Positions 1 to 48,537 of a DNA stretch of 48,537 nucleotides are shown here, one piece after another. The DNA is from Piscinibacter sp. GTDB lineage: Bacteria > Pseudomonadota > Gammaproteobacteria > Burkholderiales > Burkholderiaceae_C. The stretch covers positions 1 to 48,537 of the forward strand of contig DATFAY010000303.1 of NCBI GenBank assembly GCA_035254085.1. The letters run 5' to 3'. Every line of letters starts with the position of its first letter. Within the stretch, counting starts at the first letter, position 1. The position numbers and the translations under genes were made by a program. The notes under the pieces were generated by a model, which saw only the letters and a list, made by a program, of their open reading frames with translations, made no database searches and had not been told where the DNA came from.

Positions 1-994
1 CGCCGCGCAGTTCAACACCTCCAAGCAGTTCCTGGACATGGTCGACCAGGGCATGCTCAACCCGATGGACGACGTGGCCCTGCGCGACGGCTGGGACCGC
101 ATCCTGCCCGAGACGGTGCTCGGCGTGATCAAGGTGCGCGGCCATTACTACGCGGTGCCGGTGAACATCCACATGCCCACGTGGATCTGGTACTCGAAGG
201 CCGCGTTCAAGAAGGCGGGCATCGCGAGCGAGCCGAAGTCGATGGACGAGCTCTTCGCCGCGCTCGACAAGCTGAAGGCCGCGGGCCTCGTGCCGCTGGC
301 CCACGGCGGGCAGGCCTGGCAGGACAACATCGTCTTCACCGCCGTGTTGACCAACGTCGGCGGCCGCGAGCTGTACCTCAAGATCCTGCGCGATCGCGAC
401 CCGAAGGCGATCCAGTCGGAAGCCTTCAGGAACGTGCTGGTGACGTTCAAGCGCCTGCAGTCGTACGTGGACAAGGGCTCGCCGGGGCGCAACTGGAACG
501 ACGCCACCGCCATGGTCATCACCGGCAAGGCCGGCGTGCAGTTCATGGGCGACTGGGCCAAGGGAGAGTTCGCACTGGCCGACCAGGTGCCCGGGCGCGA
601 CTACGGCTGCATCGCCGGCTTCGGTCCGGCCTCGCCCTACGTCATCCAGGGCGACGTGCTGGTGTTCCCGAAGACCTCGAACCCCGAGGCCGTCAAGGCG
701 CAGAAGCTGCTCGCCAGCGTGGTCATCGCGCCGGCCACGCAAGTCGCCTTCAGCATGAAGAAGGGCTCGATCCCGGTGCGCACCGACGTCGACGCGTCCA
801 AGATGGACCTGTGCGCGCAGCAGGGCCTGGCCATCATGAGGGACAAATCGCGCCAGCTCGGCAACGGCGAGGTCTACCTCACCCCCGACCAGAACGGCGC
901 CCTCGCGGACATCCTCACCGCCTTCTGGAATCGCAACATTCCCGTCGAGAAGGTGCAGCGCGACATCGCCGCGGCGCTGAAGAGCGGCAGTTGA
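1..994 (+). CDS. Sugar ABC transporter substrate-binding protein (5' partial)
   Basis: Frame is open from the window edge (AAQFNTSKQFLDM...). Carbohydrate-SBP-like motifs YYAVPVNIH, PLAHGGQAWQ, QFMGDWAKGE, KGSIP. Followed by two permeases and an ATPase. Confidence 0.9.
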   Translation, partial: AAQFNTSKQFLDMVDQGMLNPMDDVALRDGWDRILPETVLGVIKVRGHYYAVPVNIHMPTWIWYSKAAFKKAGIASEPKSMDELFAALDKLKAAGLVPLAHGGQAWQDNIVFTAVLTNVGGRELYLKILRDRDPKAIQSEAFRNVLVTFKRLQSYVDKGSPGRNWNDATAMVITGKAGVQFMGDWAKGEFALADQVPGRDYGCIAGFGPASPYVIQGDVLVFPKTSNPEAVKAQKLLASVVIAPATQVAFSMKKGSIPVRTDVDASKMDLCAQQGLAIMRDKSRQLGNGEVYLTPDQNGALADILTAFWNRNIPVEKVQRDIAAALKSGS

Positions 995-1014
995 CCCGGC
1001 GCGCCGATCGAACC

Positions 1015-1911
1015 ATGACCGTCCGGGCCAGTCACGTCCGTCGCCAGCTCGTCGTCTGGTCGGCGCTCTTGCCGATGCTGCTGGCCGTTCTGGTGGGCTA
1101 CCTGTGCACCACCCTCTGGTCGCTGCGCATCTCTCTCAGCAGCTCGCGCACCTTTCCCGCGTACGACTTCGTCGGCCTGGCGCAGTTCGAGCGCCTGTTC
1201 GACAACGAACGCTGGCTCGCGTCGCTGCAGAACCTCGCGGTGTACGGCACGCTCTTCATCGCCGGCAGCATGCTCATCGGCTTCCTGCTGGCGGTGTTCA
1301 TCGACCAGAGGGTGCGCGCCGAGGGCCTGCTGCGCACGATCTTCCTGTACCCGTACGCGATGTCCTTCGTCGCGACCGGGCTGGTCTGGCAATGGGTGCT
1401 CAACCCCGGCAACGGCCTGCAGCACACCATGCGCGAGATGGGCTGGACGGACTTCACCTTCGAGTGGATCGTCGAGCAGGACCGCGTGATCTACACCATC
1501 GTCATCGCCGCCGTGTGGCAGGCCTCCGGGCTGGTGATGGCGCTGATGCTCGCTGGCATGCGCGGCATCGACGAGGAGATCTGGAAGGCGTCGCGCCTGG
1601 ACGGCATTCCCGCCTGGCGCGTCTACCTGTCGATCGTGCTGCCCATGCTGGCGCCCACCGTGGCCACCGTGTTCCTGCTGCTGGCCACCGCGGTGGTGAA
1701 GGTGTTCGACTCGGTCGTCTCGATGACGCAGGGCGGCCCGGGCACCGCGAGCGACGTGCCCGCGAAATTCATCATGGACCACCTGTTCGCGCGCTCGAAC
1801 ATCGCGCTCGCATCGGCGGGGTCGATCGTCCTGCTGCTCACGGTGCTCATGCTCGTGGCGCCCTGGGCCTACGTGCGCCATGTCAACGCGCGCCGGCAGG
1901 AGCGGGCATGA
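1015..1911 (+). CDS. Sugar ABC transporter permease (MalF-like)
   Basis: ATG at 1015. FVGLAQF, RTIFLYPYAMS, EAA-like loop EEIWKASRLDG; multiple hydrophobic helices. Confidence 0.9.
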   Translation: MTVRASHVRRQLVVWSALLPMLLAVLVGYLCTTLWSLRISLSSSRTFPAYDFVGLAQFERLFDNERWLASLQNLAVYGTLFIAGSMLIGFLLAVFIDQRVRAEGLLRTIFLYPYAMSFVATGLVWQWVLNPGNGLQHTMREMGWTDFTFEWIVEQDRVIYTIVIAAVWQASGLVMALMLAGMRGIDEEIWKASRLDGIPAWRVYLSIVLPMLAPTVATVFLLLATAVVKVFDSVVSMTQGGPGTASDVPAKFIMDHLFARSNIALASAGSIVLLLTVLMLVAPWAYVRHVNARRQERA

Positions 1912-2753
1912 AGCCGAGCCGCTGGCTGACCTACGCCTTCCTGCTCGGCGCCGCGCTGTTCTTCCTGGCGCCGCTGTACATCATGGTCGTCACGTCGCTG
2001 AAGACGATGAACGAGATCCGCGGCGGCAACCTGTTCTCGCTGCCGCTGCACCTCGACGTCGAGGCCTGGCGCACCGCCTGGAGCGGCGCGTGCACCGGCG
2101 TGGACTGCAACGGCGTGCGCGTGGGCTTTTGGAATTCCGTGGCCATCGCCGTGCCCAGCACCGTCTTGCCGATCCTCATCGGCGCGGTCAACGGGTACGC
2201 GCTGGCCTTCTGGCGCCCGCGCGGCGCGGCGACGCTGTTCGCGGTGCTCATGCTCGGCGCCTTCGTGCCCGTGCAGGTGATGATCTATCCGCTCGTGAAG
2301 ATCCTCGCCGCGCTGGGCATCTTCGCGTCGCTGCCGGGCATCGTGACGATCCACATCCTGTTCAGCATGCCGGTGATGACGCTGCTGTTTCGCAACTACT
2401 ACGCCGCCATTCCGCACGAGCTGTTCAAGGCGGCGCGCATCGACGGCGGCGGCTTCTGGGGCATCTTCCTGCAGGTGATGCTGCCGATGTCCAAGCCGAT
2501 CGTCATCGTCGCTTCCATCATGCAGGTCACCGGGGTGTGGAACGACTACATCCTCGGCCTCGTGTTCGCCGGGCGCGACAACCTGCCCATGACGGTGCAG
2601 CTCAACAACGTCATCAACACGACGACCGGTGAGCGTCTCTACAACGTGAACATGGCCGCCACGATCCTCACGTCGCTGGTGCCCCTGTTCGTCTATTTCT
2701 TATCCGGCCGGTGGTTCGTGCGTGGCATCGCCGACGGCGCACTGAAGGGTTGA
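1908..2753 (+). CDS. Sugar ABC transporter permease (MalG-like)
   Basis: ATGA overlap with the upstream stop. EAA loop ELFKAARIDG; WNDY motif. Confidence 0.92.
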   Translation: MKPSRWLTYAFLLGAALFFLAPLYIMVVTSLKTMNEIRGGNLFSLPLHLDVEAWRTAWSGACTGVDCNGVRVGFWNSVAIAVPSTVLPILIGAVNGYALAFWRPRGAATLFAVLMLGAFVPVQVMIYPLVKILAALGIFASLPGIVTIHILFSMPVMTLLFRNYYAAIPHELFKAARIDGGGFWGIFLQVMLPMSKPIVIVASIMQVTGVWNDYILGLVFAGRDNLPMTVQLNNVINTTTGERLYNVNMAATILTSLVPLFVYFLSGRWFVRGIADGALKG

Positions 2754-2758
2754 TTTCG

Positions 2759-3832
2759 ATGGCAAACGTGAACGTCCGGGACCTGTCCATCCGCTTCGGC
2801 GCAAACGAGGTCATCGCGGGTCTCGACCTGGACGTCGAGGAAGGCGAGTTCCTGGTGCTGCTGGGGCCCTCCGGCTGCGGCAAGTCGACCCTGCTGCACA
2901 GCATCGCGGGGCTCATCGAGATCGCCAACGGCAGCGTCGAGATCGGCGGCAAGGACATGACCCGCGCCGAGCCCAGCCAGCGCGGCATCGGCATGGTCTT
3001 CCAGTCGTACGCGCTCTATCCGACGATGACCGTGGAGCGCAACATGTCCTTCGGGCTGCGGGTGGGCGGACTGCCGCGCGCGCAGATCAAGGAGCGCGTG
3101 GACCGCGCTGCCCGCATGCTGCAGCTGGAGTCGCTGCTCGCTCGCCGGCCGGCACAGCTGTCCGGCGGCCAGCGCCAGCGCGTGGCGATCGGCCGGGCGC
3201 TGGTGCGCGAAGCCGGCGTGTTCCTCTTCGACGAGCCTCTGTCCAACCTCGACGCCAAGCTGCGCACCGAGCTGCGCCGCGAGCTCAAGCTGCTGCACAA
3301 GACGCTGGGCTCGACCATGATCTACGTGACCCACGACCAGGTCGAGGCGATGACGCTCGCCACGCGCATCGTCGTGATGCGCGGCGGCAAGGTCCAGCAG
3401 ATCGGCGCCCCCGGCCAGGTCTACGACCGCCCGGACAACCTGTTCGTCGCGGGCTTCCTCGGTGCGCCCGGAATGAACCTGGTGTCGGGCGTGCTCGAAG
3501 TGATCGAGGGCAGGCCGAGGTTCGTCTCGCCGCAGCTGTCGGTGGACGTGGGCGGCTATCTCTTCAAGTCCAAGCCGGTGCCGGGCCGGCCGGTGATCCT
3601 GGGCTTTCGACCGGAGCACGTGCAGCTGCGGCCCGATGCGCCATGGTCCGGCTCGGTGCAGCTGGTCGAACCCATGGGCAATCACCAGGTCGTGTGGATC
3701 GAGCGCGGCGGCCTCGGCTTGTCGGCCGTCCTGCACGAGTCCGGCCAGTGGAAGTCCGACGACACCGTCTCGTTCTCGATCGACCGCAACAAGCTCTCGC
3801 TGTTCGACCAGGCCGACGAATCGCGCCTGTGA
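2759..3832 (+). CDS. Sugar ABC transporter ATP-binding protein (MalK/UgpC family)
   Basis: Walker A GPSGCGKS, signature LSGGQRQR, Walker B FLFDEP, YVTHDQ, C-terminal TOBE-like region. Confidence 0.95.
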   Translation: MANVNVRDLSIRFGANEVIAGLDLDVEEGEFLVLLGPSGCGKSTLLHSIAGLIEIANGSVEIGGKDMTRAEPSQRGIGMVFQSYALYPTMTVERNMSFGLRVGGLPRAQIKERVDRAARMLQLESLLARRPAQLSGGQRQRVAIGRALVREAGVFLFDEPLSNLDAKLRTELRRELKLLHKTLGSTMIYVTHDQVEAMTLATRIVVMRGGKVQQIGAPGQVYDRPDNLFVAGFLGAPGMNLVSGVLEVIEGRPRFVSPQLSVDVGGYLFKSKPVPGRPVILGFRPEHVQLRPDAPWSGSVQLVEPMGNHQVVWIERGGLGLSAVLHESGQWKSDDTVSFSIDRNKLSLFDQADESRL

Positions 3833-3867
3833 CGCGCGCTCGAGCATCCACTTTTCGGAGATCCGCC

Positions 3868-5385
3868 ATGGCCATCACACCGGTTCGCGACATCGTCATC
3901 GTGGGTGGAGGCACCGCGGGCTGGATGACGGCCGCGGCCCTGTCCAAGCTGCTGCACGGGCAATACCGCATCCGCCTGATCGAGTCCGACGAGATCGGCA
4001 CCATCGGCGTCGGCGAAGCGACGATCCCGAACATCAAGAACTTCAACCACGCGCTGGAGATCGACGAGGACGAATTCCTGCGCGCGACCCAGGGCACGTT
4101 CAAGCTCGGCATCGAGTTCGTCAACTGGGGTGGCCTGGGCGATCGCTACATCCACGGCTTCGGCAAGATCGGCCAGGAATTCGCCGGCGTGCCCTTCCAC
4201 CACTATTGGCTGCGCATGGCGCAGGAAGGCCGGGCGAAGGAGCTGGAAGCCTATTCCATCAACACCGCCGCGCCCGCGCGTGCGCGCTTCATGCGTGCGC
4301 GCGCCGACATGCAGGGCTCGCCGCTGGCCGACATCGCCAACGCCTTCCATTTCGACGCCGGGCTGTACGCGCGCTACCTGCGCGTGCAGGCCGAGCGGCG
4401 CGGCGTGCTGCGCACCGAGGGCAAGGTGGTGCAGGTGCAGCAGCGCGATCCCGACGGCTTCATCGACGCCATCGTGATGGCCGGCGGCGAGCGCATCGCC
4501 GGGGACTTCTTCATCGACTGCTCCGGCATGCGCGCCCTGCTGATCGAGCAGACGCTCAAGACCGGCTTCGAGGACTGGTCGCATTGGCTGCCGTGCGACC
4601 GCGCGATCGCCGTGCCCTGCGCGCCGGCCGGCCCGCTGGTGCCGATCACGCGCTCCACGGCGCACTCCGCCGGTTGGCAGTGGCGCATTCCGCTGCAGCA
4701 CCGCACCGGCAACGGGCATGTCTTCTCGAGCCGCTTCATGAGCGAGGACGAGGCTACCGCGATCCTGCTGGACCATCTCGACGGCCCGCCCATCGCATCG
4801 CCGCGCACCATCCGGTTCACGGCCGGGCGCCGCAAGCGCATGTGGAATCGCAACTGCGTCGCCGTGGGCCTGTCCAGCGGATTCCTCGAGCCGCTGGAGT
4901 CCACCAGCATCCACCTCATCCAGACCGCCGTCGCGCGCATCGTGTCGCTGTTTCCGCACCAGGGCTTCGACGCCGCCGACATCGACGAATTCAACGCCCA
5001 GGCCCAGTTCGAGTACGAGCGCATCCGCGACTTCATCGTCCTGCACTACAAGGCCACCGAGCGCGACGACTCGCCGTTCTGGAATTACTGCCGCCAGATG
5101 GACACGCCGGAGTCGCTGCGCCGCAAGATGGAGCTGTTCGCGAGCAACGGCCGCATCTTCCGCGAAGGCAACGAGCTCTTCGCCGAGGTGAGCTGGCTGC
5201 AGGTGATGCACGGCCAGCGCATGCGGCCCCGGGCCTACCACCCGCTGGTGGACCTCGCTTCGTCCGACGAGATCGCGAGCCTGCTCGAGGACGTCGAGAC
5301 GGTCGTGCGCAAGTGCGTCGACGTGATGCCCACGCACGCCGAGTTCATCGCCGCCCATTGCGCCAGCAACGGAGCACCGGCGTGA
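3868..5385 (+). CDS. Flavin-dependent tryptophan-halogenase family protein
   Basis: GGGTAG FAD motif, IGVGEAT, TFKLGIEF (catalytic Lys), WQWRIP (WxWxIP), FLEPLESTSI. RBS GGAG before ATG 3868. Confidence 0.92.
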   Translation: MAITPVRDIVIVGGGTAGWMTAAALSKLLHGQYRIRLIESDEIGTIGVGEATIPNIKNFNHALEIDEDEFLRATQGTFKLGIEFVNWGGLGDRYIHGFGKIGQEFAGVPFHHYWLRMAQEGRAKELEAYSINTAAPARARFMRARADMQGSPLADIANAFHFDAGLYARYLRVQAERRGVLRTEGKVVQVQQRDPDGFIDAIVMAGGERIAGDFFIDCSGMRALLIEQTLKTGFEDWSHWLPCDRAIAVPCAPAGPLVPITRSTAHSAGWQWRIPLQHRTGNGHVFSSRFMSEDEATAILLDHLDGPPIASPRTIRFTAGRRKRMWNRNCVAVGLSSGFLEPLESTSIHLIQTAVARIVSLFPHQGFDAADIDEFNAQAQFEYERIRDFIVLHYKATERDDSPFWNYCRQMDTPESLRRKMELFASNGRIFREGNELFAEVSWLQVMHGQRMRPRAYHPLVDLASSDEIASLLEDVETVVRKCVDVMPTHAEFIAAHCASNGAPA

Positions 5386-6287
5386 GCCGGGCCTCGTGGG
5401 CGATCGCGCTGCGCGCGCGCAGCGTCGCGGCCGCGGTGGGCGCCGCGCTGGTCCTTGCCGCGTGCGCGCAGGGCGGCGCCCCGGCCCGCGACGGCTCGGC
5501 ATCGGCGGCCGCCACGTCCATCGAGGTCGCCACCTACAACCTGCGCCTCAATCTGGCGCAGGACGGCCCCAATGCCTGGCCGCACCGGCGCGACGCGGTC
5601 AAGGCGCTCATCCGCTACCACGGCTGGGACCTCTTCGGCACACAGGAGGGCCTGATCGACCAGATCCGCGACCTCGAATCGATGTCCGAATACGCGCGCG
5701 TCGGCGTGGGACGCGACGACGGCGCCGAGCGCGGCGAGCACTCGGCCATCTTCTTCCGTCGAGATCGCTTCGAGCTGCTCGGCCACGGCGACTTCTGGCT
5801 GAGCCCGACGCCCGAAGTGCCCTCGCTCGGCTGGGACGCGACCTGCTGCAAGCGCCTGGCCACCTGGGCGCGCCTGCGCGAGCGCCGCAGCGGCAAGCAC
5901 CTGCTCGTGCTCAGCGCGCATTTCGACCACGAGGGCCGCACGGCCCAGCTGGAGTCCGCCCGCCTCGTGCTGCGCAAGCTGAAGGAGCTCTCGCGCGGCG
6001 AGTTGGTGATCTGCCTGGGCGACTTCAATTCGACGCCCGAGACGCCGCAGATGCGGGCCATGAGTGCCGAGCTGCGCGACGCGCGCCTGGCCAGCGAGTC
6101 GGCGCCGTACGGGCCGCAGGGCACCTTCAACGACTTCGTGTTCGATGCCCCGATGGACCGGCGCATCGACTACGTCTTCGTGGGGCCCGGCATCCGCGTG
6201 CTGCGCTACGCCGTGCTCACCGATTCGGTCCGGGGCCGCTATCCGTCGGACCACCACCCGGTCCTCACGCGGCTCGCGCTGGACTGA
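5382..6287 (+). CDS. Endonuclease/exonuclease/phosphatase (EEP) family lipoprotein
   Basis: GTGA overlap with the halogenase stop. Lipobox LAAC. Motifs TYNLR, GTQE, GDFN, RIDYVF, SDHHPV. Confidence 0.88.
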   Translation: MSRASWAIALRARSVAAAVGAALVLAACAQGGAPARDGSASAAATSIEVATYNLRLNLAQDGPNAWPHRRDAVKALIRYHGWDLFGTQEGLIDQIRDLESMSEYARVGVGRDDGAERGEHSAIFFRRDRFELLGHGDFWLSPTPEVPSLGWDATCCKRLATWARLRERRSGKHLLVLSAHFDHEGRTAQLESARLVLRKLKELSRGELVICLGDFNSTPETPQMRAMSAELRDARLASESAPYGPQGTFNDFVFDAPMDRRIDYVFVGPGIRVLRYAVLTDSVRGRYPSDHHPVLTRLALD

Positions 6288-6319
6288 ACCATCCAACGAC
6301 TTCGCCACAGGGAGACACC

Positions 6320-7786
6320 ATGCGCGACATTTCCTCGGCGCACCGCCGACCCCGCAGCCTCGCGCTGCTGGCCGCGGCCGCCCTCCTGGCCTCGTGCGGC
6401 TCGACCGCGCCTGATGCGCCGCCGGCCGTGGCAGCGCCAGGCGCCGCGGCGGTCTGGGTCACTTCGGGCGACCACACCCGGCTGCTGGCGCGCGGCGACG
6501 ACATCGCCTTCGACGCCGCGCCTGCGGCTGCGCTTCACATCGAGGTCGATGTGCAGCGCCGCTACCAGACGATGGCGGGCTTCGGCGCGTCGCTCACCGA
6601 TTCCTCGGCCTGGCTCATCGCGCGCTTGCCCGCGGCGCAACGCAAGGCACTGCTCGAGGAGCTGTTCGGCCGCGGACCCGGCGGCATCGGTCTCGAAGTC
6701 GCGCGGCTGACCATCGGCGCCTCCGACTTCTCGCGCCAGCACTACTCGCTCGACGACCGCCCGGCCGGCGAGTCCGACCCCACGCTCGCGAACTTCTCCA
6801 TCGACGCCAATCGGGCCGACGTGCTGCCGGTCATCCGCGAGGCGCTGGCCGTCAATCCCGCCCTCAAGGTCATGGCCTCGCCCTGGAGCGCGCCGGGGTG
6901 GATGAAGACGAGCGGCAGCCTGGTGCAGGGCTCGCTCAGGCCCGACATGCACGACGCCTTCGCGCGCTATCTCGTGCGCTACGTGCAGGCCTATGCGGCC
7001 GAGGGCGTGCCGATCTTCGCGCTCACGGTGCAGAACGAGCCGCACTTCGAACCGCCCGACTATCCCGGCATGCGCATCGATCCGCCGGCGCGCGCCGCGC
7101 TGATCGGCAGGCATCTCGGCCCCTTGCTGCGGGCGCAGGGCCTGGCCACCCAGATCCTCGAATGGGACCACAACTGGGACGACCCGCAGGCGCCGCTGAC
7201 GGTACTGGCGGACCCGGTCGCATCGAGCTACATCAGCGGCGTCGCATGGCACTGCTACGCCGGCGACGTGCGCTCGCAGAGCACGGTGCACGACGCGCAT
7301 CCCGACAAGGACGTCTGGTTCACCGAATGCTCGGGCGGCGAATGGAACCGCGAGTGGCCGCAGGCCCTGCCCTGGTACGCCAGCCACATCGTCATCGGCG
7401 CCAGCCGCGAATGGGCGCGCGGCGTACTGATGTGGAACTTCGCGCTCGACGAGAAGTTCGGCCCGCACCTGGGCGGCTGCAGCAACTGCCGCGGCGTGGT
7501 GACCATCGACTCGGCGACGGGGGCGGTCACGCGCAACCTGGAGTACTACGCACTGGCCCACGCGAGCAAGTTCGTGCGCCCCGGCGCGCAGCGCATCGGA
7601 TCGACCGGCGCGGTCGGCGAGCTCGACAACGTCGCCTTCCGAAACGCGGACGACGGCTCGCGCGTGCTGGTGGTCTCCAACGCTGCGACGCAGGCGCGCC
7701 AATTCAGCGTGAACGAGGGCGGCCGGCGCTTTCGCTTCAGCATCCCCGCCGGCAGCCTGGCCACCTTCACCTGGCCCGAACGCTGA
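6320..7786 (+). CDS. Glycoside hydrolase family 30 (beta-1,6-glucanase/glucosylceramidase-like), lipoprotein
   Basis: RBS GGAGA; lipobox LASC. GFGASLTD, ASPWSAPGWMK, QNEP acid/base, WFTECS nucleophile, HASKFVRPGA. Confidence 0.9.
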   Translation: MRDISSAHRRPRSLALLAAAALLASCGSTAPDAPPAVAAPGAAAVWVTSGDHTRLLARGDDIAFDAAPAAALHIEVDVQRRYQTMAGFGASLTDSSAWLIARLPAAQRKALLEELFGRGPGGIGLEVARLTIGASDFSRQHYSLDDRPAGESDPTLANFSIDANRADVLPVIREALAVNPALKVMASPWSAPGWMKTSGSLVQGSLRPDMHDAFARYLVRYVQAYAAEGVPIFALTVQNEPHFEPPDYPGMRIDPPARAALIGRHLGPLLRAQGLATQILEWDHNWDDPQAPLTVLADPVASSYISGVAWHCYAGDVRSQSTVHDAHPDKDVWFTECSGGEWNREWPQALPWYASHIVIGASREWARGVLMWNFALDEKFGPHLGGCSNCRGVVTIDSATGAVTRNLEYYALAHASKFVRPGAQRIGSTGAVGELDNVAFRNADDGSRVLVVSNAATQARQFSVNEGGRRFRFSIPAGSLATFTWPER

Positions 7787-7789
7787 GCG

Positions 7790-7811
7790 GCGCGGGGCCG
7801 CGGCCCCGCGC
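7790..7811. terminator. Perfect GC-rich palindrome between convergent GH30 and GH16 genes (possible bidirectional terminator)
   Basis: GCGCGGGGCCG|CGGCCCCGCGC in the 30-bp gap between two stop codons; no clear U-tract. Confidence 0.55.
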
Positions 7812-7816
7812 GTCGT

Positions 7817-8662
7817 TCAGCGTGGCGCTTGCCAGATGCGCACGTAGTCGACTTCCATCGTCACCGGCAGGGCCGCGTCGTCGACCGGCCCGCCCAGGTC
7901 GCCGCCGATGGCGACGTTGAGGATCATGAACTGCGGCTTGTCGAAGGGCCACTGGTCGGTGCCGGTGTGGCGGTTCAGGTAGCGCAGCTGCGGCCAGCCG
8001 TCGACGGCGAACTCGACGTACTCCGGCGTCCAGTGCATCTGGTAGTCGTGGAAGGCGGTGCAGGCGTCGGGCAGGTGGACCGCGCCGACCGTGCCGTAGC
8101 CGCCGCTGCCCGCGGTCACGTGCACCGCACTGGACACGCGCTCGGGCCGGCTGCCGACGTGCTCCATGATGTCGAGCTCGCCGTCCGCGGGCCATCGGCC
8201 GCCGCTGCCCACGACCCAGATCGCCGGCCACGTGCCCTTGCCGCAGGGCATCCTGGCGCGGATGTCGTAGAAGCCGTAAGTCCAATCGCCCTTGCCCTTG
8301 GTGATGAGGCGCGCCGACGTGTAGTGCTGGCCGCCCCAGTCGGGCTCGCGAGACAGCGACTCGCGCCGCGCGGTGATGCGCAGCACGCCGTTCTTGACGA
8401 GCGCGTTCTCGGCGCGAGGGCCCGCGTAGTACTGCAGCTCGTGGTTGTACCAGCCCTCGCGGTTGCGGCCGGTGTCGAAGCTCCAGCGGCGCGCGTCGGG
8501 CAGGCCGTCGACGTCGAACTCGTCGGACCAGACCAGGCGGTAGTCCGCCGGGCGCTGCAGCGGCGCGCGCGCGCCGGCGCCGGCGACCGGCGCGACGCCG
8601 GCCGGATGGCTGCACGCGGCCAGGGCTGCGGCGGCGAGCAGGGTGGGGAAGGCATGGCGCAT
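7817..8662 (-). CDS. Glycoside hydrolase family 16 (laminarinase/beta-1,3-glucanase-like), lipoprotein
   Basis: Start MRHAF at 8662 after AAGGA; lipobox LAAC. WSDEF, YTSARL, WPAIW, catalytic GELDIME, PFDKP..ILNVAIGG. Confidence 0.92.
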   Translation of the reverse strand: MRHAFPTLLAAAALAACSHPAGVAPVAGAGARAPLQRPADYRLVWSDEFDVDGLPDARRWSFDTGRNREGWYNHELQYYAGPRAENALVKNGVLRITARRESLSREPDWGGQHYTSARLITKGKGDWTYGFYDIRARMPCGKGTWPAIWVVGSGGRWPADGELDIMEHVGSRPERVSSAVHVTAGSGGYGTVGAVHLPDACTAFHDYQMHWTPEYVEFAVDGWPQLRYLNRHTGTDQWPFDKPQFMILNVAIGGDLGGPVDDAALPVTMEVDYVRIWQAPR

Positions 8663-8709
8663 GAATGTGTCCTTGCGGAGGGGGTCGGGGCAAAGGCAGC
8701 GCAGCGTGG

Positions 8710-10068
8710 TCAGCCGCGGCGTAGGGCGCGCCAGGCGGCGAGCGCGTCGCGGTACCACCTGGCGCTCGCCTTGGGCGTGCGCGCGAGCGTCGCGTAGTCC
8801 ACGTGCACGATGCCGAAGCGCTTGGCGTAGCCGCTCGCCCACTCGAAGTTGTCCATCAGGCTCCACACGAAGTAGCCGGCCATCGGCACGCCCTGGCGCG
8901 CGGCGTCCGCCACCGCGGCGATGTGCGTGCGCAGGTAGTCAGTGCGGTCGGCGTCGTCCACGCGTCCGTCGACCAGCGGATCGGGGAAGGCGCCGCCGTT
9001 CTCGGTGATCACGAGCGGCGGCACCGGGTAGTCGCGCTTCAGGCGCACGAGCAGTTGCGTGAGGCTCTTCGGCGTGATCTCCCAGCCCATCTCGGTGACG
9101 GGCAGGCCGTGTGCGCGCGCGTCGAACGGTCCTTCGGCAGACGAGACGTTGCGCGTGTAGTAGTTGACGCCGAGGAAGTCCATCGGCGCGGCGATCGCGG
9201 CGAGGTCGCCGGCCAGGATGTCGGGCGCCTCGCTGCCCAGTTCCTCCAGCACCTCGTCCGGGTAGCGGCCGCGGAACAGCGGGTCCAGGTACCAGCGCAG
9301 GCCTCGCGCGTCGTCCATGCGCGCCTTCGCCGCGTCGGCGTCCGAGGCCGTGAGCGGATCGCTCGGCGACATGTTCAGCACGATCCCGAGCGGCGCGCGG
9401 CAGCCCTCCGCACGCAGCGCCGCCAGCGCGAGGCCGTGGCTCAGCAGCAGGTGGTGCGACACCTGCATCGCGGTCGCGCGGCTCTTGATGCCGGGGGCGA
9501 AGATGCCCTGCTCATGGCCGAGCACCGCCACCACCCAGGGCTCGTTGTGCGTCGCGATGCTGGCCACGCGATCGCCCAGGCGCCGCTGCACGCCGAGCGC
9601 GTAGTCGACGAAGCGGTGCACGGTGTCGCGCGAGGCCCAGCCGCCGCGGTCCTGCAGCGCCTGCGGCAGGTCCCAGTGGTACAGCGTGAGGTAGGGCCTG
9701 ATGTTGCGCGCGAGCAGGCCGTCGACCAGCCTGTCGTAGAAGGCCAGGCCGCGCTCGTTCCACGCGCCGTGGCCGGCCGGCTGCACGCGCGGCCACGCGA
9801 TCGAGAAGCGGTAGGCGTCCACGCCCAGTGATGCGATCAGGTCCAGATCGGATTCGAGCCGGTGGTAGTGATCGCAGGCGAGCTCGCCGTTGCTCGCGTC
9901 GGCGATGGCACCCGGCCGCCGGCAGAACGTGTCCCAGATCGACTCGCCCTTGCCGTCCTCGCGGGCGGCACCCTCGATCTGGAAGGCGCTGGTGGCGACG
10001 CCCCAGGTGAAATCAGGCGGCAACGCCTGGGTGGGATCGATGGGCAGGCCGCGGGCCGTCGGGTTCAT
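8710..10068 (-). CDS. GH1 beta-glucosidase
   Basis: FTWGVATSAFQIEG, YRFSIAWPR, TLYHWDLP, THNEP, ITENG, WSLMDNFEW. ATG overlaps the upstream permease stop. Confidence 0.95.
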   Translation of the reverse strand: MNPTARGLPIDPTQALPPDFTWGVATSAFQIEGAAREDGKGESIWDTFCRRPGAIADASNGELACDHYHRLESDLDLIASLGVDAYRFSIAWPRVQPAGHGAWNERGLAFYDRLVDGLLARNIRPYLTLYHWDLPQALQDRGGWASRDTVHRFVDYALGVQRRLGDRVASIATHNEPWVVAVLGHEQGIFAPGIKSRATAMQVSHHLLLSHGLALAALRAEGCRAPLGIVLNMSPSDPLTASDADAAKARMDDARGLRWYLDPLFRGRYPDEVLEELGSEAPDILAGDLAAIAAPMDFLGVNYYTRNVSSAEGPFDARAHGLPVTEMGWEITPKSLTQLLVRLKRDYPVPPLVITENGGAFPDPLVDGRVDDADRTDYLRTHIAAVADAARQGVPMAGYFVWSLMDNFEWASGYAKRFGIVHVDYATLARTPKASARWYRDALAAWRALRRG

Positions 10069-10910
10069 TTCACGGCGCCGGTCGTCAAGCCGGCGATCAG
10101 TTGGCGGGAAGAGAGCACGAACAGGACGATCAGCGGCAGCGTCGCGATCGCCGCGCCGGCCATCAGGGCACCCCATTCGGTGTTGACCGGGGCTTGCAGG
10201 CTGCGCAGCGCCAGCGGCAAGGTGTAGTTCTCGGACGTGCGCAGCACGACCAGCGGGCCGATGAAGTTGTTCCACGAGCCGATGAAGGTGATCAGCGCCA
10301 GCGTGCCCAGGGCGGGGCGCATCAGCGGCAGCGCGACGTGCCAATAGATGCGCAACTCGCCGCAGCCGTCCAGGCGCGCGGCCTGGATCAGCTCGTGCGG
10401 CACCGCCGCGCTCGCGTACTGGCGCAGCAGGAAGATGCCGAAGGCGCTGGCCGCGCCCGGGATGTACAGCGCTCGATGCTCGTCGATCCAGCCGAGCGCA
10501 TCCATGATCATGAAGGTGGGGATCATGTTCATGAACGAGGGCAGCAGCAGCGTCGCCATCACCAGCCCGAACAGCAGGTTCTTGTGGCGAAAGTGCAGGC
10601 GCGCGAACGCATAGCCGCCCATCGAGCAGAACAGCAGCGTGAGCGCGGTCGAAGCCAGCGCCACGTACAGGCTCCAGCCGAAATTGCGCCAGAAGGAGAG
10701 TCGGCTCGTGAGGATCTTCAGGTTGTCGAGGAAGGCATCGCCGAAGAACATCGGCGGCGGCATGTGGAAGATCTCGGTGCGCGAGTGGGTCGCGAACACG
10801 AACATGAAGTAGAACGGCGCGAGCATGATGGCGGCGCCCGCCGCCACCAGCGCCAGCGCGGCCCAGGTCGACATCCGGCGGCGGGCGTTCATGGCAGCGC
10901 CTCGGCTCAT
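10065..10910 (-). CDS. Carbohydrate ABC transporter permease
   Basis: EAA loop ELIQAARLDG, WNNF, TLPLAL; ATGA overlap with the upstream permease. Confidence 0.9.
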   Translation of the reverse strand: MSRGAAMNARRRMSTWAALALVAAGAAIMLAPFYFMFVFATHSRTEIFHMPPPMFFGDAFLDNLKILTSRLSFWRNFGWSLYVALASTALTLLFCSMGGYAFARLHFRHKNLLFGLVMATLLLPSFMNMIPTFMIMDALGWIDEHRALYIPGAASAFGIFLLRQYASAAVPHELIQAARLDGCGELRIYWHVALPLMRPALGTLALITFIGSWNNFIGPLVVLRTSENYTLPLALRSLQAPVNTEWGALMAGAAIATLPLIVLFVLSSRQLIAGLTTGAVK

Positions 10911-11809
10911 GCGTCCTCCCGCGGGCGGAAGGCCCGGTTGGTGAGCCAGGTCAACGCGGCGACCAGGATGAACAGCAGCCACGACATGGCGCTCGCGCCG
11001 CCGAAGTCGTTGAAGTCGAAGGCCATGCGGTACATGTAGACGGCGGCTGTCATCCCGGATTGATCCGGTCCGCCCCGTCCGCCGGTGAGGATGAACGGCT
11101 CCTCGAACAGCTGCATGCCGCCGACCACGCTGAGCGTGACCGCGAAGAAGATCATCGGCCGCAACCCCGGCAGCGTGATGTGCCAGAACTGCTGCCAGGG
11201 GCTGGCGCCGTCGAGCGCGGCCGCCTTGTACAGGTCGCGCGGCATGGCCTGCAGGGCCGCCAGGTAGAGCACGATGTTGAAGCCGACGTAGCGCCAGAAG
11301 ACGATCAGCGCGATCGCCGGCTTGACGAAGGCCGGCTGGTTCAGCCAGTCGACGCCCGCGGCGCCGAACAGGCTGTGCAGCACCAGGTTGACCAGCCCGT
11401 AGTCGGTCGAGAAGAACGATGCGAAGAGGATCGAGATCGCCACCGTCGACGTGATGTAGGGCACGAAGTACACGCCGACCACCGCGTTGCGCCCGCGATG
11501 GATCACCCGGTCGATGAAGACCGCCAGCGGAATCGCGACCAGGTGCTGCGGCACGCCCGACGCGAGCGCCAGCCATAGCGTGTTGCGCAGGGATTTCCAG
11601 AACCACGGGTCGCCCAGCGCGAAGACGAAGTTGTCCAGGCCCACGAAGCGCATGGCCGCCAGGCCGCTGGTCGGCTCCCAGGACTGCAGCGCCAGCCACA
11701 GCGAGAAGGCCAGCGGAAACAGGCCGAACACCGCGAACAGGATGAAGAAGGGCGCGATCAGCGCATAGGGCGCCCAGCGCGCCGGCAACGAAGGGAGGGC
11801 GAGTCGCAT
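10907..11809 (-). CDS. Carbohydrate ABC transporter permease
   Basis: FVGLDNF, DLYKAAALDGA, ITLPGLRP, QLFEEP. Confidence 0.92.
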   Translation of the reverse strand: MRLALPSLPARWAPYALIAPFFILFAVFGLFPLAFSLWLALQSWEPTSGLAAMRFVGLDNFVFALGDPWFWKSLRNTLWLALASGVPQHLVAIPLAVFIDRVIHRGRNAVVGVYFVPYITSTVAISILFASFFSTDYGLVNLVLHSLFGAAGVDWLNQPAFVKPAIALIVFWRYVGFNIVLYLAALQAMPRDLYKAAALDGASPWQQFWHITLPGLRPMIFFAVTLSVVGGMQLFEEPFILTGGRGGPDQSGMTAAVYMYRMAFDFNDFGGASAMSWLLFILVAALTWLTNRAFRPREDA

Positions 11810-11815
11810 GGGTCT

Positions 11816-13108
11816 TCAGCGCTGCGCGCGGCGTTCGATGATGAGCTTGGCGTCGCCCAGGGCCGAGGCGATGTCCTTGCCGCGGTCGAGCACGTTGTCC
11901 AGTTCGGTGGCGATCACCTCGTCGGCGAACCCGTTCTGCTTGTGCACCCGCGCGGCGGTCATGTGGGCCGCGGCGTCCTTCCACAAGAGGCGCGCCTTCT
12001 GTCCGCCCAGGAAGGGCAGCGGCTCGCTGAAGAACGGGTCGTCGTGCGTCTCCACCAGCGATGGAAAGGCGTCGAACTTCTTGAAGGCGGCGAGCTGCAA
12101 CTCGCGCTGCAGCGTCATGAGCCGGATGAAGTCCCAGGCGAGCGCCTTGTTGGCCGCCGACGCGTAGTGAGGGATGGCGTAGAAGCTGCCGCCGTAGCCG
12201 GCGAACGCGTTCTCCGGAAACTGCGAGGCGCGCCACAGGCCCTGCGTTTCGGGCGCGATCCAGTTGTGCAGCTGCCCCACCAGCCAGGCGCCCGAGAGCT
12301 CGGTGGCCAGGATGCCGCGCCGAAAGCCCTCGGCCCATTCGTTGGACCAGGCGCTCACGCGGGCGTCGAGCCTGGAGCGGCGCACCTGGCGCGCCAGCTC
12401 GAAGGCGCGCACGAAGCGCGGCGCGTCGACCGATACCCGGCCGCCGGCATCGAAGTACAGGCCGTCGCCCGGCTTCAGGCCGGTGCGAATCACGATGTCC
12501 TTGATCTCCTGGACATGGGCCACCAGGTAGGCGCCGGTGGCGGCCTTGATGCGCTCGCCCGCCTCGATGTAGCCCTCCCACGAGCGCGCGAGCGCGTCGG
12601 CGCCGACGCGGGCGCGCTCCAGCAGGTCCGCGCGGTAGAGCATGGTGCCGGGGCCGATGTCGGCCGGCGCGGCCACCACCGCACCGGCGGCGTTGGTGGC
12701 CTGGTCGTAGGCCGACGCGACCCAGCGCGAGCGGTAGCGGCCGATGTCGTAGGGCGCCTGGGCCAGGTTCTCGAGCCCGCCGCCCTGCGCGAAGCGGCCG
12801 ACGAAGCTCACCTCCAATGCCATCACGTCGGGCAGGCGCACCGCCGTCGACAGCGCGGTGGTCATGGCCGTGTGATGGTCCATGTACTGCCGGCTCACCA
12901 CCTTCAGCGCGACGTCCGGATGCATGGCGCGCCACATCGGCTCCGCCGCCTTGACGATCTCGTCGACCAGCGGAAAGGCCGCCACCGTCAGCTCCCGCGC
13001 GGCGGCCGCGCGCAAGGGCGGCGCGGCCAGCAACCCGCAGGCGATCAGGCTGCGGCGAGTGAGCCACGGCGGCCGACCTGCCGTCAATGAAGTTGAAATG
13101 TTCGACAC
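11816..13108 (-). CDS. Carbohydrate ABC transporter substrate-binding protein
   Basis: Tat-like TRRSLI signal; PDVMALE, PADIGP..LYRADL, YGGSFYAIP. Start (GTG) uncertain. Confidence 0.88.
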   Translation of the reverse strand: MSNISTSLTAGRPPWLTRRSLIACGLLAAPPLRAAAARELTVAAFPLVDEIVKAAEPMWRAMHPDVALKVVSRQYMDHHTAMTTALSTAVRLPDVMALEVSFVGRFAQGGGLENLAQAPYDIGRYRSRWVASAYDQATNAAGAVVAAPADIGPGTMLYRADLLERARVGADALARSWEGYIEAGERIKAATGAYLVAHVQEIKDIVIRTGLKPGDGLYFDAGGRVSVDAPRFVRAFELARQVRRSRLDARVSAWSNEWAEGFRRGILATELSGAWLVGQLHNWIAPETQGLWRASQFPENAFAGYGGSFYAIPHYASAANKALAWDFIRLMTLQRELQLAAFKKFDAFPSLVETHDDPFFSEPLPFLGGQKARLLWKDAAAHMTAARVHKQNGFADEVIATELDNVLDRGKDIASALGDAKLIIERRAQR

Positions 13109-13168
13109 CCGACGGTCTTGTTTTCCAGGGGCGGCAGGCGCGGATGCGCCGCCAAGACCGTCATGATG

Positions 13169-13183
13169 TTAATGACTCATTAA
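13169..13183. promoter_or_regulatory. Palindromic operator candidate upstream of the minus-strand sugar operon
   Basis: TTAATGAcTCATTAA, 7-bp perfect arms, in an AT-rich patch about 60 bp upstream of the SBP start. Confidence 0.5.
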
Positions 13184-13260
13184 TTCCATTACTTCGGTGT
13201 TAACCCTCTGGGGGCCGGCGGTGGCTGATCGGCAGCTCGCCTATCGCGCGAGCAGCCAGG

Positions 13261-13490
13261 CTGCGTGCGGTCAACATCAACGGTGCGATGAGCGCGCACT
13301 TCGACACCGACTTCAACGCGACGCGCAGCCGGAGGAGACCGGCCTGGCCGCGTGGAGCGGCTTCACCTCGGGCGTCATGCGGTGGGGCCAGGATCTCGGC
13401 ATCACGTCCAGCAACTACTTGAACTTCGGCTACAGCGACGGCAGCCCGTTGCCCGTCGGTGCCTACGAGACTTCGAGCAACATTGCGAAG
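13261..13490 (+). pseudogene. Possible frameshifted gene remnant
   Basis: Two adjacent stretches with coding-like codon usage in different frames (LRAVNINGAMSAHFDTDFNATRS, then WSGFTSGVMRWGQDLGITSSNYLNFGYSDG); no credible start or end. Confidence 0.3.
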
Positions 13491-13541
13491 GCATGCAGCC
13501 CGCGCTGTGGGGCTCGATGCGGATCAACAGCGCGATTGCGG

Positions 13542-13787
13542 TCAGGCCTTGACGCGCGCGGCCTTCTTCACAGGCGAAGTATTGGAAGCCTTGGCAATGA
13601 GCTTGCGATAGATGTCATCCACGGCCGCGTCGTGCGCGGCCAGATCATCCGCAACCTTGGCACTGGTGCGATCCGCGCTGCGCTTGGCGCTGACCGGCAG
13701 GGCGTCGAGAGCGCCGGACTTCGCGCAGGCGCTGAGGACCCCGGCGGGATCGAGAAGAGCGGCGAACGGATTGGAAGAAGTCAACAT
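13542..13787 (-). CDS. Small hypothetical protein (81 aa, basic C-terminus)
   Basis: MLTSSNPFAALLDP...; protein-like composition; TAAAAT -10-like box upstream on the minus strand. Confidence 0.6.
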   Translation of the reverse strand: MLTSSNPFAALLDPAGVLSACAKSGALDALPVSAKRSADRTSAKVADDLAAHDAAVDDIYRKLIAKASNTSPVKKAARVKA

Positions 13788-14001
13788 CGGAATGTGGCTC
13801 GTGAAAGCGCGCAGCTCGAGGGGGCCCATGCGCAAAGCCTTCTATTTTATGGCGTGAGGCCGCCGGCGATCTACGAGAGAGTCGCCGATGAAGGGCGCAC
13901 CCGCCGCGCTTGTCGGCCTCGTGCGCACGCGCAATCCGGCCGGTCGCGCGCCCAGGGCTGACGGCGCACCGTGCGGCGCGCCGGACATGACCGGCGGCGC
14001 C

Positions 14002-14130
14002 GTGCGGGAAGCTGCACGAGTCGCGCGGCGCCCCTTGCCCGGGCGCCGCGCGCCTTCCCAGGCAAATCAAGCAGTTGCAGCGCGTGCCATCGCTGCGCCG
14101 CCACGCGCGCGACGCTGGCATGTCTTTCGC
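14002..14130 (+). promoter_or_regulatory. Sigma-54 promoter module 1 (enhancer + IHF + -24/-12) of the virB3 operon
   Basis: GTGCGGGAAGCTGCAC 14002-14017; IHF-consensus AATCAAGCAGTTG 14065-14077; TGGCATGTCTTTCGC (GG-N10-GC) 14116-14130. Confidence 0.8.
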
Positions 14131-14168
14131 GAACACCGCCATGTCGCAAAACGCACCCGGAGCAGGGC

Positions 14169-14471
14169 ATGGCACACGACGCGCAGCAAAGCCTGCAGGA
14201 AGTGAAGATCTTCGCGCGGGAGAACACCATCTGGGGCATCCCCAGCAAGCAGTTCACCGGCGCGGGCGTGTTCACCATCGCGATGCTCACGCAGCTGCCG
14301 GTGTTCTTCGCGCTCGCGATGGGCGCGCTCATCTTCGGCGTGCTTTTCACCATCTACAACGACGACCCGCGCGCGCTCATCGCATGGCAGCGCTCGATCG
14401 GGCGGCCGGTGCGGTGGTCGGTGTGCCCGCGTCAGCCCAGGCAAGTCACCGTCCTTCCTTTCAAAGAGTGA
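14169..14471 (+). CDS. virB3: T4SS VirB3-like inner-membrane protein
   Basis: 100 aa; ...TIWGIP..., two hydrophobic helices, then DDP; adjacent to the pilin and VirB4. Confidence 0.7.
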   Translation: MAHDAQQSLQEVKIFARENTIWGIPSKQFTGAGVFTIAMLTQLPVFFALAMGALIFGVLFTIYNDDPRALIAWQRSIGRPVRWSVCPRQPRQVTVLPFKE

Positions 14472-14486
14472 GCACAAGGAGCCTCC

Positions 14487-14810
14487 ATGAAACCCCAGTT
14501 CAAGTCCACCCTTCGCGCGGCGTCGGCCGCGGCGAGCCTGAGCCTGCTCAGCGCCTCGGCCCGCGCCGCGGCGAACTTCGACTCGGTCACCGCCTTCCTG
14601 CAGAAATTCGCCGAGTTCATGGCCGGCCCCTTCGGCAAGGGCGTGGTCATCATCTCGATCATCGCGGCCTTCTGCACCTGGGTGTTCGCCCCGAAGGACG
14701 GCATCTTCGGCCCGGTGCTGCGCGTGGTCGTGGCCGGCATCGCCATCCTGAACGCGGCCACCTGGATGGGCCAGCTGGGTGCCGGCGGCGGCGTGAACCT
14801 GGGCGGCTGA
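14487..14810 (+). CDS. virB2: T4SS pilin, VirB2/TrbC family
   Basis: RBS AAGGAG; signal ending ARA; GPFGK followed by two hydrophobic helices, typical pilin layout. Confidence 0.8.
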   Translation: MKPQFKSTLRAASAAASLSLLSASARAAANFDSVTAFLQKFAEFMAGPFGKGVVIISIIAAFCTWVFAPKDGIFGPVLRVVVAGIAILNAATWMGQLGAGGGVNLGG

Positions 14811-14847
14811 TTCGCCCCACCACACCGCACCTCGAGGAGACAGCCAC

Positions 14848-17385
14848 ATGGGCGCCAGGGAGAAGATCGGCTCGGTGCTGGACCTGCACACCTGCTACGG
14901 CGTGTACAACGGCTTCGTGCTGACCAAGACCGGCTCGCTGATCGGCGGCATCGAGCTGTCGGGGCGCGACCCCGACGGCATGGCGCCCATCGATCACCAG
15001 GGCCTGATGCACATCGCGCGGGTGATCTACGGCAAGCTGCCGAAGAACGTATCGGTCACGCAGTACTACGCGCACTTCGAAGGCGCGCGGGTGTCGCTGG
15101 CGCAGCGCGAGCATCCGATCAGCAACCTGATGTCGCAGCGTCGCGCGCAGTTCCTCAACGGGCGCGAGCTGTGCAACTCGCGCCTGGTCCACTACTTCGA
15201 GATCCAGCCGCCCGAGAACACCAGCCGCCTCGACATCGCCGGCCTCGTCAAGCACCTGGTGATGTCGCCGGTGAACGCCGCCAGCCGCCAGGCCGTGCGC
15301 CAGACGCTGTCCAAGCAGGGCACGCTGCTGTTCATCGCCGAGCAGCTCGAGCGGCAATCGTGGGCGCTGCGCGATGCGATGTCGGTGCTGATCGCGAAGT
15401 GGTCCGGCATGATGGGCGTGGATCAGCTCGCCATCGACGAGCTGTGGGCGCACATGCGCTTCCTGGCCACCTTGCAGCCGCGCCGGCTCGACACCGCGCT
15501 GCTGGAGACGCCGCCCGCCAGCAACTGGGACCAGTTCCTCACCAGCGGTGAAGTGCGCCACCTGCGCGTGGCCAGCATGGACGTGCTCAAGGTCGACGAC
15601 GCCGAGCACCAGTACGTGAAGATCGGCGCCATCAGCCGCCTGGGCAGCCCCGTGCGCGAGGGCCTGTGGGGCAATGGCGAGGACTCGCCCGTGCGCCTGC
15701 GCGGCAACTACCTGCTGATGCACCGCTTCATGCCGTTCACCGAGTTCAAGCGCTCGATGCTGTTTCGCGCCAAGCAGACCGAACTCGAGCGCAGCGCGAT
15801 CAACCCGTGGGACGTCCTGCAGGGCCGAGAGCGCTCGCTGTACGAGAAGCAGCTCACCATGAAGCCCGCCATCGCCGACAAGATCGCCGAACTGGGCGAG
15901 GCCGAGGCGCTGGACGAGATCTGGGGCAACGGACACTGCTTCGTGGCCGCGTTCCATGCCGATCCCAAGCGGCTGCGCGACACGGTGCTGTCGCTCGACC
16001 GCGCCTGCTCCAACGCCGGCCTGTCGCTGGTGTGGGAAGGCGTGGACCTGCCCTACGCCTACCAGACGCTGCAGCCCGGCGGCCAGCACAAGAGCATGCG
16101 CGACATGGTGATGAACGGCACGCAAAGCGCCGCCGCTGCGCTGCTCTACCAGAGCGCGCTGGGCCAGCCGGTGGTGGAGGACCTGGGCAACGAAGAGGCG
16201 CAGTACATCCTCGAAAGCAGCGACGGGCGGCCCTTCTTCTTCAGCAACTTCATCGGCGGCCGCGCGATGCTGATCGGCATCGGCCCCATCCGCAGCGGCA
16301 AGACCTTCTTCAAGAACACGCTGGCCACGCATTTCCTGAAGTACGGCGGCGTGATCCGCGCCATCGACATCGATCCCGGCACCGAGACGCTTGCACAGGC
16401 CTTCGGCGCCGAGGGCGGCGTGTTCCGCGTCACGGCCGACGGCAGCAACGGGCTCAACCCGTTCGTCAACTACCAGGGCGAGGGCGACATCGGCTTCGTG
16501 GTCCACATGACCGAGCTGCTGGTGGAGATGATGCGCGCCAACGACGACCCGCTGCTGCAGCAGCTGGCGCACAACGAGCAGGAGTACCTCGACGGCGCGA
16601 TCCGCAAGACGCTGTTGCTGCCGCCCGAGATGCGCACGCTCGATTCGCTGGTGGCGCACATGCCGATGCAGCTGGCGCAGAAGTTCACGCGCTGGACCCG
16701 CGGAAACGATCCGCAGATGAGCGGCCGCTATGCGCCGCTGTTCGCCGCCGAGACCGACGCGGCGGGCGGCCTGGACAAGCGCGTGGCCGTCTACAACCTG
16801 CAGGCCGTGCGCGACGACGAGAACGCGATGCGCCCGCTGCTGCTCGAGCTGTTCTACCGCATCACGCGCGCCTTCGAAGACCCGCAGCGCCGCGGCATCC
16901 CGAAGGAGCTGCACGTCGACGAATGCCACCACGCGCTGCGGCTGAAGGCCTTCGCGGATTATCTGGTGGCCAAGGTGCGCACCTGGGGCAAGTGGGGCGC
17001 CGGCGTGCAGCTGTGGACGCAGTCGCCCGAGGAGCTGCTGCGCAGCGAGAGCTGGGCCGCGGTGCGCAGCGCGGCCAGCACCTTCGTCTTCATGTCGGAC
17101 CCGAAGATGGACGACGCCTTGTACTGCGAGACCTTCCCGTTCCTGCAGGCCGGCGAGTGCGAGGCCATCCGCTCCTTGATTCCCAAGCGCCAGGCCTTTG
17201 TGGTGCAGCAGGAGCTGGGCATCGCCAAGGTGGTGAACCTGGCGGTGGAGCCGGAGCAGTACGTGATGAACACCTCGCATCCGCGCGAGGCGGCGATCCG
17301 CAGCCGGCTGATCGAGGAGCATGGGTACGAGAAGGGCATGCGCCTGACCCTGCAGCGGTTTCGGGAGGAAGGGATCTTGAAATGA
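14848..17385 (+). CDS. virB4: T4SS ATPase VirB4/TrbE family
   Basis: 845 aa; N-terminal LTKTGSL..GIELSGRD, Walker A GPIRSGKT, GLNPF, Walker B HVDECH, WTQSP. Confidence 0.92.
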   Translation: MGAREKIGSVLDLHTCYGVYNGFVLTKTGSLIGGIELSGRDPDGMAPIDHQGLMHIARVIYGKLPKNVSVTQYYAHFEGARVSLAQREHPISNLMSQRRAQFLNGRELCNSRLVHYFEIQPPENTSRLDIAGLVKHLVMSPVNAASRQAVRQTLSKQGTLLFIAEQLERQSWALRDAMSVLIAKWSGMMGVDQLAIDELWAHMRFLATLQPRRLDTALLETPPASNWDQFLTSGEVRHLRVASMDVLKVDDAEHQYVKIGAISRLGSPVREGLWGNGEDSPVRLRGNYLLMHRFMPFTEFKRSMLFRAKQTELERSAINPWDVLQGRERSLYEKQLTMKPAIADKIAELGEAEALDEIWGNGHCFVAAFHADPKRLRDTVLSLDRACSNAGLSLVWEGVDLPYAYQTLQPGGQHKSMRDMVMNGTQSAAAALLYQSALGQPVVEDLGNEEAQYILESSDGRPFFFSNFIGGRAMLIGIGPIRSGKTFFKNTLATHFLKYGGVIRAIDIDPGTETLAQAFGAEGGVFRVTADGSNGLNPFVNYQGEGDIGFVVHMTELLVEMMRANDDPLLQQLAHNEQEYLDGAIRKTLLLPPEMRTLDSLVAHMPMQLAQKFTRWTRGNDPQMSGRYAPLFAAETDAAGGLDKRVAVYNLQAVRDDENAMRPLLLELFYRITRAFEDPQRRGIPKELHVDECHHALRLKAFADYLVAKVRTWGKWGAGVQLWTQSPEELLRSESWAAVRSAASTFVFMSDPKMDDALYCETFPFLQAGECEAIRSLIPKRQAFVVQQELGIAKVVNLAVEPEQYVMNTSHPREAAIRSRLIEEHGYEKGMRLTLQRFREEGILK

Positions 17386-18485
17386 GCCTGCCGACCGCAG
17401 CCGCCCTCGTGCTGCTGCTTGCGACCACCTTCCCACCCGCCTTCGCCGCAGACCCCGGGCCGCAAGACATCGAGTCGCTCGTCGCGGAAATCGAGCAGCT
17501 TCCCAAGGAGGCTTTCGACGCCGACCCTCGCCGGTGGCAGGAAGTGTTCGACCTGCTGGAGCAGTACCTGGCCACCGCGCAAGCCGTGCGAGCGCCTGTC
17601 GCGGCGGCAGCACCACAGAAATTCACGTTGGCGTTCCGCCAGTCGGCCGCCAAGCTGCGACAGGGACCGCAAGACGACGTGGCGAGCCGGCTGCTGTGGT
17701 CCAGCCTGAACGGCGCGGGCGCCGGCGCGCTCAACAGTAGCGGCACCTCCTCGCCAAGCATCGATCTGGCTCATCTGGCGGAACTGGCCGCGGCCTCACA
17801 CCCCGGACACGGGGACACCGCCGGCGAGCTGTGGCCGCTGCTCACGCTGAGCAGCCCCGGGCCGGCGCGGCTGCTGCAGCGCAAGGCCGAGCTGGCCAAC
17901 GCCGCGCAGCCCAACGCCGCCGCCTTGAACCAGGCCATGCACGATGCGGTGACACGCCTGCAAGCCCGTGGCGAGCAGGGCTGCCAGGACCTGCAGCGCA
18001 TGCAGCGCCAGGCCGAGGCGATGTCGCGGCGCGTGAGCGCGCTGGAGTCGCTGGTGCAGCGCAACGGCAGCCTCGACATGCAAGACCCCGCGGCCGCCGC
18101 CGCCACGCTGGGCCAGCTTCGCGCCGAGCTGTCGGCCTTGCAGGTCGGGCAGCACCAGCAGCTGCTCGACCTGGGCGCGCGAGAACTGGTGGCCGGCGCC
18201 GCGCCGGTCGACGGCACGCCGCAAGAGCTCGGCCGCGCCGCCTTGGCCGGCGAACTCGAGCGCCGCGTCGATGCGTTGCACGATGGCGACGGCGACGCCG
18301 CGACCAAGGCGCTGCTCATCGCCCAGCAGGAGCTCAACCTCGCCGCGCTGGACGCCCTGGCGCGTGAGGCGCTGATCAAGGCCGCCCTGCTGCGACAGGG
18401 CCGGCTGGCGCAAGGTGAGCTGATGCAGGCGAGCGCCGAAGCGGCGCGCCTGGCCGGTGCCATCGATCGCGTGGCGGTGAAGTAG
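17382..18485 (+). CDS. Exported alpha-helical protein in the VirB5/TrbJ position
   Basis: ATGA overlap with virB4; signal peptide ending AFA; Ala/Leu/Gln-rich coiled-coil character. Homology not recognised. Confidence 0.6.
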   Translation: MSLPTAAALVLLLATTFPPAFAADPGPQDIESLVAEIEQLPKEAFDADPRRWQEVFDLLEQYLATAQAVRAPVAAAAPQKFTLAFRQSAAKLRQGPQDDVASRLLWSSLNGAGAGALNSSGTSSPSIDLAHLAELAAASHPGHGDTAGELWPLLTLSSPGPARLLQRKAELANAAQPNAAALNQAMHDAVTRLQARGEQGCQDLQRMQRQAEAMSRRVSALESLVQRNGSLDMQDPAAAAATLGQLRAELSALQVGQHQQLLDLGARELVAGAAPVDGTPQELGRAALAGELERRVDALHDGDGDAATKALLIAQQELNLAALDALAREALIKAALLRQGRLAQGELMQASAEAARLAGAIDRVAVK

Positions 18486-18609
18486 CGACATGGCCCGCGA
18501 CAGTGAACATGCAGTGAGGCGAGCATGCGCGGCGCTGCATGAGGCGGTGTCCCGACACGCCAAGTCGCGTCGGGGCGCCGGTGGAGCGACCGTGGAGCAG
18601 TGCAAGCGA

Positions 18610-19614
18610 ATGCCTCCTGTGCTGCCCGTCCCACCCAGGCTGCGAAGCCTGCTCGCGTGGCTGTTCCCCGGTCTGTTGCTCGTGGGATGGGCAGTACCCG
18701 CGCACGCGGCCTCGATGCCTGCACTGCACGAGATGTTCCTCGTGTTCGACCGCATCAACGACCAGATCACCAGCAGCGTGGGCACCGCGCTGGGCACCCG
18801 ACAGGTGGAGACGGTGGTCAACGTGCTGTTCAGCGCCCTGGCCATCGGCCTGTTCGTGTGGAAGTTCGCCGGCTTCGCGCTGCGTGGCTTCGACATGCTG
18901 GACCTGCTCACGCTGATGATGACGATCTTCTTCGTCTACATCCTGCTCACCAGCTACAAGGCCATCTTCCCGCCCATCCTCGATGGCGGCCGCTACGTGT
19001 CGGAGGTGCTGGGCCGCGGCATCGCGAACCGCGACGGCTCGGTGAGCCTGGCCGAGGCGACGTTTCGCATGCTGCTGCACTTCGACTTCAGCGCCGCATG
19101 CGGCGTCACCGATTGCCTGGGCTCGGGCTTTCTGGCGCTGCCCGGCGTGCTGGTGGCCTACGTGATGGTGCTGGCGCTGGGCATCATCGCCACGCTGGTC
19201 GAGCTGTGGACGATGTGGGGTTTCCAGATCGCCTATGCCGTCGGCTGGCTGACGATCCCGTTCCTGCTGTTCGAGCGCCTGTCCTTCCTGTTCGACGGCT
19301 GGCTGAAGTTCATCTTCGGCATGATCGTGTACGTCATCGTCGCCAAGATCAATCTCGCGCTCGTGCTGCTCGGCCTGGAGGTGATGTTCGGCGTCGGCGA
19401 CGTCGCCGACCAGACGGTGCAGGTGCACGGCTTCTTCGATGTCATCGGCCTGCTGGTGTTCATGGCGGTGGGCATCGCCACGCTGTATTCCACCGGCCGC
19501 TTCGCCTCGGCCATCGTCAGCTCCGCGGGCGGCGGCGGCATCGGTGAAATGGTGCAGAAGATGGCCAGCACCGCCGCCACCGTCGCGGGCGCCGCCGTGG
19601 CGCTGGCGCTGTAG
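18610..19614 (+). CDS. virB6: T4SS VirB6/TrbL-like polytopic membrane protein, copy 1
   Basis: GWLTIPFLLFERLSFLFDGWLKF, a VirB6-type motif; multiple TM helices. Start 18610 or 18490. Confidence 0.8.
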   Translation: MPPVLPVPPRLRSLLAWLFPGLLLVGWAVPAHAASMPALHEMFLVFDRINDQITSSVGTALGTRQVETVVNVLFSALAIGLFVWKFAGFALRGFDMLDLLTLMMTIFFVYILLTSYKAIFPPILDGGRYVSEVLGRGIANRDGSVSLAEATFRMLLHFDFSAACGVTDCLGSGFLALPGVLVAYVMVLALGIIATLVELWTMWGFQIAYAVGWLTIPFLLFERLSFLFDGWLKFIFGMIVYVIVAKINLALVLLGLEVMFGVGDVADQTVQVHGFFDVIGLLVFMAVGIATLYSTGRFASAIVSSAGGGGIGEMVQKMASTAATVAGAAVALAL

Positions 19615-19621
19615 GGCCGGC

Positions 19622-21073
19622 ATGGGCTGGCGGCTTCCGTCCCGGCGCGCCTGGACCCTGCTCGGCGCAGCCATCCTGCTGGGGATGGTGCTGGCCGCGC
19701 CGGCACATGCAGGTGTGCGCGACGCGTTCAACCAGATCGGCCGCTACGAGGACACCATCGTCCAGCGGGTGACCACGGTGGTGCAGGGCAGGGAGCTGCA
19801 GACGGTGGCGATGCGGCTGTTCGCCGTGCTCGCGCTGTCGCTGTTCATCCTGAAGTGCACGGGCTGGGCGCTGCGCGGCTTCCAGCTCGCGGACATGGTG
19901 CACACCATGATCCTCATCCTGATGACCGGTGCCATCCTGGCGGGCTACCCGAGCATCGTGTCGGCCATCTTCGACGCCACGCAGTACGTGGGGCAGGCGC
20001 TCCTCGCCGGCATCGCCGGCGTGCCGTTCTCCACCGCCGATCCGGCCGCGCTGCCCACCAAGCTGGTCCAGATGTTGTCGGGCATCGGCGACTCGGTGGT
20101 GGCCAACTGCTCGAGCAGCCTCCTTCACCCGCTGGCCTGCATCAAGGACGCCGTCGTCTCGCTCATCGTCGCGCTGGTGCTCTCGGTGGTGCTGGCGCTG
20201 CTGTGCATCATGATCATGGTGGTCGACATCTGGGGCTTCTGGCTGTATGCCATTGCGCTGGCCATCGGTCCCGTCATGCTGCCGTTCACGCTGTACAAGC
20301 GCCTCGCCTTCCTGTTCGACGGCGTGCTGCGCTTCTTCTTCGGGACGGTGATCTATGTCGTGATCGCGCACGTGAACCTCGGGTTGGTCGCAGTGGCCAT
20401 CCTCACGTCCCTCGGCGGCAGCGTGAGCGGGCTCATGTCGGGCTCGTTCACCGCGCCCACGCAGGCGCCGATCAACGACTTCGCCGACGTGGCCGGCCTG
20501 TTCCTGGTGTGCATCGTGGGCGTGTTCACGCTCGGCGCGACGGGCCGCTTCGCGAACTCGGTCATCAGCGGCGCGGTGGCCGAGGTGAGCTTCGGCAAGA
20601 TCGCGCAATCGGCCGTGCGCATCGTCGCATCGCCTGTGATCATCGCGGTCACCGGCGCGGTGCAAGGCGTGCGGGCGAAGAAGCAATCCAAGGCGAACAG
20701 CGGGCGCTCGCGTGAAGCACAGCGCCGCGACGGCGGTTCGGGCCACACGCGATCGAACAACTCGCGCCCCGGCAACTCGCCGCGACCGGCGACGGCGGGC
20801 ACGAGCGGCCGTGCGCACGCGCCGGGCCTGAGCTTCGGCGAGCGGCTGGGCGCCATGGGCAGCGGCGTGGCGCGCGCCTACCGCGATGCGGCGGTGAAGA
20901 CGCTGATGCGCAACCACGGTTTCCGGCGCGGCTACGACTTCGTCAAGCGCCGCGGCAACGGCGACGCGGGCTCGCAGGGCCGCCGCGCCGACCGCATGGG
21001 CGCGCAAAACGACGCCGACCGCCGCGCGCGCGACGAGGCCGATCGCCTGGCCGCCGCCGGGGGCGGCCCGTGA
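19622..21073 (+). CDS. virB6: T4SS VirB6/TrbL-like protein, copy 2, with basic C-terminal extension
   Basis: GPVMLPFTLYKRLAFLFDGVLRF; long Arg/Gly/Ser-rich tail. Confidence 0.8.
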   Translation: MGWRLPSRRAWTLLGAAILLGMVLAAPAHAGVRDAFNQIGRYEDTIVQRVTTVVQGRELQTVAMRLFAVLALSLFILKCTGWALRGFQLADMVHTMILILMTGAILAGYPSIVSAIFDATQYVGQALLAGIAGVPFSTADPAALPTKLVQMLSGIGDSVVANCSSSLLHPLACIKDAVVSLIVALVLSVVLALLCIMIMVVDIWGFWLYAIALAIGPVMLPFTLYKRLAFLFDGVLRFFFGTVIYVVIAHVNLGLVAVAILTSLGGSVSGLMSGSFTAPTQAPINDFADVAGLFLVCIVGVFTLGATGRFANSVISGAVAEVSFGKIAQSAVRIVASPVIIAVTGAVQGVRAKKQSKANSGRSREAQRRDGGSGHTRSNNSRPGNSPRPATAGTSGRAHAPGLSFGERLGAMGSGVARAYRDAAVKTLMRNHGFRRGYDFVKRRGNGDAGSQGRRADRMGAQNDADRRARDEADRLAAAGGGP

Positions 21074-22047
21074 CCGGGCCGGCCGGGGCGCGCCGCTGCA
21101 TCGCGCCGGCCTGCGCCCTCGCCTTCGCGTTGTGGAGCGCTCCGGCGCGCGCGGCCCAACTGCCCTGGCTGCACCAGATCTTCGTCTCGATGCAGGCGAC
21201 CAGCGACACGCTGGAGGCGAGCGTGCTGCGCGCCCTCGCGACGCACGAGGTGAACCTGGTCGTGAACGTGCTCTTCAGTGCGCTGGCGCTGTTCCTGTTC
21301 GTGTGGAAGTTCTCCGGCTTCGCGATGCGCGGCTTCGACCTGCTCGAGCTCCTCGAGCTGATGTTCACCATCTCGCTCGTGTACGTGCTGCTCACCGCGT
21401 ATCGAACGCTGATACCGGCGGTGGTGTCGGGCGGCCGCTTCATCGGCGATGCGCTGGGCACGGGCATCAGCCACGCGGACGGCAGCGCGACGCTGGCCGA
21501 ATCGATCTTCGGCACGCTGCTCGCGCTCAGCCTGCACCCGGTGTGCGACGGCGGCTTCTTCCATTGCCTCGGCCCCAACCTGCTGGCCATCCTGACCGTG
21601 GGCCTGGGGGACATCGCCATCCTGGCCATCGGCGCCGTCGCCACCATCGCCGAGGTGTGGATGAGCTGGTGCTCGCAGATCGCGTTCGCCATCGGCTGGC
21701 TGACGATCCCGTTCCTGCTGTACCGGCGCCTGTCGTTCCTCTTCGATGGCTGGCTGCGCTTCTTCTGCAGCGTGCTCATGTACGACATCATCGCCAAGGT
21801 GGCGCTGGCGATCGTGCTGCTCAGCATCAAGGTGATGCAGGACGACGCCCCCGGCTCCACCGGTGCCACCATCGACGTCCACACACCCTATGACCTGCTG
21901 GCGCTGATGCTGTTCATCATCGTGGGCTGCTTCGTCATCGGCTGCATCGGGCGCTTCGCGACGGTGGTGGTCAACGGCGTGCCCGGCATCGGCGGCGTGC
22001 TGCAGGACATGGCGCGCGGCGCGGCGCGTTCGTTCGGCAGCCGCTGA
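21070..22047 (+). CDS. virB6: T4SS VirB6/TrbL-like protein, copy 3
   Basis: GTGA overlap; GWLTIPFLLYRRLSFLFDGWLRF; closely similar to copy 1. Confidence 0.8.
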   Translation: MTGPAGARRCIAPACALAFALWSAPARAAQLPWLHQIFVSMQATSDTLEASVLRALATHEVNLVVNVLFSALALFLFVWKFSGFAMRGFDLLELLELMFTISLVYVLLTAYRTLIPAVVSGGRFIGDALGTGISHADGSATLAESIFGTLLALSLHPVCDGGFFHCLGPNLLAILTVGLGDIAILAIGAVATIAEVWMSWCSQIAFAIGWLTIPFLLYRRLSFLFDGWLRFFCSVLMYDIIAKVALAIVLLSIKVMQDDAPGSTGATIDVHTPYDLLALMLFIIVGCFVIGCIGRFATVVVNGVPGIGGVLQDMARGAARSFGSR

Positions 22048-22054
22048 GCAACGC

Positions 22055-22204
22055 GTGCGGGATGTCGCACGCGCGGGGCGGCGTGCTTGCGTGAAGACGC
22101 ACGGTGCAGCAGCCAGGCGGTTCGGCCGCCACGCCTGGGCAGCACGTGGAATCAAGCACTTGCGCGAATTGCCGTTCCAGTCGGTGCCTTGGCACGACTC
22201 TCGC
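22055..22204 (+). promoter_or_regulatory. Sigma-54 promoter module 2 (tandem enhancers + IHF + -24/-12) of the CHAP-sigma operon
   Basis: GTGCGGGATGTCGCAC 22055-22070 and TTGCGTGAAGACGCAC 22087-22102; IHF AATCAAGCACTTG 22150-22162; TGGCACGACTCTCGC 22190-22204. Confidence 0.85.
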
Positions 22205-22241
22205 GCTGACGTCGGCAGCACACGCACAGATCGGAGGCGCC

Positions 22242-23060
22242 ATGTCAACTGAGTTCCACCACGCTCATCCACCACGCAGCCGCGCGCTTGCGAAGACGCT
22301 GGCGTGTCTGGCCGTGGCGCTGTTCGCGGCGCTGCCGCAATGGGCCTCGGCCTTCGCCTGCGGCGATGCGCCGTCGGCGTATTTCGACGGCAACGGCGGC
22401 TTCGAGAGCTTCAACGACCCGAGCGGCTACCCCGTCTTCAACAAGAACCACTGCTACGGCAACCCGATCTTCTCGACCACCGGACGCGACACCTACACCA
22501 GCAATCCCTACGGCAACCGCGTCATGACCAACAGCGGCTTCGGCTACCAGTGCTTCGAGCTGGCCGAACGCTACTTCCTGTTCAAGTACAACAAGCGCAT
22601 CCGCGGTGAAGCGGCGGCCGACATGTGCGGCAACGCGCTGCCCAGCGGCGTGAAGCGCCTGTTCCCGGGGAGCGGCATGCCGGTGCCCGGCGACCTGTTC
22701 GTGTTCGGGCGCGGCAGCTGTGGCGCGAGCCCGCAATGGGGCCACATCGCCGTGATCACCAAGGTGTGGAATTCGGGCAGCGTGCAGATCGCGCAGCAGA
22801 ACATGCGCAGCGAGAAGTACACCATCGCCAACGTGAAGTCGTCGTGCGCCTGCGCCTATCTGCATGCCACCGACAACCTGGCGGCCAACGGGCCGCCCGT
22901 GGACACGCCGGCCGACGCGTGGGAGCCGGGCCGCGACGGCGGCGAGGATGGTCCGGAGCAGACCAACGGCGGCAACCTGATCGACGACCCGGGCAATACC
23001 TGTCACTGCACCTCGAGCGACCCACTGAGCGTGTGGCCGATGTGCTGCAAGAAGAAGTGA
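22242..23060 (+). CDS. Secreted CHAP-domain amidase/peptidase
   Basis: RBS GGAGG; signal peptide ending ASA; GYQCFELAERY (catalytic Cys), PVPGDLFVF, WGHIAVI (His), AQQN. Confidence 0.85.
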   Translation: MSTEFHHAHPPRSRALAKTLACLAVALFAALPQWASAFACGDAPSAYFDGNGGFESFNDPSGYPVFNKNHCYGNPIFSTTGRDTYTSNPYGNRVMTNSGFGYQCFELAERYFLFKYNKRIRGEAAADMCGNALPSGVKRLFPGSGMPVPGDLFVFGRGSCGASPQWGHIAVITKVWNSGSVQIAQQNMRSEKYTIANVKSSCACAYLHATDNLAANGPPVDTPADAWEPGRDGGEDGPEQTNGGNLIDDPGNTCHCTSSDPLSVWPMCCKKK

Positions 23061-23070
23061 GGCACTGTCC

Positions 23071-23568
23071 ATGACCGAGTTCTTCGCAAGCTTCTCGCGC
23101 ACGGCCGAGCGCCGCACGTCCACGCACATCGGCGCAATGGTGCGCTGGTGCGCCATCGGCACGCTGGCCGCGCTGGCCGCTGCCGCTGCGTCGGTGCCGC
23201 GCCCGGCATGGGCGCTGCCGGCGGACACGGCTTCGCCGGATGCACCCGCGGCTGCCTCGGCACCCAACCGGCTCAAGGTCGGCACGCGGGTCGACTTCGA
23301 TCCGCGCCGCGGCACGGTCGGCGATGCGATCGGCTTCCTGCTCGAGCCCGTGCACTATCACCTGACCATGCGCACGGTCGACCCGCTGATCAGTTCGGCG
23401 GTGCTGCGCCGCCCGGTGCCGGCCATCGCCGCCCATGCCGGCGTGATGAGCATCGAGTCGGCGCTCCTGCTGCTCATCGGCGACGAAAACCGGCTGGTGG
23501 TCGACCACGCGAACCGGCTGATCGCCATCGAGCGCCTGCCCGCCGGCAGCAGCGCCGCCACGCCATGA
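23071..23568 (+). CDS. Periplasmic PilL-like / N0(STN)-like small domain protein
   Basis: Signal-like segment ending AWA; TVGDAIGFLL...Y.L...G.MSIESAL.LL.G...LVVD...R.I recalls PFGI-1-class ICE PilL C-terminal domains (from memory, unverified). Confidence 0.6.
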   Translation: MTEFFASFSRTAERRTSTHIGAMVRWCAIGTLAALAAAAASVPRPAWALPADTASPDAPAAASAPNRLKVGTRVDFDPRRGTVGDAIGFLLEPVHYHLTMRTVDPLISSAVLRRPVPAIAAHAGVMSIESALLLLIGDENRLVVDHANRLIAIERLPAGSSAATP

Positions 23569-23583
23569 CTTCCAGGAGCGACC

Positions 23584-23781
23584 ATGATCCGTCCCCTCTT
23601 CCGTTCACGCGCGGCATCGCGTGCCGTTCTCATCGCTCTGCTGGCGGCGATGCAGGCGGGCTGCGGAACCTGGCAGCACAACGCCGCGCCCGCGCAGTCG
23701 CTTGCGGCGCCGCGCGTGGTCGAGCGCGACCTGGGGGCCGACTCCGCGGCGGCGCAGCACAACGCCAAGGCGACGCGATGA
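23584..23781 (+). CDS. Small putative lipoprotein (VirB7-like candidate)
   Basis: RBS AGGAG; basic N-terminus, hydrophobic stretch, QAGC lipobox-like Cys; 65 aa. Confidence 0.55.
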   Translation: MIRPLFRSRAASRAVLIALLAAMQAGCGTWQHNAAPAQSLAAPRVVERDLGADSAAAQHNAKATR

Positions 23782-23818
23782 GGGTGGCCGCGGGTCGGCG
23801 CACCCGAGGCGCCTGAGC

Positions 23819-24664
23819 GTGTTCAACGACACGCCGTACTTCGCTGGCGACGGCGCCGGCAGCGAGCCCTCTGGCGCACCGCAGCCGAACCTGATGACGC
23901 TGTACCTGCGCGAGGTGCGGCGCTTCGGACGACTGCAGCCCGAGGACGAAACCCAGCTGCTGGGCCAGCTCGCCGACGGCGATGCGCTCGCGCGCGAGGC
24001 GCTGATCTGCCATCACCTGGGCCTCGTCATCGCGATGGCGCGCGGCTTCTCGAACCGCGGGCTCGACCTGCTGGACCTGATCGAGGAAGGCAACCTCGGC
24101 ATGCTGGTCGCGCTGCAGAAGTTCGAATCCGATCGCGGCGTGCGCTTCTCGACCTATGCCGGCTGGTGGATCCGCTACTACCTGCAGACCGCGATCGCGA
24201 CCCAGGTGCCGATCGTGCGTCCGCCGCTGCGCCAGCAGCAGCGCGCCGCACGCCAGGCCTGGCAGTGGTGGTGCGACAGCCACGGCGACGAGGCGCCCGC
24301 CCCACCGGCCCACGACGAACGGCTCGTCAGCGCCGTGCCGCTGCACGACGACGATGTCGAGGGCCAGATCGACGATGCCGGGCTGCACCACCGCGACGTC
24401 TTCGACGAAGTGGCCGAGCAGCGTGACCTGCCGCGCCTGGCGTCGCTGCTGCGCGACCTCGTCGAGCAGCTGCCGTCGCGACAGCGCGACATCATCGTCG
24501 CGCGCTTCGGGCTCGACGGCCGCGACGAATGCACGCTGCAGCAGTTGAGCGACGACCGCGGCGTGACGCGCGAGCGCATCCGCCAGGTGCAGGTCGAAGC
24601 GCTAGGCGCGCTGCGCGAAGCCCTCGAGGAGCAGGGCATCACGCGCGACGTCGCGCTGCAGTGA
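23819..24664 (+). CDS. Sigma-70 family RNA polymerase sigma factor (RpoS/RpoD-like, shortened region 3)
   Basis: Region 1.2 LYLREV; region 2 DLIEEGNLGM, RFSTYAGWWIR; region 4 RFGL...TLQQL...VTRERIRQ. Start GTG 23819 or ATG 23894. Confidence 0.9.
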   Translation: MFNDTPYFAGDGAGSEPSGAPQPNLMTLYLREVRRFGRLQPEDETQLLGQLADGDALAREALICHHLGLVIAMARGFSNRGLDLLDLIEEGNLGMLVALQKFESDRGVRFSTYAGWWIRYYLQTAIATQVPIVRPPLRQQQRAARQAWQWWCDSHGDEAPAPPAHDERLVSAVPLHDDDVEGQIDDAGLHHRDVFDEVAEQRDLPRLASLLRDLVEQLPSRQRDIIVARFGLDGRDECTLQQLSDDRGVTRERIRQVQVEALGALREALEEQGITRDVALQ

Positions 24665-24714
24665 AGCGCGTCGGCGCACGCGACGACGGCGTGCCGAGCG
24701 CAGCGCCCACTGCC

Positions 24715-26106
<1,392 letters not shown>

Positions 26107-26113
26107 GGGGCCT

Positions 26114-26141
26114 AGCGTAGTGAAGTCGGCGCGCCGCGCAA
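26114..26141 (-). promoter_or_regulatory. Promoter of the enhancer-binding protein gene (TTGCGC-N16-TACGCT), probably leaderless
   Basis: Minus-strand TTGCGC (26141-26136), 16-nt spacer, TACGCT (26119-26114); ATG follows 7 nt later. Confidence 0.6.
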
Positions 26142-26143
26142 GC

Positions 26144-26157
26144 TACGAGATCTCGTA
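26144..26157. promoter_or_regulatory. Perfect 14-bp palindrome in the divergent promoter region
   Basis: TACGAGATCTCGTA, immediately upstream of the activator's -35 box. Confidence 0.5.
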
Positions 26158-26213
26158 AGGTGTCGGTGCCTGCGTGCTGCCGCCACCCGGGATGGCGGCC
26201 GGGCAAGGCGCAC

Positions 26214-26241
26214 TTGCGCGCACGCCCGGCCGCCCTACACC
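26214..26241 (+). promoter_or_regulatory. Promoter motif TTGCGC-N16-TACACC
   Basis: Same architecture as at 27072, 27931, 29219 and 26141(-). Confidence 0.65.
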
Positions 26242-26321
26242 CATGCCACCGTGCCGAAGCGTCTTCGCCGAGGCCGGAGTCGATTCGTCGTGCAGCCCCC
26301 CCTCAAGAAAGGAAGTGAAAG

Positions 26322-26969
26322 GTGTCGCAACCCGACACGGCAGTGCGCGTGACACGCGTCGTGGTCCTCGTCCGAGAGGGCGAGACCCAGACCGTGGCGC
26401 CGCACATCGTGCAGAACCCGATCGACATGCCGCTCCACCCGGACAGCGTGCCGCACGCGGTTGCCGCGGGCGTCGCGCTGGCCGGGAAGTTCGCTCGTCC
26501 GTGGAACATCACGGGCCGTGAACGAGAGATCGTCTACGCCAGCGGACCTCGGCGGGCCGCGCGCGCGACGCTGGAACTGATGTTCACGCGTCTCGGCATC
26601 GACCCGCTGAAGCGCGAGTACCGCCGCCACGCCGAGCTGGACGGGGTCGGAGCGAACGCGCAAGCGCACGCCTCCCGCACCCGAAGGCAAGGCAGCCGCG
26701 CGGCACTCGCCGCGCAGAACCCGCACGAGGCCTTGAGCCAGGCGATGCCGGTCGTGAACGGGCTGATCCGTTCAACGCCGGCCATCGTGCAGCCGTTGGG
26801 CCTGCTGACGGTCACGGTGATCGTGGGGAACGGGCAGTTGCTCGAGAGCGTCTGGCAAGTCCTGACCGAAGGGAGGTACGACCAGGCGGCGAACCTGTTC
26901 GTCCTGCGACCCGGAACACCCGTGTTCCTGGTGCTGGACCATGGTCACCGCTTGTTCCGCACGCTGTAG
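26322..26969 (+). CDS. Histidine phosphatase (PGM-like) superfamily homologue lacking the catalytic His
   Basis: VVLVREGET (cf. LVRHGET), DMPL, IVYASGPRRAARAT (cf. IYSSPL.RA.QT), VIVGNGQ (cf. VVSHGG). GTG start after a purine-rich RBS. Confidence 0.65.
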   Translation: MSQPDTAVRVTRVVVLVREGETQTVAPHIVQNPIDMPLHPDSVPHAVAAGVALAGKFARPWNITGREREIVYASGPRRAARATLELMFTRLGIDPLKREYRRHAELDGVGANAQAHASRTRRQGSRAALAAQNPHEALSQAMPVVNGLIRSTPAIVQPLGLLTVTVIVGNGQLLESVWQVLTEGRYDQAANLFVLRPGTPVFLVLDHGHRLFRTL

Positions 26970-27028
26970 CAGCAAGTAGCCATTCGGCTGCGCGCTGAAT
27001 CGACGCCGCTCCGATGAAGATCGGGGCA

Positions 27029-27068
27029 GAGCCGCGGAGTCACCTGACTCCGCGGCTCGTTTTTTTTT
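27029..27068 (+). terminator. Rho-independent terminator
   Basis: GAGCCGCGGAGTCA-cc-TGACTCCGCGGCTC followed by GT9. Confidence 0.9.
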
Positions 27069-27071
27069 GCC

Positions 27072-27099
27072 TTGCGATGCCGCACGAACGCACTACACC
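27072..27099 (+). promoter_or_regulatory. Promoter motif TTGCGA-N16-TACACC
   Basis: Directly after the terminator; shares CGCACTACACC with the 29219 promoter. Confidence 0.65.
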
Positions 27100-27185
27100 A
27101 CGCATGCCGCGTCGCGCCGGTCTCTCCTGCGCGGCCCGGTGCGCCATCGATCCAGTTGACAAACCCGAGAAGGGAATTGCGGGCG

Positions 27186-27806
27186 TTGAATGCACGCAGA
27201 GAACGAGACCCAGCCGTTTCCACCTACCTGGTGCTGGTGCGGCAACCATTCCTGCCGGACCCCGGGCATCGCAAGACCGCCACGCTGAGCGCCGTGGGAA
27301 GCGGCATGGAGCTCCAGCCGTTCTTCGACAGCCTGGGCCTGCGCGGCAACGAAGCGCCGATCGTGTGGGCGACCGGTACCGAATCGCCTGCCCGCGAAGC
27401 GCCGTCGTGGATCGCCCTCGCGATGAGGCTGATTCCGTGGACTGTGCACACCGTCGCTGATGCCGATCTCAACGAGCGGCACGTCGGCCTCGGCGTGCCG
27501 TCCGCGGAGGGCGGCGTATCGCCGGCCGCTGAAGCGCCGGCGCAGTTCGAGCGGCGGGTCGCGCGGCGCGTGCGCGCGCTGATCGACGGACTCGAGGTCG
27601 TCGACAGCCCGCGCGGCGGCATGCTGCGCATGCTCGTGGTGATCGGACCCAAGGAACTCATCGGGATGTTGCTCGAGCTTGCTGTCGCACACCGCAATGC
27701 GCTCGGCGATATCGAATGGACGATCGAGGAAGGCGTGCGCTTCGATACCGCGTTCGTGCTTCATGGAGTCCGGCGTGGTCCGACGCGTCGGCGTCGCCGG
27801 CAGTAG
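27186..27806 (+). CDS. Second histidine phosphatase-fold homologue lacking catalytic residues
   Basis: YLVLVRQP (RHG lost), LSAVG, DADLNERHVG (cf. D.RL.E..FG), AEAPAQFERRV (cf. GES...F..RV), LVVIGPK..I.MLL. Start uncertain (TTG 27186 after GAAGGGA). Confidence 0.6.
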   Translation: MNARRERDPAVSTYLVLVRQPFLPDPGHRKTATLSAVGSGMELQPFFDSLGLRGNEAPIVWATGTESPAREAPSWIALAMRLIPWTVHTVADADLNERHVGLGVPSAEGGVSPAAEAPAQFERRVARRVRALIDGLEVVDSPRGGMLRMLVVIGPKELIGMLLELAVAHRNALGDIEWTIEEGVRFDTAFVLHGVRRGPTRRRRRQ

Positions 27807-27853
27807 ATCAATCCGTCGATGGCGGGTCCTGGCGCCTTGCGCCGTGGCCTGAC

Positions 27854-27894
27854 ACGAGCCGCAGGGGCGATTGCTCCTGCGGCTCGTTCCTCTT
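27854..27894 (+). terminator. Terminator-like hairpin
   Basis: ACGAGCCGCAGGGGC-gatt-GCTCCTGCGGCTCGT then TCCTCTT. Confidence 0.65.
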
Positions 27895-27930
27895 CGGGGT
27901 CGGCCGCGAATGGATCGCGTGCGGACGGCC

Positions 27931-27958
27931 TTGACACAAGACGACCATGCCCTATGAC
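27931..27958 (+). promoter_or_regulatory. Promoter motif TTGACA-N16-TATGAC
   Basis: Variant of the repeated motif, with C before the -10 hexamer as in the others. Confidence 0.55.
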
Positions 27959-28042
27959 CTCTGTGCGGCCGCCGTCGGCGGCCGTGCCACGCAAGTGGGA
28001 ATCGAATGGAATCCCGCAAGGGAACCATGCGACTGAGAGGAG

Positions 28043-29038
28043 GTGGCGGTTTTGCAAGAGCAGCCGCCACACGGTTTCGGACCGCGCAGCAACCTGCTGA
28101 CGCTCGGCGCGATCGGCGCGTACTTGTTGTACGCGCTGGGCGTGCAAGGCATGCAGGGCGCCAGCCGTGGCATCGAGGTGTTTCACCTCGCTGCGGCAGG
28201 CACCGTGCTCGCGGTGCGCTTCCAGCTCGTGGCCTTGCTGGCCGGCCTCGCCGGCCTGCGGGTCGCGAGGCGAGATCGCTCCTGGGAAGTGTTCAAGCCG
28301 GGCAATGTGAAGCTTCGGCTCGCACAGGGCGCGGCGCAGGCACTGCAGACCGTGTTCATCGTGCTCGCCGCAGCGGAGCTGGCCGGCAAGTTCCAGGCGG
28401 CAGTCTCGCTGGCCCTCGTGGGCCTGTGGACCAATGCCATCGGCACCGCATTGCACCGGCGCGACAAGCACGCGGCGGTGTCCGGGCGGGCGTGGGTCTA
28501 TCCCGTCATGTACGTCGCGGTGGCGGTGTTCATCGCGACGCAGTCAGGCGCATCGCAGGGCAACCTGTGGCTGGGCCTCGCGTTCATGGCGGCGAGCGGC
28601 CTGTGCACCTCCGCGATGCACAGCTTCACCGAAGAAGCGGCCGACGAAAGCAAGATCACCTCGACGCTCTGGCAGAACGGCCCCGCGGCCGTGCTGTCCA
28701 TCGCGTTGTGGTTCCTGCCGGCGCCGATGATCGGACAGGCCTCCCTGCCTTCCGAGCACCTGGTGCTGACCGTCGTGCTGCTGCTCACGGTGGCCTTGTG
28801 CTCGATGGGCCAGCAGCTGGCACTCCAGCTGGCTGCCTGGCTGGGCAAGCAGGTCGGCATGGGAACGAATCGCCTGGTGCCGCTGCGCGGCGCCCAGGTG
28901 TACTTCGGTGCCCTGATCGACTGGCTGGCCTTCAGCAACCCGCCGCACGGCGCTGCCCAATGGGCCGCGATGGCGATGGTGTTGTTGCCCATGGCGCTGG
29001 GATGGATCTGGACGCGACCGAAGCCGCAACAGGGCTGA
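28043..29038 (+). CDS. DMT/EamA-like multi-pass membrane transporter
   Basis: About 10 hydrophobic segments in 331 aa; C-terminal FGALIDWLAF..PP...QW.AM.MV pattern; strong RBS GAGGAGG (start GTG 28043 or TTG 28052). Confidence 0.65.
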   Translation: MAVLQEQPPHGFGPRSNLLTLGAIGAYLLYALGVQGMQGASRGIEVFHLAAAGTVLAVRFQLVALLAGLAGLRVARRDRSWEVFKPGNVKLRLAQGAAQALQTVFIVLAAAELAGKFQAAVSLALVGLWTNAIGTALHRRDKHAAVSGRAWVYPVMYVAVAVFIATQSGASQGNLWLGLAFMAASGLCTSAMHSFTEEAADESKITSTLWQNGPAAVLSIALWFLPAPMIGQASLPSEHLVLTVVLLLTVALCSMGQQLALQLAAWLGKQVGMGTNRLVPLRGAQVYFGALIDWLAFSNPPHGAAQWAAMAMVLLPMALGWIWTRPKPQQG

Positions 29039-29047
29039 GTCCGAAGT

Positions 29048-29200
29048 GGGAACGCACGCAGCCAGCGTGCGTTCCCGCCCGGACCCAGGCGCGCACGCAT
29101 CGGCCATGACGGAACGTCTCCGTCATGGCCGTGCGTGACGCACATGGACGCCGACCGGCGGTGAGAGGACTTGTTCCTCCTCACCCTGGTCGGCGTTTGT
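29048..29200 (+). repeat. Three consecutive long inverted repeats, the last terminator-like
   Basis: Stems 29048-29076 (12 bp), 29101-29131 (13 bp), 29148-29196 (long, bulged, followed by TTGTTCTCT). Confidence 0.75.
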
Positions 29201-29218
29201 TCTCTCGCCCACGCTTCA

Positions 29219-29246
29219 TTGACAGCAGCGCTTCTCGCACTACACC
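29219..29246 (+). promoter_or_regulatory. Promoter motif TTGACA-N16-TACACC
   Basis: Consensus -35 plus the shared CGCACTACACC. Confidence 0.7.
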
Positions 29247-29370
29247 CATTGCGCACCCCCGAATCCGGGGCGTGCACGGTAAGAAGAGGGCCAAGTCCTT
29301 TGGGCAAGGCCTTCTTCCTGGACGAGAGAAGGCCAAGGTGACCAGAGCACCGAAGCTGTGGAACGGAGCC

Positions 29371-30444
29371 ATGCAGCAAGGCTTCGACGGCGACCCCGAG
29401 CGGCTGAAGGCCGGCGGCACGCAGTACTACTGCGTCTCGCTGCCCGAAGACCGCGTCCAGCTCGACGCGTCCGTCGTGGACCTGGTCGAGGCCGCGCGCC
29501 CGCACTACCTGCGGGTGGGCCTCAACCCGACCACGACGATCGTGTCCACGCAGTCCGCGGTGGACCTGCTGCCGGGTGAGGTGTACGTGCCCTGCATGTA
29601 CAACCCGCAGTGGGCTCCGCAGAACGCGCTGGATCCGAGCTGGAACCAGGTCATCGTCGATGCCGCGATGAAGTCGGAGTTCGTCAAGTTCATGACGACG
29701 CACGGCTTCATCGGCCTGGCACCGGCAACGCAGGTGGCTCGTCCCGGAGAGGTCATCGACCTCCCCGCCGGCGTGGACAAGGTGTGGTTCAAGCGCACCA
29801 TCGAAACGTCGGGCGGCGTCAACGTCGAGGGACCGGTCGGCGGCGAGCAGTTCGCCGACAAGGCCGCGACCTACGCGCAGCGTGGCGAGCCGTACCAGAT
29901 CCAGGAGCACGTCCACGGCGTCGACATCTCGAACCAGTACTGGGTCGAGGTCGACATCGACGGCAACGCGACGCTGGAGTTCTTCGGCACGACCGAACAG
30001 GTCATGGTGAAGGACCACCACGCCGGCAACCGCTGGCCGGCCCCGGTCGGAGACTGGGGGCCGCTCACGCACGCCATCGCCGAGAAGCTCGTGGCCCTCG
30101 GGCTGCGCGGCTTCTTCGGCGTGGATGCGCGGGTGAACGGCATCACCGGCCGCATCACGGAGTTCAACCTCCGTGTGAACGGCTCGTCGGTGCCGCTCAT
30201 GCTGGCGCGCAGGCTCGGTGCCGACAGCGTGTCCCTGCGAAGGGAGACGCTGGTGCACCGGTCGCTCACGCCGGAGCGGATGTTCCAGCGCCTGGAAGAC
30301 TCGGGGCACGAGTTCCGCGGCGGAGAGGGCGTGGTCGTGTACCTGATGGGATGGTTCCACCAGGGCACGGTCGGCATCGCCACCTTCGGCGCGAACTCGC
30401 AGCGTCGCTACGACAAGGTCGAGCGCCTGCTCGCCATGTCGTAA
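29371..30444 (+). CDS. ATP-grasp fold enzyme (putative amino acid/peptide ligase)
   Basis: RBS GGAG, ATG 29371. WFKRTIETSGGVNV, YQIQEHVHG, GLRGFFGVD, ITEFNLRVNGS. Confidence 0.75.
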   Translation: MQQGFDGDPERLKAGGTQYYCVSLPEDRVQLDASVVDLVEAARPHYLRVGLNPTTTIVSTQSAVDLLPGEVYVPCMYNPQWAPQNALDPSWNQVIVDAAMKSEFVKFMTTHGFIGLAPATQVARPGEVIDLPAGVDKVWFKRTIETSGGVNVEGPVGGEQFADKAATYAQRGEPYQIQEHVHGVDISNQYWVEVDIDGNATLEFFGTTEQVMVKDHHAGNRWPAPVGDWGPLTHAIAEKLVALGLRGFFGVDARVNGITGRITEFNLRVNGSSVPLMLARRLGADSVSLRRETLVHRSLTPERMFQRLEDSGHEFRGGEGVVVYLMGWFHQGTVGIATFGANSQRRYDKVERLLAMS

Positions 30445-30489
30445 CGCCGCGCCGGTCGGGTAACTGACCGGCAGTTCGTCCAGCACCAC

Positions 30490-30526
30490 CCGGGAGGCAG
30501 CAGCCAGCTGCCTCCCGGTTTTCTTT
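30490..30526 (+). terminator. Rho-independent terminator
   Basis: CCGGGAGGCAGC-agcca-GCTGCCTCCCGG then TTTTCTTT; preceded by another hairpin at 30451-30472. Confidence 0.85.
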
Positions 30527-30545
30527 GGCGGCTGCGGGAAAACCA

Positions 30546-30595
30546 GAGTGAATGAAGTCATTTACTTTGTGTCCAATGAACCATATCATTCACTC
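30546..30595. promoter_or_regulatory. Inverted-repeat operator/promoter of the RpiR-family operon
   Basis: GAGTGAATGA...TCATTCACTC flanking an AT-rich core, ending immediately before ATG 30596. Confidence 0.6.
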
Positions 30596-31450
30596 ATGCC
30601 CAACGCCCAGCAACGCATCCAGGCCGCCACCGCCGAGGCGTCGCCTTCGCTGTCTCGCGTGGGGCACTGGATGTCCGCGCACCTGATCCAGACGCTCTCG
30701 TGCAGCGCCGACGAGATCGCCGCGCTCACCGGCACCTCGGTGGCCGCCATCAACCGCTTCTCGCGCGCGGCCGGCTTCGAAGGCTTCGCGCACCTGAAAA
30801 CCTCGCTCGGCAAGGAGCTCGAGTCGGTGATCGATCCGGTGCGCAAGCTGAGCAGCGGCAAGGCGGGCGCCGCTGCGGCGCCGATCGCGAGCGATGCGCT
30901 GCAGGCCGCCTGCGCGGCCCCCGAGATCCGTCGCGCCGCGGGGCGCCTCCTGAAGGCGCGCAACGTGTGGCTGCTCGGCCTGGGGGCGAGCAGCTTCGTC
31001 GCCGGCTACGCGGCGCACCTGCTGATGCCCTACCTGCCGCAGGTGTGGGCAGTGGCCGGCCCGGGCGGCACCGAGGTCGCAGCGCGCCGGCTCGCCGGCG
31101 CGGGCAAGGGTGACGTGATGCTCGCCGTGTCGCTGCCGCGATATTCGACCGCCACGGTGCGCCTCGCCGGCTTCGCGCGCGAGCGCGGCGCACACGTGAT
31201 TGCGCTCACCGATTCGCCCACTGCACCGCTGGCCGCCGCGGCCGACCTGCTCCTGCTCGCACCGGCGCACCACCCGGTGATGCCGAGCTCGGCGCTGGGC
31301 GCGGTGGCGGTTGTCGAGACCCTGGCCGCCGCCGTGATGCGCCTCAACCCCGACGCGGTGTCGATCGCCCGCGAGCTGTCCGAGGCCGTGCTGCGGCACC
31401 TCGCCACCGACAGTCGTTCCCCTAGTTCCTACTCAACGGAGGAAACATGA
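30596..31450 (+). CDS. MurR/RpiR family transcriptional regulator
   Basis: N-terminal HTH (IAALTGTSVAAINRF..AAGFEGF..LK) plus SIS domain (LGLGAS, SLPRYS, ALTDSP.APLA). Confidence 0.9.
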   Translation: MPNAQQRIQAATAEASPSLSRVGHWMSAHLIQTLSCSADEIAALTGTSVAAINRFSRAAGFEGFAHLKTSLGKELESVIDPVRKLSSGKAGAAAAPIASDALQAACAAPEIRRAAGRLLKARNVWLLGLGASSFVAGYAAHLLMPYLPQVWAVAGPGGTEVAARRLAGAGKGDVMLAVSLPRYSTATVRLAGFARERGAHVIALTDSPTAPLAAAADLLLLAPAHHPVMPSSALGAVAVVETLAAAVMRLNPDAVSIARELSEAVLRHLATDSRSPSSYSTEET

Positions 31451-32481
31451 CACGCACCTTCAAATCGCGCCTGTTCGGCGCCGCGCTGTGCGCCGCGCTC
31501 ACGCTGCCCGGCGTCGCGCAAGCGGGCAAGGTGCTCGACGGCGTCAAGCAGAAGGGCGTGGTCACCTGCGGCGTGCACACCGGCCGCGCCGGCTTCGCGC
31601 TGGCCGATGCCAACGGCAAGTGGTCAGGCCTTGACGTCGACTACTGCCGCGCGCTGGCTGCGGCCGTGCTGGGCGACGCCGACAAGGTGAAATACGCGCC
31701 CACAAGCGGGCAGACCCGCATCACCGCGCTGCAAAGCGGCGAGGTGGACGTGCTCTCGCGCAACACCACCTGGACCTTCACCCGCGATGCGTCGCTCGGT
31801 CTGCTGTGGGTCGGCGTGAACTTCTACGACGGGCAGGCCTTCATCGCGAAGAAGAAGCCCAACCTCACGAGTGTCAGGCAGCTCGGCGGCGCGACCATCT
31901 GCGTCGACTCGGGCACCACCACCGAGAAGAACCTGGCCGAGTACTTTCGCGCGCACAAGCTCGCCTACAAGGGCGTGGTGTTCGACCAGGCGGAGGCGGC
32001 GCAGCATGCGTTCGCGAGCGGGCGCTGCCAGGCCTTCACCGGCGACAACGCCGCGCTCGCGGTGCTCAAGGCGACGCAACTCAAGAACCCCGACGACTAC
32101 GTGATCCTGCCCGAGCTCATCTCCAAGGAGCCGCTGGGGCCGGCGGTGCGGCGCGGCGACGACGAGTGGTTCACCATCGCGCGCTGGACGCTGTTCGCGA
32201 TGATCGAGGCCGAGGAGCTGGGCATCAGCTCGGCCAACATCGACGCCCTCAAGGCCTCGAGCACCGACCCGGCGATCAAGCGCTTCGTCGGCACGGGCGA
32301 CGACATGGGCAAGTTCATCGGCCTGGACAAGGACTGGAGCTACCGCATCGTCAAGGCGGTGGGCAACTATGGCGAGAGCTTCGAGCGCAACCTCGGTGCG
32401 CAGTCGCGCGTGAAGCTGCCGCGCGGCCACATGAACCTGTGGACGCACGGCGGCCTGTTGATGTCGCCGCCGCTGCGCTGA
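31447..32481 (+). CDS. aapJ: General L-amino acid ABC transporter substrate-binding protein
   Basis: GLDVDYCRALAAA, LQSGEVDVLSRNTTWT..RD, ISKEPLGP, VGNYGESFERN. Confidence 0.92.
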   Translation: MTRTFKSRLFGAALCAALTLPGVAQAGKVLDGVKQKGVVTCGVHTGRAGFALADANGKWSGLDVDYCRALAAAVLGDADKVKYAPTSGQTRITALQSGEVDVLSRNTTWTFTRDASLGLLWVGVNFYDGQAFIAKKKPNLTSVRQLGGATICVDSGTTTEKNLAEYFRAHKLAYKGVVFDQAEAAQHAFASGRCQAFTGDNAALAVLKATQLKNPDDYVILPELISKEPLGPAVRRGDDEWFTIARWTLFAMIEAEELGISSANIDALKASSTDPAIKRFVGTGDDMGKFIGLDKDWSYRIVKAVGNYGESFERNLGAQSRVKLPRGHMNLWTHGGLLMSPPLR

Positions 32482-32483
32482 GC

Positions 32484-33563
32484 ATGGACGCGACGAGCCT
32501 CTCGATGGCGGCAATGGATCGTCCGCCGGCGTCATCGCACGATGCGGCGCACGCAGCCGCGCAGCATGGGATGCACGGCCTGGCCAGCCACCCCGCACCG
32601 AGCGCGGAACCGCCCACACGCGTGCCGGCCTGGCGATCGATCGCATGGCTGGTGCTGGCGCTCGCGCTGGTGCTGGCGCTCGGCTCGTGGCTGGTGCACA
32701 ACGCCGCGGCCAATCTGGCTGCACGCCACATCGCCTCGGGCTTCGGCTTCCTGAACGACAGCGCTGGCTTCGCGATCTCGGAAGGCGTCGTGCCCTACGA
32801 CAGCGGCGACCGCTATGCGCTCGCCTTTGCGGCCGGCATCGCCAACACGCTGCGCGCGGCCTTGCCCGCGGTGCTGCTGGCGAGCGTGCTCGGGTTCGCC
32901 GCAGGCATCGCGCAGATCAGCCGCCATGCCCTGCTGCGCCTGCTGGCCGTTGGCTACGTCGACATCGTCCGCAACGTGCCGCTGCTGGTGCAGGTGCTGC
33001 TGTGGTACTTCGCCCTGACCAGCCTGCTGCCCGATGCCGAGCGGCCGCTGCAATGGGACCACCTCGTGTTCCTGAGCAAGGGCGGCCTCACCGTCACGCT
33101 GCCGTGGCAGCCGGCCGAGGTGGGTGCCTTCGGCGTGAACGGCGGCGCCACCATGAGCCCCGAGTGGCTTGCGCTGGTGTCGGCGCTCACGCTGTACGCC
33201 GGCGCGTACTGCGCCGAGGTCGTGCGTGCCGGGCTGCAGGCGGTGCCGCGCGCGCAATGGGAGGCTGCGCACGCGCTCGGCCTCACTCGCGGGCAAGCGC
33301 TGCGCCGCGTGATCGTGCCGCAGGCACTGCGCGTGATCGTGCCGCCCTACACCAGCCTGGTGATGAACACGATCAAGAACTCGTCGCTCGCCGTGGCCAT
33401 CGGCTACCCCGACATCGTCTCGGTCGCGACGACGTCGCTGAACCAGAACGGCCAGGCGATCGAATGCATCGCCATCATCGCGGGCGTCTACCTGCTGCTC
33501 AACCTCGCCACGGCGGCGGTCATGGGCGTGGTGAACACGCGCGTGCAACTGAAGGAGCGTTGA
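32484..33563 (+). CDS. aapQ: Amino acid ABC transporter permease
   Basis: ASGFGFL...AGF.I, RNVPLLVQ, AEVVRAG, KNSSLAVAIGYPD. Start approximate. Confidence 0.88.
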   Translation: MDATSLSMAAMDRPPASSHDAAHAAAQHGMHGLASHPAPSAEPPTRVPAWRSIAWLVLALALVLALGSWLVHNAAANLAARHIASGFGFLNDSAGFAISEGVVPYDSGDRYALAFAAGIANTLRAALPAVLLASVLGFAAGIAQISRHALLRLLAVGYVDIVRNVPLLVQVLLWYFALTSLLPDAERPLQWDHLVFLSKGGLTVTLPWQPAEVGAFGVNGGATMSPEWLALVSALTLYAGAYCAEVVRAGLQAVPRAQWEAAHALGLTRGQALRRVIVPQALRVIVPPYTSLVMNTIKNSSLAVAIGYPDIVSVATTSLNQNGQAIECIAIIAGVYLLLNLATAAVMGVVNTRVQLKER

Positions 33564-33566
33564 CCC

Positions 33567-34631
33567 ATGGCGCAGATGCCCGCACCGCCGCCCGCGCCGT
33601 CGTTCGCCGAGCGCTGGCGCCGCACGCTGTTCGGCGACATGCCGTCGGCGATCGTCTCGAGCATGCTGCTGCTCGGCCTGGCGTGGGCCGCGTGGCAGGC
33701 CATCCGCTGGGGCGCGCTGGATGCCGTGGTGCAGCCCGACCCGGCCGCGTGCCGCGCCGCCGGCGGCGCGTGCTGGGGCGTCATCGTCGAGAAGCACCGC
33801 CTGGTGCTGCTCGGGCGCTTCCCGGCCGACGAGCGCTGGCGGCCCGTCGTCGCCAGCATCGGGCTGCTGGGCGCAGTGGGTGCGGCGGCCCACCCGCGCT
33901 GCTTCGGGCGCATCGGACTGCTGCTGCTCCTTGCGGGCTCGGCGCTGTTCTTCGTGCTGATGAGCGGCGGCGTGCTCGGGCTGTCCGCGGTCAGCAGCGA
34001 CCTGTGGGGCGGCCTGCCGCTGACGCTCTTTCTCGCCCTCGTGGCCTGCCTGCTGGGCGTGCCGCTGGGCATCGCGCTGGCGCTGGCGCGGCGCTCCGGA
34101 CTGCCGGCGCTGCGCTGGCTGGCCGGGGGCTACATCGAAGGCGTGCGCGGCGTGCCGCTGATCACGCTGCTGTTCTTCGGCGCCTTCGTCGTGCCGCTGG
34201 TTCTGCCCCCGCAATGGCGGCTCGACCCCATGCTGCGCATCGGCGTGTGCCTCACGATGTTCTGCTCCGCCTACCTTGCCGAAGTGTTCCGCGGCGGCCT
34301 GCAGGCGGTGCCGCGCGGGCAGCTCGAAGCCGCGCATGCCCTCGGCCTGAACCGCTGGCAGACGCTCACGCGCGTGGTGCTGCCGCAGGCGCTGCGCATC
34401 ACCATCGCGCCCACCACCAACAACTTCATCGGCGCGGTGAAGGACACCTCGCTGGTGGCCATCGTCAACATCTACGACATGACCGGCACGCTGCGCCTGG
34501 CCATGAGCGACCCGCAGTGGCAGCCCTTCTTCGTCGAGATGTACCTGGTGGTGAGCGCCGTCTACCTCGCGATCGGCATGTCGATCGCGCAATACGGCCG
34601 CTACCTGACGCGCCGCTACGCCTTGAGATGA
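33567..34631 (+). CDS. aapM: Amino acid ABC transporter permease
   Basis: GACW, WGGLPLTL, RGVPLIT.LF, AEVFRGGLQA, KDTSLV. Confidence 0.9.
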   Translation: MAQMPAPPPAPSFAERWRRTLFGDMPSAIVSSMLLLGLAWAAWQAIRWGALDAVVQPDPAACRAAGGACWGVIVEKHRLVLLGRFPADERWRPVVASIGLLGAVGAAAHPRCFGRIGLLLLLAGSALFFVLMSGGVLGLSAVSSDLWGGLPLTLFLALVACLLGVPLGIALALARRSGLPALRWLAGGYIEGVRGVPLITLLFFGAFVVPLVLPPQWRLDPMLRIGVCLTMFCSAYLAEVFRGGLQAVPRGQLEAAHALGLNRWQTLTRVVLPQALRITIAPTTNNFIGAVKDTSLVAIVNIYDMTGTLRLAMSDPQWQPFFVEMYLVVSAVYLAIGMSIAQYGRYLTRRYALR

Positions 34632-34639
34632 ACCACTCC

Positions 34640-34716
34640 CGAAGCGCCTCCGGCGCTCCCCCTCAAGGCGGCGCCGCCAGCGGACCGGCGAAGCCGGCTC
34701 CGCGGCGTCCGCTTGA
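34640..34716. repeat. REP/MITE-like palindromic element within the aap operon
   Basis: Nested imperfect inverted repeats (TCAAG...CTTGA enclosing CCGGC-gaa-GCCGG) in a 140-bp gap of an otherwise compact operon. Confidence 0.4.
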
Positions 34717-34772
34717 TGCGTCGCGCTCGTGTGCTCGCGGCTGCCGCTTCGGCGACATGGAGAACTGAACGA

Positions 34773-35516
34773 ATGAACGCAAGCAACATCCTGCTGTCCG
34801 TCGAGGGCATGCACAAATGGTTCGGCGGCTTCCACGCGCTGGACGACTGCCACCTGCACGTCGCGCCCGGCGAGAAGATCGTCATCTGCGGGCCCTCGGG
34901 CTCGGGCAAGTCGACGCTGATCCGCTGCGTGAATGCGATCGAGCGCCACGATGGCGGGCGCATCGTTTTCGACGGCGTGCCGCTCGACGATTCGCGCGAG
35001 GCCATCCGTGCGCGCAAGGGCATCGGCATGGTGTTCCAGCAGTTCAACCTGTTCCCGCACCTGAAGGTGCTCGACAACGTGATGCTCGCGCCCCTGCTGG
35101 TCAAGCGGCAGGACGTCAACGTGTCACGCCAGCAGGCGATGGAATTGCTCGATCGGGTGCGCATTGCCGAGCAGGCGCACAAGTTTCCAGGGCAGCTCTC
35201 CGGCGGGCAGCAGCAGCGGGTGGCGATCGCCCGCGCGCTGGCCATGCAGCCGCAGCTCATGCTGTTCGACGAGCCGACTTCCGCGCTCGATCCCGAGATG
35301 GTGGGCGAGGTGCTCGAGACGATGCAGGAGCTCGCGCGCGACGGCATGACCATGATCGTCGTGACGCACGAGATGGGCTTCGCACGCCGCGTTGCGGACC
35401 GGGTCGTGTTCATGGAGGCCGGGCGCATCGTCGAGGTCCAGCAGCCCCAGCGCTTCTTCGACCAGCCGCACAGCGAGCGCACCCGCGCCTTCCTCGGAAA
35501 AATCCTCACCCACTGA
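34773..35516 (+). CDS. aapP: Amino acid ABC transporter ATP-binding protein
   Basis: [48 protein letters not shown]. Confidence 0.93.
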
Positions 35517-35518
35517 CC

Positions 35519-36466
35519 ATGAGCCTTCCTTTTGCTTTCGCGCTGCATGGCGGTGCCGGCACCATCGCGCCCACCCATCCGCAGGCCGAGGCGCCCTATC
35601 ACGAAGCGCTGCGCGCCGCGACGGCGCGCGCCCTGGCCGTGCTCGCGGCCGACGGGTCCTCGCTCGACGCCGTGGTCGAGGCGGTGGCTGCGCTGGAAGA
35701 CTGCCCGCTCTTCAATGCCGGCCATGGCGCCGTGTTCTGCGCCGACGGCGGCCACGAACTCGACGCCGGCGTGATGGACGGCCGCACGCTCGCCGCGGGC
35801 GGCGTGGCTGGCGTTCGCACGGTGCGCAACCCGGTGCGCGCCGCGCTCGAGCTCATGTACGAGGGCCGCTGCGTGCTGATGGGCGCCGACGCCGCCGAGC
35901 GCCTGGCCGCCGAGCGCGGGCTGGACATCGTCGAGCCCGGCTACTTCTCCACCGCGCACCGCCTGGCCCAGCTGCGCGAGGTGCAGGCCAGGCGCGGCGG
36001 GCTCGCCGCGCTCGACCATGACCGTGAGCCCGAGGACGCCGACAGCCCGCACCGCTTCGGCACGGTGGGCGCGGTGGCGCGTGACCGCCATGGACACCTC
36101 GCAGCCGCCACCTCGACCGGCGGCATGACCAACAAGCCGCCGGGGCGCATCGGCGACAGCCCGATCGTCGGCGCCGGCGTCTACGCCAACGACGCGACCT
36201 GCGCCGTGTCGTGCACCGGCACGGGCGAGCACTTCATCCGCGCCTGCCTCGGTCACGATGTGCACGCGCGCATGCGCTACGGGCAGCAGGGCACTTTCCT
36301 GGCGGCGCACGAGGCTCTCGCGCAGACGCTCGGGCCGCTGGGCGGCCGCGGCGGCATGGTGGTGGTCGGCCGCGACGGCCAGATCGCCATGCCCTTCAAC
36401 TCGCGCGGCATGTACCGCGCGTGGGTGCGCGAGGGCGACGACGTGCGCACCGCCATCTTTGCCTGA
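35519..36466 (+). CDS. iaaA: Isoaspartyl peptidase/L-asparaginase (Ntn hydrolase)
   Basis: ALHGGAG, LEDCPLFNAG.G, GTVGAVA (Thr nucleophile), TSTGG, GRIGDSP, TGTGE. Confidence 0.93.
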   Translation: MSLPFAFALHGGAGTIAPTHPQAEAPYHEALRAATARALAVLAADGSSLDAVVEAVAALEDCPLFNAGHGAVFCADGGHELDAGVMDGRTLAAGGVAGVRTVRNPVRAALELMYEGRCVLMGADAAERLAAERGLDIVEPGYFSTAHRLAQLREVQARRGGLAALDHDREPEDADSPHRFGTVGAVARDRHGHLAAATSTGGMTNKPPGRIGDSPIVGAGVYANDATCAVSCTGTGEHFIRACLGHDVHARMRYGQQGTFLAAHEALAQTLGPLGGRGGMVVVGRDGQIAMPFNSRGMYRAWVREGDDVRTAIFA

Positions 36467-36502
36467 CCCTCGTGTGGCGCGCCGCCGGTCGCGCTGCGCC
36501 GC

Positions 36503-36644
36503 GTGCGGGAAGTCGCACATCCGGCCGCAGGTGAGCGCCGCCCTCGGGCTCACTGACCAGCGCGTAAGCGCTTGATCCGCCACTGGTTTCGACTCCACAG
36601 CAAGTGGAACGCGGCGCTGCGGCCGAAATGGCATCACGGTTGCA
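36503..36644 (+). promoter_or_regulatory. Sigma-54 promoter module 3 (enhancer + IHF + -24/-12) of the virB8 operon
   Basis: GTGCGGGAAGTCGCAC 36503-36518; reversed IHF-like GATCAAGCGCTTA (36577-36565); TGGCATCACGGTTGCA 36629-36644. Confidence 0.85.
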
Positions 36645-36689
36645 AGCGAAGGCCTGCGCGTGTTGGTCGCGCATCCGAGAAGGCCACCG

Positions 36690-37556
36690 ATGTCCCTGTT
36701 CAACCTGCCCCGAGCGCACCGCGCCGGCCAGATCGCTGCCAAGCGCGCCGCGAACGCCCGGCCGGCCACGGACACGCGCCACGGCGAGGACGGCATGGTC
36801 CCCGAGGCCATCATCGCGAAGGTGCGCGCGCAGTCGCGCTTCGACCAACTCGCCGGCGTGACGGCCGACCGCGCGCGCTGGTTCGTCGCCTTCCTCATCC
36901 TCGGCGGCATCGCGCTGTTCTCCGCGCTCGGCTGGTACGTGGCCGACGCGCGCTTCGCCGACAACGTGCGAGTGGCGTGGGTCAAGCTCGATCCGTCGGG
37001 CGCCTACACCGTGCAGTTCGCCGACGACGTGCGCCCGGTCGAGTTCTTCCAGACCACGCTCGAATCGAAGCTCAGCGAAGTGGTGGAAAAGCGCTACCGC
37101 AAGAACGCGGCGACGATCACCGCCGACTACCGCTTCGTCGGCTTCTTCCTCTCGCCCAAGCTGGCCGCCCAGTTTCTGAGCGTGGACGACTACAACGCCG
37201 CGCGCGTGGCCGCCGAGCTCACCGAATGCAAGGGCCGCTGCCTCGAGCGCGACGTCAAGGTGCGAGTGGTGCAGCACCGCACGCAGGCCCCGCTGCGCAT
37301 CCCGGACCATGCCAACTCCACGCTGTACGAGACGCTGGTGTTCACCACCTTCACCGAGCGCAAGCCCGACGGCACGGTGGCCGACCGGCGCAACGCGATC
37401 GTGCAGATGGCCTGGCGCATCAAGGGCAAGGACGAGATCGTCTCCAACAAGGCGGCGCTGACCGCCAACCCCCTGGGCATCGAGATCCTCTCGCTCGACC
37501 TCAAGGAAGACCCGACGCCGGTGCCGCGCGATGACAAGAGCGCGCAAGGCGGATGA
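36690..37556 (+). CDS. virB8: T4SS VirB8/TrbF-like protein
   Basis: Single TM helix, periplasmic domain, C-terminal NPLGIEI motif. Confidence 0.8.
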   Translation: MSLFNLPRAHRAGQIAAKRAANARPATDTRHGEDGMVPEAIIAKVRAQSRFDQLAGVTADRARWFVAFLILGGIALFSALGWYVADARFADNVRVAWVKLDPSGAYTVQFADDVRPVEFFQTTLESKLSEVVEKRYRKNAATITADYRFVGFFLSPKLAAQFLSVDDYNAARVAAELTECKGRCLERDVKVRVVQHRTQAPLRIPDHANSTLYETLVFTTFTERKPDGTVADRRNAIVQMAWRIKGKDEIVSNKAALTANPLGIEILSLDLKEDPTPVPRDDKSAQGG

Positions 37557-38587
37557 CAACGCCCGCGCCCCCACGCATCGCCCACCCACGCACGAAGGAC
37601 CGACATCCCATGAACCCCTACGCATTCATGCTTGCCTGGCGCGCGCTGGCACGCCACACGCCCTGCGCGGTGGCAGTGCTGGCCGCCGCCGCAGCCGCTT
37701 CGCCGGCACAGGCGCAAAACACGCCCTTCGACGATGCGCCGAGAGCCGGCGTCGCGGCATCGTCGCCGGCCCATGACGCGCCGAGGCCGCGACACGTCGC
37801 CGCCGCCCGCGTGCACGCGCGCGCCGTCAACCAGAGCCATGGCGGCGAGCCGGCCCTGAGCTGCCGCACGGTCGCGTGGAAGTCCGGCGACATCGTGCGC
37901 ATCCAGGCGCAGCCGTACAAGCAGGTGCACGTGGCGCTGCCCGAGAACGGCATCGACGTGATCATGGGCGACAAGGAGCTGTGGGCACTCGACTGGATCA
38001 ACAACCGCATCTTCATCAAGCCCACCAGCCGCTCCAGCGAGGGCCGCTCGACCACCATCTCGGCCATCGGCCAGAGCGGCAACGCCTACGAGTTCCTGGT
38101 GACGCGCGTGCCCGAGTCGGCCGAGATCTCGCATTGCATCTACCTCACGGCCGACCCGGGGCTGATCACGCGCAGCGCCTGGCAGCAGGCGGCCGCGGGC
38201 GGCAGCGAATCGCTGGCACGCGAGGTGTCGGGCCTGCGCGAGCGCAACGAGAGCCTGCAGCGGCAATCGCGCGAAAGCATGAAGGCCTATCGCAAGCAGC
38301 TCAACAGCAACTACGCGTGGCGCACGGGGCTGTTCTCGCGCTGGAGCGGCGGCGAGGTGGAGTCGGTCTACGACGACGGGCGCTTCACCTACGTGCGCAT
38401 GAAGGACGGCGCGCAGGGCCTGGTATCGATCACCGGCGACGTCGACGGCAAGCCGATGCTGCTCGAGTACTCCTACGACTCGCCGACCCGCACCTACCAG
38501 ATCAGCGGCATCTTTCCGAAGTTCACGCTGCGCTCGGGCGAGCAGTCGCTGTCGATCACGCGCGGCGCCGACAAGGGGGCCTCATGA
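37553..38587 (+). CDS. virB9: T4SS VirB9/TrbG-like outer-membrane core protein
   Basis: Signal ending AQA; N.IFIKP, LNSNY, VYDDGRFTYV. Start 37553 (ATGA overlap) or 37610. Confidence 0.82.
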   Translation: MTTPAPPRIAHPRTKDRHPMNPYAFMLAWRALARHTPCAVAVLAAAAAASPAQAQNTPFDDAPRAGVAASSPAHDAPRPRHVAAARVHARAVNQSHGGEPALSCRTVAWKSGDIVRIQAQPYKQVHVALPENGIDVIMGDKELWALDWINNRIFIKPTSRSSEGRSTTISAIGQSGNAYEFLVTRVPESAEISHCIYLTADPGLITRSAWQQAAAGGSESLAREVSGLRERNESLQRQSRESMKAYRKQLNSNYAWRTGLFSRWSGGEVESVYDDGRFTYVRMKDGAQGLVSITGDVDGKPMLLEYSYDSPTRTYQISGIFPKFTLRSGEQSLSITRGADKGAS

Positions 38588-40020
38588 ACCGCAGCGATGC
38601 CGGCGCCAACCCCTCGGGCGCGGAGGCGCCGTCCTCGTCCTTCGGCGACGCGGGCCCGGCCACCACCACGCCGGGCAGCGAAGAGAAATCGTCCCAGCAC
38701 GGCAAGCGCGCGCTCGTGGTGGCCGCGCTGCTCGGCGCGCTGGTCGTGGGCGGCCTGGTGGTCGACGCGATGCGCTCGCCGGTGAAGCCCGCCAAGGCCG
38801 CGAATTCGGCGGCGCAGGCGCCGGTGCCGCAGGACCCGTTCATCGACTTCGAGGCCAAGCAGCGCATGGAGGCCGCGCGGCTGGAATCCGAGCGGCAGAA
38901 GAAGCTGGCGCAGGACAAGGCCCGCCAGGCCTCGCGCGCGCAGGAGATGCTGAGCGACGCGCCGCCCGGCGCGACGGGCGCACCGCCGCCGCGCAGCCGC
39001 GAGGACGAGGTGCGCGACACCGCGCGGCTCGACGACCTCAAGCGCGCCCTGGCCGCGGTGAACTCGCACGAGATGCTGGTGACCCCGCCGCGCGAGCGCG
39101 TGGCCGGCGGTGAGAGCAAGGGCGGCGCTGCCGGCGCCGCCGCCGCGGGCGGCCTGCGCAGCGTGTCGGCCACCGACGCGGGCCGCACGCCGGAGGCGAC
39201 CCTGAGCCGGCTGCGCCAGGCGATCGATCGGGTGCGCGGCGCAGGCGGCTCGGGCGCGTCGAACGCTGCCGCCGACGGCGCGCGCTTCGTGCGCGACCTG
39301 CGCGGCCCGGATGCTTCGGGCGCGGTGGTGGGCCAGTCGGCCAGCGCGCGTCGCGAGCGCGGCGATGCACAGCGCAGCGGCGAGTACCTGGTGCCGGTCG
39401 GCACGGTGATGGCCGCGGTGCTCGACATGGAGATCAACTCCGACTGGGAGGGCCGCTGGCGCGCGATGGTCACGCGCGACATCTACGACCTCTCGCAGGA
39501 CGTGATCCTGATTCCCAAGGGCACGCGCGTGCTCGGCACCTCGGCGCGGCCCAAGCCGGTCAACGAGGCGATCAACGAGCGCATGGCGCTGGTCGCGCAA
39601 TGGCTGGTGCTGCCCAACGGCGCACGCGTCGACCTCACCCGCAGCGCCACCCTGGATGCCGGCGGCGTGGCGGCCGTGGGCGGCGACGTCAACCACCACT
39701 TCCTGGCCACGCTGGGCGGGGTCGTGGCCTACGGCGTGATCGCCGGCTGGGGCGCGGAGCGCGCGGCGCGCTCGGTGGACAACAACAACGCCAGCCTCGC
39801 CATCGGCGCGCTCGGCGGGCGCACGGCCGGCGCGGAAATCGCCCTCGGGCTGGCCGATGTCGGCAAGCGGGTGGCGGGGCGCTATCTGAACCTCGTGCCC
39901 ACCATCACCATCCATCCCGGCACGCCGATCAACATCTTCCTCGACGACGAGATGTACCTGCAGCCGTGGGCACCGATCGACGAGTTCGCGCCGGCCGTGG
40001 CAACACCGGCCATGCGCTGA
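38584..40020 (+). CDS. virB10: T4SS VirB10/TrbI-like protein
   Basis: N-terminal TM, Pro/Ala-rich linker, GTV..AVL...INSD, LIPKGTRVLG, GDVNHHF, PTITIHPG..INI. Confidence 0.9.
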   Translation: MNRSDAGANPSGAEAPSSSFGDAGPATTTPGSEEKSSQHGKRALVVAALLGALVVGGLVVDAMRSPVKPAKAANSAAQAPVPQDPFIDFEAKQRMEAARLESERQKKLAQDKARQASRAQEMLSDAPPGATGAPPPRSREDEVRDTARLDDLKRALAAVNSHEMLVTPPRERVAGGESKGGAAGAAAAGGLRSVSATDAGRTPEATLSRLRQAIDRVRGAGGSGASNAAADGARFVRDLRGPDASGAVVGQSASARRERGDAQRSGEYLVPVGTVMAAVLDMEINSDWEGRWRAMVTRDIYDLSQDVILIPKGTRVLGTSARPKPVNEAINERMALVAQWLVLPNGARVDLTRSATLDAGGVAAVGGDVNHHFLATLGGVVAYGVIAGWGAERAARSVDNNNASLAIGALGGRTAGAEIALGLADVGKRVAGRYLNLVPTITIHPGTPINIFLDDEMYLQPWAPIDEFAPAVATPAMR

Positions 40021-41001
40021 ATGGACACCCGCAGCGACAGCGCGGCAGGCAGGGACCCCATGGTCGATGCACACGAGCCGCCTCCTGCGCCCGCGCCGCC
40101 CGCCGCACAGACGCTTCGCGAGTGGCTGCGCCGCTTCGCCGACGGCGACGTCGCGCACGTGCGGCTGCGCCATTCGCTGCTGCCCTACGTCGTGGCCTGC
40201 GCGCCGGTGATCGCCACCAGCGTGCTGGCCCCGCCCTGGCTCGCCTGGCTGATGGCCTTGCCCTCGGTGCTGGCCCTCTACCGCGTCACCGCATCGCTCG
40301 ATGGGGATCTGTTCGCCACCTCCTTGCAGCGCGGCTTCGTCAGCCACGTGCTGCCCCTGAACGGACTGCTGGTGCTGTGGTGCGGCGCGATGGCGCTCGC
40401 CGGACGGGGGGCGTGGGTGCCGGGCACGGTGTTCCCGTACGTCGCCTTGCTGTGCCTGTGCATCGCGCCGGTGTGCCGGCGCCGGCGCGAACGCATGCAG
40501 CGGCGCTGGCCGCTGCGCTGGACCTTCGGCACACTCGCCGCGCTGCTGGTGCTGGTGCAAGGCGCCGCATCGCTTGCACCGCGCGCGCAGGCAACGCTGT
40601 ACCGCTGCCCCAGCGACCGCGGCGACGGCGCGATGGTCGTCACCAACCTGCTGCGCGAGAGCGACGCGGCCGGGCGCGCCTGCGAGCCGATGCCCACGCG
40701 CCGCTCCGCGCTCGACGACGTGGCGCCGCCGGCGCGACGCAGCGCCGCGCCGCATCGCGCGCCATCTGTGGCCGCGGAAACGCCCGCGCCCGTTGCTCGC
40801 CGCATCGCACCGCAGGTGCAGCAGGCGCGCGACGACGACCGTCGCGCCATCCTCGAAACCGAGCTGCGACGCGAGCAGGAGGCGGTGTCGCGCCTGCGTG
40901 CGGGCGGCGCCAACGGCGCGAGCGAAGCCGATCGCCAGGCGCTGGCGCGGCACACCGCCGACGTCGAGGCCTTGAGGCGCGAGCTCGCGCGCCTTCGCTG
41001 A
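40021..41001 (+). CDS. Hypothetical membrane protein with C-terminal DUF4124-like/coiled-coil domain
   Basis: Several TM segments, then TLYRC...VTN...C, a Pro/Ala linker and [16 protein letters not shown] coiled coil. Confidence 0.55.
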
Positions 41002-41012
41002 ACCGCCGATCC

Positions 41013-42074
41013 ATGAGCGCCGACCCGCAAAGCCCGCAAGCCCAGAGCGCCGTCAAGCTGCAGTGGGAGCTGGTGCGCCACTACCTGACGCCGATCGCCC
41101 CCTACTTCCGGCTCGAGGGCGTGACGGGCATCTTCGTCAACCGCTTCGACAGCGTCTACATCATGCGGCGCGGCGAGTTCGAGGCGGTGCCGGCGCGCTG
41201 GAACAGCGAGTTCCACTTCGTGACGGCGATCGAGCAGATCGCCAATGCGCTGGGCCAGGAGGTGCATGCCATCGAACGGCCGCTGCTCGACGCGCGGCTG
41301 GACGACGGCTCGCGCATCAACGCGGTGCTGGCGCCCACCGGCGTGGCGGGCAGCAACATGACGGTGCGGCTGTTTCCGAAGACGCGCTACACCGCGCAGG
41401 CCCTGATGGAGACCGGCTCGTTCGACGCGGCGATGTGCGCCTACCTGCGCCTGGCCATGCTCAATCGCTTCAACGTGCTGGTGTCGGGCGGCACGGGCAG
41501 CGGCAAGACGACGCTGCTCAACGCGGTGTCCAACTTCATTCCGCCGGACGACCGCATCATCAGCATCGAGGACACCGCCGAGCTGCAGATCGACAGCTCG
41601 CACTGGGTGGCGCTGGAGGCGCCGCACCGCTTCGTGAAGGACGTGGAGCCGCTGACCATGAGCCGGCTGGTGAAGAATGCGCTGCGCATGGAGCCCGAGC
41701 GCCTCATCATCGGCGAGGTGCGCGACGGTGCCGCCGCCGAGGCGCTGCTCACCGCGGCCAACACCGGACACTCGGGCATCTTGTCGACCATCCACGCCAA
41801 CAATGCGCACGACACCATCGACCGGCTGACCAACCTGGCCGCCGCCGGCTTCTCGGCGATTCCCTACGAGCATGTGCAGCGGCAGGTGCGCAAGAACCTC
41901 GACGTGATCGTGCACGCGCAGAAGACGCCGCGCCACGGCCGGCGCATCGTCGAGATCGCGGAGCTCGACGACGGCGAGTTCAGGCTGCTGTGGCGCTGGG
42001 ACTACCGCGCCGGCCGGCACGAGCAGGTGGCCCAGCCGTCCACGAGGCGCATGCACTACACCCCCGAGGAGTGA
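41013..42074 (+). CDS. virB11: Secretion ATPase VirB11/TrbB/CpaF family
   Basis: DARLDDGSRINAV, GGTGSGKTT, IEDTAEL (Asp box), ALRMEPERLIIGEVR, NTGH.G.LSTIHAN (His box). Confidence 0.92.
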   Translation: MSADPQSPQAQSAVKLQWELVRHYLTPIAPYFRLEGVTGIFVNRFDSVYIMRRGEFEAVPARWNSEFHFVTAIEQIANALGQEVHAIERPLLDARLDDGSRINAVLAPTGVAGSNMTVRLFPKTRYTAQALMETGSFDAAMCAYLRLAMLNRFNVLVSGGTGSGKTTLLNAVSNFIPPDDRIISIEDTAELQIDSSHWVALEAPHRFVKDVEPLTMSRLVKNALRMEPERLIIGEVRDGAAAEALLTAANTGHSGILSTIHANNAHDTIDRLTNLAAAGFSAIPYEHVQRQVRKNLDVIVHAQKTPRHGRRIVEIAELDDGEFRLLWRWDYRAGRHEQVAQPSTRRMHYTPEE

Positions 42075-42084
42075 CGACGGCACC

Positions 42085-43980
42085 ATGGACTCGGTGAGCC
42101 TGGCCTTGAACCACGACATCATCGCGGCGATGCGCTGGTCCACGCCCTGGTGGTGGGTGGCATGCGCCGTCGCGCTGACCACGCTGGCGCTGATCAACGT
42201 GCTGCCGCTGCGCGTGCCGCCGGCCAAGGAAGCGGAATACGGCCTGACCGAGGTGCTGAAGATCGGCCTTCGCAAGCTGGCGGTGCTGTCGCTCGTGCTG
42301 CTGGTCTTCGTGTACTGGCCCGCGATGTACTTCGGGACCGTGGCCGCGCTCGGCTCCACCGCAGGCCAGGGGCATGCCTGGTTCATGGACTACGTCGGCC
42401 GGCAGGCGCGCACCTGGGGCTGGCTGCTGCCGGCCGGCGTGGCGGCGGGGCTGGCCGCACGCGTGCTCACCGCCCGCTACCTCACGCCCTGGGTGTCGAG
42501 GATCGTGCAGCGCTTCATCGTGCGCCAGGAAGACCACAAGCAAAGCGACATGCGCGATGAGGTGGGCAAGCTCAAGCCGCGCGACTTCTCGCCGCGCAAA
42601 TACCATCGCCCGGGCCAGATCTTCCTGGGGCTCGATGTGCAGGGCCAGCCGGCCTACCTCGACGCCGCGCTGTTTCGCGCGACGCACATGCAGGTGGTGG
42701 GCCCGACGCGCTTCGGCAAGGGCGTGCTGCTGGGCGTGATGCTCGAGCAGGCCATCGCGCAAGGGCACAGCGTGGTGTACGTGGACCCCAAGGCCGATGC
42801 CTTCCTGCCCTACATCCTGGCCGAGGCCTGCGAGCGCGCGGGGCAGCGCTTCATCTACATCGACCTCGGCAGCGAAGACACCCGCTGGGCCCCCTTCGAA
42901 GGCGGCAGCGAGCGCGACCGGCGCTCGCGCATCTGCAGCTGCTTCGGCCTGAACAACACCGGCGACGGCTCCGACTTCTACAAGTCGCGCGAGCGCGCCA
43001 TCCTGGACACCGTCATGCCGCGCTCGGGCACCAGCATCGCCGGGCTGCGCGCCGCGCTCGAGCAGCGCGGCGAGGACGGCAAGCCGCTGAAGGAAAGCGC
43101 GAGCCGGCTCTACGACAACCTGGTCGAGTTCGGCGCGCTGCCGTCGCTGAACCCGAAGAAGGGCGGCGGCAACAAGATCGGCGAGGCGCTCAAGGCCGGC
43201 GCCAGCATCTACGTGCGCGGCTCGCTGGACGACCCGACCATCCGGCGCGCCTCGCTCGCGTTCATCAGCGAAGTGCTGCAGGAGACGCGCCGCCTGGCGG
43301 CCGAGCGCAAGACGCATCTCACGCTGGCGATCGACGAGCTGAAGTTCATGATCTCGCAGGAGGTGAGCGACGCCTTGGCCACCATCGCGGGCTTCAAGGC
43401 CAACATGGTCTTGCTGCACCAGTCCATCCGCGACCTGCGAGGGCCGGAGGACCGCACGCTGAACGTGAATGCGCTGGAGTCGGGCGTGGTGGTGAACTGC
43501 CAGGTCAAGCTGCTGTACCGCGCCTCCGACCCGGAGACGGCCGAGTGGGCCAGCCTGCTGTCGGGCACGAAGATCGTGCGCACCACGAAATCGGCCACCG
43601 TGGAATACAACCGCTTCGGCGGCGAGGCCTACACGCCCAAGCGCATGGTGTACGACCTGGAGGTGCCGATCATTTCGCAAAACGAACTGCTCAGCCTTTC
43701 GCCACGGGTCGGCGTGCTGTTCGCACCAGACCGCTTGGCCAGCGTGCTGTACACCTGCCACGTGCCGGCGGACACGCAGCGCCTGTTGTATCGGCGGCCG
43801 CAGGAGAAGCCGGCGGCAGTGGCTGCTGCGCGCGCTGCTCCAGCGGGCTCACTTGCGCAATTGGTGACTGGCGGCACTGCTCGAACGAATGCAGCGGCGC
43901 CACACGGAGAATCGCCAATGGATCAGCAAAAGGCCACATCGCCTGCGTCGTTGAGTCCGACGGCGTCGAGCACCCAGTAG
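42085..43980 (+). CDS. virD4: Type IV coupling protein (VirD4/TraD/MobB-like)
   Basis: N-terminal TM helices; IFLGLD; Walker A GPTRFGKG; VDPKAD; Walker B AIDE; HQS; DPETAEWAS.LSG. Confidence 0.88.
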   Translation: MDSVSLALNHDIIAAMRWSTPWWWVACAVALTTLALINVLPLRVPPAKEAEYGLTEVLKIGLRKLAVLSLVLLVFVYWPAMYFGTVAALGSTAGQGHAWFMDYVGRQARTWGWLLPAGVAAGLAARVLTARYLTPWVSRIVQRFIVRQEDHKQSDMRDEVGKLKPRDFSPRKYHRPGQIFLGLDVQGQPAYLDAALFRATHMQVVGPTRFGKGVLLGVMLEQAIAQGHSVVYVDPKADAFLPYILAEACERAGQRFIYIDLGSEDTRWAPFEGGSERDRRSRICSCFGLNNTGDGSDFYKSRERAILDTVMPRSGTSIAGLRAALEQRGEDGKPLKESASRLYDNLVEFGALPSLNPKKGGGNKIGEALKAGASIYVRGSLDDPTIRRASLAFISEVLQETRRLAAERKTHLTLAIDELKFMISQEVSDALATIAGFKANMVLLHQSIRDLRGPEDRTLNVNALESGVVVNCQVKLLYRASDPETAEWASLLSGTKIVRTTKSATVEYNRFGGEAYTPKRMVYDLEVPIISQNELLSLSPRVGVLFAPDRLASVLYTCHVPADTQRLLYRRPQEKPAAVAAARAAPAGSLAQLVTGGTARTNAAAPHGESPMDQQKATSPASLSPTASSTQ

Positions 43981-44277
43981 CCGAGGTCCACGTCGGCGAA
44001 TCTGGTGCTTGCTGGGCGACCCGCTTCGTCGCTCCACCTCGAAGACCGACGAACAGCGGCGTCTGTCTGTAGGTGCAGTCAATTCCTGAGAAACGGGCCC
44101 CCTGTCGAATCGAGGGAGTCTGAAGCGATGCACAGGCAACTGGTGAGAGCACCAGCCGCCATGACCTGAGAACCTTCCGCTCTGCGCCCGCCCCGGGTCA
44201 ACGCTTTCGAACCTGGAACCCACGGTCCCCCATAGCCCGACCGCCGCGATGTAGCCGTTTGAGGTACCGCGTCGCAG

Positions 44278-44472
44278 CTACCTTCCGGGCAACTTGATGC
44301 CTCGACGTTGTGCCCAGGCGAGGACATCGAACGGCTTGAGTTCGGAGAACTTCGGCGGAAGGCTCGGCTCAGCGCCAGGCGGTACACGTCGCTGGCCGTC
44401 GTAGACCCCTGCCTCGAGGTCAGCCATGAGACGCTCGAGCTCTTCCGGGGAGAGGTGCTCGGATTCAGTCAT
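44278..44472 (-). CDS. Small hypothetical protein (64 aa)
   Basis: MTESEHLSPEELERLMADLEAG...; protein-like composition, AAGG upstream. Confidence 0.4.
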   Translation of the reverse strand: MTESEHLSPEELERLMADLEAGVYDGQRRVPPGAEPSLPPKFSELKPFDVLAWAQRRGIKLPGR

Positions 44473-44600
44473 CGGAACCTTGTATCGCCAGCGCTCTACG
44501 GTGTCAACGTCGGTTCGGTCCCGCGCGAAATCGCGAGGAACAGGCGAATCCGTGCGCGCAGACACCGCGCGCTGCAAGCGTCCGTGGGCGCCCGATGATG

Positions 44601-44649
44601 TGTAAGGCGTTTTGGACAATTTACGGCAATCTGCCTATAATGCCTTACA
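44601..44649 (+). promoter_or_regulatory. Sigma-70 promoter enclosed by an inverted-repeat operator
   Basis: TGGACA-N17-TATAAT (44613-44641), flanked by TGTAAGGC/GCCTTACA; ATG at 44651 (leaderless). Confidence 0.75.
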
Positions 44650-44650
44650 A

Positions 44651-45346
44651 ATGCCAGCCGCCTCCGAGCTCACCTCTGTCATCGACCGCCAGCTTCTCCT
44701 GCAGCTGGGAGCGCGGCTCAAGCGCGCTCGGGTGAAACAGGGTCTGACCACGACCCAGATGGCCGAGCGAGCGGGCATCTCCCGCATGACGCTCAGCGCA
44801 GTCGAGGCTGGCGAGCCCACACCGACCATAGGCAGCTACCTGCGCGTGATGAGCGTACTTCAGGTGTCCAAAGACCTCGTGCTCCTGGCAAGCGACACAC
44901 TCGAGCCACCCGTTGTCGAGCAAGGCGAGAACGCTCCCGCTTCCGGCGACTTGGTGGTATCGGCGAGCAACGCCAAACACGAACTGCAAGACCTGCAAAG
45001 CCTGATGCTGCACCAGGAGGCAGTGCGGCTCATGCAGAAGAGGCCTGAACTGGTTCAGCAGGCCTTGGATACCCTGGACCGTTGGCGCCAATCAGGCGAT
45101 TCGCACTCGCGGTTCCTGTGGGACGAGTGGTCGGTCATCCTGCACCGGAGGGCGTGGCGCAGGGCGCTCTCACACACGAAGCGCTCCAAGGAGCTTCGCC
45201 AAGCGTCGCCCCTAACCACGATACTGCCGCCGGAAACCCGTCAGCGCATCCTCGACGAGGTCCGTCGACTCAAGAGCGGCGTCCCCTTGGGCTCACTACC
45301 TGCGTCGAAGCAGCGCCCCGCGAAAGGCTCTCCGAATGGAACGTGA
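44651..45346 (+). CDS. XRE-family HTH regulator with C-terminal helical domain (putative antitoxin)
   Basis: LGARLKRAR...GLT..QMAERAGISR.TL..VEAG; overlaps the downstream nucleotidyltransferase-like gene. Confidence 0.8.
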   Translation: MPAASELTSVIDRQLLLQLGARLKRARVKQGLTTTQMAERAGISRMTLSAVEAGEPTPTIGSYLRVMSVLQVSKDLVLLASDTLEPPVVEQGENAPASGDLVVSASNAKHELQDLQSLMLHQEAVRLMQKRPELVQQALDTLDRWRQSGDSHSRFLWDEWSVILHRRAWRRALSHTKRSKELRQASPLTTILPPETRQRILDEVRRLKSGVPLGSLPASKQRPAKGSPNGT

Positions 45347-45896
45347 GGAGCTCGAGCACTTGATTCGCGCGGCGGCCGAGGTCACGCAGGAGTACGAGTT
45401 CATCATCATCGGCAGCCAGTCCATTCTCGGACCCATCCCCAACCCGCCGGCGGAACTGAAGTTGTCGATGGAGGCCGACATGTACCCCTTGAACGCGCCG
45501 GAGAAGGCCGACCTCATCGACGGGGCGCTGGGCGAGGGGTCGCACTTTCACGACACGTACAAGTACTACGCACAGGGCGTGGGCCCGGAGACGCCGACGC
45601 TTCCCGATGGGTGGCAGGGTCGACTGCATCGCGTGCAGACGCCCAACACCGACCTCAAGGTCGGCCTTTGCCTGGATGTGTTGGACCTCTTCATGGCCAA
45701 GGCCGCGGCCAATCGAGACAAGGACCGGGAGTTCAATATGGACTTGCTGCGCCACGGTTTCGTGAAGCTGGAGCAGGCGATAGACATGGTGGCTCTCATG
45801 CCTGTGGACGACAAGGCAAAGCGCGACCTGCGTGCCCGCATTCGACGCTGGGCCAAGATGCTCAAGGAGCGCGGCCACGACCTACCTGCCGGGTGA
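45336..45896 (+). CDS. Putative nucleotidyltransferase (DUF6036-like)
   Basis: IIIGSQS, S.EAD, DLFMAK.AA.R.KD, consistent with the NTase fold. Confidence 0.7.
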   Translation: MEREELEHLIRAAAEVTQEYEFIIIGSQSILGPIPNPPAELKLSMEADMYPLNAPEKADLIDGALGEGSHFHDTYKYYAQGVGPETPTLPDGWQGRLHRVQTPNTDLKVGLCLDVLDLFMAKAAANRDKDREFNMDLLRHGFVKLEQAIDMVALMPVDDKAKRDLRARIRRWAKMLKERGHDLPAG

Positions 45897-45947
45897 CGCG
45901 CATGCTGTCCACCCGCCTGCTTATCTGGGCTCGGCGAGAGCATTCCG

Positions 45948-46490
45948 CTAGCTGTCCGGCACTCGACTCAGATACTTCGACGGCACGGTGTCGGTGAGCC
46001 AGACGCCGTTGTCGGAAACGAAGAACTTGTGACCGTCCCGGTCCATACGTGCTGCGTCGACGACCAGAACCACCGGCACACCTCGTCTGCCTCCGACGGC
46101 CCGCGCCGATGCTTCATCGGTGCTGAGATGCACGTGATGGCGCCGCATCGGCAGCAAGCCCTTACGGTCAATGCTCGGAAGGTTGGCCGCGACCGTGCCG
46201 TGGAACAGTCGGCTCGGAGGCTTCATCGAGCGCAGCAACGGTTCGACACCAGGAATGCTATGCCCTTGCGCGGCACGGATGCGATTGCCGTCGAGCACGA
46301 AGCGCTGCTTGTCGTTGCCCCGAACCACTTGCTCCAGCTGCTCGCGGGTTGCGGGCGTCCCGACGCGTGCCAGGCCTTGCAGCAGGTCATCGACGTCGCA
46401 CCAGCCGTGCTTGTCCAGTCTCACGCCGGCGGCATCGGGGCGATGCCTCAGTATGCGTGAGATGCTCTTGCTGAGGGTGGTGAGGTCCAT
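45948..46490 (-). CDS. kptA: RNA 2'-phosphotransferase (KptA/Tpt1)
   Basis: SRILRH, DKQRF, IRAAQGHS, LFHGT, RHHVHLS, NGVWL. Confidence 0.93.
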   Translation of the reverse strand: MDLTTLSKSISRILRHRPDAAGVRLDKHGWCDVDDLLQGLARVGTPATREQLEQVVRGNDKQRFVLDGNRIRAAQGHSIPGVEPLLRSMKPPSRLFHGTVAANLPSIDRKGLLPMRRHHVHLSTDEASARAVGGRRGVPVVLVVDAARMDRDGHKFFVSDNGVWLTDTVPSKYLSRVPDS

Positions 46491-46504
46491 TGCGCGATTG
46501 ACGG

Positions 46505-46804
46505 TCACGATTCGTCGGAGCCTCGCTCCGAGGGCGGATGGGATTCGGGCAGTCCTCGCAGGCGGGCGAGGAGTTCGAGGTACGACGGTGCGCCCTCGTG
46601 TCCTGTCCGCGCAGGCGCCCATGTGCCTGGCCATGCGACGGCAGCGTGGTCCAGGTGCCCTGCATCGGGATAGTGCCTGAGCAGCCGCCGAGCTTCTCGG
46701 CGAATCTCGTCCGGCACACCGGATGTATACGCGCCTGTACATAGCTCTTCCAAGAACAAGCGGGTTTGCATCACTGACCGCGTGCGTTCATCAGGGGTTG
46801 TCAT
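46505..46804 (-). CDS. Small conserved protein (BPSL0761-like)
   Basis: MTTPDERTRSV.QTR.FL.EL...VP..IR.EARRLLRHYP pattern. Confidence 0.7.
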   Translation of the reverse strand: MTTPDERTRSVMQTRLFLEELCTGAYTSGVPDEIRREARRLLRHYPDAGHLDHAAVAWPGTWAPARTGHEGAPSYLELLARLRGLPESHPPSERGSDES

Positions 46805-46858
46805 CGCGACTCCATGAAAGTGCCATCGAGTGGCCGGTTGCATCAGTGCAAGAGCGGT

Positions 46859-48537
46859 TCATCGGCGTGGCGCTGGAGCGACGGCCCGATGGCCAAGTTC
46901 GGCGAGGCGCAGCAGGCCTCCGCGCCTTGTGCCGTTCGGCAAGAGCTTCGCGCCCATGAGGTCCAGCCCAGAGAGCTGGTCCGACAGCGCGGTGGAAGTC
47001 GTACCCATCGCCCGAGCCAGGTCAGCCACAGGGATGTACGTTTGTCGGAACCGGAGCAAATGCTCGGGCGCCACGACCCGGCAAGGCTGACCGCGCAAGA
47101 CGATGCTTCCTGCCTCGAGCAAGCCGAGCTCAATCCAATGGCTGATGCTCTCCCACTTCCACCCTGTGGCGGTCGACAGCTGGTGAATGGACATGCCGGC
47201 TTCGAGCAGCGGCGTGCCGAAGTAGCGTTGCACGTCGTCGCGCAGAAATTGAACGCCTCCGAGATGCCGCGCGCGCTTGACCGCAACGAGGCTACCTGCC
47301 GCAGCTGCCCGCATCGCCTCCTGAATGGCACCAGCATCGCCCATGCGGCGGCTGGTCAGTTCAGCCCAAGAAACGACTCTTTGACCGGCACTCGACTGCT
47401 GGCGCGCGCTTGCGTTCACGCGTTCCAGAAGCTCGACCAACGATGCCCGCAGAATCGGACCGCCCTTGAACACATCTCGGCGCCAGTTCCTATCGGTCAC
47501 CATGACGCCGGCGGCGGACATGTGGCGCAAGACAGAGGCCGGCACCTCTGCAAGCAACGCCGCCTCCTCTTCGCCCGTCCACTCCTGACGGCGCGCACGT
47601 ACCCTCTCGACCTCGGCCTCGGGCATCTCGTAGACCAAACCCCGCGTCCCGAAGCGGCTGGTCCTATGTGCCACCAGCCCCGACTGGGCTGCTTTCAACA
47701 GAGTCTCTCGACCCACTCCGAGGTCCTTGGCCGCCTGCGCGACACGCTGGTATCCCGTCAGCTCCATCACGACGTTTCCAGCCGCGTCGAGACCCAAGGC
47801 TCCATGGAAGTCCTTTGCTGCCACCCGCACGACCGCCTCGAGGAACGGGCGCAGCCCTCCGGTTGCGCACGCTCGTTTGAGGTGTGAGTACCACGCTCCA
47901 AGCAGGCTGCTCAAGGTGCGAGCATCCGCGCGGCCAGCTGCAATGCGCTTCGTCACGTGGCTCTCGAACGCCGTCGGCCAATTGCTGAGCACGTGCTCCA
48001 ACGGACGAAGCAGCTCCAGAGCTTCCGCGACCGACTTCGGACTCGCGGCGTTCCGGCGAGGGGGCGGAGCCTCGGGGTTCGCGAAGAGGCACAACGTGCG
48101 GACCACGAGGAAGAGTTTGTCCAGGTCGACGGCCTGTAGAACAGGACCCTCCCCATCCGAAGCTCGACCATCGCTTTCGACCAAAGCCGCGAGCCAACGC
48201 TGTGAGCCCGTGCATGGTGGTGCTGCAAGCGCCGTCAGGTCGCGGCCGCAATCACATTGGTCGACTCGCCGACGGTCCTGCGACAGATGCTCGCCGCAGG
48301 CATCGCAGCGGTCCAGCAGCGTGACTGCATGCCTCGCGCAGGCGGTGACGAACGCGTGCTCCCACTGTCGGCGTATGTAGGGCTCCTCGAGCAGGCAGGC
48401 CGGACAGATGGCATCCGCACGACTCCTGCGCAGGCCACGCCACTTGCGGCACGACTGCTCGAGCACGAGCGCTCGTTGCGTCCACGTACGCTCCAGGCCA
48501 AGCATCCCGGCCACATGGTCCGGACTGTTGACGAGCG
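46859..48537 (-). CDS. tniQ: TniQ/TnsD-like target-selector protein (5' partial)
   Basis: ICPACL...YIRRQW...VTACARH...LLDRCDACG...CDCGRDL zinc-binding pattern; frame open to the window edge; C-terminal HTH-like repeats. Confidence 0.85.
   Translation of the reverse strand, partial: LVNSPDHVAGMLGLERTWTQRALVLEQSCRKWRGLRRSRADAICPACLLEEPYIRRQWEHAFVTACARHAVTLLDRCDACGEHLSQDRRRVDQCDCGRDLTALAAPPCTGSQRWLAALVESDGRASDGEGPVLQAVDLDKLFLVVRTLCLFANPEAPPPRRNAASPKSVAEALELLRPLEHVLSNWPTAFESHVTKRIAAGRADARTLSSLLGAWYSHLKRACATGGLRPFLEAVVRVAAKDFHGALGLDAAGNVVMELTGYQRVAQAAKDLGVGRETLLKAAQSGLVAHRTSRFGTRGLVYEMPEAEVERVRARRQEWTGEEEAALLAEVPASVLRHMSAAGVMVTDRNWRRDVFKGGPILRASLVELLERVNASARQQSSAGQRVVSWAELTSRRMGDAGAIQEAMRAAAAGSLVAVKRARHLGGVQFLRDDVQRYFGTPLLEAGMSIHQLSTATGWKWESISHWIELGLLEAGSIVLRGQPCRVVAPEHLLRFRQTYIPVADLARAMGTTSTALSDQLSGLDLMGAKLLPNGTRRGGLLRLAELGHRAVAPAPRR

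Follow-up and report, generated by a model that had tools for sequence, protein, structure and literature searches.

What does a type IV secretion system (T4SS) do on a bacterial chromosome when no relaxase gene lies beside it, and which genes are switched on along with it? The question is raised by a stretch of 48,537 nucleotides from the soil bacterium Piscinibacter sp. (the window), in which a preliminary description had recognized a near-complete VirB/D4 set, split over three operons and equipped with its own regulators. Judged by its gene content, the window encodes a genuine T4SS with virB2, virB3, virB4, three virB6 genes, virB8 to virB11 and a coupling protein, arranged as follows:

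14169 to 14471, plus strand: virB3, one TM, named by position and homology to plasmid genes annotated tivB3
14487 to 14810, plus strand: virB2 pilin (PF04956, TrbC, E 1e-11)
14848 to 17385, plus strand: virB4 ATPase of the IncP-11/MOBC-plasmid family (TIGR00929, E 5e-37, far below cut-off)
17382 to 18485, plus strand: secreted helical protein in the B5 position, fast evolving, 39-45% to orthologues, a positional VirB5 candidate
18610 to 22047, plus strand: three virB6 paralogues (18610-19614, 19622-21073 and 21070-22047), each with PF04610
22242 to 23060, plus strand: secreted CHAP amidase (PF05257, E 2e-9; Cys and His motifs present)
23071 to 23568, plus strand: PilL-like protein (TIGR03748, E 2e-9, below cut-off), conserved after virB10 in the plasmid family
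23584 to 23781, plus strand: small lipoprotein with a lipobox-like Cys, candidate VirB7; a similar ORF lies between pilL and sigma in relatives
36690 to 37556, plus strand: virB8 (PF04335)
37553 to 38587, plus strand: virB9 (PF03524)
38584 to 40020, plus strand: virB10 (PF03743)
40060 to 41001, plus strand: membrane protein fused to a DUF4124-like domain (named by eye), split into two genes in relatives
41013 to 42074, plus strand: virB11-type ATPase, scoring higher with the TadA-family model
42085 to 43980, plus strand: coupling protein, 76-79% conserved in the clade, with no relaxase beside it

Pfam and NCBIfam profiles matched VirB2, VirB4, three TrbL/VirB6 proteins, VirB8, VirB9, VirB10, a VirB11/TadA-type ATPase and the coupling protein, as well as the CHAP domain, a sigma54 activator and an RpoS-like sigma factor. 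Together with the intact Walker A motifs of VirB4, VirB11 and the coupling protein, these matches confirm the VirB/D4 set, while virB3 found no family match in the Pfam scan. The VirB5 and VirB7 candidates are positional only, as profile searches gave no link; for the B5-position ORF the claimed location and a secreted helical character hold, but hhalign gave a probability of 0.3% against the B5-slot protein of the plasmid family, which is no link. The CHAP amidase does occupy the place of the VirB1 lytic transglycosylase, as had been proposed, an SLT domain being present in plasmid relatives. The virB6 triplet, whose middle member bears a long basic tail, is kept in 6/6 close loci. The span first given, 13971 to 43980, needs correction at its left edge, where a mechanical GTG ORF starts at 13971 and virB3 itself begins at 14169. 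The PilL-like gene, the small lipoprotein and the membrane/DUF4124-like gene had not been listed before.

The closest kin of this machine are MOBC conjugative plasmids, namely IncP-11 RP1-1, Drgb7 and the Eleftheria terrae plasmid NZ_CP106950, and VirB8 to VirB11 are also homologous to this family. In the family tree the window clade (support 1.0) is nested inside the IncP-11/MOBC family, with weak sister relations; a Vibrio tapetis subspecies locus (L056) belongs to the same VirB4 family. The window T4SS is likely to derive from such plasmids. The Rhizobacter/Caldimonas-type clade to which it belongs is, in turn, chromosomal, and its three T4SS modules are shared by relatives in differing chromosomal neighbourhoods. 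Its distribution is patchy (1/16 genomes of its own genus, 5/27 and 2/401 elsewhere).

No relaxase was found near the cluster with nine models in five genomes, a set that leaves out MOBV and in which PF11843 and PF13814 have no positive control. Genome-wide, the window's genome (G000) carries an unrelated MOBF relaxase on contig C140, accompanied there by a coupling protein of its own and an integrase-like gene, G041 has none by any model, G042 has one distant c32-type match, and a MOBH relaxase is found only in G043 and G044, far from the cluster. A MobC relaxase gene precedes virB11 in 12 distant loci (NF041423 in 5/5 tested) and was not found in 5/5 clade genomes. Profile scans of 13971-43980 agree with the earlier statement that no relaxase, integrase, replication or partition gene is visible there; no tRNA is present either, GC is flat across the cluster (66-75%), and neither an integrase with att repeats nor rep/par genes occur in or beside it in the window and the G041-G044, G047 and G064 stretches. 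To the right of the cluster, lower-GC DNA carries a Tn7-like tniQ, kptA and an HTH-DUF6036 pair. What the data support is a domesticated chromosomal T4SS lacking a cognate relaxase, as first suggested, with a sigma54 activator and a sigma factor of its own apparently in control. Its VirB4 falls in a family with one characterized member, the self-transmissible plasmid IncP-11 RP1-1, which partly bears out the objection foreseen in the preliminary description, but no homologues of the sigma factor or activator were found in loci of that plasmid family.

The predicted regulatory elements are:

14002 to 14130, plus strand: sigma54 promoter 1 (palindrome 14002-14017, IHF consensus 14065-14077, -24/-12 site 14116-14130), with the same layout before virB3 in relatives
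22055 to 22204, plus strand: sigma54 promoter 2 (palindrome 22055-22070, IHF 22150-22162, -24/-12 site 22190-22204)
36503 to 36643, plus strand: sigma54 promoter 3 (palindrome 36503-36518, -24/-12 site 36629-36643)
23819 to 24664, plus strand: private RpoS-like sigma factor, start uncertain
24715 to 26106, minus strand: sigma54 enhancer-binding activator (PF00158, E 9e-63; receiver domain atypical in alignment)
26144 to 26157, no strand assigned: palindrome before the activator gene, conserved in relatives, a candidate LuxR-type or autoregulatory box

Ahead of each T4SS operon lie a palindrome and, downstream of it, a conserved predicted sigma54 site, in many cases accompanied by an IHF site; this backs the division into three operons. 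In G000 such pairs are confined to the window (three real and one shadow, versus 0.34 expected), and an exact IHF consensus lies between palindrome and sigma54 site in 12 of the 27 sites listed (23 sites in the whole genome). The private sigma gene sits in one of these three operons; its product keeps region 4.2, has changed regions 2.1 and 2.4 and a shortened region 3, and is separate from the chromosomal RpoS, encoded on C140. The profile matches and the conservation of this promoter architecture in relatives bear out the dedicated activator and sigma factor. The cluster contains no kinase gene, rpoN is present in 5/5 genomes, and a LuxR protein with an autoinducer-binding domain adjoins the cluster in G041-G044 and G047, its G000 orthologue lying on another contig of 2 kb. 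For the proposed developmental programme, this analysis yields no evidence.

A second box, TTG[A/C]C-N17-TANACC, marks only genes between the T4SS operons, and therefore the middle of the locus is part of the system instead of ordinary catabolism, as which it had been described: the genes at 26.3-36.5 kb travel with the T4SS and form the predicted regulon of the sigma factor together with an uptake operon that matches it. Of 27 Rhizobacter-genus genomes, five contain the strict box, exactly the T4SS carriers, and all nine matches fall inside the clusters. A matrix trained on 24 sites, all from relatives, ranks the four window sites 1, 2, 3 and 5 among 17 matches in G000; its totals there (17/11/6/3) do not exceed those of shuffled matrices (24/12/6/1.6), so that it is informative by location only. 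The boxed genes and the operon beside them are:

26214 to 27067, plus strand: cassette 1 (box 26214-26241, ORF 26322-26969, terminator 27029-27067)
27072 to 27894, plus strand: cassette 2 (box 27072-27099, ORF of no known family ending at 27806, terminator 27853-27894)
27931 to 29080, plus strand: cassette 3 (box 27931-27958, EamA-type exporter 28052-29038, 3' hairpin)
29219 to 30525, plus strand: cassette 4 (box 29219-29246, LdmS-like ATP-grasp ligase about 29338-30444, terminator about 30488-30525)
30548 to 36466, plus strand: uptake and catabolism operon (RpiR regulator, amino-acid ABC binding protein, two permeases, ATPase, isoaspartyl peptidase/asparaginase)

Cassette 1 encodes a histidine-phosphatase-like protein (His_Phos_1, E 0.025) with its RHG motif altered to REG, and cassette 2 has a 27-28% homologue under the same box in G041. 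The cassette 3 exporter has a TTG start, a very strong Shine-Dalgarno (SD) site and an hhalign probability of 79% to a Pfam-EamA protein. RNA-run contigs from soil cover cassette 1 (26355-26914) and cassettes 3 and 4. Other strains carry unrelated cassettes under the same box, such as a G6PD-like protein with a phosphatase and a polytopic protein, or an orphan enzyme with EamA beside TctC and an amidohydrolase. G041 has 17 boxed genes, paralogous, expanded, fast evolving and interleaved with regulator genes.

The cassettes share unusual translation signals. With starts picked by best SD and an assumed anti-SD, as G000 yielded no 16S 3' end, the median SD energy of 31 cassettes is -11.5 kcal/mol, versus -6.6 in 449 operon-first genes of G000, -7.4 in 85 T4SS genes and -6.4 in 31 uptake and regulator genes; the p of about 1e-13 is overstated because the counted genes are kin. 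GTG or TTG starts are used in 24/31 cassettes. A 5' stem begins at most 4 nt from the predicted start in 27/29 leaders, compared to 76/173 in the background, after a first positional hairpin test had been null (7/29). Cassette proteins are 33-55% conserved, like the B5-position protein, whereas the T4SS ATPases and the importer binding protein reach 76-88%.

Cassette 4 appears genetically matched to the uptake operon. The best fold match of its ligase is Staphylococcus aureus LdmS (7r8q, E 7e-13, TM 0.67), which is also its best sequence-profile match (E 1.6e-10), and it aligns the Asn-Gly-Ser residues that the excerpted LdmS study assigns to aspartate binding (PMC9486568). It differs by its low identity (about 15%) and genetic context. 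According to the same excerpt, LdmS is an L-aspartate-L-methionine ligase making alpha-Asp-Met; the predicted product of the window ligase is not fixed by this, because LdmS makes an alpha linkage and the hydrolase family is named for beta-aspartyl peptidase. The isoaspartyl peptidase, the last gene of the uptake operon, co-occurs with the ligase, and distant ligase homologues directly adjoin such a peptidase in 9/9 loci examined; in the window the two are apart, the ligase in a boxed cassette alongside an exporter cassette and the peptidase in the importer operon. The importer binding protein (84-85%) is found in 3/27 Rhizobacter-genus genomes, the same three that have the ligase. This match of synthase and export genes to importer and catabolic enzyme is a genetic one. 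The outputs suggested earlier (protein translocation, contact-dependent interaction or DNA exchange) omit the synthase-exporter and importer-hydrolase logic that dominates the locus.

The best explanation, held tentatively and at somewhat less than an even chance, is an opine-like system in which the T4SS passes cassette products into neighbouring microbes and the owner is fed in return. The activator would switch on the T4SS operons and the private sigma gene, and the private sigma factor would transcribe the boxed cassettes. Their products would then cross the T4SS into a contacted cell, whose wall the CHAP amidase may open; this cell would convert amino acids of its own into an aspartyl amide and export it, and the owner would import and hydrolyse it. 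Retention of the coupling protein, although no relaxase matched near the cluster, speaks for this reading. So do the predicted cascade, the separation of producer and consumer genes, the exchange of unrelated cassette sets under one box, the translation signals and 5' stems, and the fast divergence of the cassette proteins. Against it stand the polytopic exporter, a hard protein substrate, and the lack of a positive C-terminal T4SS signal on the cassette proteins (mean net charge +0.69 in 32 proteins versus +0.64 in 1691 background genes). As cargo, nucleic acid (most simply mRNA) would be more compatible with the translation signals and hairpins than protein. In one version, the private sigma factor would make hairpin-capped mRNAs, each of a single gene, in which a strong ribosome-binding site is paired with a weak start codon, and the orphaned coupling protein would pump them into neighbouring bacteria, which would translate synthase and exporter and feed the donor; this is improbable, and a literature search found no report that a T4SS with a coupling protein transfers RNA. 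For DNA or RNA as cargo, neither a relaxase nor a border repeat nor a pilot protein was found, and the interleaving of cassettes with regulator genes in G041 also speaks against the main reading.

A serious competitor, to which a sizeable minority of the probability belongs, places the whole programme in the owner: T4SS-on cells would make and export the aspartyl amide to feed kin or to signal, the T4SS itself serving to attach to a host or to inject further proteins, the degenerate phosphatase-like products for example. Precedent comes from rhizopine loci, described in the excerpted text of PMC6668481 as NifA-controlled synthesis with linked catabolism and no delivery, which counts against delivery, as does the presence of non-secreted metabolic genes in HrpL regulons (PMC8228185, in excerpt). 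The absent secretion signal, the LuxR solo beside the cluster in relatives, the palindrome before the activator gene and the soil RNA-run contigs over the cassettes all agree with it. However, it leaves unexplained why strong SD sites and GTG/TTG starts are confined to boxed genes, why the steps of one pathway are single-gene cassettes, and why the cassettes diverge fast compared to a conserved importer, and the LuxR orthologue of G000 lies away from the cluster.

That the boxed genes are toxic effectors (metabolite-draining enzymes or leak channels) weakening competitors, with product uptake as a side benefit, is unlikely. The activator-to-sigma wiring resembles that of HrpRS-HrpL, the amidase is co-regulated and the G041 repertoire is expanded, paralogous and fast evolving, but Pfam scans of window and cassette proteins gave no known toxin or XVIPCD domain, no immunity-like partner genes were found, the C-terminal signal is missing and the importer tracks the ligase. 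Least probable is a residual mating apparatus that mobilizes DNA in trans (e.g. the C140 MOBF element) or moves the cluster itself with merely co-regulated cargo, since the plasmid-family machine, intact coupling protein, patchy distribution, differing chromosomal sites and MOBF relaxase of G000 that favour it are set against the lack, with the nine models used, of a relaxase type shared among the five genomes and the C140 element's own coupling protein.

Even on a cautious reading, the locus clearly exemplifies the reuse of a conjugation machine on a chromosome, and a complete predicted cascade, leading from activator, palindrome, IHF and sigma54 to the private sigma and its private box, picks out the cargo in each genome. 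This cargo is not toxin-like; it is made up of exchangeable synthase-plus-exporter cassettes with private importers to match. If delivery is true, the system would let a bacterium live as a parasite by forcing neighbours to cross-feed it, and its T4SS might move RNA or membrane proteins; an mRNA injector would amount to a crown-gall strategy between bacteria without gene transfer. Direct testing is feasible because cultured root and sediment isolates carry the system, and the sigma/box pair may serve as an orthogonal expression tool.

Among known systems, the IncP-11/MOBC plasmids share VirB4 (36-45%), the virB3-virB2-virB4 order, a TadA-like VirB11, a PilL-like gene and the coupling-protein family; RP1-1 carries a MobC-type relaxase, and the excerpted preprint (bioRxiv 10.1101/2024.09.03.610885) reports it to be a self-transmissible plasmid of group IncP-11. 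The window T4SS differs in being chromosomal, in lacking MobC, rep, par and ssb, in having three virB6 genes, CHAP for SLT and rearranged modules, and in adding a sigma54 activator, a private sigma factor and metabolic cassettes. In the T3SS of Pseudomonas syringae, the HrpRS-HrpL system relies on an enhancer-binding protein, acting with sigma54, to switch on a cluster-encoded sigma factor with its own box (PMC8228185, in excerpt). At the sequence level the window likewise has a sigma gene under a predicted sigma54 promoter and a cluster-encoded activator, but its sigma factor is RpoS-like and not ECF, its machine is a T4SS, and its structural operons are directly sigma54-promoted, the private box being absent before them and marking cargo cassettes only. 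Xanthomonas-type killing T4SSs differ by their XVIPCD effectors with immunity genes. The mos/moc locus of Sinorhizobium meliloti L5-30 resembles the window in placing synthesis and a transporter under NifA with linked catabolism (PMC6668481, in excerpt), whereas the window interposes a second sigma factor, is built into a T4SS and has a predicted amino-acid amide chemistry, profile scans finding no homologues of the inosamine-directed mos/moc proteins among its proteins.

The Agrobacterium Ti plasmid opine system ties a T4SS to interchangeable synthase and export genes, a matched ABC importer, a catabolic enzyme and a regulator. The window pairs the same elements, but without a VirD2-type relaxase or T-DNA border repeats, and its cassettes carry bacterial promoters, SD sites and terminators and are interleaved with the T4SS genes. 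Its cassette and importer logic is that of opines and rhizopines, here written with bacterial expression signals.

The VirB/D4 apparatus claimed in the preliminary description was recovered by gene calls and family scans (virB2, virB4, three virB6 genes, virB8 to virB11 and the coupling protein), as were the CHAP amidase, the sigma54 activator and the RpoS-like sigma factor; virB3 was identified from its position and homology. Walker A motifs are present in all three ATPases (VirB4, VirB11 and the coupling protein), and the machinery further includes a PilL-like gene, a small lipoprotein and a membrane/DUF4124-like gene. The ORF in the B5 position has a signal-like N-terminus, and profile comparison demonstrated no link with the B5-slot proteins of the family. 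Among relatives, the coupling protein has a long Pro/Ala-rich C-terminal tail in two (L096:143-2773 and L105:4477-7311; 876 and 944 aa in total) and almost none in two others. A HipBA-type toxin-antitoxin pair sits between virB6 and the CHAP gene at L014:16824-18421. Relatives' clusters also carry a small conserved protein, RHH-like by eye (L010:18393-18749, L098:16739-16951, L103:218-538 and L106:2762-3142), of which no counterpart was found in G000, the genome of the window, where the window takes up all of contig C303.

Scoring of 7995 candidates gave 86 homologues of VirB4: a tight set at 80-90%, and the rest from 55% downwards. A scan of species genomes yielded 79 loci. Six of them are close (84-86%), one from Caldimonas mangrovi and five from Rhizobacter records; among the others are Vibrio, Pseudomonas, Pantoea and Nitrospirales, with the order B3-B2-B4-(B5)-B6-B8-B9-B10-PilL. 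Genes for ParA/B, SSB, antirestriction, RadC, topoisomerase or SLT are present in many distant loci, and at E < 1e-100 there are 142 matching plasmids. In several distant loci, virB11 is immediately preceded by a MobC-type relaxase gene, divergent to that of the coupling protein; NF041423 matches it in all five tested, each time below cut-off, and the MobC profile matches in 12 loci, eight of which are in its training set. The MobC-bearing loci include an Eleftheria terrae plasmid at 44.6%, Drgb7 (typed MOBC) and RP1-1, the IncP-11 archetype, which is reported to be self-transmissible (bioRxiv 10.1101/2024.09.03.610885). In a FastTree phylogeny of 66 VirB4 sequences with seven outgroups, leaving out 20 redundant loci and fragments below 690 aa, the window clade (support 1.0) is nested in the IncP-11/MOBC-plasmid family, with weak sister relations. 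The cluster was probably derived from a plasmid. Its distribution is patchy: it is present in 1 of 16 own-genus genomes, in 5 of 27 from the Rhizobacter genus and, across a family sample with G000 in it, in 2 of 401. Relatives have its three modules (B3-B6x3-CHAP; PilL-lipoprotein-sigma facing the activator; B8-coupling protein) in shuffled order, surrounded by different chromosomal genes. Near-identical DNA was found in soil and rhizosphere metagenomes (runs X1-X3), of which X1 is possibly the one that the window itself came from.

The claimed absence of a cognate relaxase held for nine relaxase models, which included two Pfam models lacking a positive control and did not include MOBV: none matched near the cluster in G000 or in the relatives' genomes G041-G044. 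MobC models gave no match in these five genomes, and G041 matched none of the nine. The single MOBF relaxase of G000, on contig C140, has its own coupling protein and integrase-like gene, and the MOBH genes of G043 and G044 are distant from the cluster. A lone PF13814 match in G000 was rejected, being below cut-off and on a small regulator-like gene. The region C140:30631-36976 (L135) is an integrative mobilisable element with an RHH-like gene, coupling protein, MOBF relaxase and integrase-like gene and no mating-pair genes. An ordinary ICE, named beforehand as the contrary outcome, was rejected after relaxase, repeat and neighbourhood searches, as was a plasmid. At window positions 44612-48514, an HTH and DUF6036 nucleotidyltransferase pair, kptA and tniQ in lower-GC DNA form the margin of a Tn7-like element. 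A search for end repeats that would make the cluster its cargo found none, and the element is absent from relatives.

Elsewhere in the family, chromosome-scale Gammaproteobacteria assemblies (L024-L042, L057, L058, L077 and L087) carry a T4SS of this kind with pil-like genes after it; the flanks retrieved contain neither a relaxase nor a coupling-protein gene, and these loci possibly represent a second domestication. One Pseudomonas plasmid record contains the T4SS region twice (L085 and L086), possibly through assembly duplication. In eight loci, the MobC slot before virB11 is occupied by a family of about 260 aa, which is present in L060 and L142 as well and has members such as:

L022:6845-7657, member of the ~260-aa family
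L025:6301-7107, member of the ~260-aa family
L063:7208-7954, member of the ~260-aa family
L073:5523-6512, member of the ~260-aa family
L142:1339-2220, member of the ~260-aa family

This family has no Pfam, NCBIfam or PDB match, is unrelated to MobC by profile, and is a candidate for an unrecognised relaxase or replication protein.

Regulation of the cluster is predicted to be organised in two tiers. A -24/-12 site precedes virB3, the CHAP gene and virB8, each with a palindrome of the type GTGCG-N6-(C/T)GCAC 114-135 bp upstream, which presumably resembles DctD-type sites. Within G000, such pairs are confined to the window (three and one shadow versus 0.34 expected, computed from 222 and 90 single sites with patterns tuned on the window sites themselves). 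They recur in relatives, including before pilL when it heads its own operon, and an exact IHF consensus lies between the two elements in 12 of 27 listed sites versus 23 sites genome-wide. All five genomes encode rpoN, in two to three copies each (G000, on C270 and C578; G041-G044). The receiver domain of the activator is atypical, with a phospho-acceptor position that varies in the alignment, and the cluster contains no kinase gene. The genes for a LuxR solo and an ECF sigma factor are linked (G000:C490; L097:13014-19401); in G042 the two adjoin virB3, with two Ser/Thr kinase genes after the ECF sigma, and in G000 they lie on the separate small contig C490.

The second tier is marked by a box, TTG(A/C)C-N17-TANACC (16 bp between hexamers), upstream of genes between the modules. 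A matrix built from 24 sites in four relatives places the window sites 27929, 29217, 26212 and 27070 at ranks 1, 2, 3 and 5 among 17 matches in G000, where total match counts show no excess over shuffled matrices. Rank 4 is the groES site (score 18.9), and the motif therefore overlaps RpoH-like sites. A housekeeping or heat-shock promoter was nevertheless rejected, as none of 22 genomes lacking the T4SS contains the strict pattern. It was matched in all T4SS carriers and in them alone (5 of 27 genomes of the Rhizobacter genus), with all nine matches within clusters (one match in the reversed control; three of the five carriers had contributed to the pattern). A box of its own precedes each of 28 among 32 cargo genes, and for all 28 alternative spacer lengths score lower in a partly circular test. 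The private sigma factor retains region 4.2, which reads the -35 element; its changes in regions 2.1 and 2.4 are invariant, and those in region 2.1 (Asn replaced by His and Arg by Gly in the alignment) would lie in the -7 pocket. We infer that this sigma factor reads the box.

In the window, the box precedes a phosphatase-like ORF whose catalytic motif is altered (26322), an unassigned ORF (27231), an exporter of the EamA type (hhalign 79% against a Pfam-EamA protein) and an ATP-grasp ligase; neither ORF aligned with clear phosphatases. The ligase has only 13 matches among 7496 candidates, keeps the catalytic E-x-N-x-R motif (predicted structure pLDDT 88.6) and is nearest to LdmS by features, fold and profile. 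The Asn-Gly-Ser residues to which aspartate binding is attributed in LdmS (PMC9486568) align in the window ligase. In G043 and G044, a boxed orphan enzyme (c80) and EamA gene adjoin LysR and an N-formylglutamate-amidohydrolase homologue, next to a TctC receptor in G043. The c80 protein has no PDB or Pfam assignment (model pLDDT 35) and one weak GNAT match in a distant homologue; by eye it could be an N-acyltransferase. Boxed G6PD-like, phosphatase and polytopic genes occur in G044 and G041, the latter with 17 boxed genes; comparison did not demonstrate EamA membership for their second polytopic family.

After the window ligase come the genes for an RpiR regulator, an amino-acid ABC importer and an isoaspartyl peptidase. 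Scoring of 399 further genomes of the class gave distant ligase homologues in 10, and these directly adjoin an isoaspartyl peptidase in all nine loci examined (L144-L152, Gammaproteobacteria); ligase and hydrolase are therefore regarded as a pair, in these loci one for synthesis and hydrolysis that has not been described before and perhaps serves storage. In the window, exporter and importer would thus have been inserted between the two, under different control. Of 27 Rhizobacter-genus genomes, 3 have the importer's binding protein at 84-85%, and it is these that have the ligase; in the own genus, homologues reach just 43-61%, in 7 of 15 genomes.

A single cell that made, exported, re-imported and hydrolysed one amide would run a futile cycle, except where production and consumption are separated by cell or by time. 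Furthermore, the conserved coupling protein must have a substrate, and no regulon other than the boxed genes was found. These two arguments speak for an opine-like system that would use the T4SS to pass cassette products to neighbouring cells; this is our tentative preference, held at somewhat less than an even chance. Only slightly less probable is a rhizopine-like arrangement in which the owner itself synthesises the product, for kin or as a signal; the LuxR solo nearby agrees with it, and there is a precedent (PMC6668481).

The signals of the cassettes themselves bear on what might be delivered. Best Shine-Dalgarno (SD) pairing for 31 cassette genes has a median of -11.5 kcal/mol, with 15 at <= -12, and 24 of 31 start with GTG or TTG; these figures and those for hairpins refer to genes that are kin, with an assumed anti-SD and predicted starts. 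The SD median is -6.6 for 449 operon-first G000 genes (2.4% at <= -12); within the same clusters it is -7.4 for the 85 T4SS/regulator genes and -6.4 for the 31 uptake/regulator genes. Gram-positive ribosomes tolerate GTG and TTG starts behind strong SD sites. An intrinsic terminator follows 11 of 31 cassette genes versus 16 of 93 in the background, and a strong hairpin ends all four window cassettes. Leaders are more structured than shuffles in cassettes (median z -2.1, n=35), compared with -0.03 in the background (n=120) and +1.2 in sigma54 leaders (n=24). A first test of hairpin position, with upstream promoter DNA folded along, was null (7/29); folding from the predicted start gave a positioned hairpin in 27/29 at shift -1 and 26/29 at shift 0, against 5-16/29 at shifts of at least 5 nt and 76/173 in the background. 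Identity has fallen to 33-55% in ligase and exporter, against 76-88% in VirB4, VirB11, coupling protein and binding protein. No positive C-terminal T4SS signal was found on cassette proteins, whose charge at that end is ordinary.

Near-identical RNA contigs span cassettes 3 and 4 (exporter and ligase) in three RNA runs from two studies, and also cassette 1 in X4; they begin at 27976 and 29281/29284, 11 and about 30 nt past the predicted starts. They hint weakly at cassette expression, because the runs had been found with this very region. In X4, X8 and X20, no near-identical piece of at least 150 nt on the uptake operon or virB8-virD4 was among the matches listed, the runs having been found with 22-31 kb, so that regions are not ranked; X16 and X18 have short pieces scattered over the cluster. 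Depth over the cassettes is not raised in DNA run X3.

The foreign-looking ribosome sites, end hairpins, missing protein signal and polytopic cargo would fit nucleic acid, and a donor-encoded sigma factor without relaxase would suit mRNA as cargo. Delivery of mRNA is nonetheless unlikely; no pilot protein is visible in the cluster, and the literature search returned no precedent for RNA transfer via a coupling-protein T4SS. Boxed genes as toxic effectors and residual DNA mobilisation are similarly improbable; both fit less well than opine-like delivery or a rhizopine-like product.

No description of such a system was found in a literature search that covered main texts, mostly of open-access papers. 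A chromosomal VirB/D4 system is tied to virulence in Vibrio tapetis (PMC5825899; PMC8116749). The wiring of the window cluster resembles that of HrpRS-HrpL (PMC8228185); unlike in HrpRS-HrpL, however, the structural operons of the window are directly of the sigma54 type.
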